From assembly GCA_003971905.1 (NCBI GenBank), contig RSEE01000067.1, forward strand, positions 62,001 to 126,000: DNA of 64,000 nucleotides, in the 5' to 3' direction. The notes beneath the pieces are model-generated. The model ran no database searches and had not been told where the DNA came from. It saw only the letters and a list, made by a program, of their open reading frames with translations. This document shows positions 1 to 64,000 of this stretch, piece after piece. The stretch comes from Moniliella sp. 'wahieum'. Taxonomy: Eukaryota. Both the position numbers and the translations under genes were made by a program. Numbering within the stretch: the stretch's first letter is position 1; the number at the start of each line of letters is the position of its first letter.

Positions 1-1719
1 GTGGGAGCCAAAGATCTGTTGCAGCCTCTGGTTAACAGTGCCCTGGCCTACTTCTCCCTTTTCCGTCTGGTCCGCAGCCTCGCTGAGGGTAAACGAGAAG
101 CCTTCGTCGCTGTGGTGCCGGTACAGGTAGCGGGTGTGGCCCATGTCGATCATCCAAACCGCCACGCTGACAATCGTCACGGCGCCCACCATGATGAGCC
201 AGATGGCTGTCGTGGTGCCAAACACGTCCACGGCTCGCAGGCCCAGCATGTGGGCATAGCTTTCCATCCCATGCAAGGAACCGTTGAGGTTGAGGAGCGT
301 GTTGGGCGTCTGTGTGTCGAGGTAGAGCGGACTGGAGGTGTTGGAGGTCATTTGGGTGGCAAAGTCTGGCGAGCCGGCCGAGGTAGCAGGAAGAAAGGCA
401 TTGCTACTTGTTACCTGCAACCGGTCCACTCCACTCGGCTGCACGAGTGTCACGTTGCCCAAGAGCGAGGCCCACGCCGTCTGGCGAAAGTAAGGGTACA
501 CAAACTCGGGCCACCGCACCGCCATCATGCCCAAAACACTGACAAACTGCAGATAGAGCAATACGTCGGCAAAGCCCGGGGTCACAAAGCGCAGCAGAGC
601 AGGACTCTGGATCACCGAATCGCCGCCCAACCCACCTGTCATGGTCGGGCCCACCTTGTCCTTCCAAAGTTGGGCTCTCCCCCGGGCCGGGCCTTGTGTT
701 TGAAGGCGAGGGTACGGAGCGTGATCGACGTGGCTGCTCGCGAGACGGCGGCCAAGACAAAGTAGGCAATCACCAGCGCAGCGGGCAGCCAGAGGAACAA
801 ATCCCAGTACCACCCATGCTTCGTATAGGGTGACACGGCCACGTTGATGCAGCTGATCGTCCGGGCCGGCGTGGAAGAATCGCTGATGCGGATGCGCGTT
901 TGGAGCGAGCCGAGGACGTACTCGTGCTCCAGCGGCACCGACACACCAAAAGCGACTTGGCCCGGTCCGTAGCTGCACGACTTGTACTGCCCGGCCAAAG
1001 GGTGGCCATTGTCGGGACCAACAGGCCAGAGGCGGTCACATACACTCTCCAGTTTGTCGGCCACAGGGAAAGTGAGAAAGGTGGAGTCCGTCTCTACCGA
1101 ACCTGTGTGTGTGTGGGGAGGTCAGCGGGATGCTCCCTTGAGGAGAAGCGGGAGCGGTACGCACTAACGAGGTGGGAACCGTTCTTGACTGCATTCGTCA
1201 AGGCATTCACGGCGCCAAGGGCAACAATCTTGAGTTCCCCGCGGGCGGGAGAACCAGGGGTATGGTTGGAAGGGTTGATGTGGGCAAAGACGGCAGAGAC
1301 GTTGATGCGTGCGTCGGGGGCTACGTTCTGGCTGGCTTGGAGGTCGCATGCGGAAAAGGAGATGTCGGTGGTGTGTCGGTTGTGGCGTCCGCCGGCAACG
1401 GTGCGGTTGCCATCGGTCGAGTAGGGCGCTTTGAACAGCCACGGCTCGCTCTGGTTGGTGAAGGAGAGGGTGGGGATATGGGGTGTGGCGTCGGCGCCGG
1501 AGCCGAGGGGGCGGAGGCGTGGCCGATGGTGGTGTTGCTGCCTTGCAAGCCGCCGTTCTGCTGGCGGGGGAGGAGGGGCGGGGGGGGCTGGGTAAGCGTG
1601 CCTGCTGCGCAGAGGCACACAGCGCCCCAAAACGCACCAACAGCAGCAAGCGCAACATGCGCCCGGCAACGCCGACGACGCCGACGGCTGCTGGTTAGGA
1701 CGGCGGACGCAGGGGCCAT
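1..1719 (-). CDS. FLC/TRP-like (flavin carrier / TRP_N-type) multi-pass membrane protein; C-terminal part runs off the window start; frameshifted
   Basis: Stitched minus-strand frames give an N-terminal hydrophobic segment (VALAAVGAFWGAVCLCAA), then a Cys-containing luminal domain (CSYGPGQVAFGVSVPL..GSLQTRIRISD..ISCINVAVSP), then a TM (WDLFLWLPAALVIAYFVLA), then PGFADVLLYLQFVSVLG, typical of fungal FLC/TRP-like proteins. Confidence 0.65.
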
Positions 1720-2704
1720 GGCGGCGAGGCCAGGCGGAAGGCGCGCGGGGGAGGGCGTCTGCGAGAGAAGCGGAGGTGCGGAGGGGAGGGCAGCTGGGCC
1801 AGGAGGCAGTGCCTCGCAGTGCACCACACGCCTCATTAAAATTGCGGCAATTGAGCTCGCCCGGCACAACCGCACCCCGCCTGGCCCCTCCCCAGCAGGC
1901 GGTGCAAGCGGCAGGAGACAGCAGCAGCGCAGCCCGAGCACTCGGCAAGTGTGCGCCCACCGTGTGCCCCCGTGCCTGGGCCGCGTTCTCTGCCCTGCCT
2001 GCGGCCTCGCGCCTGCGGCCGTTCAAGGCCGTGGCGGTCGTCAATCACTTCAATCCCTCGCCTGTCGGATACGCACTTCCGACGACTGGGTGTGCCCCCC
2101 GGAGCCAGTGTGGGATCGCCTGGTCACGGGCACCACAACGCCCATCTTTCTGCGCTTAGGCTGAACCTTCAGCTGAACAAGCAGTGCCAGCCCTTGGGAC
2201 GGCAGTCCGCCGCTCAAGGCTGCGCGACACCCCGACCGCCATCCTATTTGGATTTCGAAAGCGCATACACTGCTGTGGCTGTAAGATGGACGTGTCTTCT
2301 CTCCCCGCTATCCAAGTTGGCTGCGACAAAGAGCCCGGATCCAGATCAGGAAGGACAGACAGGTCTCGACGCCCACAACACTTCTGTCTCTGCATAGCAT
2401 ACCACCACCAAATTCAAGCCCCGCCAGAAGACAAGCCAGACAAGTGGCATCGCGTCATCCATCATCGGGGGACCAACCCACTGTGTGGGATGTTGCCGCG
2501 GGGAGACGGGGAGGAATGTGGCGTTTGGATGCATCCTGAATACGGGGGGGGCATTCGATGGGCCGCCATGGCGGAGGAAGGTAGGCGAGATGGAAGATCC
2601 TGCGTTTGGTCTGTGGCCTTCTTCCTGTTCTCGGCACACGGAGGTCACGGGATGCGGCGAGCGCAGGCCGGGCGGAAACATATGTCTGGCTACGCACGAA
2701 CAGC

Positions 2705-2835
2705 TGACGTCATGGAGCGGCGGAAATGGCACGTGACGCGTGGGCGTTAGGCCGACGGCGGAGGAGCAGCCAGCGGATGTGGTCAGCATGCCGCCACGCA
2801 TGACGTGTGGCAGGAGCCCCCCCCGCATATATAAA
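2705..2835 (+). promoter_or_regulatory. Putative aldo-keto reductase promoter: CRE-like TGACGTCA (2705-2712) and TATATAAA (2828-2835)
   Basis: Exact motifs seen 190-320 nt upstream of the ATG at 3023. Confidence 0.4.
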
Positions 2836-3022
2836 TGGCGTGCTCGCTCCAGCCCACGCCGGCAGCGCTGGTGCTGGCCTGCCCAACCTCTCCAGCCCTT
2901 CCTCCGCCCATTTCCTGGCCCCCGGCAGGCAGGCCAGCGTTGGTGGTGGGCTCGCATCCCGTCTTCACACCGCCTGCAGCGCACTGCTCACCCCCACCTC
3001 CCCCGCCCTCCCTTCTGCTCCC

Positions 3023-4195
3023 ATGGCCGTGTCTGCCCCCGCTGCCTCCGCCCCTCCGCCCGCCCGGCTGGAGATGCCGCGGCTGCTGTATGGCACCGCA
3101 TGGAAGGGCCCCCGCACCGCCCCCTGGTCGCCACCACCATCCAGGCTGGCTTCCGCGGCGTGGACACTGCCGCCCAGCCACGCCACTACGACGAGGCTGC
3201 TGTCGGGCGCGGTCTGGGGCAGGGCATGCGCGCCAGCCAACTGACGCGCCAGCAGGTTTGGATCCAAACCAAGTTTACCCCCTGGGACGGGCAGCATGCG
3301 TCGGACCCCGTAGTGGCTCAGCAGGGCGGCGTGCCGTACAACCCCGATGCGGCGCCTGCGGTGCAGGTACGCCAGTCGGTCGCCCGCTCGCTTCTTCACC
3401 TGTGTGCGCCGCTGCCCGGTGCGACGGCGTGGGAACCGGCGAGCAAGGGTAAAGCGCGTGCCGATGCCTCTTCTCCGCCACTGGAAGACCCGGACCCTGT
3501 GGCCTGCCTCCCAGCAGACTGGTACCTTGATTCGCTCCTGCTCCATAGCCCGCTCCGCACCCTGCACGACACCCGGCCGCCCTGGGCCGCGATGGAGGAG
3601 CTGGTTGTGCGGGGCGAGTAAGGCAAGTGGGCATAAGCAATGTGTACGACCCGCGCATCTGGGCCCTGCTGCGCACCCCGAGCGTCAGCGCGCGTGTGCG
3701 ACCTACGATTTTGCAAAACCGATGGCACCCCAGCACTGGCCACGACGTGTCCCTTCTCCCCTCGCTCTCGCCCACCTTGAGCCCGAACGATTTCCCTCTG
3801 TCTGCTGCGCATGGCAGCCCTCCTGCCGACGGGCAGGACCGACCCGCCGACGCGGATGGCGTGCACTACCAGCCCTTTTGGCTCTTGACGGGCAACCCCA
3901 ATCTGCTCGAGTCCACCCCCGTCTTGGCGTGTGCGGCGGAGCGCGGAATGACACCGGAACAGGTCGTCTACCGCTTTGCCGCCCAGGGATTCGGCCTGCC
4001 AGGACTCCGCGTTACCGTTCTCTGTGGCGCTACCGATCCGTCCATGTGGCCCAGGCAGTGGATGCCGTGACGGGTCCCCCACCAGCATTGGACGGCACCC
4101 CTTTGTTGGGCCTCGAGGGCGCCCAGCGCCATGCTCACCCCGACCTCGATGAGGATACGATGGAGGCAATCCGGCGAGAAGTATATGGCCTGTGA
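3023..4195 (+). CDS. Aldo/keto reductase family protein (frameshifted)
   Basis: MPRLLYGTAWK, GFRGVDTA, WIQTKFTP, YLDSLLLHSP, AMEELV..G.V..GISN and ILQNRW motifs across successive frames. Confidence 0.85.
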
Positions 4196-4598
4196 GTCGG
4201 ACCACTCCCCCTCTCCTCCCTCTCCTTTCCTCCCCTCCCCTCTCCCCTCTCCTCCCCGGGTCACCAGGCGGTTACGGGTTCATGTATGAAGAGTGTCCTA
4301 CGCATATGGTTGGGTGGATGTATTAGAACAAGCATCAACGGTTCTTTGCCCACCTCGCCTGAGCCACGCTGTGGCAGGCCGGGCACGGCAAAGCCCCCAC
4401 CGCCTAGGCCCAAGCCAGTGCCTAGGCCGCTGTGCAAGGTGAGGATGGAAGGAAAATGCAAAGTGCAAGTGTGCGCAGAAAGGGTGGGGGAGAGAGAACG
4501 TGGAGTAGTACGTACGCTGCCGCCGAAGAGGCAAGCTTGACGGGGCAGACAGGCGCGGGAACGCCAAGGCGAAGGCAGGCCTAGCTGGGGGGGAGGGG

Positions 4599-5777
4599 TT
4601 AGTGAGACGAGTGGTGATCCGCCTCGACCTGCTGTGCCTGGTTGGTATGAAGCATGCGAAAATGTTGCATCATTAGCTCGTATCTGTCGCAGCACGCACA
4701 ACGGTCAGCTCGATCGCGCAAGGAAAACAGAAAATGAGAAACGTCGCTCGACGTACGTCAAAATTGTCACTGCCGAGTTGGGCAGAGTACGGAAGAGATT
4801 GATCCCCATGCCCTTGTAAAAGCCGTGGTAACCATCCCGCGTCCAAATCTGCTTGATCATGTCCACCAACCCTATCCTTTGGGCTAGGGGGGAGGAGCGG
4901 GCGGCCGGGGGGGGAGGAGGGCGGGAGGAGGCGGGGAAGCGATTGGTCTGCATCTGCAGACGAGTGCGAAGAACTTCATGAGGGTAAGTAAGGCAGGACG
5001 CCACCATTTTGCTTACCGTAGAGCACGACAAGATCTCAGATGGCTTCAGCGTCTCGTCGGGGCCGCGACCGAGGTACTGATGCAGCGTTTGCTTGAGATT
5101 GTCGTACAAAGGGAACTGGACCGCCACATGGCTCACCCCCATCAACGAGGGTACCAGTCCCTTGTAAAACGCACCGACGCCTTCCTCGCGAAAGATCCGA
5201 ACAAAGGTATCAAACGTATTGCGGTACGGGACGATCCCATCGGGCCGGCGCAGCGCCTGGAGCATAAATCGGGTTTTGACCACCCACATGGGCGACGTGA
5301 CCACCGTGCTGGCCGCACCGGCCAGCATGGCCGACAGGATATGACCGCCGACTTGCATGTCGATGCCAACCTTGGAGCTAATCAGTCGTTGCTTGGCCTC
5401 GTCGTAGACGGTAAAGTAGATGGCCCAGGTGGGAAGATAGCCCAAGACAGTAGGGCCTAGGCCATGGTAAAAGCCGCGCACCCCATCCTGCGCCCAGATT
5501 TGGGTCACGATCCCACGCACCGTGCTGGGTGGGAGCCGAGTGCGGCAGCAGCCTGCGCCACTGCGCCTGGTGGCACAAGGTGCTGGCGAAGGCCACCGCC
5601 GATCCCGCCGCCAACGCCGCCGGCCTGGCCGCGGAAGCCCTGAGTGAGCGCCGAGCCGGGGGAAAAGGCGCCCTGGGCCTGGAGCTGGGTCTTGACAACG
5701 TCGAGCGGGCACGTGAGCACCGCCGACGCAATCCCCGCGCATGCGCCCGAAATGGCCGAGTCCTGGAGGAGTTGCAT
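4599..5777 (-). CDS. NDT1: Mitochondrial carrier, NAD+ transporter-like (Ndt1/Yia6 family); one intron near 4685-4752; frameshifted
   Basis: Three PX[DE]XX[KR] type repeats (CPLDVVKTQLQ, SPMWVVKTRFM, YPHEVLRTRLQ); GLGPTVLGYLPTWAIYFTVYD matches the Ndt1/Yia6 family. Confidence 0.8.
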
Positions 5778-6399
5778 CCAGAACGGCGGAAGCGGTACGC
5801 GGGGAAGCCAGCCGGCGATGGTGGCAGCGGCACGAGGGGGGTGGGTTGCGTTGCGTGCGAGCGACGAGAGCAGCCGCTGTGTCGGTTCTCGGCCAGCACA
5901 CGTGACTGGGTTCAAGCCTCACGTTGAGGCTCCAATCTTCAATCTTGAAGCTTCAAGCCGCAAGATAGCCAGCACATCTCTACATTTCAGCCCTGCCCCG
6001 TTTCACGTTTCGACGTTTCACGCGTCACGTGAAATGGCAAACGGGTTACCACCGGTCGGGCGCAGCCGCCCTTACGTCCCCGATGGAGGGTGTATGGTCG
6101 ATGATGCATGATGCATGGTTCAAAGTTGAAACCTGCAATTGCGTCCAGCTCTTCTTCCCCTCAGGCCCTTATAGGCCTCAGGTTAAGAGACCTTACCGTC
6201 CCTGGTCAACCTCGACTCCGATCGTTTGTCCTTTAGACCGCAGTACACCGCACGCGACGATTGCCATCTCCACTGCCATCGTGATGTCAAGTGGGATGGT
6301 GCTTGGAGACGGAGCTATGGTCTTCACATGCAACCAAAGCAAAGGTACCTTTTCATTCCTCAGAGTTTCTGTATGTGTGCAATGTGCACACAGGGGGAT

Positions 6400-6812
6400 A
6401 CCCGTTGCGGACGACGGGGAGGACGTGCTTAAAGTCGCTCCAGACAATCAATAGCTTACCGCCAAAGAGCTTTTGGCGCAGCTCGTGAGATGGGGAAATA
6501 CCACGCGAGCATGCGGTCGACAGCCTCATCCTGATAGCAGTGGACCGTAACTCCCTCTTCGTCTCAAACGATGATATGTACCTGGTTGAGCTTGTCCACG
6601 AGCTTGATGCCGCGTTTGACAGAGCAAGAACAGGTACTGAAGCAATTGAGAGATTTAAAAAGAAGAGTAGGCACAGTGGCACCGCATTCCAGTGGAAGGA
6701 CAGTGATGTCATTGAGGCCCTGTGTACACCGGAAGTGGACAAGGTGGGCATTGTAGTGAAGAGATCTGCCCGTTCCAGCCAGCCCCTTGATCAAGACGAT
6801 GGGCATGAGTGA
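6400..6812 (+). pseudogene. Orphan ORF relic or hypothetical protein
   Basis: Protein-like stretch ..AVDRNSLFVSNDDMYLVELVHELDAAFDRAR..QDDGHE*, preceded by an in-frame stop and a frameshift; no family recognised. Confidence 0.25.
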
Positions 6813-7678
6813 TCGCTGCTGCAAGCCAATACACTGCTTCGGCTGCTTCTAATCCACACGGAGAGAGGACCGTCCATTTCACGTCGATAGTACGAAGGAG
6901 GAGGTACTGCATCGTAGACAGGGTCATTTTCTTGCGCACGGTGAGGACCTGTTCAATCCGAAGGCAACAGCGAAGCCCGAATGAGAGGCGATCCCACACC
7001 TCTCATCGGGATGCGCCAGTTTCTTAGGACGGAGGGGGAAAACCAACCATCTTGCACATGTGTTGGCCAGAAAACCATATATAGCACACAAGGTCTTCTT
7101 GTCTTGTGTCGCCCCATCAAAAGTGTGGCAAATTTTCTCATCGTGATCCCAACCACAAAGAATCGGTCGTGTTCTGTGTTGGTCGTCCGGCATAGACTGC
7201 GTTTTACGGGGCGCTCCGGTTATCTCCGGACTCTGAGCCCCGCATGTCGTAGACATCTCAAATCTCAGCCCAACACGCGTCAGTCCTGTTAGACTAGCGG
7301 GAGAGAGCCACAGTCGATACCTTATCCATCATGTACGCAGCGTCAGCGCTTTGAGAGAACGGGCTGTGTACTAATTACACGTAGTCTTCACCTCTCTCTG
7401 GAAAGTGCCCCGGATTCTGTCTATACCTGTCACAAGTCATGGGGCACTTGAGGCCTGGTTCCTTCTGTTGGATATAAGCACCCACATGTCTGAGGTTTGC
7501 TAGCTGTGGTCCTTGTCGACCACCCTGTCTTTGACTCCCCGACTACCCTCCGTTCCTCTCTCGCCCTTCCACCTTCTACCACCCTTACCCTTACGGATTT
7601 ACGACTTATTAGGTCGAGGACGCTGCAAGCCGCGGTTACTCTCATCAGTAGCGCTTGCTCTTCTTTACGTCTCCTGTC

Positions 7679-8503
7679 TGTTACGGGCCGCGTCGGATCC
7701 AAGATGGTCTGATCCAAGCTAAGGCCCGCCTGCTCTGCACCAGACCAGTGGAGCGCGCCCCCAAGCCCAACCAAGTCTGTCGATGGTTGGTTGTACCCTG
7801 TGCGGTGGCACAAGTTGCCATGCGCGCGCGCGACGGTAGTCGCCTCCTGCCCAAGTCCAAGTCGGTGGTCGAAACGAGACCACCAAGTATTCAGTATCTT
7901 TGCGACGTCAGTCGCCCCGTCACCACTTATTTTCCTTTCTCGATCGCGCCTGCGGCGATCAACCCCTCTTTTGACGTGCCTTTCTTTCTACACCCCTTTT
8001 TGTGTCTGTTTCCCCTTTTCTCGATTAAGCCTGTACCCCGGTTGGTGGGGGATCTTTTCCTCCACCCTCCATTTCGTCCCTTTCCCGCCTATCCTGTCCG
8101 ACCCCTGCCCGTTCCCAGCCAATTTATCCAGTACAGGCAGCTTCTCTTGTTAGCGTCCGACTTCTCCTCCGACCTCGTCCTCCAGCCCTTCGTCAGTCCA
8201 ATCGCGCGAGCCCTCCTTTGGTCGCGGCGATTTTCCCCGTCTCAGTTAAGGCAGTGTTTGTCCGCCTCTGCCTCCTCCCGTCCCTAAGTCCCGGAGGCTT
8301 CAGACACGTTACTACGGCCCAAGCCGGTGTAGACGCAGCCTTGCCACACCTGCAGCCGCCCCCCAAAGGCCTCTCCTTGTCCCTAGCTCCGCTCGGACAC
8401 ACCAACCAGCCCAAGCCCTAAACTACCGTGATCGACCTTCCGTCTCCTAAGGGATTGTACCCCAAGAACCTGGTGAGCCCCCTGGCGGGGCCCGCCCGTG
8501 ACA
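7679..8503. mobile_element. Solo-LTR-like insertion (825 bp), probably LTR-retrotransposon derived
   Basis: Ends TGTTACGGGC ... GCCCGTGACA (9/10 inverted match, TG..CA); 5-bp TSD CTGTC at 7674-7678 and 8504-8508; the homologous copy near 50700-50710 lacks it. Confidence 0.8.
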
Positions 8504-8538
8504 CTGTCTGTTCCCGCCTAATACTACAGCATACCGAG

Positions 8539-8571
8539 TGTTACATCTCGGGTCCGCCGCCGCCCGTAACA
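8539..8571. mobile_element. 33-bp mini element or internally deleted LTR remnant
   Basis: TGTTACATCTCGGGTCCGCCGCCGCCCGTAACA flanked by TSD CCGAG (8534-8538, 8572-8576); right end GCCCGTAACA is the exact reverse complement of the left end of the 825-bp element; absent from the homologous copy near 50675. Confidence 0.7.
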
Positions 8572-9889
8572 CCGAGTGTAGTAACGCTGCGAGGAACAGA
8601 GTAACTTCGGAGCTCCTGGACCCCTTCAACTGGTCTAACCACCTACGTACGCGGCTCCTACCTCAGAGGGTCTGAGCTTGCGGCCTTTGTACGCAGGCAG
8701 CCGCCCAAACTAGAGGGTCTCTCCCTCACCTTTACACCCGCTCGGTTCAACCAGGATTTGAAGCAGCACCTAACGTATACGAGACACCGATTGGCCTGTT
8801 GTCCAATGGTTTATACCCCTAAACTACAGGGGGGGGTCATCGATGTCGGGACCCGCCCCCATGCCAGACTGGGCGGAAGGGCTAACATTAAAGAGATGAG
8901 AGAGGCCCCACCCTTCGCAGGAAAAGGATATGGTGATCGATGTGGGCGTCAGAGGCGGTGGCGTGCCAGGACCTGAATGTGCATAGGTGGTGTGGTAGAT
9001 CCACAGACTCACAGTTCGGCGTATCTGAGAGTGCGGGACCATGACGGAATCGGTACTTCTCTCCCTCCCTGTCAGCCTGTTGGCGCAGTTGCTTAACTTC
9101 GGCTTTGTTCGGCTTGTGCAAAGCAAAACAGGCTCAGGACAGGTTGGAGATAGCTACCGGTGTGCGTGGCGTGGCGCAAGGTTCAAGGTGCCAAGCATGA
9201 TCATGTCGATCAGGGACCCAACGTGCATACTCCGCCTGGTTCCAAAGCGGAGCGGCGAATGCCAAACGTTTGCTGGGGTTCGCTCCAGGTGTGGTCGTCG
9301 GCCGAGTGGCTCGTCGCGGCGTTGCGGCGGCGGTTGCGCCCAGACAGGTGCCGTGCCTTGAGCACAGCCGCGCACTCCTCGCAGCTGCACAGCTGCATCA
9401 TGCACATCATGCACATCATGTATCATACATCATGCATCACATGCGGCCAGCCCAGTGTCCGGCCGCGTCCAGCACGGGGCAGTGCAGCTGGCAGCACACG
9501 GCAGAATGCTCGTGGCTCCAGGCCAGTGCGTGGCTGGGGGCGGCCTGCTCCGACGCGACACGGACGCTGTGCTGCCCCTTCCAGCCTTGCCACGCAGCCC
9601 CGGATCTCCGATGGCATCATCACCCAGCACGGCGCCAGCCTCGCTGGGCTTGCTCCACCTCGGTCGCCGGCCGAGCAGGATCATCCGATCAGCGATCAAC
9701 GATCACCGAACAGTGACCCAAGGACCAACCAATGCAACACGCGTCGCTTCTGCGGCCGCAGTCCAAAGTAGTCGTCAACGTCGAGCGACATGCCATTTAA
9801 CATTTAATCCCCACCACCACCACCACCACCAGCTGCCCCCAGCAACCCCCCCCCCCCGCTCCAGCCTCCGCCAGCGTATCGACGACACC

Positions 9890-12063
<2,174 letters not shown>

Positions 12064-12557
12064 ACGCATCTGCTTCTACCGCCTCTCCGTGGCCCGCTTT
12101 CGACATGTTGCATACCCTTTTTATCCTGTCTTGACTCTTCTTCCCCCCCTCCCCCATCCCGTCCACAGGAGTATGTTCTGTCCGTCCGTACTATACTCTT
12201 GGCTACCAAAAAAGCTTCAATCAATCATAACCATCATATTTCCGGTCACTCGAGTTTCCCGCGTGGAGGGTCTTTGAACAGGCCTGCTTCGATACCGCTT
12301 CGTCCCAATGTCTGTAGAAGGGCGGGGTAAGGCGCGAGTGCTAGGATGTTCAGTGACTAGTGATGGATGGAGCCACCGAGCGGATAGCCTGGAGAGGGAG
12401 ACAACTCCTACGGCAGAGGAACAGGACTGCGTTTTTGAAACAATGCCCGCGCGCCTATTGCACCGATCAGCCTGCCTTTTTTTTTTTGGTGCCCGCCGAG
12501 CGAAGCTAGCTAACCCCGCCTTGTCTCCTCTGCTGTCCAACACCATCGGAACTCACC

Positions 12558-15430
12558 ATGGCGCGCGCAGCCGCTGGAAGCAAGGCACGCCGCAACCGCG
12601 CGCCAGCGGCCATCATCCCCCCCCTGCCAAACAGGCACCCAAGACCAACGGAAAGCCCAAAACCAAGACGCAGAAGAGCAAGGCGCGCTCGCCAAGCCGC
12701 CCGCGAGGCGGACGCCTCGGACGCTGAGCTCGATGACACCCATGACACGAGGAGCAAGAGGACGAAGAAGATGCGCTGGTTTCTGATGCGGAGGATATGG
12801 TCGATTATGCATCGGACAGTGCCGAGTCTGCTTCCTCGTCATCCCGTCCCGACCCCAAGGCCAAAGCCAAGGCAAACGGCCGCGCCACCAACATGAATTT
12901 TTTAACCTCGATGGATGTGAATGCGATCAGTACGTCCCGAGCTGAATTGGAGCGCATCAAAAAGCAAGAGCGCAAAGACCAAGGTCGGAACTCAAGGCGG
13001 CACAGAAACTTGCCCGCAAGTCGCGCCCGTCTGCTTCGGGCCAGGCTGAAGACGATGAGGAATCGGGGGAGGACGCGTACGAGACGGAGTTTGAGGACGA
13101 GTTGGACTCGGACGTGGATCTGGGCTCGGATGTTTACGAGTACAGTGATGACGCGGCTCAAGATGAGGATGCGTCTTCGGACGATGCAGAGTCTAACGAC
13201 TCTGTCACTTCGCCTGACCAGGGATCTGACTCTGACCTATCCGACGAAGACGAGGAGGCTCGCGAGGACAAACGCATCCAGCAGAGGGCTGCTCAGGCGA
13301 AGCGCAAACGCAAGGAAGATGAGCTGGCGGCAGCCAAGCTTGCAAGCGAGCTCGTTTGCCCATTCGCGGCGAGGAAGGGTGGGAGTCCAAGATGCAAGTT
13401 GGGTCAGACGAAGAGAGGAGGAGACACCTCAAGGCCGAGCCGTACGCAAGCCAATTGAGCTCCCGAGTCTGAGTCTGAATCCGAAGAGGAGGACCCAGCC
13501 GAGAAGCAAGCACGCTTGGCAGCGGCAGCTATGCCCATCCAAGCATTACTACTGGCTCTCGGTTCGGCATGTTGGCGCCGTATGCAGTGATGCGACTCTC
13601 GCCTCGATCCAAGCGGATCGCCGCCGCACGCGAGCAACTTGCTCGTCTTGCCCAGACGGTTATGGCCGACCCAGAGGAAAGCTCGATCGGCTTGGTCCGT
13701 CGCATGCTCGTTTTCGCCCCCTGCCATTCGCCCCCCTAAGGTTACTGCTGGTGCCGGGGCAACTGGGATTGAAGCGGACCCCGAACGGGCACGCGCGTTG
13801 AAGCCGATCCCTGTTGACGATGCCATTCGCGCCGCGGCCGTGTTAACTCTTATGGCTGTCTTTAGTGACATTCTGCCCGGGTACCGCATTCGCCCCTTGT
13901 CGGAGCAAGCAGACCGAGTCGGTGTCTCACGAAGTGCGCCGCCGGCGCGAGTTTGAGCAGGGCATCCTGCAAGTCTACCGCGACTTTTTGGAATTGTGCG
14001 AAGACTTGGTCAAGCATCCCAAGTCTGACTTGATGCCCATTGGGATACGGGCTCTGACCACACTGTTGCTCCCGCGAGCCACAATTTAACTATCGAACCA
14101 ACATCATTCGTGTTGTGGTTGCTTGCCTCTCCCGTGCGTCATGGACGCCTGTGACGGAGCTGTGCGCCACAACACTTATTGAACTACTCAAGGCCGACCA
14201 CGGGGGCGACATTAGTCTCGAGTGGTTCGTTTGTTGCACGTATGATCAAGGAGCGCCGGTACCAAGTTCATGCGGCCATTCTCGATATTCTTCTTCACCT
14301 CCGTTTGCGAACGGAGCTGGGAGTGACCCGTGCATCGACAACAACTTCGGACTTACCAATCGCAAAAAGCTCAACGGCTGAGCCGCAAGTCAGAGGGTCA
14401 TGCACTAAGCAAGAAGGAGATCAAACGCCAGCGCGAACTGAAGGGGATCGAGAAGGAATGGCAGAGGCGGACGCTGAGGTTGATGTTGAGGAACGGGCTA
14501 GGCATGTAAGTATTCTGCATGGTTTCCCTTCCATTCCCCCCTTCGATCTTTTACTGAACTGCTTCTTTTTTTAAGCAAACCGAGACGCTCAAACTCCTAT
14601 TTGTCCTTTACTTTAGCATCCTGAAAGCGAAGACGTACCCTCTTCGCTGTTGGGATCGGCTCTGGAGGGTTTATCAGTGTATGCCCACCGGATCAATGTG
14701 GACTTTTTCCGTGACTTGCTGGCTGTGCTGCGAGTGCACGTCGAGCGGACGAACGAAACGAGGCCGAGGCGGCTCTGGCTGGAGAGGAGGAGGATCATTC
14801 AAGGTGGGGAGGACCCTCTGGGTGGCCGTGGACCGTTTGAGGCTCGTCTGCACGATTCCCTTCTCTGCCTGTCTACGGCGTTTGAACTCTTGTCAGGCCA
14901 AGGGGCTGCACTCAATATCGACCTCTCGGACATGGTAAATCACTTGTACGGACTCCTCCAGTTGGCCACGTTGAGCACAGCGCTGGAGGAGGCACCTGCG
15001 CGGCATGGTAAGCTGCTCGGTTCCGCCGGGCGGGGACCAACGCATGTGCGTAGCAGCAGCGAGCTTCTCTTCCGCACACTGGATTTGTACTGCTGCGTCC
15101 GTCTGTGCATGCGCTGCCGCTCCAGGGGGGGCAGCGTTTGCCAAGCGTCTTTTGACGTCGTCGATCCAGTGGCCTGCCATGACGGCGACGCGCGCACTCC
15201 GGATGATCAACGTGATGCTCGCCCGCGACGCTCGTTTGGCGGCGCTGTTTGATGGCGAGGACCGGGCCGGGATGGGCGGTACGATGGGATTACCGACTCG
15301 CCCGATATGGCGCATGTGCTGGCCTCGGGCATGTCGGCATGGGAGATCATCTGCTGCGTCGCCATGCCAATGCCGACGTGCGCGCTGAGCTGTCGCGCTG
15401 GTGTCGGCCGCCAAGCAGGCGACCAAGTAA
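12558..15430 (+). CDS. NOC3: Nucleolar complex protein 3 (Noc3, CBF/Mak21 family); intron about 14506-14575; many frameshifts; end approximate
   Basis: Acidic/basic N-terminus, AVFSDILPGYRIRPL, QTETLKLLFVLYFSILK, LEGLSVYAHRINVDFFRDLL. Confidence 0.88.
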
Positions 15431-15946
15431 CTGTTACCCACCATGTAGAACCCCCCCAAAATCAAGTATTCACATTTGCATCGACACGAGTGCCCAGACA
15501 GACCATAATCGGATTCATTTGGCGACGCGATGGAGATTGAGACGCGCTCACAGAGACCATTCCCGACGGTTCCCTCGACCACCTTCTCCTGTTCTTGCGT
15601 CTGTTCCTCTTCCTCCGCCTGCGCTTTGGATATTGTACACAGACGAACGCGCCGGCAATGAGGACGTCGGGATAGACAGGGAGGTGGTTATGGCGCGTGA
15701 GCGCTGACATCATTATCCACGTGCATCGATGAGAAGATCCAGCATCGGTATCGATCGATCATCGATCGTCGATCATCGATCATGATGCATGAACCGAACG
15801 GGCGATTTTCAAATTGCAACGTTCACCTTCCGCCGCGCGCCTTCTCTCCAGGCGGCCCGCGCTGAGGCTGAAGGCCGCCTTCCACGTCGCTCCTCGCCCC
15901 CGTCCTCACGCCGCAACCCACCGCCGCCATCTGCCACCCTGCCGCC

Positions 15947-18784
15947 ATGGACGACCTCCTCGGACTCAGCCTCGGATCAGGCACACCGACCCCGTCCAGC
16001 GCCGCGCCCGCCTCCGCGCGCCCACCGCCGATGGGCAATGGAAACAGCTTTGATGCCTGTCCCGCGGCCAACCCTCGTCCCACCTGCGCCCCCTCGTGCC
16101 CCACACGCCTCGCCCGAGCCCCACCCCATGCCCCCCAGACAAAGGCCTCTGCCGGGCAGGATGCGTTCGCTTCGCTCTTCGCCCAGTCTGTGCCCAGCTC
16201 CTCCGCGAAACCGGCAGCCAGTGCGTCTCTATGGCCGCCCGACAGCAGCAAGCCCAAGCTCAAGCACACCCCAGGCCCCACCCTCCACCGACCCTTTCAG
16301 TTTCTCCGGGCTGGATGATGTATTTGGCCTTTCGTCTGCGCCCTCGATCAGCCTGCAGCACCTCCTGCTACCACGGAAGACGAGGAGGATGATATTTTGG
16401 GACTGCTGGGCAACCGCCTGAAGAGGGCTGCGTCAGCGGCAGGCCGAGGCCGAGGCCCAAGCCAAGCCAAAGCTGAAGCCGAAGCATCTCAACGCGCGAA
16501 TCGTTCTCAACGAATTCGCTTCGCGCACTGACCGCCCTGCGCACGGAATAGATATGGCCCAAACCGACGAGGACGATGGTTGGGGCAACCTGGGCGCTGC
16601 GCCGCGGGAACGGACAAGCCTGGATAGCGTCCAGAGCCTCGACGATCATCTGGGGGTGGGAGGGACCCCGGCGTGGAAGGAGAAGGGGAAGGGAAGGGCT
16701 CTGGGTACGAACCTCCTCCCCCTCGTTGGCCAACTGGTCGAGATGGGATTTGATCCGCTTGAGGCCCGTGCGGCCTTGGTCCGCTCCAAGGGTGATGTAC
16801 AGAGCGCTGTTGATTCATTCCTAACGGGCGAATCAAGGCAGGCCCCAGCGAAAGGAGCTCCAGAACGTTCCGGACGACGAACCATGGCGGAGGAATTTGC
16901 CGCTTGGCAAACCCGACAGGCGCATCCCACTTCTCGTCCTGGTGACCGAAACCAGAACGATAGTGCCCACACACAGACTGGGCTCAGATCCAAACCCAGT
17001 TAGTCGACCAAGCTTCTCAGCTTGGCACGGCTGCCTTTGCCCGTGCAACTTCGTTTTGGAGTTCAGCCAAAGCGTCAGTGAGCAAGGCCCTGGACGAGCA
17101 CCCGTCTCGCTCCACAGAGGACGGACCGGCTTGGGCGCGTCCAGCACCTCGCCCGACAAACTTCGACTCTCGCTCTCCACGACGGGATCGCCGACTCCTC
17201 ATGTGGAGAACGCTTGACACCCCTAGGCGGGACCCCTCTCCCGCGGGACCAGACTGGGCCTCCCGAGCTGCTGAGACGGCTCGGTCGTGGCAACGCAATG
17301 GCTGCTGCCCAGGGGTGGCTCCCAAGGCGGGTTCCACCCCCGACGGACGGCGCCCAAGTGGATGTCAGCCGCGGGGACAGGGGATGTGTCCGAGTCAACC
17401 ACACCGCTGACGGTCGGCCCAAATGGATGGTTCAAGCAGGCGTTCCACCCACCACGAATTCGACTTCGACTTCGGTTTCGGAACATCCTGTTTCTGTGAC
17501 GGGTCCGACATTCCATGACGATATGGAACAGCGCCTGCTTTGCCTTCACGGCGCCCGGAGCAACGCGTGCCTGCGACAGCCGCGGCGGCAGCCAAGCCTA
17601 GCCCTTCTCCCAGTACAAGCATTGGCAATGCTTCTTCTCGACTCAAGGTTGCAGAGGAAACGTCGGCCTACGTTTCCCCCGCCCGGCGTCGTCGCACGCC
17701 AGGGTCAACGCCTACGGCGTCAGGTGCAGCGACACCCTCTACCCCCCGCCGACCCCTCCACCCCAACAACGGGCCGCCCGTTCCGTTGTCCCCGACCCAG
17801 CTGGAGCGGTGGCCAAGTGGCGCGAGGCCAAGAAAGTCGGCAACGAGGCATTTGGCCGTGGGGCATATGGCGATGCCGAACAGGCATACACACGGGCCCT
17901 GACCGCGTTGGGGGAACAGAGCCTTCGGAGAGTGGTGGTGCTTAACAATCGTGCTGCTTGTCGACTGCATAACGGAGATGCCCGGGGGCTTTGACCGATA
18001 CTCAAACTGTTCTCCGCCTTATTGCGGCGGGTGCGCCCAGCCCGCCATCTGGCGTTCAATCCATCGACACGCTGCTCGCTCCCGAAGCATGGTCTCCCAC
18101 AAACGAAGCTCCGCTGCCTACCGAGCTGGCTGGAGATGTGTCACTGTCTGATGCATGGGGCAAAGCGTTGATGCGCTATGCCCAGGCAGCCGAGGCGGCG
18201 GAGAAATATGTGTCCGCTCGCAAGGCATGGCTTGCGTTGCAAAAGTTTGAGCGAGCGCATGGTGCGGGATCGGGGGCAGCAATGAGAAGCCGATGCAACG
18301 AAGGGCTGGGGACGCTGTGATGCTGCGATCCATCCTCCCTCGTCTCGTTCGGCTGCCTAGCAAGCCTGCGCCCGTGTCGACACGGGATGCGGCCAGTGTG
18401 CGTGCTGCAGGTGAGCGGGCCAGTGCTGCGGCACGGGCCAAGTTCCGCGAAGCTGCACAGGCCAAGGAAGGGGAAGATGCTCAGCGCCTGGCGCTCAAGG
18501 ATGGGGTCGATGCCAAGCTGGCAGCGTGGAAGGCGGGCAAGGAAACCAACATTCGTGCTCTGTTGGGCTCGGTGGATACTGTGGTGGGCAACACGCCCTT
18601 TGCGCCACCCAAGGTCGGCATGCACCAACTTGTGACTGACGTGCAGGTCAAGAAGGCGTACATGAAGACAATCTCCCGCCTGCATCCCGACAAGCTCGCA
18701 ACGTCGACGGAGCTGGAGCATCGCATGCTTGCTGCTGGGGCGTTTGCTGCACTCAATGATGCGTGGGTGGCGCACGCCAACTAG
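15947..18784 (+). CDS. SWA2: Auxilin-like clathrin-uncoating co-chaperone (UBA + TPR + C-terminal J domain); frameshifted
   Basis: MDDLLG start, DPF/DDI motifs, UBA (LVEMGFDPLEARAAL..GDVQSAVD), TPR (GNEAFGRGAYGDAEQAYTRAL..NNRAAC), J domain (VKKAYMKTISRLHPDKL..FAALNDAW). Confidence 0.9.
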
Positions 18785-19654
18785 CAAAAGTGCTGTACAT
18801 CTCATCCTTCCCGCGGCACACCTTGACTCGCCTTATTCCGGAGGACAAGAAAAATATTTTCTGAACAAGGGACCACCAGCCCTATACGGCCTGGTCGGCA
18901 TGCCCTATACATTGATGCATGGTGCCGGTTTACCGTCGATCTGCTTTGCCTCGGGGCTTAGCCCCAGCCTGTCCCCATGTAGACAGACGGCTACGGTTCA
19001 CGTCCATCCTTCACCATATAGTCTACCGTTTCATATTCCACATCTCACACTTCCTGTGACCCTACCAATGGAATCGCTGGATGTCTTTACACTCCCTCCC
19101 AATTGTCCATCATGGCGGGGTGTGAATAGAGGGAAGTTCCAACGGAGTTGTGCGCGAATGGGAAAGTTAGAATACACTTGCCTAATATATACCAGCATCG
19201 TCTCTTCTGCGCTGATTGTCGCCACGTCAATGCAACCTCGCACAAGCTAGCGGGTGTGTGGCCAACAACAGCGCCGTTGTGCTTTTCTCCTGACTGATGC
19301 CCTTTTTTCGAGAGGAGCTGAGCTGTGGTCCATTTCCCCTCTGTACCTGTGCGCTCCCGCACACCGGAAGCGGCGCGGCCTTCCTGTGGTTGTAAGAGAC
19401 TGTGTTGGGGTTGACCAGATCCGCACTCAACTCGGGGTCGGTTTGATCCGCGCCGGCTCTGTCGATGCACGCGCGTGCGAACAGCTGTAACATGTAAACA
19501 GAACGCCCGCACAAATTGGTTGGATGGAGTATGAAATGTTCATATCAATTGCTGCCAATGTTTCCAAGCCCTATGCAGTCGGAAGGGCGGAATACCACGC
19601 TGCGGCATTGAGCCCATCGTAACACTCACCCCATGCTGGTAGTGTGGCAGGATC

Positions 19655-19679
19655 AACCCTACTGTCCTGATGTAGGGTT
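19655..19679. promoter_or_regulatory. Inverted pair of AACCCTAC motifs (Homol-E/telo-box-like) upstream of RPS1
   Basis: AACCCTAC-tgtcctgat-GTAGGGTT lies 84-108 nt before the RPS1 ATG; the same core occurs twice in the RPL15/RPL5 promoter. Confidence 0.5.
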
Positions 19680-19762
19680 ACATGCCATGGCTTTCCACTT
19701 AGCCATGGCTTCTCGTCCCGTCCAGCTCGTGGCTCTCGTCGACTGCTGACCCGGTATCCAAG

Positions 19763-20543
19763 ATGGCGATTGGCAAGAACAAGAAGCTGGGCAAAAAGGG
19801 CATGAAGAAGAAGACGGTTGACCCTATGTCGCGCAAGGTGTGGCACGACATTCGGGCACCGACCTTCTTCGACAACCGCACTGTGGGCAAGACGATTGTC
19901 AACAAGTCCCAGGGTCTGGTGAACGCCAACGATTCGCTCAAGGGCCGCATTGTCGAGGCCTCGCTGGCCGACTTGAACAGGACGAGGAGCAGTCCTTCCG
20001 CAAGTTCTCCCTCCGGGTCGATGAAGTCCAGGGACGGTCCTGCCTGACCAACTTCCACTCGATGAACTTCACGACCGACAAGATTCGTTTCTTGTTCGCA
20101 AGTGGCAGACGACTATTGAGGCCCACCAGGACGTCAAGCTGACCGACGGCTACGTTGTGCGTCTCTTTGTCATCGCATTCACTAAGCGCCGTTCCAACAG
20201 CGTCTCCAAGACCACCTACGCCCAGTCGGCCCAGGTGCGCGCCATCCGGCAAAAGATGTTCCAGATCATCAAGCGCGAGATCGAGACGTGCGACATCAAG
20301 GAGCTTGTCCAGAAGCTGATCCCTGAGGTTATTGGCCGTGAGATTGAGAAGTCGACTCGCGGCATCTACCCTCTTAAGGACGTCTTCGTCCACAAGGTCA
20401 AGATCATCAAGAAGCCCAAGTTTGACGTGTCTCGTCTGGTTGAGCTTCACGGGGGCGCGGCCAACGTTGTGGGTGCTGAGGACTTGGGTGCCAAGGTCAA
20501 GAGCGCCGAGTTTGTCGAGCCCACCCCTCTGGCCAGTGTCTAA
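19763..20543 (+). CDS. RPS1: 40S ribosomal protein eS1 (S1/S3a); two apparent single-base deletions
   Basis: [44 protein letters not shown]...KVKI.KKPKFD. Confidence 0.97.
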
Positions 20544-21505
20544 ACTGGATGGCATCCTCCCTTTCATCGGTATGTTTCCAAAAAGGCAAATCCCGGCCGC
20601 CTCGCGTTGTTTTTGCCAGTGTGTCGTTCCACCCACCGGCTACCTCGTTGATCATCGACCACATTTGCACATAGCAGTGTGCCTTTCAAGCTCCCACCAC
20701 ATTTCCACCACATCTTGTGGTGACTGGTTGATACCAACCAAAACAATAGCGATGGTCTATGGTCTATGGTCATTCATTGGTTGTGTCCTCTAGCTCCGTC
20801 ACCATCTGTGGATTCCCCTTGGGATGTCCACCACGAACGCGGATCGTAGGCTAATGAGATCTGATATGTGTGTACAACCACATGTCCTATCGGCCTCTGA
20901 GGGTCCAGAGAGATATGGGGAAACGGTATTAGTGGTGGCTACACATGAGGCAGTAATGTGGTACTCCCCTTTTTCGGGTGATTGCGATCTAGGGTTTTCC
21001 TGGTCCTTGGACAACGGGCCACGGCCGCCAAACGTGTCACTTAAGTAGAACAGGATCTTCGGCTAATTTGATCCTCTCTCGAACGGTTGAACAAAAAAGC
21101 GCCTCCCTGCGTTCCCCTCGCAGGCTGAACACCCCCTCTGCTTGCTCAACTTCCTTCTCTGTCTACTCCTGCCTCATTTCCCCCATCCAGACAGACGTGC
21201 TTGAAGACTTGAAGCTTGCGGTTAGCCGCTTTATCTTTTCCCGACTTGCTTCTTTCGAAATCGCTTGTATAGTTTTGTTGATGATGATGTCGATGATGAG
21301 CCCCTGTGGGTACTTTCGAGTCCCACTCAAGCACTCTGCAGAATGCCACGGACCCGCCTGGCTATCGATGCCAGCGAAGCGGTGAAAGAGGAAGCGCCAG
21401 ATAGAGTGTATGGACTCGAACAGTTGGTGCTTGCGGTGAGGTCACGGTAGCGGCACGTCTGTGGTAGAGAAGGAGAGATCAAGAAAAGAGGCGGACCAAG
21501 AAACG

Positions 21506-21691
21506 TGACGCGTGACGCATGACGCCAAGCAGGGTAGGGCTCGTCGAACGTCGAACCCAAATGGGAACTGTGGACTGCCCTAGTGCTATCATCCCGTGAA
21601 TGCGGCTATGAAATCTGAAATGTACTAGCCCTGATCGATGATCGATGATCGATGATCTCTGGCTCACACGTCACGCGTCATGCGTCATGCG
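21506..21691. repeat. Cluster of 7-nt-period TSA-N4 arrays upstream of LYS1
   Basis: TGA CGCG TGA CGCA TGA (21506); (TGA TCGA)x3 TGA (21632); TCA CACG TCA CGCG TCA TGCG TCA TGCG (21664). Confidence 0.85.
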
Positions 21692-22095
21692 CCCCTGTGC
21701 CCCATGTCACTGTCCCCGCAGTGCCCCATCGATCAGGCGCACTCATCGATATCAGCCTGATAGCTCGGCGTCAGCGGCTCACCGATGTTTGAATGTTTCG
21801 CTTTTTTTTTTCACCGCGCGCGGGCTTTTCCGTTCTTCCGTCAGCGCGTCACCATTGTAAGAGTCGTATCTCCGTCGTGGAGAAGAAAAAACCGGTTCGT
21901 CGCAAATCCGGGCAGCTGGATATGAGCGCTGAGCCCAAGCCTAGTCACAGCCACAGTCACAGCTGCCAGACAGCTAACCCGACCGCCATAAAAAGCCCGT
22001 GCGAGGCTTTTCTTCCGTTGCCCCCCCCCCACCATTCGCGACACCCCTCCCCCCCCCCACTGCCCCACTTTCGTCCCTCCAGCCCACCACCCAGA

Positions 22096-23274
22096 ATGTC
22101 CCAGCAGCAGCGCATCTACCTCCGCAGCGAGGCTAAGCCCCATGAGCATCGCTCCGCTCTCACCCCTACCACCGCCAAGGCCCTGATTGATGCTGGGTGG
22201 GACGTAACGGTGGAGCGTGACCCCCAGCGCATTTTTGACGACGAAGAATTTGAGGCGGTCGGTGCCAAGCTGGCGCCCTACAACACGTGGCCCACGATCG
22301 ACAAGGAAATCCCTATTCTCGGGCTCAAGGAACTCCCAGCTCCGGGGCCTCCTCTGCCCCACACGCACATCCAATTCGCCCACTGCTACAAGAACCAAGG
22401 TGGCTGGGTCGACGTCCTGGACCGCTTTCAGCAGGGCGGTGGTAAGCTGTACGACCTCGAGTTTCTAGAGGACGCCAACGGCCGCCGGGTTGCTGCATTT
22501 GGCTGGCACGCAGGATTTGCTGGTGCTGCATTGGGTCTACTGGCACTTGCTGAGCAGGTTGAGGGAAAGCGGTTGGGTAAGCAAGACTTTACCCGAACGA
22601 GGACGAGCTCGTCAAGCACGCCCAGCAGCGCATCGAGGTGATCCGCAAGTCGCGCCAGATGGCAAGGTGCGCGCGTTGGTGGTTGGCGCCCTCGGACGCT
22701 GCGGCCGTGGAGCAATCGACTTTTTCGAGAAGGCTGGGGTTGCCCCGGAGGACATTGTCCGCTGGGATATCGCAGAGACGACGGCCAAGTCGGGTCCATA
22801 CCCCGAAATGCTCGATGTCGATATCTTCCTCAACGCCATCTACCTTCGCGAGAAGATTCCTCCTTTCCTCACCCAAGAGTTCATTGAAGCTGCTGGCAAG
22901 AGCCGCCGTCTTGGCTCGGTCGTGGACGTGAGTTGTGACACGACCAACCCCAACAACCCAATCCCTATCTACAACATCAACACCACGTTTGACGAGCCAA
23001 CGGTCGATGTGCCGCTCACCGGCGTGGCCGCTGAAGGGGAGCCATTGACTGTCATTTCGATTGACCACCTTCCCACATGCTTCCCCGCGAAGCAAGCGAA
23101 GGCTTCAGTGCTGATCTGTTGCCCTCGCTTCTGCAACTGCCTCTGGTGACGGGGGTCAAGGGCCCCGTCAACCCTTCTCCAGCCGAGGGCGAGGGCGCAG
23201 TCTGGACGCGTGCCGAACGCCTGTTTGACCACCACCTTGCACGCGCTGCGGCCGAGAAGAAGGCTCAAGCCTAG
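22096..23274 (+). CDS. LYS1: Saccharopine dehydrogenase (NAD+, L-lysine-forming); frameshifted
   Basis: LRSEAKPHEHRSALTP, FAHCYKNQGGW, LYDLEFL, GRRVAAFG, GALGRCGRGA, VDVSCDTTNP.NP, ISIDHLP. Confidence 0.96.
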
Positions 23275-24364
23275 TGGGCTTAGAACATTTCTTCTATTCA
23301 CAGTCCCCGTAATACCTTTACAACAAAACGCGCTTGCGCAAGTGTCCAACTCCAGGTTCCACCATCTCTTTATTCGTTCTCCAACATCTCTACTTCTCGT
23401 TTTATACTGATGGCTGTCCTTGTCTAATCAACTGAACATGTCATGCTTCTACTGTGCCGACAACGATAGTAGGGAAACGTCAGGATCAGACAGGTCCCGT
23501 CACTAGAACAACTAGACACTCGAAACAGCTAGACACTCGTGGGATTCTCAGCGGAGTCCTGTGTGTGGAGGAGACTGGATACTGGATTCCAATGGCGACA
23601 AACTGGAAGAACAAAAACAAAACCTATAGTGTGGTCACTGGTCTGTGACTGCTGCAAAGTTGGGAGATGCACCAGAGTTGTCTGAACCAAAGCTAAAGAA
23701 TGCCCTTTTGGTAACCACGAAGAACGCGCGCGAAGTGACAACAGCCCAGGGGTACAGACAGCGGACGCCATGGCACAACGTTGGATGTTCCATGGATGGG
23801 ATGCTGAGTGCAGCTGTGAGGATTCGGGTGAGTTTGCTGGCGTAAATGTTGGTTGGTGCCAGAGGGAGCGCAGAACCTCTGTCATGCATCACCGATCATC
23901 ATACATCATACATCATCGACCACCGGTCATCGACGGACAAAGCCTATTCACTGCGATAATCGACCAACAACCGACAATCGACAATCGATAAACTCGCGAA
24001 TGGGTTATCGGTGATCACATCGGCGTGATCGGCGTGATGGATGGATCGTGGGTCTCACCTGAGGCGGAGGGTGTGGAGGCGCTGAGGGCGTTGAGGCCGC
24101 CGGGGCCTCTCAGATCTCAGATCTCGAGCTTCAAGCGAAGCTTCAAGCATGTCAGGCTTGGGTACGCGGCAACTGGTGACTTCTACGTGGCGCGTTTCAA
24201 ACGTTCAGGCGCCGGACAGCGTGCGCGTGTGTGGGCGTGGGGCGCGCGCGTCCATGCTGCGTGCATCTCGATCGAAGTTCCAACGTCCAATATATTTTTG
24301 CGGGTGTTGTCTTTTCCGCCCAACGCCGCCAGCTCGCCACCACCAGCCCCCCAATCCGGCTGCC

Positions 24365-27300
24365 ATGGCGGCAATGCTCCAGGCAGGCGACGGCCCGGGC
24401 ATCCCTCGCCTCGTCAGCGTTTTCTTCGCCATCTTCCACCCTCAGCACGGCCCCATCGTCCTGTACGATGTGCCCGAGGGCAGCGTCGCTGGCCAGTCCA
24501 GCCCGGAGCCTGGCCCGGCTCAACGCCCGATGCCGCAAACCGACACCACACCTTCGTGCTCCACTCGCCCCCCTCGGCCGCCCGCCCACCTGCGAGACTT
24601 GCGTCATACCCGATTTGACCCTGCTTCCAAGGGCGTTGACCGTGTCTCGAGTATCCTTCTCCCATATCCGGCTCCGGGCCACCCACCACCCCGTGTCGGG
24701 ACGCATGCCCGAGTAGCACCTCCCCAGCAGTATCTCGCAGCGATCGTGTCTCGATGATCCTGACTTGAGTTCTCTGTCGCTCAATGATACACCCGCCCCT
24801 ACCTTGGTCAATCTCAACTCGGGGCGAGCGGCATCACGATCCGTGCCGCGGAGGGTTCGCACAGTGCAAATATATGCCCTCCTCACCGCAGGAAGAGACG
24901 GGATCAAGAAGAACAAAGCGCCTTGACACCACCGACTTCCCTCGGCAACTGTTTCTGGGAGATGACGCTTCCTTCTCACCCGCCCCTCCAGTGGCATCTC
25001 CACAGATATTTGACTTCAAGAAGGTGGATCATCTCCTGATCCCTCCCCCAACCATGTGCGGTCGCTTGCTCATCTGTTCTGTCCCTGCCCTACGTCCTTA
25101 GTTTGGAAGGGCATCCCCAAAAGGAGAAGTCACATCACCATACGAAGGAACAATCTTCATTTGAGGCAACTTCGTCTTCTCCCTCGTCATCCCAATCGTC
25201 ATATTTTTCCCGTGGACCGACAGGGTACAAAATCGTTTCGCATCCCGTTGCCTTGCAGCACGAAAAGTATGAACGGATGAACTTGGTGTACAACTTGGTT
25301 TTGTCTTTGAAGAGGGAGCAAACACAATGGCGTACGAGAGCGTGGTGCGGAAATGCGCTCGATCTCTGCGCGACCTCGAACTTTCTTCGGGGTTTCTAAG
25401 CCAACCCCACAACTTGCGTCGTATGCACAATGTCTGCGAACAGCTCTACGAAGATCTCAACTCGTATTGCGAGTCCTTCATCTTTACCCATTGAGCCGCA
25501 TACCAACTTTCGTCATTCCGATCCCATCACCCCTAGGCTTGCAGTCAATCCCCTCAAGTGGCCGAGAGCATTATGCGCCGGAACCACCTCTCCCCTCCTC
25601 GCCAGAAAAGAAAGTTCTTCTCCCTGACTGGGATAGGGCAAACAAGGTCGAGGATGAGCTGGAAGCCAAAGTACAATCGCTTGGAGACTCAGACGAGGGG
25701 AAACGGCTACAGCAATACCTGTCCAATTTGTCCCAAGCAGCTGCAGGTCCCATGACCAAAGAAGTCCTAGATCAAGATCCCAGTCTTCCTGGCCCCACTT
25801 TATTTTCGCCTGTATCTCAGGGGCTGCTCCCCAAGCGTCGCGAGCCTCCTCATGGGCTCGGTCGGACCGTGCAAGATGCTATCAATGTCAAACTTTTCCC
25901 CACGTACCCCAACCCCCCCGAGGCTCACGATTGGGATGTGCCAGTTGCCCTGCTCAACTTAACCGAACGCATCACCGGAGATTGGGACCTCACTATGACC
26001 AAGGTACGTTTGTTTTCCCTTCCTTCGTGTGCCTAGGTACACACTAGTTGCAGAACTGATATGCTTTGCCGTTTGACCAGGTTGTGCCCTTCATCGACGG
26101 GGTCCGACATGTGCGTCGTATCGCACAGTTAGCTGACGCCGATTTGGATCTCACGCGACAGTGCATGGAGCACCTTTTATTCTATGGCTGTATACCATGA
26201 ACGACATGTTCCAGTACTCCAACGTCTACACTATTCGTCCACTCCTGGCCCGAGAGGGAGGTACTGCGGCCTTGTTTACCGAGTGTGGCCAGTACGTTAC
26301 ACGCCCTCGGTTCCCTATAGTGGGGCATGCCAAGCTGCTTCAACTATTTGCTGCGTTCACCCCAACCAAAACGGTGGGGGAATGGTGTGCAGAGACAAAC
26401 GCCGACGAGTTGGGGATTGACCCACGGCGGTTTGTCTCGTTTGGGACTCTTAAAGGCTTACTCCGTCGCATGCACCGCATCCCCATTCTCACATCTCCTC
26501 ACCTTCAAAAAATGGACCTTGTCGCCCGAGAGCAAGGACCCATCTGTAAACCCCGCAACTGAGAGCCCAGGGAAAATGGGACGGATGTGACACTGACGGT
26601 AACGAAACTACTTGCAAGGCTATTTCGTCCATTTCTGGAGCACCTTCTCACCCTCAGCCGTGGTGGAACTCTGCTGAGAGTGGGGGCATTCCAGTTGTTC
26701 CGTTGGCACCCACTGACAGGGGTCGTTCCCGTCGTCTGCGGCCTGGTGAGCGGGATCTCCAACTGATCCGTGAAGAAAGTTGGGCTTCGGGATCCCCTGT
26801 CAGCCCCACTACTGTCCAATCTGGCCGTGAAGAAAGCCGTCGTCACCTTGCACGATCCCACCGTCGGCGCCCTATGGCCAACACGGTTGCGATGCAGCCT
26901 TGCTGGCCCTCCAATCATCGGGACCGACCCCAGAATTGCCACAGGCAGAAAGTGGACGGGACGGTTCGTTTGACATTGATTCTCCCGGACTCATGATGTG
27001 CATGATGGGCCCGAGGAACATGATGGAGGAGATGTGGAGCGGGAACATTCTGGCCGCGCAGGCTATGAAGCAGCTTCGCGCCCCAGTGTTGGTTCCAGCA
27101 CACCCCTCACCCCAGGCCCCTAGGTTTCCAATCCTCCTCGTTCTTAGGGAGTGGTGGATTGGATAGCAGAAAGGGCAACAAAAGCACCAGTTCATTTTCT
27201 CATATTCCCAGTATACCAAGCTCTACCCGTTTGGGCCCGCCTCAATGGGGGCAGGGCCCCGGGCATGGTCCCGCCCGGTCCCTCCTAACTTGCTAACATT

Positions 27301-27520
27301 TTTCGATGGTGCCCACACGGACGATGCGATCTGTACCCAGTTTGCTGCTCCTGGATTGATGTGGCAGGCTGGATCGAGACGATCAACCATGCGTCGTCCA
27401 TCGCCGAATCTACATTACTGGGGCCCGCCAGGGCACAGCCTTCGAAGAAGGGGCCGTCCCTCCCAGCTCATCCTTTACCACCCCTGGCCCCACTTCATTC
27501 AACATACCTCATCAAAATGA
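24365..27520 (+). CDS. NPR2: Nitrogen permease regulator 2 (NPRL2, GATOR1/SEACIT subunit) with long low-complexity inserts; intron about 26003-26080; frameshifted; end approximate
   Basis: SVFFAIFHPQHGP.VLY.VP, IVSHPV.L...KYER, INVKLFP, WDLTM.KVVPFIDGV.HVRRIA.LADAD, DMFQYSNVY, IDPRRFVSFG. Confidence 0.9.
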
Positions 27521-27686
27521 GCCCCAAGTCGGCCATACCCGACCCCACACGGGGCAGCTGTCAAGATCATTATCATGTAGGGCAGCGTGCACCTTACTAC
27601 TCTTTCATCTGTTTATTCAATTGTGGGACGATGTAATCAAGAATTAATCAAGTGTCTCGTACTCCATCCGCACCGTAAGAGCCACA

Positions 27687-28653
27687 TCACGAATCCTTCT
27701 TCTCAACCTGGGCGGCTTCAATCTCCTTGAGACGTGCGACCAGTTTGTCACCCCACAGTCCCTTGCCCAATACCTTGCTACGCTGCTTGAGCATATGGCC
27801 GTACATCACAGCCAGACCTAGGTTAATGATGTAAGAGGTCAGTGTTGGGGCTCAGAGGAGGGGTTAAGGTACTCACCAGGAAGCCAGATGATGGCCAGGC
27901 CGAGGTAAGCGTACGCCCGCACATCCCAACTAGCCGCTGGGTTAAACCACGGCAGCGTGTAGATCATGCAAGCGGCCTCAGAACCGGCGCCAAGGGGGTA
28001 GAGGGGGTAGGAGTAGAAGTGGTATACCGTGCCCACAGAAGCTGCCACGACGGCTCGCTGTTTGCAGAGCCTTCTACCAAGAGCTGCTCGGCGTAGAAGG
28101 CGTAGCGGATCGTCTCGGTGACCGACCAAGCAAAAATCATAGTCGAATAGAGAAGGCGACGTGGCCGCCGAGGGGAACAAGTACGCAACCCCCCACACCG
28201 ACCACAGGCGCGAACCAACTTGCACAATCGTGGTCGGCACCGGCGACCGAACAAAGCCCAAGAGAGCATGAACAATCTCGAGAACGGCAAGGGTCTGCGT
28301 CGCGGCAACAAAGTCACCCATGTAGCCGTGAACGTTGCGCATGTGCCAGAGCAGCACAGCCAGCTGGGGGTTGGAGGTGCCGTCCCATTCGAACGGGACG
28401 AGGTTCTTGGGCTCAGCCTTAGTGATCTGCATGACCCATTGGGTACATACGAGTGCACTGTGCTGGGAACAGCCCTCTGGGGGCCCATAAGCAGGAACTT
28501 GAAGAGGTGGCGAAGGTGACGCCCCAGAGGAAGAAGCAAAGCGTGTTGTATGCGAACAAGTACCAACGAACGATGGGATGGGTGGGCTTGCGCGCTTCTT
28601 CTGTCCAGGAACGGGACGGCGGGAGGCACGACGGCAGGAGCAGGAGCTGACAT
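27687..28653 (-). CDS. PHS1: Very-long-chain 3-hydroxyacyl-CoA dehydratase (PTPLA/HACD); intron about 27819-27876; frameshifted
   Basis: QTLAVLEIVHALLGFVRSPVPTTIVQVGSRL, AWSVTETIRYAFY, LYPLGAGSE, MYGHMLKQR. Confidence 0.9.
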
Positions 28654-29284
28654 GGTGGTCAAGGCCGGAGAGCAAGTCGTGGTTGGTGCCGAGTGGAGAA
28701 GAAGAGACCCAACGGCGGGGCGGGCGCTGATTGATCGTCGGCTGGCTCCTTTCTTCCCAACCCCTGGGCCTGATGGTTTGACGTGTCCACTTGGTTGGGT
28801 GCATATTGCACGCGCTCGGGCCCGGAACAATTCCGCCCCACTGCATTCGCCTGCCATATTGCATCACGCCAAGCCTCCCCGCCGCCGAGCAGCAGCAATG
28901 GCCAGCGCATCCCACATCTCGCTGCAGAACTCGCACATAGTTGAGCCAAGTTTGCGATGCGCCGGACCATCGCGATGATGGGAGGACGGGGTTGGTCGTG
29001 CACGGGCTGTGACCACGCATCTCCGCCAATGCATGTTTACCAGTTCTACTGATTGTTGCTTGGCTTGATCCCCATTCCTGGCCCTCATCGATATGCTCTT
29101 CCAGACGGGCGGGTCAACATGCTCGACCCATATCAGATGGGACGATCCATAACTACCGATACGCCATAGCCAAGGCGCCTTTCTTGTTTTCAGCGCTGGA
29201 CACCTTCCCTATCTTGTAGCCAGAACTGAATGTATGAAGCAATTCTCATGGATTCCTACGTGCTCTTCTTGTTCTTGCACGCAC

Positions 29285-30398
29285 TCAGGCAGTGAGCTTC
29301 TTGGTCAGCTCAGGCACAGCATCGTACAAGTCGGCAACGAGGCCCACGTCGGCGATCTGGAAGATGGGCGCATCGGGGTCCTTGTTGATGGCAACAATCG
29401 TCTTCGAGTCCTTCATGCCTGCCAAGTGCTGGATGGCACCCGAGATACCCACCGCAACGTACAACTCAGGTGCCACAATCTTACCCGTCTGGCCGACCTG
29501 CAGCGTTGTCGGCAAAGCCCGAGTCCACCGCCGCACGCGACGCACCGACGGCGGCACCCAGAGCGTCAGCCAACGGCTCCATGTACTCCTTGAACGACTC
29601 GGCCGACTTGAGCGCACGACCGCCCGAGACAACGCGCGAAGCCGAGTCGAGCTCCGGACGCTCCGACTTAGCCAACGACTCCTCCACAAACTTCGTCCTC
29701 CTCGCCGACCGGGGCCGAGGTCTTCTCCACCGAAGCCGAGCCCCCTCAAGGGACGCAGCGTCAAACGCGGTGCCGCGCACAGTCACCACCTTGATCTTGT
29801 CGCTCGACTTGACCGTCTCAAGAGCGTACCGGCGTAGATGGGACGGACAAAGGTGTCATCGGACTCGATCGAGAGAATGTCGGACACTTGGGCACTGTCG
29901 AGCAGCGCAGCCCGCGAGGGATCACGTCCCGACCCACTGCACTGGGCCGGCAAGGAGGTGGTGTAGCCACCCTTGGTCGCCACATCCTGCAGCACGGGGG
30001 CCAGAGGCTCTGCGAGCTGGTGGGCAAGCTTGTCATCGCCGACGTAAAGGACCTTGGAGAGACCGGTCACCCTAAAGCACGCGGGAGGAGGGAAACATGA
30101 AGGTCAGAGTTGGAGATACGGGGGGGGAGGGGGGTAGACATTGCCGAGAGACTTACTTGGCCGCCTCATTGGCCACCTTCTCCGCCTCCGCCGGGGAACC
30201 GACGACGATGCCGTGCACCTCGCGCCGAGTTCTGAGCAGCGGTGACTGCTGAGAGGGATGCACGGTTGATCGCGCCAGCACGGTGCTCGACGAAGAGAGA
30301 GGGCGTCCAGGGCGGGGCGGAGGAGGCGAAGCCACGCGCGGGCGAGAGGGCGGGGGCACGAAGGGCAGCACGGCAGAGAGAGCAGCGCGAGCGAACAT
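29285..30398 (-). CDS. AIM45: Electron transfer flavoprotein alpha subunit, mitochondrial; intron about 30072-30155; frameshifted
   Basis: Arg-rich presequence [65 protein letters not shown]. Confidence 0.95.
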
Positions 30399-31192
30399 GG
30401 CGAAGGCAGGTGGTTGGTGGGAAGGGAAGGGAGCGTGCGATTGGCCTTGGCTTCCAGCGTCGGGCGGCCGGCAAGGAGCTGCCAGGTTCAAGCTTCAACT
30501 GAAGCTTCAGCTTGATCGATCCCACTGTGTGGCGTCCGTACTCACGCTGCGCGCCCATCCGCCCGCCATGGCTTCCGCCGTGGCCCGGGTGCAGCACACA
30601 GCCCCGTGCTCCGCCGCCCAGCCTTCTCCGGGACCCGGGCCGGAGTGAGGCGATGGCCCGAAGATGGCCGATTCCAATTCATTTTGGCCACGTCTGCTCC
30701 GGCGCAACCGGTTTCCCCCAACCGGCACCCGGAGGCCAGCCGGTGACCGGAGCCGGTTTGTCTCCGTCCACCACAAGTCTGTACTACGCGTGGACCAAAA
30801 GCCAATCTGTCCTCCTACTGCCGTGCCAATTCCGTGGTTGATCGCACACTGCTATGGCATGCTGCTGTGTGGTCAGACTTATACTTACTTCTTAGGTCTT
30901 AAAACAGTGCCACCATAAGGAGGAAAGAGGGGGGACGATGACTCCTGCCTGGTTGGGAAACAGCAACAGGGGGGAGCATGGAGCAGCATCGAAGAGGCAG
31001 TGAACCCACACCCATATATGACAGTGGCGCGGACACAGAACACGACCTATCATCAGGATGCAAAGCGCTTTTGCGATATGTATGGGGAAGGGCAGAGGAG
31101 GGTGCAGGCGTGAAGCTCGAAGAGACAAGGGAAACCTGGGAAACCGGTAAAATGTGGCACACACGCCTTGGTCGAGAACTTAAAGTGAGTGG

Positions 31193-33111
31193 TCAAGCCG
31201 AGTCGAGTGTGCCAAATTGAGTTCCCTCAATTTTCTTTTCGGCCAAGTCGGCGCCCTCTTCCGAAGGTGTGTTATGCCACCGGGCAGACTCGCCCAGCCC
31301 GTCCACATCGTTTCGGGGGCCTGGCCACGGCGTGCACGCATCTCTTTGTTGAATGCGGCCGACTTGAGTGTGGTCGTTGTCCGTACATCACGTCCACCTC
31401 CTCGAGCGACAGGCCCGCAGTCTCATACACAAAGAAATAGACGAAGACCAAGCCACATAGGGTGGTCGACATCCAGACAAAGAACACCTTAGTCCCGATG
31501 CGCTCAACAATGTAAGGAGTGGAGGAACCGAGGGCGACATTGATCGCCCAATTTGATGCCGAGCACAAGCTCATCCCCTTGGCACGAATGGCCAAGGGGA
31601 AGATTTCGCCACAAACAACCCAGGCGATCGGGCCCCACGTGGGCGCAAAGCCAGCGACGAAGAGACAGACGAAGGCGACCATAGCGTTGCGCGAAGGAAT
31701 GTTGGTCTTCGGCGTCGTGATGGATACGACCGCCACAATCAAGTGACACAGCGCCATCCAAGCCGCTCGGCAATTAGCATACGACGCCGACCTACCTTGT
31801 CGACCAAAAACAGCCCGGGAATCGTGGTGACCACATTGACGATGGCAGGAATCAACGCAAAGACGAAGGGGTCCAAAGAGGGGATTGCCTGTAATCCAAA
31901 TACGGTTCCATAATACATAATGTAGTTGATGCCAGTAAACTGTTGCCAGACTGAACAAAGGAACGAAGACACCAGTAAAGAAAATGTCCAGGTCAGTAAC
32001 TGTGTGGCCATGAAAACAATCGGCCAAATCGCCAGGTCTGTAGTCTCGACATTGGTACTCACATTGGATGAAAATGCCGGTCAATGTGCGCAGCAGGTAC
32101 TTTTTGTTACCCATACGGAAACAGTCGATGTAACCGTGAATACCTGGCGATACCTGGTTTAGCTCCTCCTCCAGGTTTGACTTGATTTCGTTATATTCAA
32201 GGTCGACGGCTTCGCTGTCAGGAGCGAAGGAATACAGTCGTCCGAGCGCTTGGCGTGCCTGAGTGTCCCGGCCGCTGCGGATGAGCCAACGTGGCGACTC
32301 GGGCATGAACAAAAGGCCCACAGAGAGTGCAATAGCCCAAGCAAATTGAACCCCAATGGGAACACGGTACTGAGCCGTCGTGCTATCCGAGTACTTGCTG
32401 CTGCCCAGGTTGACGCCGGACGCGAAGAGACCGATGGTGATCGCCCACTGATAGGCCCCGACGACTGCGCCACGGATCCAGCGCGGTGCTGTTTCGGACT
32501 GGTACGTCGGGATAACGGTAGAGATGATGCCCACACCCAAGCCAGCAACGACGCGTCCTCCGACGAACATGCCAAGGTGCGGCGCGCCAGTTTGGAGGGC
32601 TACACCCAGCACAAAGATGAGGTTGGCAATGTGAACCGCATTTTTTCGGCCCAGGTAATCACCGAAAGGTGCACCAACCAGGGCACCGATAAAGGTCCCC
32701 ACAGAGAGGAGCGAGGTGACCATCGAGGTGGTGGGTGGAGGTAGTCAGACCCAATGAGGTTTGTATACGCGGTTGCCGTCGCTATCGGAGCCATAAGTTC
32801 CCAGTCGCCAAAGTTTCTCAAGAAACTGGGTTGGGCCAGAAGACCTGTGCATATGAACAGCAAACGTTTTTTGGTCAGAGACTCATCGTCCGAGAACAAT
32901 CAGAGAGGCGAGCATTGATCATGTTGACAGATATATATGCAAGCACATGACTCTAGAGGGAACACACGTACCCGAAATGGTGCCAGTGTCGTATCCATAC
33001 AGCAGGCGCCGCCCATGGCAGCAGCTATGCCAATAAGGATGGCAGGCATGGACTGCTGGGACACTCAGGTCGGCAGGTGGAAGCGAGGCCCTCACTGGCG
33101 ATGGCAGGCAT
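31193..33111 (-). CDS. MFS sugar porter (hexose/glucose transporter); introns about 32845-32970 and 31953-32062; frameshifted
   Basis: GG.LYGYDTGTISG, GDYLGRK, YQSETAPRWIRG, PESPRWL, QQFTGINYIMYYG, WGPIAWVVCGEIFPL.IR.KG, ET.GLSLEEVD. Confidence 0.95.
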
Positions 33112-33263
33112 AGGTGGGGCTGTGTTGTGTTTGGTGAGAAGAGAGGAGGGATTCAGGGTAGATTGGAAGAGAGAAGCACACCACGTTGGCAGGAGGGGAG
33201 ACTGTGGAGGAAAGGCGAGGGGGGCAAGACGAAACTTATGGATGGAGGGTGCGGCACAGTAGG

Positions 33264-33271
33264 TTTATATA
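33264..33271 (-). promoter_or_regulatory. TATA box (TATATAAA) of the sugar transporter
   Basis: Exact motif on the minus strand about 155 nt upstream of the ATG, followed by a pyrimidine-rich leader. Confidence 0.5.
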
Positions 33272-33614
33272 CTTCCTGGCAGGCGACAGCATACGCCCAC
33301 CACTCTCATCGCTCCCTCTCCTCCCATTCAATCCATTATGACTGTGAATTGCTCCGATCACAACGTGGAGGTTGGGAAAAGCGGGGGTTGGAGAACAGGG
33401 CCGCCGCAGCGTTCGAGTGGTCCTTCCTTGGGCTCTACCCCTCGGTTCTTCGCACCACCGTCCCACCGTGGCTGGTAGCTTGGGGGCCAGACCAAACCAC
33501 CGCGCATATCACATGGCCCCCACACTTGGCGGGCACGGGGCCAGCGACTGCCGGCGTGGGGCTCTCAGAGTGGCCCCGCGCCGAGTCGCGGACTTGCGGT
33601 GGCGCACAAGCACA

Positions 33615-33656
33615 TGATGCATGATGTGTGACATGCGATGCATGACATGTGAATCA
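33615..33656. repeat. 7-nt-period TGA-N4 array
   Basis: TGA TGCA TGA TGTG TGA CATG CGA TGCA TGA CATG TGA ATCA (6 units in phase). Confidence 0.85.
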
Positions 33657-33957
33657 TACATGGTGCAGAAGGTGACTGAGGACTGCCACACAATGCGAAA
33701 GAGGGCTGTAGCTACATAGTGCGTTGGCCAGCCTAGACTCCAGGTTCCAGGCCCTTCCTGGCCCGCCAGCTCGCAGCCCCCCGCTCTTGTTGTGTTCGAG
33801 CACCGATCGATAATCGAACACACATGTAGAGACAAGTACGCCTGTGGGGCGCCTTAGACATGTATAGTGCCGGCACTGCACAGCTGTTGAGGTTTAGGCG
33901 GTAGTCGATTACCGACCAGTATACCAAGCAAACATAGTATAGCAGCCTTTAAGCTCT

Positions 33958-34020
33958 TTAAGCCTTAGGCCTTACTAGTTACTCCTTAGGCCTTACTCCT
34001 TAGGCCTTAGGCCTTAGGCC
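33958..34020. repeat. 7-nt-period TTA-N4 array (9 units)
   Basis: TTA AGCC TTA GGCC TTA CTAG TTA CTCC TTA GGCC TTA CTCC TTA GGCC TTA GGCC TTA GGCC. Confidence 0.9.
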
Positions 34021-34171
34021 CTATATATCCCTGCTTAGACTTTCTTATTACATACTTTTTTGACCTAGACCTCGGATGAGCATGTGATACACATACCGAG
34101 CTCTCCTCCGTAAGGATGTGGAAGCAGTAGGAGAGGCGCCGAGGCCAATATCAAAACCAGGAGGTATAATT

Positions 34172-34218
34172 TGACGCTTGAAGCTTGAAGCTTGAACGTT
34201 GAATTTGAACTTGAAGCA
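34172..34218. repeat. 7-nt-period TGA-N4 array
   Basis: TGA CGCT TGA AGCT TGA AGCT TGA ACGT TGA ... Confidence 0.85.
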
Positions 34219-37200
34219 TCGAAGTCGAGCCAAAAAGAAAAAGAGGAAAAGAGGCTGCCGGGTGGAAACCGATGACCAATCGTGACCGGGGAAGGTACAG
34301 AAGAGGAGGACATAGAAGGCCCAAGGGCGCTATGGGGGCTACCGATCAAAAAGCGCGCGACGGGAGTGAGACCGTCTTGATCATATGTATGTGTGTGCCT
34401 GGATGATGGGCGTTTTCTTTTCCCTCTGTGGTCAATTTCAATGGCATCGTGCTGCTCGTTTTCCTTTCCCCACACGTACTGCTCTGGAGCCACTATTCAA
34501 TAGACCACATCTGCCACTCATCTCTCCGTTGCCAACATATACTAATCCAGAGCAATAAGATGGCCCGGTCACATGGTCACAAGTAATTCTCTCGCGGGGA
34601 AGATGCGGGGAGATACGACTTGCCCTACTACCCGCCCGTAACCCCTTTCTCGAGCCCATCCTCTGTGTTTTGTCCTAGATAACACTCTCCATAAACCCCT
34701 TTTCTCTCACCTTGCCCCACCTTGCGCTTTAAGGCTATATTCAGGGGAAGGAGTCCGGCTGGCCCTTTTGAGCTCTCCAACAGTGACAGAGACTAAGTGT
34801 CTCATCGGTCGTGCTTAGATCTTAGATTTGAGCCGTTCCACTTCTTCGGTTTGCACTGGATTATGTATCTTCCTCTCCCATTGCATGATGTCATGATGTG
34901 CTCAATTCTCGTAGACTCGTAGTCGGATGCCGTGCAATCGACAATCATTTTAATCATGCATCACGCATCATGCCGTAGATCTTCTACGTATTGAACACCA
35001 GGCACCAGATGGCGGTGATACTGACGCGTGACGCGTGACCATGCATCACCTAGGCGGGCGCTTTGATTCAAGCACCCCGCCACAGGCCGGTATCTTTTCG
35101 GTCTGGCCTTTGCGGGGCAATGCGAAACACCCCTTGCAGTTCGTGTGGGGTGCGGAAAGACAAGGCAAAACATCATTTATTGCCACAGCACTATATCCCA
35201 CCGTAAACACAGCGCCTTTCGGTGCCTCCTTTTTCCTGATGTCTGAGGGGGTCGGGGTTATCCGGTCATCGATTATCGCGGTGTGTGGGGTTTCCCAATG
35301 TCAAAAAGGCCGTTTCTGCCCTGAGACCTCAGGCACCTCAGGCCTCTCAGATCTCAGCCCCCTCAGGCCTCTCAGCCCCCTCAGGCACAACGAATGTCTG
35401 AGGCATCATTAATCACTGGCCCCAAGATGCATGATGCATTGAAAATGCACCGGCCTACTGATCGATGGCCGAGTAGGAGAAACCCAGGTCTGAATACAAA
35501 TGTCGTCTCCCCTCCTCGACCTCCTCCGCCGGCCTCGCATTTCCATACTATTGCGATAGGCGTTTTCGGACCAAAGTAGACACCGGCCGGTGACGCGATG
35601 CGCATGTCTCGAGACGATGTTTTTTGCAGCGCTTGCTTCCCCACACCTCTTGTGGCCGCGACAATCCCAGGCACATGTCCACAGTTCTCCGGCGCTCCCC
35701 CGCACGCTGTCAAACGTTAACGCCGCACACGATGCTCTCCAACCCACATGTTCTTCCAGGTGTTGGACTAGGGAGCCGGACGGGCAGAAGGATGAGGCTC
35801 ATCCCTGAGGGCCTGAGGCGGCCTGAGGCCTGAGGAGAGAAGGTGATGAATTAGAGCCAGAGTTGGGTTTGTAGGTGCAGAGGCATCTATTTAGGAGGCC
35901 GGACTAGGCACAGGACCAGTGAGGCACACAGGAGGCAACGCAGGGCTTAGGGGCAGTGTCATGGTGGGACGATACCAGCAGTGTTGCTGATGGAACCGAG
36001 GCGAGCCTGGTCTACCTGTTGGGAGCCGGAGGATCACAGTCAACACCCGGAGTCGAACAACTCGAGGAAGAGTACTATTATATGAAGGAAAATAGGAGCT
36101 TCCCGTACAACGTACCTCATATGGCATTCACTGAATGACACACTTCACGGCATAAAAATCATCTCCTCTCAGCGGTGTTATGGACGAGAAGGAGAGCATA
36201 TACGAACCCTGCGGAGCCTACAAGTTTCCCTCTTGTCTCTTTTGCTTGTGGGTTGTGTTTTTTCAAGACCAGGGGGGGGGGGGGCTTGTCCCATCACAAA
36301 ACACAATATATCCAACTTTACTTCGAAAGGAGCATGTTCTCCCTTTCCTATTTGTGGGCAACCTGCCGATCGAATCCCTTCCCCTCGGCCGAGATCCTTT
36401 CTTTGTTGGTCTCCGTTACGTTCTGAAGGTTTAGTCGAGTTCTTCCAATGATATCAGGGCATTTGTTCTATCCTGTTTCGTGTTTTGCGTCTCCATTCCA
36501 TTCAACTCTCTGTTAATATAAAGAGATTGCAAAGCTTGAAGTCGTCGGTGGTTCCTCGCTCGGATGTCAACCACGTTCCTCCGTGTCCACACGCGCTTCC
36601 TAGGGTACGGGACCGGATGGCAAGAACCGGAGGGTCCTGATATCCTGGCGATCCCACTGGTTGCTTGACCTTAGTGGCGCCCCCAAAAGTAACCCCCGCA
36701 AGATGAACGGTTAGGTGTAGACGCAGCGTTCCCCCTGTCCCAGCCTTAAGCACTGACGTGATCTAAGGACTGCAGGTACAGTTTGATCTTGTTCAATCGG
36801 GCGCAATATTACAAATGGAACCTTTTGCCACACGCGAGCCAAAGCCCTGATGTGGATTTCACTTCGACACTATAGCGCCGATCTGATCCATCACCAGTAA
36901 GTTTTTAGTATCGGTATGAAATGAGTGGTCTCTTCTCCTTCAAAGAATGCACACTCCTAACTTGTACGCCGGGCGCCACCGTCCTCGTTGCGTGCCTACT
37001 ACAAATGGGAAACGCTGTTTTCACCATGGGCTGGTCCATTCGCGAGCCTATATCTCACTCAAAAGCGATAGTCATCCGCTGTGACATTTTCGTCGTGTTT
37101 GGCCATGCGTTTTGACACCGCTTTTTGGGAGGGGGATGTTTCGCCATCACGGTTGCGACTCTTCCAAAAGGAGCAGATCAACACAGAGAGGGAGTGCATC

Positions 37201-38405
37201 AACGTGTGGCCACGCACGCTCCCTTTTCTTGAGCATGAGCACATCAGACGCTGTCACGGAGCGACGATTAAGTCGCGCCACCTCCACTTCCTCATCGTCG
37301 CTCTCGCTTCTCTGCTTCTTTTCCTATCACTACTCAAGTTTCTATCATTCGCTCTCGTGACCCGGATTCTCGGTCCATCAACAAACTCATAACAAATCGT
37401 CTCTTCTCCGCTCGCGCTCGTCTAAAATCCAAAACGCAATACAGATGATTTCGACTCGCTTTCTCGCCTCGTTTCTTGTCTCGGGTCCGCTTTTTCCCTT
37501 GACGTTCACGCTAGTGTTCCTTGGACTTGCGTTCAGTCATGCACGGGTCTTGTCCCGATGGGCAGGGAAGGTCTCCGCCTGTGAGAATAAGCTACGCCTA
37601 TCTAAACCGACCTGTTCATCTTGCGTGATGAGTTACTTATCGGTAGCGCCACTATATAAACAGTGTGGGGGGTATAGGCGCTATATACATCTCGCTATAG
37701 TTCCGCAGCACGGACAATGCCGGGCGTTGCTGAGCGTCTCGTCGCGGTCGTCTAATGCTGAAGGAGACAACCACACAGTGTCAATAATGGATGGGTGCGC
37801 ATTGATGACATTCTGTGGCCCGTGCTCCTTTAAAAGTGAAAGAGGGGGGGACAGCAGAACAGACGAGAGTGACTTTTCTCGTGCAAGTAGCTTGTAAGAG
37901 AGGCTTATTAGGCTAGAATGGATTGTGGCATGGTTTTGGGGTCACGTGGTCATGAGGTGCCGATTTCCTCGTGGCCGTGTATATGAAGAGTGCACGGCCC
38001 ATGCTGCGATGGGTGAGGCACACTGGGGCTGTGCGGTGTGGTGCTGCAGGTCCCGGGTATGCCCTGTGTGTGATATGAGTGAGTGCGAGGTGCATGCGGT
38101 GCAACAGCAGGGCGCCAGTGTCCCTGGGCTGCACATCCGCCGCGCGTGCACACTGGTGGGGTGCAGGGCGGCGGGCGTGCTGCAGGGGGGGAGCGATGGA
38201 AGAGCGAAGCTGGGCGCCACCAGGCAGGGCGACTGCTGGACTGAAGACGCACTTTGGCAGCGCAAGTGCCGAGTGGAGAGAGCGCTCAAGCTTTCAAGCT
38301 CGCTTGGCGCTCTGAGAGCAGGGGTTGGATCGCTGCTCCCGACAAGCTCTTCCTTCCTCCTCCACCGCTCCCCTCCTGACGACCAACACCAGCAGCAGCC
38401 AAGAT

Positions 38406-41400
38406 ATGGTGCATCTGCCACACCTCGGCGCCCACCACCCCGGCGGGGAAGAAGACGCGCCTCCTGCGACACCGTCGTCTGCGCCCCAAGCATCGCCCCC
38501 TGTGGCTGAGGCCCGTGCGGGTCAGCCTGAGCCCACAGTTGCCGCCCAACCGCCCCCTCGTGCCCCCACTTTGATATGAACACCGCACCCTCCGTCAAGG
38601 CCGCTGAGCAAGCTGAGCCCGCCATCCGCCACAGCTTGATGCAGGATCCCACTGCGGGGGTTGACAAGCCTCTGGTGCGTGCTTTATCCGCTCTTCCGTC
38701 GACACACCTGCTGACCTCCTTTTCTCCCCAGCCCCAGCCAACCAAGGAAGCCGTTCAGGCAGCCAAGCATCCCATCTCGAGCGGCGCCTCCAACCCCTCC
38801 GCGACATACGATGATGCTGGCCGTCTTGTTGCTCCGCCCGGCATGGCAGTTGAGGGTGAGGGTGAGGCTCCTGCGCCCAAGGCACCCACTGCGCCAGTGC
38901 AGGACCCGCAATCCAAAGAACTCGCCACCACTGTCGCTTCTGGTGTCAAAGAAGGTCATATGGCCACCGTGTTCCGTGTGCGCGACCATGTCTCACACAG
39001 TCATGTGGGCTACTTCCTTTCCCATGGTTCCGTCATCCTTGGTGCCTCAGCCTTTGTTGGTTCTTCACCAAAATTCGGCTGGGCTTTGCGGGGATGATCA
39101 TTGTAGGCATGTTCGTAATCGCCGCGTACAACCGGGCGTTAGAGCGCGTTGCTATGCGCTACAAAGATGATCAGGAGCGTATCATCATCCGCAAGAAGGC
39201 CCTGGAGGATGTGTCCGACGGAGACGGAGAGAAGATGATGTGGCTCAACAACTTCCTCGCTCGATTCTGGCCCATCTATATGCCCGCCCTCTCAGCCCAG
39301 GTTATCCAGATTGCTGATGGCATCCTTGTTCAGAACTGCCCTTCATTTTTAGATGCTATCCGTTTGACCCAGTTCACCCTTGGCTCCAAGGCGCCTCAGA
39401 TCACCTATGTCCGCACCTTCCCGCATACTGACGAGGACGTGATCATGACCGAATGGAAGTTCAACTACACCCCCGAGGATACCAGTGACATGACGGTTAA
39501 GCAGGCCAAGGAAAAAATCGATCCGAAAGTTGAGTTGAGCGTGCGCATTGGCGCCGGATTGGCTGGCGCCACGTTCCCGATCCTTGTACAGAACATGGAA
39601 TTCTCCGGAACCCTCCGTGTCCAATTCAAGCTCATCTCCAACTTCCCCAATGTTCAGACGGTTGGCATCAGCTTTATGGAGCCCCCGAAGTTTGACTATG
39701 TGCTCAAGCCCGTTGGGGGTAGCAAGCTTGGATTCGACGTTGGCAATATTCCCGGCCTCAATGAGTTTATTCAAGGGCAAGTGCACGCCAACCTGGGGCC
39801 CATGATGTACTCCCCCAATGTATTTACGGTCAATCTGGAGGAACTGTTGGCTGGAAACCTGATCGATACCGCAACCGGTATCCTGCAAGTCTCAGTTTAT
39901 TCTGCCAAAGAGGTGCAAGGGGTCAAGTTTGGCGGTGGCACCCCCGACCCCTACGTCTCCCTCACGCTGAACGACAAATCCGATGTACTCGAAAAGACCT
40001 CCGTCAAAGAGAGCACGAGCAACCCTAACTGGCGGGAGACGAAGTTTGTGCTCATCAACTCTCTCGCTGGTCTGCTCACGCTCAACACATTGGATTACAA
40101 TGATGTGCGCGCTGACAACCCGTTGGGGACCACGACGTTTGATCTGGCCGAATTGGCCCAGAACCCGGAGCAAGATGGACTGTCGGACCCAATCATCCTC
40201 AATGGCAAGCCACGGGGGACGCTGCAGTATGGTATCTCGTATTTCCCTCTGCTCAAGCCTGAGAAGAGCCCTGACGGAACGGAGCTTCCGCTTCCTGAGA
40301 CACGAACGGGCGTATTGGCGCTGACGGTGCACTCGGCCAAGAACTTGGGAAGCAAGCAGCTTAACTCCAAGGCGCGTGTCCTGCTCAATGGAAAGCAAGC
40401 CAATGTTTCGAACGTGTTCAAAAAGTCCGACGCGCCCAACTGGGAATTCCAACTGCCGCTCCTGGTAACTCAACGTGAGAAGGCCGTGGTAGGACTGGAG
40501 ATTGTGGACGACAATGAGAAGCCTGTTGGCCATTTGGCAGTCAAACTGGACGATATGTTGGAAGCCGCGGCACATGGACAAGATTGGTTCCCGCTTCAGG
40601 TCCCAGGGCATGTTGGATCGTCGCGAGCACGTGTGTCCATTTCAGCCGCTTGGAAGCCGGTCCGCATGGCGGGTGGAATCAACTCTGGCTCGGGCTACTC
40701 TCCGTCGATCGGATCGTTGCGGGTCACGCTTGGCCAAGGCACTGGGCTGTCCGGTAAGCCGCTGCCGTTTGTTGAGCTGCGCAACAAGGGTCTGGTGTCC
40801 GATCGAAGTAAGGTTCTTGTTGGGACGGCTGCGCCTGATTTCAAGGGACAGGCACTGTATGCGCCGGTCCATTCGCTCAAAGAACGGGTGATGGTGGAAC
40901 TGATGGATTATCAGCCGAACGGTAAGCATCGATTCCTGGGCAAGTACGAGCTGGAGGTGAGCAAGTTTGCGGGCGAGGAGCACGAGGACGCGCACAAATC
41001 GCAAACCGACCCTTGGCCGTACCGCTCGACAGGAAAGAAGGCGATCAAAGCACTGAGCCTTGGTGGCAAGACAGTGGGTACACTCCAACTTGAAGTGGAG
41101 TTCCTGCCCGCGGTGCACTTGCGCGACGCAGTGTTTGACAATGGCGAGCCTGAGGCAGTGGAGAAGGCCAAAGCATTGGAACAGGGAGTGTCCAAGGAGA
41201 GCTTGCCTGCTGTCCCGACCGAAGCCAAAGAGTCGACCGATGACAAGACGCAGGTGCCCGCTGAAGAGAAACCGGGTGGAGTCATCCTCTCGCCCGAGCA
41301 GCTGGTCAAACAGCCCCGTGGGGTGCTGGCGATCAATCTGCTCGAGGGCAAATTGAGTGTGAAGCAGGCTCGGATAGAGGTGCTGGTCGACAATGGCTAC

Positions 41401-42717
41401 TGGCCCACCTACTTAAGCGGTCCTTCCCGCCAAGCGGTCAACACGTTCGACGAGGTGTGGAGGCGGTAATTAAGGATTTGGACACGAGCGAGATTATACT
41501 TCGTGTACGCACACGGGCGACGGCAACGACACCAACCTCACGGACGTTGTAGCATTCGGCACTTTCCCAGCGCGCACTTTCCTTGAGGCCACGCTGACCG
41601 GCAAGAACACGTTTACATTGGCCGCCAACCCATCCTTCAACCCTCAGACCATCCCCGGCTTTGGTGATTTGCCGGATTCGGCGCAGGAGGCTGCCAGGAA
41701 CGTCGCGGCCAATGCTACGAAGAACGTCCCGGGGCTCAATATGGTTTCCTCAGGCGTCAGCGGTTTGGGCAAGTTGGGATCGGGTGCGATTGGCGCAGTA
41801 GGTAAAGGAGTGTCGGGGGTCACGGCGGGGGTGACAGGCGCTGGGCAATGTGACGGGCCTGCAGATCCCACTCGGTCAGGCCGGAGGACCGTGCACAATC
41901 GAGGCGCAGAGCCGGTGGATGCCAATTCCCTTTGTTCCAGCAGCGGGGGAGAGTGTGCTGAACCAGGGGGAGCTAACAATCGAGGTGTTGCATGCGGTGA
42001 ACCTACGTGGGGCCGATCGCGGAGGCAAGTCCTCCGACCCCTTTGCCGCACTTGTGATTGGCGGTGAGCGGGTGGCGCAGACCAAGACAGTGAAGAAGAC
42101 ATTGAACCCGACTTGGAACGAAACCTTACCCACAGTCCCCGTCCTTGATCGGTCCTCGCCTGGTTTGCGTATTGAGGTGCGCGACTGGGACCAGCTTGGC
42201 GCTGGCGACGCGCTGGGCGGTTTTGACCTGCCCGATTTGACGGCGCTGGAGTCGGACCAACCGCGTGAGGTCACTTTCCCTGTGGTCGGGGAGCATGCCG
42301 GAGTTGACAACCCGACCTGCACGCTACGCCTCACGTTCCACCCGCAATGGGTCCTCAATGGCCGTGCAGGGATCACGGCGACCGCGTCAGGGATTGCCGC
42401 TGGGCTGGGGAACATGGGCGCAGGGGCTGAAGCGGTAGGTGGCGCAATGAGTGGCGCGGTGGGTGGTGTGGTGGATGGAGTGGGCGCAGTGGGGGCGCAG
42501 TGGGCGGCGCAGTGGGCGGCGCAGTGGGCGGCGCAGTGGGCGGTCTAGGCAAGAACATCATATCCGCACCGAAGAATTTGCTTGGTCACCACAGGCAGGA
42601 GTCAGGAGCGAACGCGTCTTCCATGGCTAAGAGGCCGAAGGGGATGATTCGCAGTCCATCTTTGGCAAGAAGAGCCGCAAGCTTGGTTCGCTTTTCCATA
42701 AGAAGAACGAAAAGTGA
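38406..42717 (+). CDS. Tricalbin / extended synaptotagmin (membrane hairpin, SMP domain, multiple C2 domains); frameshifted near both ends
   Basis: E.M.WLNNFLARFWPIYMP, FTLGSKAP and IPGLNEFI (SMP); GILQVSVYSAK..TPDPYV..NPNW.E and LRGADRGGKSSDPF..KKTLNPTWNE..VRDWDQLG (C2); basic C-terminus FGKKSRKLGSLFHKK. Confidence 0.93.
42489..42545 (+). repeat. 12-bp tandem repeat GTGGGCGGCGCA (about 4.5 copies) encoding VGGA repeats in the tricalbin tail
   Basis: Seen directly in the sequence. Confidence 0.85.
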
Positions 42718-44553
42718 GAGTTCGCGGCTAGAGGCCAAGAGCTCGCAGTTACTGAGTGGCGCTCTACATTCCCCCCTTTTTGGACCTTTCTTCTCTCATC
42801 GCTCGTGGGGATGGACGATGGAAGCGATTGCTTTCTTTTTTTTTTTTTAGAATGGGCAGGCAGCCACACGTTGCGGTGGTTTTCTCTGTGGCTGTAATCC
42901 ATTTCTTTTCCTTTTGACCAATGGAGGCTGGTTGGTTGGATATAATGTGGGTAAAAGAACACAGAAGCAAAACAGATGTCAGCGTATATAATAATAGAGC
43001 GAATGCTTGTCGAAGGCAAAAAACGTCCAGGCTCTATCTTTGTGTATATATCTGTCAAGAGGCTGTGTGTACTGAACTGATAAGTAGCCCATGAACTTTG
43101 GTTGGAGGACGTTCAACGGTTGAAAACGTTTTGAACGCTCAACATGTGTGAGTGGTACTAAGATCAACGTTGACGTAGAACTTGTGGTGCCCCAGAGCTT
43201 TGGCGAGGCAAGAGAGCTGGGCGCAGACAGCGGAGGGCATTATTGGCAGTGCTATAGCCCCATCTTTCTCTCACACATTCTATTTTCTACATCCACACGT
43301 GAATATATATATTTGTGTTTCGGATCTTCTCGATAACATGTGACAGAGTTCACATCCATGCATCGCCAAACCCTTTTCAGTAATAGTCTTTAGCCTTCAA
43401 GCTTCAGAAACGATCACACGCTCCCCGCTATAAAGTTAGGACCATTAGCTGGGGTTGGACGAGTGGTGCATAAGCGAGTGGTGCTTTCAAGGTCGCGGCA
43501 GGTGGCGCCGGTGGGACGAGTATACTAACGACAGTGGATACTAAATGTTTCGGGGTCACTGGCAGGTATAATCATAATACGTCACAATCAGCAGCGAGCG
43601 TCACAATCAGTGAGGCGAAGTAGGATAACAACAGTCGAGATTATAGCTTATCGTTTTGGCAGAAACACCCACACACATCATCTGCGTCATCTACCTTAGG
43701 GGGCGGTCCAGTTCCTGCGTTGGAATACTAAGCGGGCCCTGAAAGGAAAGGCAAACGCAAGGAGAAGAAGCTTGCGTGGTGAACATCACTTTTAGATATA
43801 ACATTTTGCGGTGTTACATATATACACCCCGGGCCGGCCACAGGAGGGCACAAGCTCTCGATTATGGGCGGGGACATATATGTTGTTTGCATGTGAGGGT
43901 GGGAGGGTAGAAACCGGCCCGAGTGGATACTAGTTGGGATGAAACGCACGTGAGGCCTCAGCCTGAGGCCTATGAATATGAGCATCCTGAGCATGCTGAG
44001 GGCTGTGGGGACTAAATGGGGAGAGAACTGAGAACAATTGTGGGCACTGTCATCGAAGAGTATACTACTGAGACTGAGTCCAGACCCTCGACAGTCCCAG
44101 TTGCGTCCCTGGTCTATCTCTCTACTCGCACCGCCAGAATGCAAGGAGATGCACAGATGTGGCCAAAATTAAGGACGTATCCATAGCCGAGCTGCACGCA
44201 CCCCACACACCAACCTTCTTCCGAGCCGCTTGCGCCCCCACCCGCTTTATTAGGCCTTGTGGGGCTCCTCGGCACCGTCGGGCAATAGCACCATAGAGTT
44301 GCGGCTCCAGCCCCTCCCGCCGCCCGTTGTCTCCCACCAACGCGGCCATCTGCCCCCTTGCGTTGGACGAGGAGTCACAAAAGCGGCAATCGCCGTTTAC
44401 GGTTTGGCGCGCTCCGGCCACCGAAACCCACACAACTATACTTCCCTATTTAATCTCATCACCCACGCAACCATCGCCCAGTTCTATCCACACCTACCCC
44501 CCACCACTCCGTCTCCTGCTCAGTCTTTCCCTGCCCGCCCCCATCCCCTGACC

Positions 44554-45851
44554 ATGGACAAGTTGAATGCCATCGTCGAGCGCGACGATGTCGATCCCAG
44601 CACGCCCATCAGTCTGCGTGCCCTCGTTGCCCCTAAAGAGGCCGGCATCATCATTGGCGAGGGGAACCCATGTCGCCACCTGCGCGAGAGCACGGGTGTC
44701 AAAGCCGGGGTTAGCAAGGTGGTACCCAGGGTGCACCGGGTTCTTACCCTTTCTGGCACGCTCGAGGGCGTGGCTCATGCGTTTCTTATCATTGCCCAGT
44801 CCTTCATTGACAGTGGGGAAGAGGTTCCTACCCACCGGCGTCACCAGCCTCTCTAGGCGCCGATCAAGAAAAGGAAGAGGACGAGACTGCCTCCGCTACT
44901 ACCCTCCCCTCCGACAAAGAGAGTACCACCACCATCCGCCTCCTCCTTTCGCATACGCTTATGGGAGCGGTGATTGGAAAACGGGGTACCACAATCAAAG
45001 CCATCCAAGAAGCAAGTGGGGTGCGCATGGTGGCAAGCAAGGAGATGATGCCCAACTCGACCGAGCGTGTGGTGGACATCACTGGAACCCCATCGGGGAT
45101 TCACCGTGCTGTGAGCGAAGTGGGGAAGTGCGTGGCGCTTGACCCCGAGCGTCAGGGCACTGTGCTTTACGAACCCGACCCAGCTGATGGGCCAGCACCA
45201 CTTACCATTGGCCTTCCCTTCTCTGCTTCTTCTCCCACTTTCCGGGTGCGGGGAATGCAGAGAGACTACCCTTTCCATCCCATGCCAATGCTCAATATCG
45301 ACCCCTATGCGGGCCAGCGTTACACTGCTCACATTGGTTCCCTCCAGCATCAGCGTGTCTTTTCCCCCACCGGCATCCCGCCGGCAGCGCCACCTCCCCT
45401 GCAGCGATTGCTACGGCCGCGTCCCAAGGGGCAGCGGTTGCCCCGGGCGGCGGCTTTGTGGCTGGTGGTATCACCGGCGTTGGCCCGGCCACGGCACCCG
45501 CCGTCGTGGATGCCGCCAACATGCGGACCCAAAACATCTCCATTCCGGCCGACATGGTGGGCTGCATCATTGGCAAAGCTGGGTCCAAGATCACTGAAAT
45601 TCGACGCCTAAGCGGGTCGCGCATTTCCATTGCCAAGGTCTCCCACGATGCCAGCGGAGAACGGCTCTTCACCATCCAGGGCACACCTGCGTCCAACGAA
45701 AAAGCATTGTACCTGCTATATAACCAGGTATGTGTTGTCCCCTTCCTACCCCCGCCTCTCTCATGGCGAGTTTGAAAGCATCGCTGACCCGCACACCAGT
45801 TGGAGACAGAGAAGGAACGGCGACAAGCTGCAGGCGCCACCCCCACAATAG
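44554..45851 (+). CDS. Triple KH-domain RNA-binding protein (Rnc1/Pbp2/hnRNP-K-like); intron about 45728-45799; frameshifted
   Basis: ISLRALVAPKEAGIIIG; IRLLLSHTLMGAVIGKRG.TIKAIQEASG.RM.ASKEMMPNSTER; QNISIPADMVGCIIGKAGSKITEIRRLSGSRISI. Confidence 0.92.
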
Positions 45852-46341
45852 AGGATCAGGGTGAGGCAACTTCCTCTGGTTGAACTAGAGGATTCAGATT
45901 AGTGTACATTATAGTACGTTACGATTTGAGACAACCTCCACATACCCTTTCCCCTCAACGCGCCAAGACCCAAACCATCCCCTCTCCGTATATAAACTAC
46001 CCCCCTGCCTCATCTGTCTCCCTCCTGCCTGGTCTGCGCGGCCTACTTTTCATCTTATCTGTCACACCGTTCGTCAAACGCCTAGCTCCGATTCTCCTCT
46101 GGACCCCCTGTGCTCTCTCACATGTATCTACTCTCACGTTATCTACTCATTTGGTAAAGCGGTGGCCTCTCCTTCCGAGAACCTAAACACCATACACAGC
46201 GTAGGATGGCATCAATCCTCTTGTGCATGTTTGTGTATACCGGGACAGAGTGTTCACTGAGCAAAGATAATGTGGTGGAGAAGTAGACAGAAAGAATGGG
46301 GGGGGTGCTGAGCGAAGGGGAAAAGACCAGCAACCGCACGA

Positions 46342-48374
46342 CTAACATGGCCCCATCAAGCGATTCTTGGGCCATTTGTACTTCTTCGGGAAAACAGTGT
46401 AATTCGGGTTAGTGTAGACGTCGAGGTGATCATTGATGTACTTGGATGTGGGATGGTCGGGTGGGTCGCAGGAGACACGCGTTTGACCCGGCAATTGGTA
46501 GACCCGTACCGAATCGACTCGCATAACGGCAGGAAAGGTGAGTTCGTCCAGAAAATGGCACTGAATCCGGAACTGATTGCTGCACGGTGAGGAGAGAGCG
46601 GTTAGTTGCGTAACGTCCGGGATGACTGTGATGGGTTTGTGTGGATAGAGCGGGACATACCAAGATTCAAGATAATGCTCATCGGTTCCCGGGGAATCAG
46701 CCGCTGGGAAACCATACTGGTGGGGTTGGGGCCCACGGTGGAGGCTGGCGCAGTCCAAGTGGGCTTGCCGTCGACCCACCAGGTTACAAACCAGCCGATC
46801 CGTCTCCGTCAAAATCGGGCGCATATTCAAACCCGAACGTGGTGTACTCAGCATTGGGCGCGTTTACATAGGCCTTGTCCGGGATGTGGGTGACGCCGGA
46901 GACAGCTTCCTGTGAGAGATAAGGGAGGATAGGGATTAGCAGCTAAAAAGGTATAAAGAGAAACCAGGGGAGGGGAAAGAAACCACACGTACTTGGAACA
47001 CACTCCCCGTATACGAGTTGACAACTGTACCTGGGTAAAGCGTGGCTGTTGAATTGTTCCACCAGTAGTCCGCGTCAAAGGGAGCCGTCTGCAACCGAAT
47101 TCAACAGTAAAACGTCAGCACACTTCTTCTTCTTATTCCTTTCTCTCCAAAGCCTTCCTTTTACCCCTCAAAGCTAGCGGAACGCACCTGCAAACTTTGG
47201 GAAGCATGACCACCAGCGGCGTTGTTTTGTGCTTCGAGAATGTCAATCTCGGGTGCAGCCCGTCCAATGCCCACATTGGGCCCCGGGTGATCCTCGCCAG
47301 GGCAGGTACAGGAACTGGCTCGCTGACCAGGGAGAAAGGAGAGCTTGTGGTCGTATTGGTAAGACCATTGAGCATTTGCATTCAGTGCAGCAGCCGGTTC
47401 GGTCTGGCTTGGATTGGTCTGGTTACGGAGGGTCCCCCAATCACAAGCTTGGTACGAGTAGCTGAGAGGTGTCGATCCATTCATGTCAATTTTTATGTTT
47501 TCAAAAGAAAAGAGCAAAGGAGGAGGTGAGAGCGCTCGAAATACATACGGCCACATGCCCTCAGTTGAGCCGAGGTAGCCTGGGCGTGCAAGATTGCCCA
47601 TCGTCCATAATCCAGGCCAGTAGCCACGTTGCTTGGCCGTTCCGGGGAGAAGAGCAGCCATCTCAATGTATCCGCCCTGGAAACAAAACTTGTTCCAGCT
47701 TTGAAGCATGCCCGATTGAAAGTTGAGATTGTGGGTGTTCTTTCGGTCATGGTGATCTGCAGCGCTCCATTCGTGGTGTTAATGGCCTCGGGTGAGTACC
47801 ACTCAAAATCGACGGTGGCTCCATAGTAAATATCCACTGCTTCCCAGAAGGGATCGTCGCCCGGCCAGAAAGTGCGACCCTCTTTTTCAAATTCGTCGGA
47901 AAAGACCAGCTCGTAATCCAAATTGTGGGCACTTGAATGCCATTTGCGAGCCGAGGCCGGAGTGTCGGGATCGATCAATTGGGGTAATGACGGAAGCACA
48001 GGAACCTGTCCAGTCGAGTTCAGGTTGGTCGGGATCGAATTGTGGGGGAAAATGTTGGAGCAAAGGATAGCCCGCAAAGAGCATCAAGATTGCCATAAGA
48101 ACCAGGATCATGGTAAAGAGATTGAGTAGCCCACGCAGGTCAATCCCGCCCCATCGCCCATCCTTCCCTCCCTGCTCCACAGAGTGCAAATAATCGTCGT
48201 CGGGGTCGGCGCCCTCTGCGCTGGTCCAAATCATCAGGGTCTGTTCCGGGGCATTCGAACCCGTCGCCACGGGCACACTGCTGGGAAGAAGATGGACCTG
48301 GGAGGATAGGACAGGAGACGAGGGCGTAGGACTGCGGACATGGGAGAGTACTCCCTCGGGGATAGAAGGGCCAT
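46342..48374 (-). CDS. KRE6: Beta-1,6-glucan synthesis-associated GH16 protein (Kre6/Skn1 family); several introns; frameshifted
   Basis: Type-II TM ([24 protein letters not shown]), LIDPDTP, LVFSDEF...[57 protein letters not shown]. Confidence 0.92.
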
Positions 48375-50390
48375 GACCCTATTTGAACAGTATACGCAAA
48401 GGATGGTGGGGAGACAAGAGAGGTCCACGCGGCCAGAGACCTGAAAAGGGGATCGTCTGGGTTGGATCCCAAGCTTGCTTGCGGCTGCCCAATCTCAATA
48501 CGTGGCCGTTATTAAACACCTGTTATGCAGCTCAAGAAACTTCCTTTTTGGTGTGACATACGACTTGTGACCCTCGCTCCAATGACGATGGGATGAGCAT
48601 CCGGGATGCCAAGGACAGACGTGCATATAGGGCGGGACACAGACGTTGTGCAGTGAGCATCATATCTGCGGCGAGGCGTGCACTCTTTGGGTTAAAACAG
48701 ATCGTGAGACGTGGTTAAAGACGTTTTGCGCGAATAAAAGGAACTCTATTTCATTCTCGAAATGTCTTCAACCGTCACACGCTTCACATCAGTCTTGACT
48801 TGACGCTTCAGACTGGAATCCCGAGGGCTTCAGGCCCTCAAGCCTCATGCATCATGAGCCATGGTTAGCAAAACGGAAGTAGCTTGGCTACCGACTATCC
48901 TGCAGAGATTTTTTCTCTTGCGTAACGCAGACAACGCAGCGATGAAGAGAAACAGCGGGAGTCTAAGGAGGGCCACAGACGCAAGGGCTGATGAGAAATT
49001 AAGATGGAGACTACAGTCTTTCGAAGGCATAAGGGAGCCTAAAACGGCGGGCTCTGTAGAATTGCTATACGGGTGCTTTCCATAATGCCATGGTCTATAT
49101 TGGCAACACGCGGCGTTCCTACTATGGCCTTCATGCGTCAGGTGAGGCCTCAGGGAGAACGAGGGTGTCACCAACACGTGGAGGAGACGTGCACAAGAAG
49201 TGCCCGGCTTGGCTTGCTTGGCTTAGCTTGGCCTGCCAGAGGAGGGCAGAGGGGCAGTGTGCTGTGGTGGTGCTCATTGGTGTCGGACAGGTGTGCCTAG
49301 GTAAGTCAGGCAGCGTGCCATAGATGTCGTAAGGGAAGGGTCCAGGAACCAAATGAATGTACCATGCATGGACCAAAAGGTAACCAGGACATGCCTGGCA
49401 CCCCCCAGGCTACGCTGGTCACCGGTCACCGGCCAAACTCATGTGTCACGCGTCAACCCAATAGAAGGGCCAAGAAAACATAAAGCTCCGCTGTCTTACA
49501 GGTTAGTGTTCCTCGGCCAGATCATAGTATTGATCTCTCCGTGGGACCAAGGGTCTTGAGATTCTTTTTCAATTTTCACAATGCACACTCCCTGTCACCG
49601 TCACTAGGGCCTACCACACCGTCGGTCTCTCGGATCAGAATTGCCTTTCGGTGGGGGGTATAGGATCTGGGAGCGGGGGGCGCCTGGGCGCGCAATACGT
49701 CACGCGTCAGCACGGCGAACTCCGATACAACTTCGGGTGGTTCATGCATTGATGCTGGATGCGCTGATGCAGCACTGTGATGCGCGACAAGCGGGTGGTC
49801 AGGAGGGAGAAGTGCGTCATACATCTTGCAGATGTCCTGCCCACCACACTATGTTCATCGGTCCATCCGTCTACCTCTCCCCTCTCGGTCCTCGCGCTCC
49901 ATCCGTCGAAGACTTGGAAATGAAAATATGGCGGGAGCTGGAGGGTCTTGGCCTGCTGGTGGTGGTGACGTCGTCTTCGGCCTCTTGCTTGTGGGCGAGC
50001 GCACTGACAGCAAACGCCGGATGTGAGCGAGCTTGAATCATGACAGGCGAAACGTCCCGTATTCTAATAATGTTACTGCTCATTCAGTAGCACTAGTACA
50101 CAGCTCTACTCGGTTGAGCAGTAAAGACCACCTACCGCATCGTTTGCCATGTGATTTTTAACCAACTCCTTCTTTATACCCTCTGCTACCAGTTCTCCCC
50201 ATCTCAATAATGTTGATCAAGTTGTCTGTGAGAGGGTCATTCGTGCCCCTTAAGCCATATATATACTGGCTTAAACGCCTTCCGAGATGACCACACACAC
50301 GCTAGTCTCCGAGGGATTAATTGCAATGTGAAAACACACCATCGGTCTCTCTCTTTCTCATCATGACCAACTTCTCTCATTGTGCATTGT

Positions 50391-50911
50391 CATGGGGGAA
50401 GTCCCGAGGTGGGACCCCCTCCTGTAGTTTAGGCATACAAACCTTGGAACGGCCAATCGGAGCCACGTACGGTATGTCCGGCCTCATATCGTAGTCGAAC
50501 CGAGCGGGCGCAGAGGCGAGGGAGAGATCCTCTAGGTTGGGTGGCTGCCTGTGCGTGCCAAAAGGCCGCAGCTCAGACTCTCTGAGGAAGGAACAGCGTA
50601 TGTAATTCGCCAGACCAGTTGAAGGGCCCGTCTTGGAGCTCCGGGGTAACGTGGGTTACCTGAGACGTTGCCACACTCGACGCAAAGTGTAATAGGCGGA
50701 ATCAGACGGAGACCTAATGAAGAGCACAAACGTTATTGAGACTGTGTAACATAACCGTACGAGGGCCACAGTTAGCAAGCCTTAGACAGGGCTGTCCATA
50801 TACAGGAGGAACCAGGCCTCAAGTGCCTCATGATGCATGTCAGCTATAAAATAGAACATGGGGAACTTTCCAGAGAGAATAGCCCGTGCTCCCAGAGAGG
50901 CGCTGACGCTG
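50391..50911 (-). repeat. Dispersed diverged repeat or gene relic, copy 2 (uninterrupted; weak similarity may extend to about 51205)
   Basis: Reverse complement aligns with 7338-7515, 7640-7678 and 8504-8863, and carries the empty sites of both insertions. Confidence 0.85.
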
Positions 50912-52212
50912 GCCAATCGGGCGCAGCAGGTATTAGGAGGTTTTCTGTCAGACTGGCCACGATGCAAGTTACCAGAGGTCACCTGGGAGTAAGATAACAT
51001 TGTGATGTTGTGGATGGCAATTGCGTACAGGGAGGCATCAGAATTTGGCCATCTCGCCTCCACGCCTCACGACCCCCTGCAGCTCAAACGAGCACGCGGG
51101 TAATGGGACGGAGGGTGGCCAGGTCATCGGAAGGCGACATCGACCGCGAAGGGAAGGGCCTTTGCTCCTCACTGCTTAAGGGCAGACGTACAAGAACCAA
51201 AGGATTCATCCTCTGCCCTGTAAGTTGTGGCTCAAAAATAGAGCTGGCCAGACTCGGAAGATAACTGTATGCACAGATTCTGCTGAGAATGGTCTTGGTT
51301 TGCAGACAGGGAGCCACCACACACGCCCTTTTATACCCTGCTCGTCCAAGTGCGCTGTGAAAAAAATGCTATGGCATGTCAAAATTGTGCACTAGGGTTG
51401 CTAGGGCCTCCCCAGCCTCCACATCCTTACCTCCACCAGTCAACTAGTCAAATACCGGAGTTTACAGCGTCGCTCGGGAGCACTATGGGCGGCATTGAGT
51501 GAGACCCGAGCTGAGGCACTGCACGCTCGCTGAGCGGCTGATCATCGATCATCGATCAGCGCGCTGAGCCGCTCCGCCTGGCCCGCTCTGAGCGGCTGAG
51601 CGCTGGCTAAGCGTTCTGAGCTTCAAAACGTGCAAAAGGCATGGAGATTATCGATTATCGGGGTGACATGTTCCACCTTACCGGCGGTTTAGCCGTAGGG
51701 AGGGGTTGCAGAAAAGCGAGATGAAGTTATGAAGCTTGAAGCTTGAAGCGAACAACAGCAGCGCGTGTCATGCACGTGGCCGGAGGGTGCGGCGCCTGCC
51801 ATCAAAAACATCTTCAGCTTGTGTTTGTTGAGGGATTCCTCATAGGGTGTTGCTAGCACTGATGTTGGAGCTTGAAGCTTCTAACCGTCGACACCGGTAC
51901 CATTTACAACGTTTTGCGGCGGGGGGGGTGGGGGCACTGCAGGGGCAACCCTTCGCCCCATGAAGCCACACCCGGGCATTACTGCAGCCGTGACATGAGT
52001 GACAGTCGATGGCCGGGATTGAATATTGACTTGATAACATCAGGTCGATTTACCACCGGTTACCACTTACGTCTAGGGCGTAGCTACAAGCTACGCGGAC
52101 AATCTGGATACGCTGAGGTCGACAGACCAATTGGCAAGGCAAGTACACATTAAGCACAGAGACATGGGGGAAAGCTGGAGGTATCGGGTCCAGAAAAAAA
52201 GGGGGGAGCCAA

Positions 52213-53801
52213 TTAGTGGTCAATGATGCTCAAGTTGCCCGAGATAAGCTGTTCTCGAGGACAGCGCCATCTGGAATGGCAATCGAGTTGCCCGTCGTGG
52301 CGACGATAATGACCGTACCGCGGAGAGAGGTGTTGCGACCAAAGGTCACGTCACCTGAAACGGTGAGGTGGTCCAGCTCAACCATCTCGGGGATGGACTT
52401 GAAGCGCTTCTGGAAATCAGACACCTTTTTAAACGTATCGCCCAGCTTGACCACCGGCGGCACATCCGCACCAAACTGTCGCCGCGGGTTGGCGATCAGG
52501 CGGCCGTGTTGAAGGGTGTAGAGGTCCGAGGTGATCAACAGCAGGTCTGACGTGCTCTTCACGGGCAAGAAGCGAGAACGCGGCACATTGACACCGATCG
52601 CACCACGGAAGTGCTTGATCGCCGCGCCAACAGCCGTCTCGAGCTGGATCACTGGCTCTCCCGAGGGCAAGGCCTTGTTGTTCACAATGATCTCCAGGTC
52701 CAGTTCCTCCTCATCCAGCACGCGCTTGACCGCCTTTAGATCGAGCCAAAGGTTGTTGGTGTTGAAGATGGAGAACTTGGACACACTCTTGAACTCGTCC
52801 ACGTGCTCCGAAGGAACTTGCGCCACCTCCAAAAGACGGATGGTGCCCTCATAGTCAATCAGCGTACCACCCTTGATGTCGGCCTTGGTCTTGTCAGTGA
52901 CCTCAGAGATGTACTCGGCACCCGAGTCGAGCATGTGCTGGAAGATGTTGAAGTCCACAACAGCACCGAGGTTGTCAACGTTGGAGACGAAAACGTGGGT
53001 CTTGCCGGCAGCAAGAAGACGGTCGAGCAAGCCCGAGTTGTTGAGGGCGTCGAACAAGTCGCCATGGCCGGGCGGGTACCAGAGGTTCTTGTCGGCCGTA
53101 GCGGAGCGCGGGCAAGGGAGGAGGCTCTCCTTGTTGACGCGGGGGTAGCGGCTCTGGTTGAAGGTAAGGATCTGGACATTGTGGTTCTCGTACTTTTGAA
53201 TAACGCGAGCAGTGTCATCGTCCGTGTTAAACGAGTTCATCAAGATAAACGGCACATTCACGTCGTACTGAGTGTTGAGGTGCTCAATCTGCCGCACCGA
53301 CAGGTCGAGGAAAGTCATGCCGTCCCGCACTTCAATCACACTCTTGGGACCCACGCACCCCATCGTCGTTCCCAAGCCACCGTTAAGCTTGAGCACAGCA
53401 AGTTTCGACAGGGAGGCACGCATGTCAGTGGGCGTGGCCAGCTTGGAGTAGGGAATGATCTGGTCGGCCGAGGGGGACTTGACCTTGCTCCAGTCGCTGT
53501 GGGATGGGAGGGGGGGGCGGCAAGTCAGTTACGATGAGGTAGGGGGGTGGAAGAATGCAGCGCAAGAGGTTGGAACGTACAGCTTCTCGCCCTTGGCCTT
53601 CTCGGCAAGATAGCGGTTGAAGAGGGTAAAGAAGCCGCTCATCTCGGCGTCAAACGCGCGGCGGGCAGCCGGGTCTTCGACGCCAGCAATCAGCTGGTTG
53701 AGCTCGTTGCGCATGGCCTTGCTGGCAATGCCAGTGGTGGCGCTCTGAAAGTCGATGTTGCTGGCACCACGGGTGCGGGGGTTGGGCTTGTCGAGAACCA
53801 T
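52213..53801 (-). CDS. UGP1: UTP--glucose-1-phosphate uridylyltransferase; intron about 53498-53579; single-base deletion near 52245
   Basis: [68 protein letters not shown], ending LSIIDH. Confidence 0.98.
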
Positions 53802-54289
53802 CGTGGAGGGAAGAGGGGCAGAGGCGGATGGCAGTGGGAGGGATAGCGAAAGGGAGAGCGGTGCGAGCAACCGGGAGGGGGGGGGGTCTTAAGGGGGCGG
53901 CGGATACTTCGCGTAGCACCCAGCCACCGGGCAATCTGGCACCGCGTCGGCGAGGGGGCAGTGTGAGACGCACGAACGGTTGCGCTGCTCGCCTGTCCGT
54001 GTGCTCGATCGCACCAAGTTTCAAACCCCCCGCGCCGACACTGGAGCTGTGCCTGCCGCCACTTCACGCACAGGGCATCCGCGACGTGCGGCACAGGGCG
54101 CCATGCGGGGCATGGCTGGATACTTCGGATCGGCGCATCAGCCCCATCAGCACCACGCCAAGAGTGACCCACTGCACCCGCCAACCCCACCATCTCCACC
54201 GTGGGTTTGACCAAGTCCACCACTTGGCCTTCTGCCAGTAGACCTGCCGGGCGCATCGTCTTCGCTTGCTGGCGTGTGGTTGCTGGGGG

Positions 54290-54467
54290 TCATCGATCAT
54301 CGATCATGATCATCGATCATCGATCTCATGTGGTCATCGACATCGGCACCGGGCTCACCGGCCACTATCACGAAGTCACTACCCAAGTCACTCACTACTC
54401 ACTAGTCACTAGTCAGACTCAGGCTTCAAGCTCTGCAAGCTTCAAGCTCTGCAAGCTTCAAGCTTCC
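54290..54467. repeat. Cluster of 7-nt-period TCA-N4 arrays upstream of UGP1
   Basis: TCA TCGA repeats (54290-54324); TCA CTAC TCA CTAG TCA CTAG TCA (54392-54415); TCA GGCT TCA AGCT ... (54419-54467). Confidence 0.85.
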
Positions 54468-55521
54468 AATCGCCAGTGCCAGTGAGAGCGACTTGCTGTT
54501 TCCTTCGACAACGGCAAAACGCGTTTCACCTGCACCGCTCGCCACACGCCAGCCACAGAGGAGGTGGAACCGTGGCACCATAGGGATCATCGATTATCCA
54601 ATGGCCACGTGCTGTTTGGCGCAGCGCAGCCCATCAGCTGTATCCTTTTGCATCCCGTTGTATCCTTTTGTGCCCTGCTGTATCAGACCTATCAGGCCCA
54701 AATCGTGGGCATTCATATTCATGCACATGCATCATGTCCTTGTGTGCGTCCTGTCGACTTGCGCACTGGCCCTAGGCCCCGCCATGCCATCTAGCGCATG
54801 TCCCATGTCGCTCGTTGCGCAACGGGCCTCGGGAGAGATCGCGTCGGGGGAGAAAGATAGGATCGGGCTGAGGTGCCCGGTGCAGGCTCGGAAACGCTGA
54901 GCCTCAGCCTTCAGTGAAGCTTCAGAGCCAGTTTCTGCATGCAACTGCATGATGCATGATGCATAAGATCAAGCCTTCCGATATGTGGGCCGCCACACTC
55001 ACCAGCTGCCAGATGCAAGTGCGCATTGGATATTGGCACCACTCCGTCTCCACAATCAGAAAGCATCGATCATTAATAAGGCCTAAGGACTAAGGCCTAA
55101 GGCAAGGGAGTCGTGGTAGGCACTGTGATACTTCAACGTCAGGCCTCAGACAGACCAATCAGGCGCACACAAGGGCACACTCGCTCACCTGACCTACTTC
55201 CACCCCACGCAAGAGTCACGATGGATTAAAAAGTCCCTCAAGCCCATCATATATGATCTCTGACTACTACCAAAATCGTATATGGATGTGCACACACCAA
55301 AAGAATGCGAAAAGGCAGATGCCATTTTTGAGGGGCAGAATGGGATAGCTGACGAACAAAGAGAAGGCAGGATGAGAGCAATGGTGGGGAGGAAAATGCC
55401 AGGGGTTGAGACACTGCTTCGAACGAAGGCAAAGCAAAGCGACAGGGAAAGAATGGGAGCCGATCGGAGACCACGCCCATAGGGAAGACAACGAGGGAAG
55501 GGACCAAGTCCGCATAGCCAT

Positions 55522-56130
55522 TTAACGGTAGCGGCGAAGCGAAAGTGTGTCGCGCTTCTTGATCGTAGCGTTTTTCCCGCCATGTTGAGTTTTGTTGAAG
55601 CGGTGGCCCTTGCCCAGGCCACGGGACTTCTTGCCCGTCGCGGTGAGGCCACGGGACTCGCGGTGCTTCTGGCCGACAATCCAGTTGATCCGTGCGTCAC
55701 GACGAATGGCCTTGTGCGAGGGGTCAACGGCAATCACCTCGTAGTACTTGTAGATGCCATCCTGGTTGATCCAGTACGAGTTGAGGATGCGCAAGTTGCC
55801 GCACTTTTTGCCCACGCGCTCTTCGGCGGTAGAACGGAGAGTGCGCTGGTACTTGAGGTGGTTGACACCCTGGTGCACAGGCTTGCCATACGTGATACCC
55901 TTGCTAACAGGCTTTTTGCGGTTACCACGGCGCACACGCACACGGTAAATGACGTAGCCCTGCTTGGCCTTGTAGCCAAGACGACGCGCCTTGTCCGGAC
56001 GCGAGGGGCGCGAGGCGCGGTGGATCGCGTTCAACTGTCGGTACTCCCAGCAGCGCAGCCGGAACAGCAGACGCAGCACATCCGACTGCTTGTTGTTGTA
56101 CAGCGTCTGAAGGTAAGTGTAGGCACCCAT
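55522..56130 (-). CDS. RPL15: 60S ribosomal protein eL15
   Basis: Intact 202-aa [33 protein letters not shown], ending LSLRRYR. Confidence 0.99.
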
Positions 56131-56435
56131 CTTTGGTCGGTCAAAGGCGCGGCAGCGCGGCCCCTTTGTCCTGCTATCCCATCAATTGGACGCAGGGGTG
56201 GTGAAGCTGGCCAGGGGGCAACCCTAACCCGAAGCGGAGGGCCGCAGCGGTCAAGTGGGCGCCCCCGTGCCTCGCCCACCGGACCCAACCCTAGTTTAAT
56301 GTCCGCCCGCGAGTGGGTTGGGCGGTGGCAGCCCTGCACCGTAATCGATAATCGGAAAGCCAGCCAAGACGAGCAGGTAGGTAGGTGCCGGAGTAGCCGC
56401 CCAAGCCCGCGTCACGAGCTTCTCCCACCGCACCC
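56131..56435. promoter_or_regulatory. Bidirectional RPL15/RPL5 promoter with two AACCCTA motifs (56220, 56287)
   Basis: 305 nt between divergent ATGs; AACCCTAA and AACCCTAG present. Confidence 0.6.
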
Positions 56436-57332
56436 ATGGCGTTCGTCAAGCAAGTCAAGACGTCAGCCTACTTTTCCCGGTACCAGGTCAAGTACCGTCG
56501 GCGCCGTGAGGGCAAGACGGACTTTGCCGCCCGTCGGGCCCTGGTGACCCAAGCCAAGAACAAGTACAATGCGCCCAAGTACCGTCTCGTTGTCCGTTTC
56601 TCCAACAAGTACGTCACGGTGCAGATTGTGGCTGCCAAGATTCAAGGCGACATTGTGTTTGCCCATGCGCACTCCAAGGAGCTGCCCAAGTACGGCATCA
56701 ACCACGGTTTGTCCAACTGGACTGCTGCCTACGCCACGGGTCTCTTGGTAGCCCGTCGTGCTCTCAAGAAGCTTGGCCTTGACGAGAAGTACGAGGGTGT
56801 GGCCGAGCCAGATGGTGAGTTCACCGAGACTGAGGCCCTGGAGGAGGAGGGTGCCCCCCGCCCCTTCAAGGTTTTCCTTGACGTTGGTCTCAAGCGCACC
56901 TCGACCGGTTCGCGCGTGTTTGCCGCGATGAAGGGTGCTTCGGATGGTGGTCTCTTTGTGCCCCACTCGCCCAAGCGTTTCCCTGGCTACGATGCCGAGG
57001 AGAAAGAGCTGGACGCGGACGTGCTCCGTAACTACATCTTTGGTGGTCATGTGGCTGAGTTTATGGAGTCGCTTGAGGAGGAGGACGATGAACGCTTCAA
57101 GAAGCACTTTGCCTCCTACCTCGCCGATGACATTTCGTCGGATGACATTGAAGAGATCTACGAGAAGGCTTACGAGCAGATCCGGGAGAACCCCGACTTT
57201 GAGCCTACGAAGAAGGACGTGGAGCACTGGAAGAAGGAGTCGCTCAAGTTCAAGCAAGTTAAGCTCACCTACGAGCAGCGCAAGGAGCGCATCGCCGCCA
57301 AGAAGGCTGCGTTTGCGGCGGGCGAGCTCTAA
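56436..57332 (+). CDS. RPL5: 60S ribosomal protein uL18 (L5)
   Basis: Intact 298-aa ORF: MAFVKQVK..YFSRYQVKYRRRREGKTD, AAYATGLLVARR, LDVGL.RTSTG.RVF..MKGASDGG. Confidence 0.99.
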   Translation: MAFVKQVKTSAYFSRYQVKYRRRREGKTDFAARRALVTQAKNKYNAPKYRLVVRFSNKYVTVQIVAAKIQGDIVFAHAHSKELPKYGINHGLSNWTAAYATGLLVARRALKKLGLDEKYEGVAEPDGEFTETEALEEEGAPRPFKVFLDVGLKRTSTGSRVFAAMKGASDGGLFVPHSPKRFPGYDAEEKELDADVLRNYIFGGHVAEFMESLEEEDDERFKKHFASYLADDISSDDIEEIYEKAYEQIRENPDFEPTKKDVEHWKKESLKFKQVKLTYEQRKERIAAKKAAFAAGEL

Positions 57333-57681
57333 ACTCTCTCGTTCATGTACTGCATGTTTTACTCTCACTTCCTCTTCGCTTAGCGCCGATTGACTGGCGA
57401 CCAAAATTCAGTTCATTGACTCAAGGGATGTCTGTTGTGCGACCTGGAGAGCGAGACCTGTATAAGCAAGCAAGCTGCAAAAGCCCAGAAGCTCAGAAAG
57501 GGATAAACCACGCTATGTCAAAAGGCAAGGGCAACACCAAATGTCAGGTGGGGTAGAACACTGGATCGAGCCAAGTAGGTCCAAGGTTAAATGTCAAGGG
57601 TTCGAAAAAGAGAAGGGAGGTGGTTAGGGAGGTGAACGGATAACTGTTCCTGATGAAATGAGTGAGACCAAAACGGGGGGG

Positions 57682-59344
57682 TTACAGCACCCACGCCATC
57701 CCAGCCACCGAGGCCAGGAGGGTAGAGCCAAGCAAGATGACCTTCGACACGGCCGTACTGGACGCGGGCGACTTGGAGGCCGAGCTTCCGGCCTGGGTCT
57801 GGACCGAAGCCACGCCCTTGGACCCCGAGCCAACCGGCGACGAGAGACCCGAGCCCCAGTACACCTGTGTGCCAGTCGCGCCAGCATTCGCCGCCGAGGT
57901 AAGCCCGGGCCCAGGCACATTAATAGAAGAAGCAGCAGACCCTGCGCCAGAGGCCCCCGTCGCCGTCACATACGTCGCGGTCGTAGCAATCGTCTGGGCC
58001 GAGTCGCCGTTCTTGAGGTTGGCAAAGCCCACTTGCGGCGCCTGACCGTTTTGGCCTAGCTTGAATGCAGTAAAGTAGGACTTCATAAGCGAGTCACCGC
58101 AGATGAAACTCGGCATCGAAGGAGACGTGTCCATAGCGAACACCGCGCCCAGGCACATGGAGCCCGTGTTGTCAACGGCACCGGCATTAAAGTCATTGGG
58201 GTCGACCATGTACTGCTTCCGCCGCCGAAAGTGAATGAAAGCTTGACGGTTTCCTGGCAAGGGAAAACGTACATGCCCTGGTCTGGATTGCGTACGTACT
58301 GCTGCGAGTTGGGAATCGCTTGGTACAGCTGCGAAACTACCTGGGACGGAGCTCCAATGAGGGACGTGCCCGAATCCGCAATGGCCGTCTTGCCAGTGAA
58401 GGTAACCGTGTTACCACCATTGAGCTGCATGGCGTCAAGAGGGATCGCCCAGTAGCCAGTCTCCACCATGGAAGAGTCGACGCTGACCCAGTTGATGCTG
58501 CCCGAGTATTGGTTCGAGTCGAGTTCGCCAAGCGTAAACACGCCACCAGGCACCTGGGACGTGGCGGAGGTGGCTCGGGTGTTACGAGCAAGCTGGAGGC
58601 TAAACACTGGTGCCGAGAGCACGTTTTGTTTGGCAAGGACCTCCCAGAATGGAGTCACGCCAGCTGAGCTCAGCTCTTGCAGTCCAAGGCCCATCAGGCC
58701 CGACGCTGGCGCATCGAGAGTGCCGTCGGCCATGTCGGTAGCAAGGGCAAACGTCAGGTGCTGCACCGAGTAGTCAGCAAGACTGACGGTGTCAGAGACA
58801 AGGTGACCCTTGGTGGCACCCGAGCCATACGTGACAGAGAAGGGCGTGTTGGACGACTGGAAAGTGCTTGAAGCCGAGGTGGTGAACTTGGCAAGATGCT
58901 GCATGCATCGGTGGTGCACTCGTTGGAGGCGATCCAAAGGTCACCTGATGCGAGGTGTCAGTACGTACGACAGCGGCGGGGAAAAGCAACGTACTGGAGC
59001 CCGTGTCAAGCACTACGGCCAGCGTCTGGGCGGGGGTGCCGATGCCCACGGGGGCATAGTAGTACGAGTCGGTGCCAACATCGGTGAGGGCGGTGGTCTG
59101 GCGCTTGGAGGTCGAGGTGGCATTCTTGCCGCGTGTACTTGTTGCGGAGGTATTCCTGCTGGCCGCGGAAGTGAGCGAGGGTGGCGTCAATGCTGGCCTG
59201 GCCACGCTTGGCGTGGCGTTCGGCGTGGCGGTCGAACTTGTAGACCGGCAGCGAGAGGCGGCGGGGGGCTGCATCTGGAGCGGGCGCAGCGGACACGGCG
59301 ACCGAAGCGGTCAAGGAGGCAGCAGCAAACAAGGCGGCCAGCAT
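57682..59344 (-). CDS. Secreted pepsin-like (A1) aspartic protease with Ser/Thr-rich tail and probable GPI signal; intron about 58935-58992; frameshifted
   Basis: Signal peptide MLAALFAAASLTASVAVSA; catalytic LDTGS and ADSGTS; flap YGSG; ICGD; C-terminal hydrophobic KVILLGSTLLASVAGMAWVL. Confidence 0.93.
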
Positions 59345-60236
59345 GGCGAGGAGAGTGGGGGGGAGGGGTGGGGGGGGGGGTGGAGTGGGCGGGGAAGGCG
59401 CTTCGGGGGAGCGGAGTGGGACGCCGGCCGCCGCCTGGCTGGGGCGGGGGCGAGCGTAGGGGCGGGTGGGCGGCGAATTGCTGCGCACTGCCTTGCGCGC
59501 TCCAGACCCACACGAGTGTCTTACGTCATGCGTCATAAGGGCGGGCGCGCCGATCCCAGCACACGGCGGCACTGGTTGCGCTCAGCCAGCTCGGCCACCC
59601 GCCACCCTGTCGCCTGCTGCGCAGCACGCGGGGGCAGTGCGCCGCGGCGTCGCTGCGCCGATGCTCGATCTCAGATCTCACACGGGCCCCAGGCCGCGCT
59701 CGCCTGCCCATTAATTAAGCATCACACACTGCTGCCCGCCGATCAGCGATGGGCTTCAGCGGCCCAACCGCAGCAGCCCGGCAGCTCAAGAGTGCCCCAG
59801 TGCTCTGCCTCAGCCCCCCCGCGGGCTGGTTCGCATCGCCCTTTCTATGGCAGCTGCTCAGCGGTGTGCTGATCGATGATCCAGCCATGCGCAGAGCACA
59901 GGGGCAGTGTGCGGGCGGTGGAGGCCCCCCAGGCCACCGCCGCGCATCTGCTACGGCGTCTTGGGGTGGCACAGCCGAGAACCCTAGAATCTTGGCTGCC
60001 ACCGCGCTGGCCGCAGGGCGCAAGTGTTGTGGGCGAGTGCCGAGCCCCAGTGGTTCGCAGGGGCGCGGGGCGAGCCGGGGTGGCAGGCGGTGGCTGTGCA
60101 CCAGATGCCGAAGCTGACAAGCAGCGGCAAGAGAAGCGGCAAGCAAGCGCCGGCAAGCACTCGGCTGCTGCGGCCTGCTACGGAAGGGTGGGCTGCGCTC
60201 ACTAAAAACGTTAGTGACTGATCTTTCTCCTTCTGG

Positions 60237-60285
60237 GGTTCATCATCTCACGGTGTGGGTTCGAGCCCTACGAACGGCATTTTTT
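60237..60285 (+). tRNA. Isolated 3' half of a type-II (Leu-like) tRNA, probably a tRNA pseudogene fragment
   Basis: T-arm GTGGG-TTCGAGC-CCTAC (60255-60271), 7-nt acceptor strand GAACGGC, discriminator A, then a T6 Pol III-type terminator; no matching 5' half found upstream. Confidence 0.4.
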
Positions 60286-60592
60286 CTTTGGTGGTAATAG
60301 CTCTCCTATGTGGAATCGGCACCGGCTCGTTGTCGACTGGCAATAGCAGCCCTGAGTATCGCGACCATCAAATACAGTCTTTGATTCCATCGCAAGATCG
60401 ATGATCGACATGGGGGGGAGTAGTAGTAGGTCCAGCGTAAAATTGCATATGGCGGGGGGAGGGGGGGGGTGCATAAACATGGCGCAATTGTACATGGAAG
60501 CAATGGTATATCGTCGATGAGAATATTCAAAGTGGGGAAAGGGACCGGATGTAGGGCGACGAGGAGGGATTGATGTCAAAACAACAAAGAGT

Positions 60593-61631
60593 TCATGCCC
60601 CGTACCCGCCACGAACGGGGTAGGAACCATAATCAAACGACTGGACCCGTGGTGCTGGAGAGGCCGTGACCGTGCCATAGCGAGCACGGTAGTAGGCCAT
60701 TTCTTCGGCATCTTCTTCTTGTGGCTCGTATTGATCCAAAGCATAACTCGATTCATAGTATCCGCCACCTGATTCCTTCTCATACTCCCCCCGGGCTCGT
60801 CGTAGGGTTGTTTTTCCTGTTCCTGCGCCTCCACATCATCGGGTGCCGCAGGCGCATGATTCCCTCGCGCCCGCTCGGCACGCCAAGAAAGGAAAAATAG
60901 AACGGCAGTACAACTCATAGATACTGAAAGTGCTGGGTCAAGTGAAGCTCCTGTACAAAGGATGAAGGTTGAGACATACCAAGTAATAGCCACAGAAACG
61001 CTGTGGCGGCGCCCTTTGATCCACAAAAGCCACCCAGAGCCTTGACGTAGGCGTCGTGGTCAGCGACCTTGGCTGGGTCATCACCATGATGTTTGCATCC
61101 TTTGCTGGTACCGATCGAAATAGTTTGGGCCAGAGTGGTGATGGCGACAAGGGTAAGAGGGACGAGGCGGAAGATGAAGCCAGGGCGAGTGAGCCGGATG
61201 AAACTGCCGGCTTTGAGAATAGTGGAGGAGGTGCTGCGGATGGAGAGAATAGACAATGCAAGCAATGCCCGCAACTGGCCAAGGTAAAAAGCGAGATAAA
61301 GATGAGAAAGCCGCTGAGGCCACTAGGGCTTCCAAGCCACTTGTGCTGAAACGCAGCCAGGCAAGCTGCACAAATGAGCAAGATCAAACTGAACAGTATG
61401 CTCACAATGAGTGAAAGCAACTCCCATCGCGAGACATCCTGACATTTGAATAGGTTAGCCTCGGTCAAAGGTAGTGATGTAGTGTCGAAAGGGGAAGAGG
61501 TGGGAACATACCGCATGCGCATACGTTGGTTCAGCACTTGGCTGGCCTCCCATGATGCCGCCCGATGATGGTGGTGGGGGGATCTTTGTGGAGGAAGTCA
61601 TTTTTTCACCCCAAGAACGCATGTTAACCAT
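60593..61631 (-). CDS. Four-TM (MARVEL-like) membrane protein with acidic Tyr-rich tail; intron about 61440-61511; frameshifted
   Basis: Four hydrophobic segments (LLSLIVSILFSLILLICAACL; GFLIFISLFTL; LVAITTLAQTIS; after CGSK, ATAFLWLL..) plus GTATGT..GCTAAC..CAG introns. Confidence 0.6.
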
Positions 61632-64000
61632 GGTAGGTGGTACGCCAGATATGGTGGGGAAGAAACACAAATGCCCCTCCTTGGCGTTCTTGGATATATA
61701 TACAAGGGCCATTAGCGTAAAAGACCCTGGACCCAAAGTAGATGTCCGAACGGTGGCGCAGCGTATGCATGGTTTCCCACGAGGGAAGGTCCCCCCGCGC
61801 CAGGGCGGGTAAGAGAAACAAATGGCTTTTCCTTGTGGTATGTGGGCGGACGGCTGCACACCCCTTCACACATGCTCAGTGCTTACAGGCTGTAGAATAT
61901 ACCTGCACGGAAACAAGAACCATGGATTACATCATCCATCTCGCCACACATCACATGCATCACATGCATCGCCCCATGCATCATGCATCCCCAGCTGCAA
62001 TGTTCAAATCGCATATTCATCTAGGTGTCTTGCATTTACCCCAGTTTGTAGAAGCTCAGTGTGTTGAGCGAGGAGAATTGGCAAAACCCAGGGGCGCAAT
62101 AATAAGAAACAGGAGAAACGTCTTGGCCGGCAGGCACGCCCATCCGACGTTTGCCACAACTTGAGCCCATCTAATTAGAAGGCAAAAGCCATCGCCAGCA
62201 GGCCAGATAAGCGCAAGAAAAAAAACTCTATACTGCAACCATATCATTGACAGAGCTTAAGGCTGTGTGAGCCAAAGAAACGCTGCGCCTAAATCAACCC
62301 GTTCATCCTGCGTGTGCTCCTTGTTAGCGCCAGCCCCGGAACCAGGAGAATTGCCAGGAGGTAAGTAACCTCTGGTGCCCGCCATCCGTTTACCAGAGGA
62401 AGCATGTATGTGTGGGCACGGCTGAACGTGATAAAAACATCCGAGCGAGGGGCCATATCTCCGTTGAGAGTCAGTAGTCAACTCCTTCCAGTGCCCTAGC
62501 ATCTTGCCCGCTGTCTTGGTGTGCTGTAGTTTACTGGCATGTCAAAACCAGGGGGAAAAACGGCTCTTGATGGGTGCGTCCCTGGTACTTGGCGTTCTTG
62601 TCGCATTCTGCTTGCTCCAGCAGCCACAAGTAGCTCCTTCTCCGGCGTTCCAAAGGCGTCGCGGTGTGCTCTCATGTACCGCCTTACTACAACAGGACAT
62701 GGAGAGGAGGAAAGGATGAGGATCATATTCATCGAGTGGAAAGAAAGAGAGGTATATATGCCTCGGAGAAGAAGAGACATGCGAGCTGATAAGTCACACG
62801 GAGGGGAAGAGGGAACACAATCCAAAGGGAAAAAAAACAGGGTATAGAACAAATCAAGGGGGCCAGACAACTTGGTGACAAAACGAGATCTTATCCCGAC
62901 ACTTATGGTAGGCGATCGGCGCCTGCTGCGTTCCTGAGTCGCGCAGCGGGTGGTCCACCTCCATTCCTGTGGTCCTCCGATTGCTCTAGGCCCCATCACG
63001 CGGTAGCAAGTACGTATGCAAATACTATACGAATTCGTTTTTGTTTGCATCTCCGGCATGTCACAAACAAAATGGGGCAAACAAGTAATTGTAATAAGGG
63101 TCCGAAGCGACAATGCATGGTGAAGGACGAAAGAGTGAAGAGCAAACAAACTATAGTAGTACAGCGGTAGATTGCATGTTATACTGCGAGGTTAACGTTT
63201 AACCGGGGCTTTTATAATAGCTGTTGACCTTTTAATGTGTGATGTGGCTGCAGTCAACCGTAAGAGTTTGTTGGGGGGGGGTCTCTAACTCTATAAGAGA
63301 GTTACTAAGATTATGAGAGAGGATGTATGCGTTTTGTAAGCCTATGTGGGGATTAGTCGGAGAGTGGGTTCAAAGTCGTGAAGCTTGAAGTGCGGGTATA
63401 TGCGATGTTGCTAAAACCCTAACCCGAGTAGCCGAGAGCAAAAAATGTCCGGAATCGAGAGAGTTCGTCTTTCTTTAACCGGGGTATTGACAACCCCTTC
63501 ATAAGAGACGGCCATTGGGGGGTTGTTGGCCCAGCAGGCCACGGGAACGTAGGTGCTGAGATGATTCTGTGTGGGAGCATGCCTTAATAGTGGGCTAAAT
63601 ACGTATGGAACAAGGGGGGGGGGCAGAAAAGAAAAGGGGCAGGATGCTAATAACAGCTTCAGTCCTCAACAAGCCTTTGTGGGAAAACTACTAACATATG
63701 TTTCGTCTCTCCACACCCATAGTCATTGGATTAAAACCGTCTCGCCACAGCCGGTGTTGAATATTGCGCACGTACAGTTGCAAAAGAGAAAGCTGCAAGG
63801 CATGAGGTGAAAGCAGCGTTGTGCCGTAGTATCTGTGCCCGGAAATACCGTCCATCCGTTCAGAGAGCAAAAGGGGGGAAGAGCGAGCTTAGCGCTTAGG
63901 ATTGATGTTGCTGATGGTGACGGTAGGTGAAAAGGATGAGAGATATACTCCATAGATACATCTCGGGCCGTCTCGGCGACAGGCCTCCTCTGATATCATA

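Follow-up and report, generated by a model that had tools for sequence, protein, structure and literature searches.

Seven-nucleotide T-N-A palindromic units in the intergenic DNA of Moniliella sp. 'wahieum': probable scars of a site-directed break-and-rejoin process

Introduction

Several described systems, as set out in the available portions of the papers cited here, resemble in part the sequence pattern reported below. In V(D)J recombination (RAG1/2, Artemis:DNA-PKcs), coding joints carry even numbers of palindromic (P) nucleotides, mostly two, and microhomology at the joint, and the main product of Artemis is a hairpin opened at +2 with a 4-nt 3' overhang (PMC2175297). Footprints of hAT transposons (Ac/Ds, Hermes), fungi included, combine a target duplication with P nucleotides derived from flank hairpins (PMC5873905, PMC2921059); this duplication is 8 bp long, or 7 bp in the target site duplications (TSDs) of the fungal hAT7 (PMC12730594). 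The CMCT clade (EnSpm/CACTA, Transib, Plavaka, ESTA) is related to RAG1, bears C(2)C and H motifs, and has TSDs of 2-5 bp and CA..TG termini, while the basidiomycete Kyakuja elements (KDZ, Agaricomycotina) generate 7-bp TSDs and have no TIRs (PMC12730594). Lastly, Galileo (P superfamily) combines a 7-bp TSD with a palindromic preference (PMC4168063).

Here we consider a 64,000-nt stretch of DNA from the smut-related fungus Moniliella sp. 'wahieum' (the window) whose spacers contain units consisting of TNA, a palindromic 4-nt core and a second TNA, a single match being a 10-mer. We propose, with a probability of roughly 0.6, that every unit is a scar, left by a site-directed process of breaking and rejoining DNA that involves a 7-nt staggered cut and hairpinned flanks. 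In its workings this process appears akin to the making of RAG coding joints or of transposon excision footprints, and it appears to fit no family tested.

A pattern specific to T-N-A and to period seven

A strict regular expression, TNA-(palindromic 4-mer)-TNA, run on the window returned 62 chains, and recovered the arrays listed in a preliminary description of this DNA exactly or within a few bases. The palindromic cores and 7-nt spacing emphasized in that description are both enriched: 75 of the 201 TNA-N4-TNA matches have palindromic cores, as against 8.4±2.8 in 100 block-wise dinucleotide shuffles of the window, and among TNA-TNA distances of 3-29, 7 alone is clearly raised over shuffles (z=4.8). 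In a 264-kb sample (the window plus 100 kb each of contigs C1 and C2), palindromic cores account for 321 of 786 matches, the other three hexamer framings yield 95/1865, 84/1539 and 25/479, and periods 5, 6 and 9-13 hardly depart from chance. Genome-wide, double units of AGCT, CGCG and CCGG number 2457, 777 and 679, and the reversed patterns 0, 0 and 6; extrapolation from the 264 kb gives an estimated 75,000 or so units in the assembly. The pattern is therefore real, genome-wide, and specific to T-N-A and to period 7.

Some details of the earlier account require correction. Rather than about 11 of the 16 palindromic tetramers, the window contains 14 and the 264-kb sample all 16; cores composed only of A and T, described as not seen, occur (TTAA at 35406 and 55070, ATAT at 52020, TATA at 55247); and GCGC is indeed a core, strictly so at 15698, 21923 and 63889, but the example given near 51597 is imperfect (TGA GCGC TGG). 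Units and sites along the window are as follows (no strand assigned; entries rest on the regular expression unless another basis is given).

5946-6111: AGCT, CGCG and TGCA units in a degenerate 7-nt tract, upstream of a mitochondrial carrier gene, NDT1-like (also gene family)
9391-9439: TGCA unit and a period-9 variant, upstream of GFA1
11766-11775: 10-mer within the GFA1 coding sequence, the first of two exceptions in gene bodies
12354-12363: CTAG unit, spacer between GFA1 and the next gene
15698-15792: GCGC, TCGA and TGCA units, upstream of a DnaJ-domain (SWA2-like) gene (also gene family)
19488-19497: CATG unit, upstream of RPS1
20855-21932: cluster of GATC, CGCG, a three-unit TCGA chain, CGCG and GCGC, RPS1-LYS1 spacer
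23882-24119: TGCA and GATC units, LYS1-NPR2 spacer
23945-23953: unhit site with a single TCA; in the C57 allele 5 nt are duplicated and a palindromic 2-nt insert is added, for a core of ATAT (allele comparison)
30488-30509: two AGCT units, upstream of ETF-alpha
33615-35833: dense cluster of 18 10-mers, sugar transporter/tricalbin divergent spacer, with several length differences from C57 (also alleles)
33963-33983: cc-TTA-GGCC-TTA-CTAG-TTA-ct, a chain with two different cores, which the two flanks predict (flank test)
43164-43960: ACGT, CATG, AGCT and GGCC units, upstream of a KH-domain gene, with an extra ACGT unit on C57 at 43166 (also alleles)
48845-52029: 11 10-mers, from KRE6 to the 3' end of UGP1
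49593-49600: unhit TG-TCA; C57 has [TG TCA] CA [TG TCA], beyond tandem slippage (allele comparison)
50484-50490: unhit TCA-TA; C57 has [TCA TA] TA [TCA TA] (allele comparison)
52018-52029: hit site [AT TGA] AT [AT TGA]; C57 is single-copy, with an 8-nt alignment gap beside a G run (allele comparison)
53383-53392: 10-mer within UGP1, the second gene-body exception
54290-55256: dense cluster of 14 10-mers (TCGA, CTAG, AGCT, TGCA, TTAA, GGCC, TATA), UGP1 start to RPL15 stop (also alleles)
56342-56351: TCGA unit, RPL15/RPL5 divergent promoter
59671-59879: GATC and TCGA units, upstream of an aspartic protease gene
63192-63898: ACGT, AGCT and GCGC units, past the range of the preliminary description

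In the literature searched, whose scope was main texts mostly outside subscription journals, the TNA palindromic-core pattern is nowhere described. A metagenome scan for a triple AGCT unit matched at least 121 loci; the longer of the matches listed had no other palindromic cores enriched in their flanks, and the matches listed say little about the range of the pattern.

The birth of units: alleles and the flank rule

Comparison of allelic contigs shows that a unit is born when ab-TNA-xy becomes ab-TNA-xy-y'x'-TNA-xy, or the mirror image, for a net gain of 7 nt. This amounts to a duplication plus two P nucleotides copied from the local flank; the 4-nt core is flank followed by the reverse complement of that flank, and is thus set by the neighbouring bases. 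Where a strict 5-bp duplication is split by a 2-nt spacer, P makes up that spacer in 65 of 93 cases at TNA vs 52 of 679 others. Across 291 kb, the same N is repeated in 291 of 356 palindromic units and complemented in only 36; these same-N units match their flanks on the right only (86), the left only (82), both sides (80) or neither (43). Single same-N units, 168 in number, most often match the flank over two bases on just one side (28 and 24 cases); past base 2 the probability that matching continues falls from 0.78 to 0.42. No flanking motif is enriched more than 2.6-fold near arrays.

Of 12 regions taken for comparison, L031 and L032, which had no match to the window, were left out. Seven-base indels between alleles lie in TNA-palindrome units in 9 of 15 cases (40 kb), and those of 5, 6, 8 and 9 bases in 1/15, 1/10, 3/12 and 1/8. 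About 10 distinct non-tandem +7 polymorphisms occur outside existing arrays, six being TNA with P, two CCA with P and two not P, the allelic differences being unpolarised. Allelic contigs have most units in common; new units still differ between alleles.

Ordinary microsatellites growing by slippage, aided by mismatch hairpins as in CNG repeats, would account for the observation that uniform multi-unit arrays differ between alleles by whole units. Most units, however, span 12 bases, under two full copies; the inserted pair is not copied from the neighbouring pair; and neither the other palindrome-plus-one framings nor periods 5 and 9 are enriched. As a sole cause, for which the odds seem close to negligible, slippage is contradicted by the non-tandem allelic pairs: it explains growth and later expansions but not birth. 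The earlier contention that slippage of one unit cannot produce in-phase core switches is upheld by the flank test: in mixed-core chains, cores are predicted by both flanks in 7 of 14 cases and by the right flank in 11 of 14, and at 33963, where both cores are flank-predicted, two hits on one site are indicated.

Minor classes and the 7-bp target

While the main product displays a 5-bp repeat, the target is symmetric about N and the minor classes reach 7 bp. These rarer 8-, 9- and 11-nt classes, which rest on small counts, point to a duplicated 7-bp target whose ends would form hairpins, be opened some 2 nt from the tip and be joined again. A 7-bp duplication with two P nucleotides occurs in 7 of 24 TNA cases vs 12 of 114 others, and the equivalent at 8 or 9 bp in 0/3 and 0/1. 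Duplication of 7 bp with one P is found in 15/24, 12 of those 15 showing 1-nt microhomology; period-8 sites of this type number 323 genome-wide for one core, vs 6 in the control. P nucleotides from both ends are present in 3 of 34 period-11 cases. Exact duplications of 7 bp that lack P show no enrichment (34/405). An xy-y'x'-xy class (5 of 10 strict cases) needs a second fold-back, which lies outside the prediction of the hairpin model.

That class could be produced by polymerase template switching or snap-back at a nick, in which 2-3 bases at the nascent end fold back and priming resumes 5-7 bases upstream; such a process yields a duplication with inverted bases and no element, and the T before NA could be a 1-base re-priming match. 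It would nevertheless call for priming without a loop and without pairing, and should also operate at GNC, CNG and ANT, where P is found in 6/188, 5/129 and 3/116. Moreover, in no case does the duplication return to a point beyond 7 bases back, a limit suggestive of a fixed DNA end. We therefore consider template switching decidedly improbable: the fold-back synthesis first offered as one origin of the arrays was right in kind, but covalent hairpin ends on a duplicated 7-bp target are favoured over a polymerase switch.

Location relative to genes

Within the window, 10-mers number 23 in 11.7 kb of divergent spacers and 47 in 14.5 kb of tandem spacers, vs 2 in 33.6 kb of gene bodies and 0 in 1.85 kb of convergent spacers; gene calls on C1 and C2 by a coding-region HMM missed most genes and were discarded. 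Absence from coding sequences, as initially noted, is thus a near-absence with exceptions at 11766 and 53383. Likewise, many arrays do lie upstream of gene starts, though not exclusively, many being 200-700 nt past a neighbouring gene's stop.

This strong bias towards divergent and tandem spacers speaks for a selected promoter code, the alternative raised at the outset, in which TNA-N4-TNA, or the DNA shape that goes with it, would be recognised by a general factor. A reader of TNA, however, needs neither palindromic cores nor one-sided flank copies, and the presence of units varies between alleles. Upstream regions of paralogous genes (seven GFA1, six UGP1) share neither cores nor positions, and that on C13 has no units. 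With cores predicted by the flank, we find the code very improbable; arrays may nonetheless have gained a secondary effect on expression later.

Base-calling or assembly artefact in an error-prone long-read assembly also deserves mention, since genes bear many 1-2 base indels and the units are known from the assembly alone. Yet allelic contigs share most units, units are missing from genes, LTR elements and one decaying pseudogene, and errors would not reverse-copy the local flank at TNA only; there is very little to commend this explanation.

Comparison with known systems

Unlike V(D)J joints, the scars lack signal sequences and segment deletion, both ends coming from one duplicated 7-bp site; they mostly keep their P bases, whereas most coding joints lose them; and the genome has no RAG1 profile match. 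As regards hAT elements, the 7-bp target is deduced here from minor classes with no inserted element seen, and hAT palindromes are odd, centred on the complement of the element-adjacent base, whereas scar palindromes are even; the Ac-type odd palindrome is not enriched at TNA-centred 7-bp targets (3/15 vs 40/380 elsewhere). Two hAT profiles (PF05699, PF14372) found no genome match and were silent in controls too.

In sequence signature, the even P of the 65 of 93 duplications above resembles RAG, Transib and CACTA products, as if from a flank hairpin, which we infer, closed right at the junction, and two CMCT-type genes are present; the scars nonetheless imply 7 bp and no termini were found. 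For Kyakuja, neither KDZ nor CxC2 profiles matched the genome, both being silent in controls. Finally, the Galileo consensus GTANTAC is centred on ANT, a framing at chance here, where scars are centred on TNA, and no P-type transposase profile matched the genome.

Search for elements and enzyme genes

Scans of about 310 kb for TIR elements with TSDs of 4-10 bp gave chance-like matches only, and none with inverted termini and a 7-bp TSD, although a TIR-based scan would miss TIR-less elements such as Kyakuja. No such 7-bp-TSD element was found around either CACTA-like gene, and no convincing CA..TG inverted-terminus element in L162, L164 or the same 310 kb. Profile searches of the genome were also blank for PF13359, PF18758, PF10551, PF12940, PF00589, PF18759, PF13358, PF21787 and PF18803; ten of 11 transposase/recombinase profiles had no genome match, and seven were silent in control genomes too, so that those blanks are weak.

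The DNA-transposase genes found in the genome are two only, both CACTA-like (G000:C34 and C17). The G000:C34 gene looks uninterrupted and retains both aspartates, CxxC and DxxH, plus an E where the profile places the third acidic residue, making it a candidate whose residues fit CMCT; its tie to the scars is conjecture, and that this only candidate found is the scar-making enzyme seems to us unlikely. The assembly contains a single allele of this gene, homologue searches based on shared words returned nothing, and a single-sequence fold prediction of its product was unusable (pLDDT 34).

The C17 copy, with H in place of the first D, was rejected as a source of scars today: its alleles give pN/pS values of 0.8-1.9 for five of the six pieces compared and 0.25 for the last, against 0.08-0.25 in neighbouring genes and 0-0.11 in LYS1 (among controls, UGP1 gave 1.42 on 11 changes and RPL5 no changes).

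A proposed mechanism

We infer the cutting enzyme from the scars: the likeliest is a DDE transposase, whether mobile or domesticated, which would favour nnTNAnn in open non-genic DNA. Under the break-and-rejoin reading, abTNAxy (7 bp) would be duplicated via a 7-nt staggered cut and fill-in, as in cut-and-paste transposase insertion, and a hairpin would then close each flank right at the junction, giving an even palindrome of the RAG/Transib type, as happens when an element is excised or its insertion is aborted. A nuclease resembling Artemis/Pso2 would open the hairpins some 2 nt from the tip. End joining would in most cases keep one of the two 4-nt overhangs (period 7) and now and then retain more (periods 8, 9 and 11). 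Repeat hits on the same accessible site would add in-phase units and could switch the core, and slippage would afterwards lengthen uniform arrays. Counting against this scheme are the failure to find inverted-terminus elements with a 7-bp TSD in the sequence scanned, the mostly blank profile searches, the 2-5 bp TSDs of CMCT elements, the second fold-back needed by the xy-y'x'-xy class, and the 43 of 291 units that match neither flank. In addition, one product dominates and P-free 7-bp duplications are not enriched, a tidier outcome than Ac footprints.

An identical sequence signature is predicted if a non-transposase host enzyme breaks open chromatin at TNA with a 7-nt stagger and no element is ever inserted, for example an enzyme that stays on 5' ends, topoisomerase-like, so that fill-in closes the hairpin. 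The failure to find a 7-bp-TSD element, the near lack of DNA transposases in the profile searches and the continuing polymorphism between alleles all favour such an enzyme. On the other hand, the staggers of Top2 (4) and Spo11 (2) are both even, we know of no fungal host enzyme with a 7-nt stagger, and a tyrosine recombinase profile that matched 14/14 in the control found none here; we rate this origin as unlikely, if less so than template switching.

A bolder form of the break-and-rejoin reading, tentative and on balance improbable, is that in this fungal lineage a RAG-like nuclease, element-independent and perhaps encoded by G000:C34, a CACTA-type gene present once and lacking TIRs, repeatedly cuts and rejoins the organism's own open regulatory DNA at nnTNAnn. 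If true, this would constitute a standing promoter-targeted mutator that leaves about one scar in every kilobase and thereby writes palindromic 6-mers, which are candidate factor sites, and a second route from CMCT transposase to host hairpin recombinase.

Implications

The units provide a very clean and very abundant mutational signature with readable chemistry. Since a 7-bp TNA-centred target with even P fits no transposon family tested, either undescribed transposase chemistry or a host nuclease is predicted. They further illustrate an intergenic 'grammar' without a reader, in that a break-repair process can write a lookalike of a promoter code. Were the enzyme domesticated, it would be a RAG-like mutator of fungal regulatory DNA. 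The scars also mark accessible DNA over time and may serve to date the turnover of promoters across the genome's numerous paralogues.

Organism, assembly and gene copies

The assembly holding the window comprises 69.5 Mb in 223 contigs. Window RPL5 is 79% identical to that of Tilletiaria anomala, its best named basidiomycete match, and 72-75% identical to those of other Ustilaginomycotina; because of this match the source organism is, judged by this gene, a smut-related fungus without a close annotated relative. Most gene labels of the preliminary description were confirmed by Pfam, with 16 of 21 ORF pieces matched. A second haplotype of the region (contig C57, 83-97% identity) and more distant paralogous copies are present in the same assembly, and comparisons are therefore possible inside it. 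When the best ~40 candidates per search were scored, at least 12 loci each were found for RPL5 and RPS1, at least 7 for GFA1, at least 6 for UGP1 and at least 2 for LYS1, the copies mostly forming close allelic pairs 79-92% identical to the window. This uneven copy number suggests either a diploid assembly of a multiply polyploid, fractionated genome retaining ribosomal genes, or a mixture of related genomes. Within window 1-21800, the C57 stretches expected opposite 9000-10000 and 15000-16000 gave no match, and GFA1 is absent among the C57 matches listed; the mismatch appears to be a haplotype rearrangement or offset.

A period-7 unit with a palindromic core

The window contains 62 strict unit chains. 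The excess of palindromic cores proposed in the preliminary description is pronounced: 75 of 201 TNA-N4-TNA cores are palindromic, compared with 8.4±2.8 in dinucleotide shuffles. Over 264 kb (the window and other contigs) the figure is 321 of 786, with all 16 palindromic tetramers represented, including the A/T-only cores that had been reported as missing. The specificity for TNA and for a period of 7 likewise held, since the control framings GNC, CNG and ANT and other periods lie at or near chance in the 264 kb. Genome-wide, double units of three cores number 2457, 777 and 679, and their reversed patterns 0, 0 and 6. Period-7 arrays of non-palindromic units, outside this rule, occur at L164:1685-1755 and L162:607-678, two stretches fetched from the assembly.

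Birth of a unit

On the evidence of sequence comparison, a unit arises by conversion of ab-TNA-xy to ab-TNA-xy-y'x'-TNA-xy, that is, by duplication plus palindromic (P) bases complementary to the local flank. This rule predicts that a single unit matches one flank over exactly two bases. Among 168 single units with the same N in both triplets, flank matches peak at (0,2) (n=28) and (2,0) (n=24); past the second flank base the match rate is 0.42, down from 0.78. Of 356 units, 291 have the same N in both triplets and 36 its complement, and the duplications are therefore direct rather than inverted. Additionally, where the two copies of a strict 5-bp duplication stand 2 nt apart, the spacer repeats the final two bases as their reverse complement in 65/93 TNA cases versus 52/679 others. 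A site struck once from each side is predicted to read ab-TNA-b'a'ab-TNA-xyy'x'-TNA-xy; in mixed-core chains both flanks fit in 7/14 and the right flank in 11/14, and such two-sided strikes account for the in-phase core switches that had been noticed, correctly, inside arrays. Target preference outside TNA is slight in 97 reconstructed sites, except for older units 7 bases away.

Alignment of the window with C57 revealed sites at which one allele carries a single TNA and the other 7 extra, non-tandem bases.

Allelic +7 sites in the window-C57 alignment (window position, longer allele)
49593, [TG TCA] CA [TG TCA]
50484, [TCA TA] TA [TCA TA]
23945, [AT TCA] AT [AT TCA]
52018, [AT TGA] AT [AT TGA]

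Across seven allelic pairs, manual reading of the indel listing sorted about 10 distinct non-tandem +7 differences outside existing arrays, all unpolarised as to gain or loss, into 6 with TNA and a P pair, 2 with CCA and a P pair and 2 with neither. The aligned columns number 40,137 and contain 1,674 substitutions; of the 15 seven-base indels among them, 9 fall inside units. The CCA-type events, of TNA-like form with the P pair on the A side, are at L162:73 and in L025/L004 (contig C3); a mild enrichment is seen in the CNA and GNA frames (11/45 and 8/42) and none in TNG, TNC and TNT.

The target is probably 7 bp long, because minor products retain a longer part of the far end. Two P bases accompany a duplication of 7 bp in 7/24 TNA cases versus 12/114 others, and no duplication of 8 or 9 bp; a 7-bp duplication with 1 P base was found in 15/24, 12 of the 15 having a 1-base microhomology overlap. 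For the CG core, the genome has 323 instances of the period-8 form and 6 of the control; in 100 of these rows counted by eye, some of them tandem arrays, the base preceding TNA is equal in both copies in 95 and a microhomology base is present in 72, where about 37 would be expected. P bases from both ends are seen in 3/34 period-11 cases.

Distribution of units

With gene limits set by hand, the window contains 23 units in divergent spacers (11.7 kb), 47 in tandem spacers (14.5 kb), none in convergent spacers (1.85 kb) and 2 in gene bodies (33.6 kb), so that the supposed absence of arrays from coding sequences is not strict. Their placement upstream of genes stands for those before starts, while in tandem spacers units also lie a few hundred bases past the stop of the neighbouring gene. 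Purifying selection could explain a lack of units in genes but not in neutral DNA. None of the 159 TNA sites of a decaying 3.2-kb transposase pseudogene carries a unit, yet 11 units, several of which are polymorphic, fall on the 115 TNA sites of the 3 kb upstream; for this reason the events seem to be directed to accessible, non-genic DNA. LTR elements carry 0-1 units and are possibly too young to have gained any.

A promoter code, one of the original interpretations, would call for conserved cores. Upstream of 7 GFA1 and 6 UGP1 copies, however, cores and positions differ, and one region has no unit at all, which argues against such a code.

Several other repeats and insertions were observed in the window. 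A solo LTR (7680-8504) has a 5-bp target duplication and many copies at 85-98%, some paired 6 kb apart. An insertion of ~245 bp (36522-36766), missing from C57, ends in short inverted sequences and seems to have a 3-bp duplication; 206 bp of it recur in many copies (~94%), and C57 carries a 46-bp piece of its end, inserted opposite window 43427. A further 466 bp (34269-34735) are missing from C57, with no evident termini. Dispersed repeats lie at 50384-50930 (about 20 copies, 76-83%) and 51025-51425 (4 copies, about 90%).

Proposed mechanism

Loop-free palindromic additions characterise a covalent hairpin that has been opened, and a target that is duplicated and flanked by hairpins is the leftover of insertion and excision by a cut-and-paste transposase, or of an aborted insertion. 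The duplication-plus-P rule is seen directly in the sequences; from it we infer a hairpin, a staggered cut, a route of repair and an enzyme. A staggered cut at abTNAxy would duplicate this target, and hairpinned flanks opened 2 nt off the tip would yield two ends bearing xy-y'x' and b'a'-ab; retention of one overhang would give period 7, and of more, period 8, 9 or 11. Artemis cleaves RAG hairpins chiefly 2 nt 3' of the tip, which produces overhangs of 4 nt (PMC2175297). A further class, xy-y'x'-xy, is present and has no explanation under this mechanism. The pattern is real and extends through the genome. Most likely its units are scars left where nnTNAnn in accessible intergenic DNA was duplicated and rejoined by way of hairpins, and we put the probability of the hairpin-end mechanism at about 0.8.

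Comparison with known systems

Scar formation here is alike in its working to RAG coding joints and hAT excision footprints and is classed as neither. In hAT footprints the palindromes are centred on one base (PMC5873905, PMC2921059), a form not enriched here. CMCT elements have TSDs of 2-5 bp, in contrast to the probable 7-bp target, whereas hAT7 and Kyakuja share the 7-bp length (PMC12730594). The 7-bp target of Galileo is centred on ANT (PMC4168063) rather than TNA. No description of the signature was found among the listings and abstracts of the partial literature collection searched. Among at least 121 metagenome loci chosen for a triple AGCT unit, the longer loci had no excess of other cores.

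Search for the enzyme

A search of the assembly with 12 profiles did not find the responsible enzyme, its sole match being PF02992. A decaying CACTA-like pseudogene (L162:3000-6224, contig C17; allele on C62), upstream of a P-loop gene that we take to be XRCC2-like, was rejected as the current source: it is a fossil that has lost the first aspartate and shows a pN/pS close to 1 in all but one of six pieces. PF02992 also matched a second gene.

CACTA-like transposase gene
L164:1762-5372 (contig C34), minus strand, one copy, PF02992 match

This gene consists of long open pieces without internal stops and with about three frame breaks, as host genes show in this assembly, and keeps the D, D, CxxC, DxxH and E positions. 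It lies ~300 bp behind a triose-phosphate transporter gene; no TIR was found around it, and no second allele of its region was found in the assembly. In the Atlas the clusters closest to it consist of basidiomycete PF02992 proteins; a RAG1 cluster also appears, at 0.91, and is to be taken as a lead. For the scars the gene is a candidate only. No TIR elements with a 7-bp TSD were seen in ~310 kb scanned (<0.5% of the assembly).

A transposase is the somewhat favoured source of the hairpin ends. That the enzyme is instead a host nuclease seems unlikely; were it so, the phenomenon would be categorically new.
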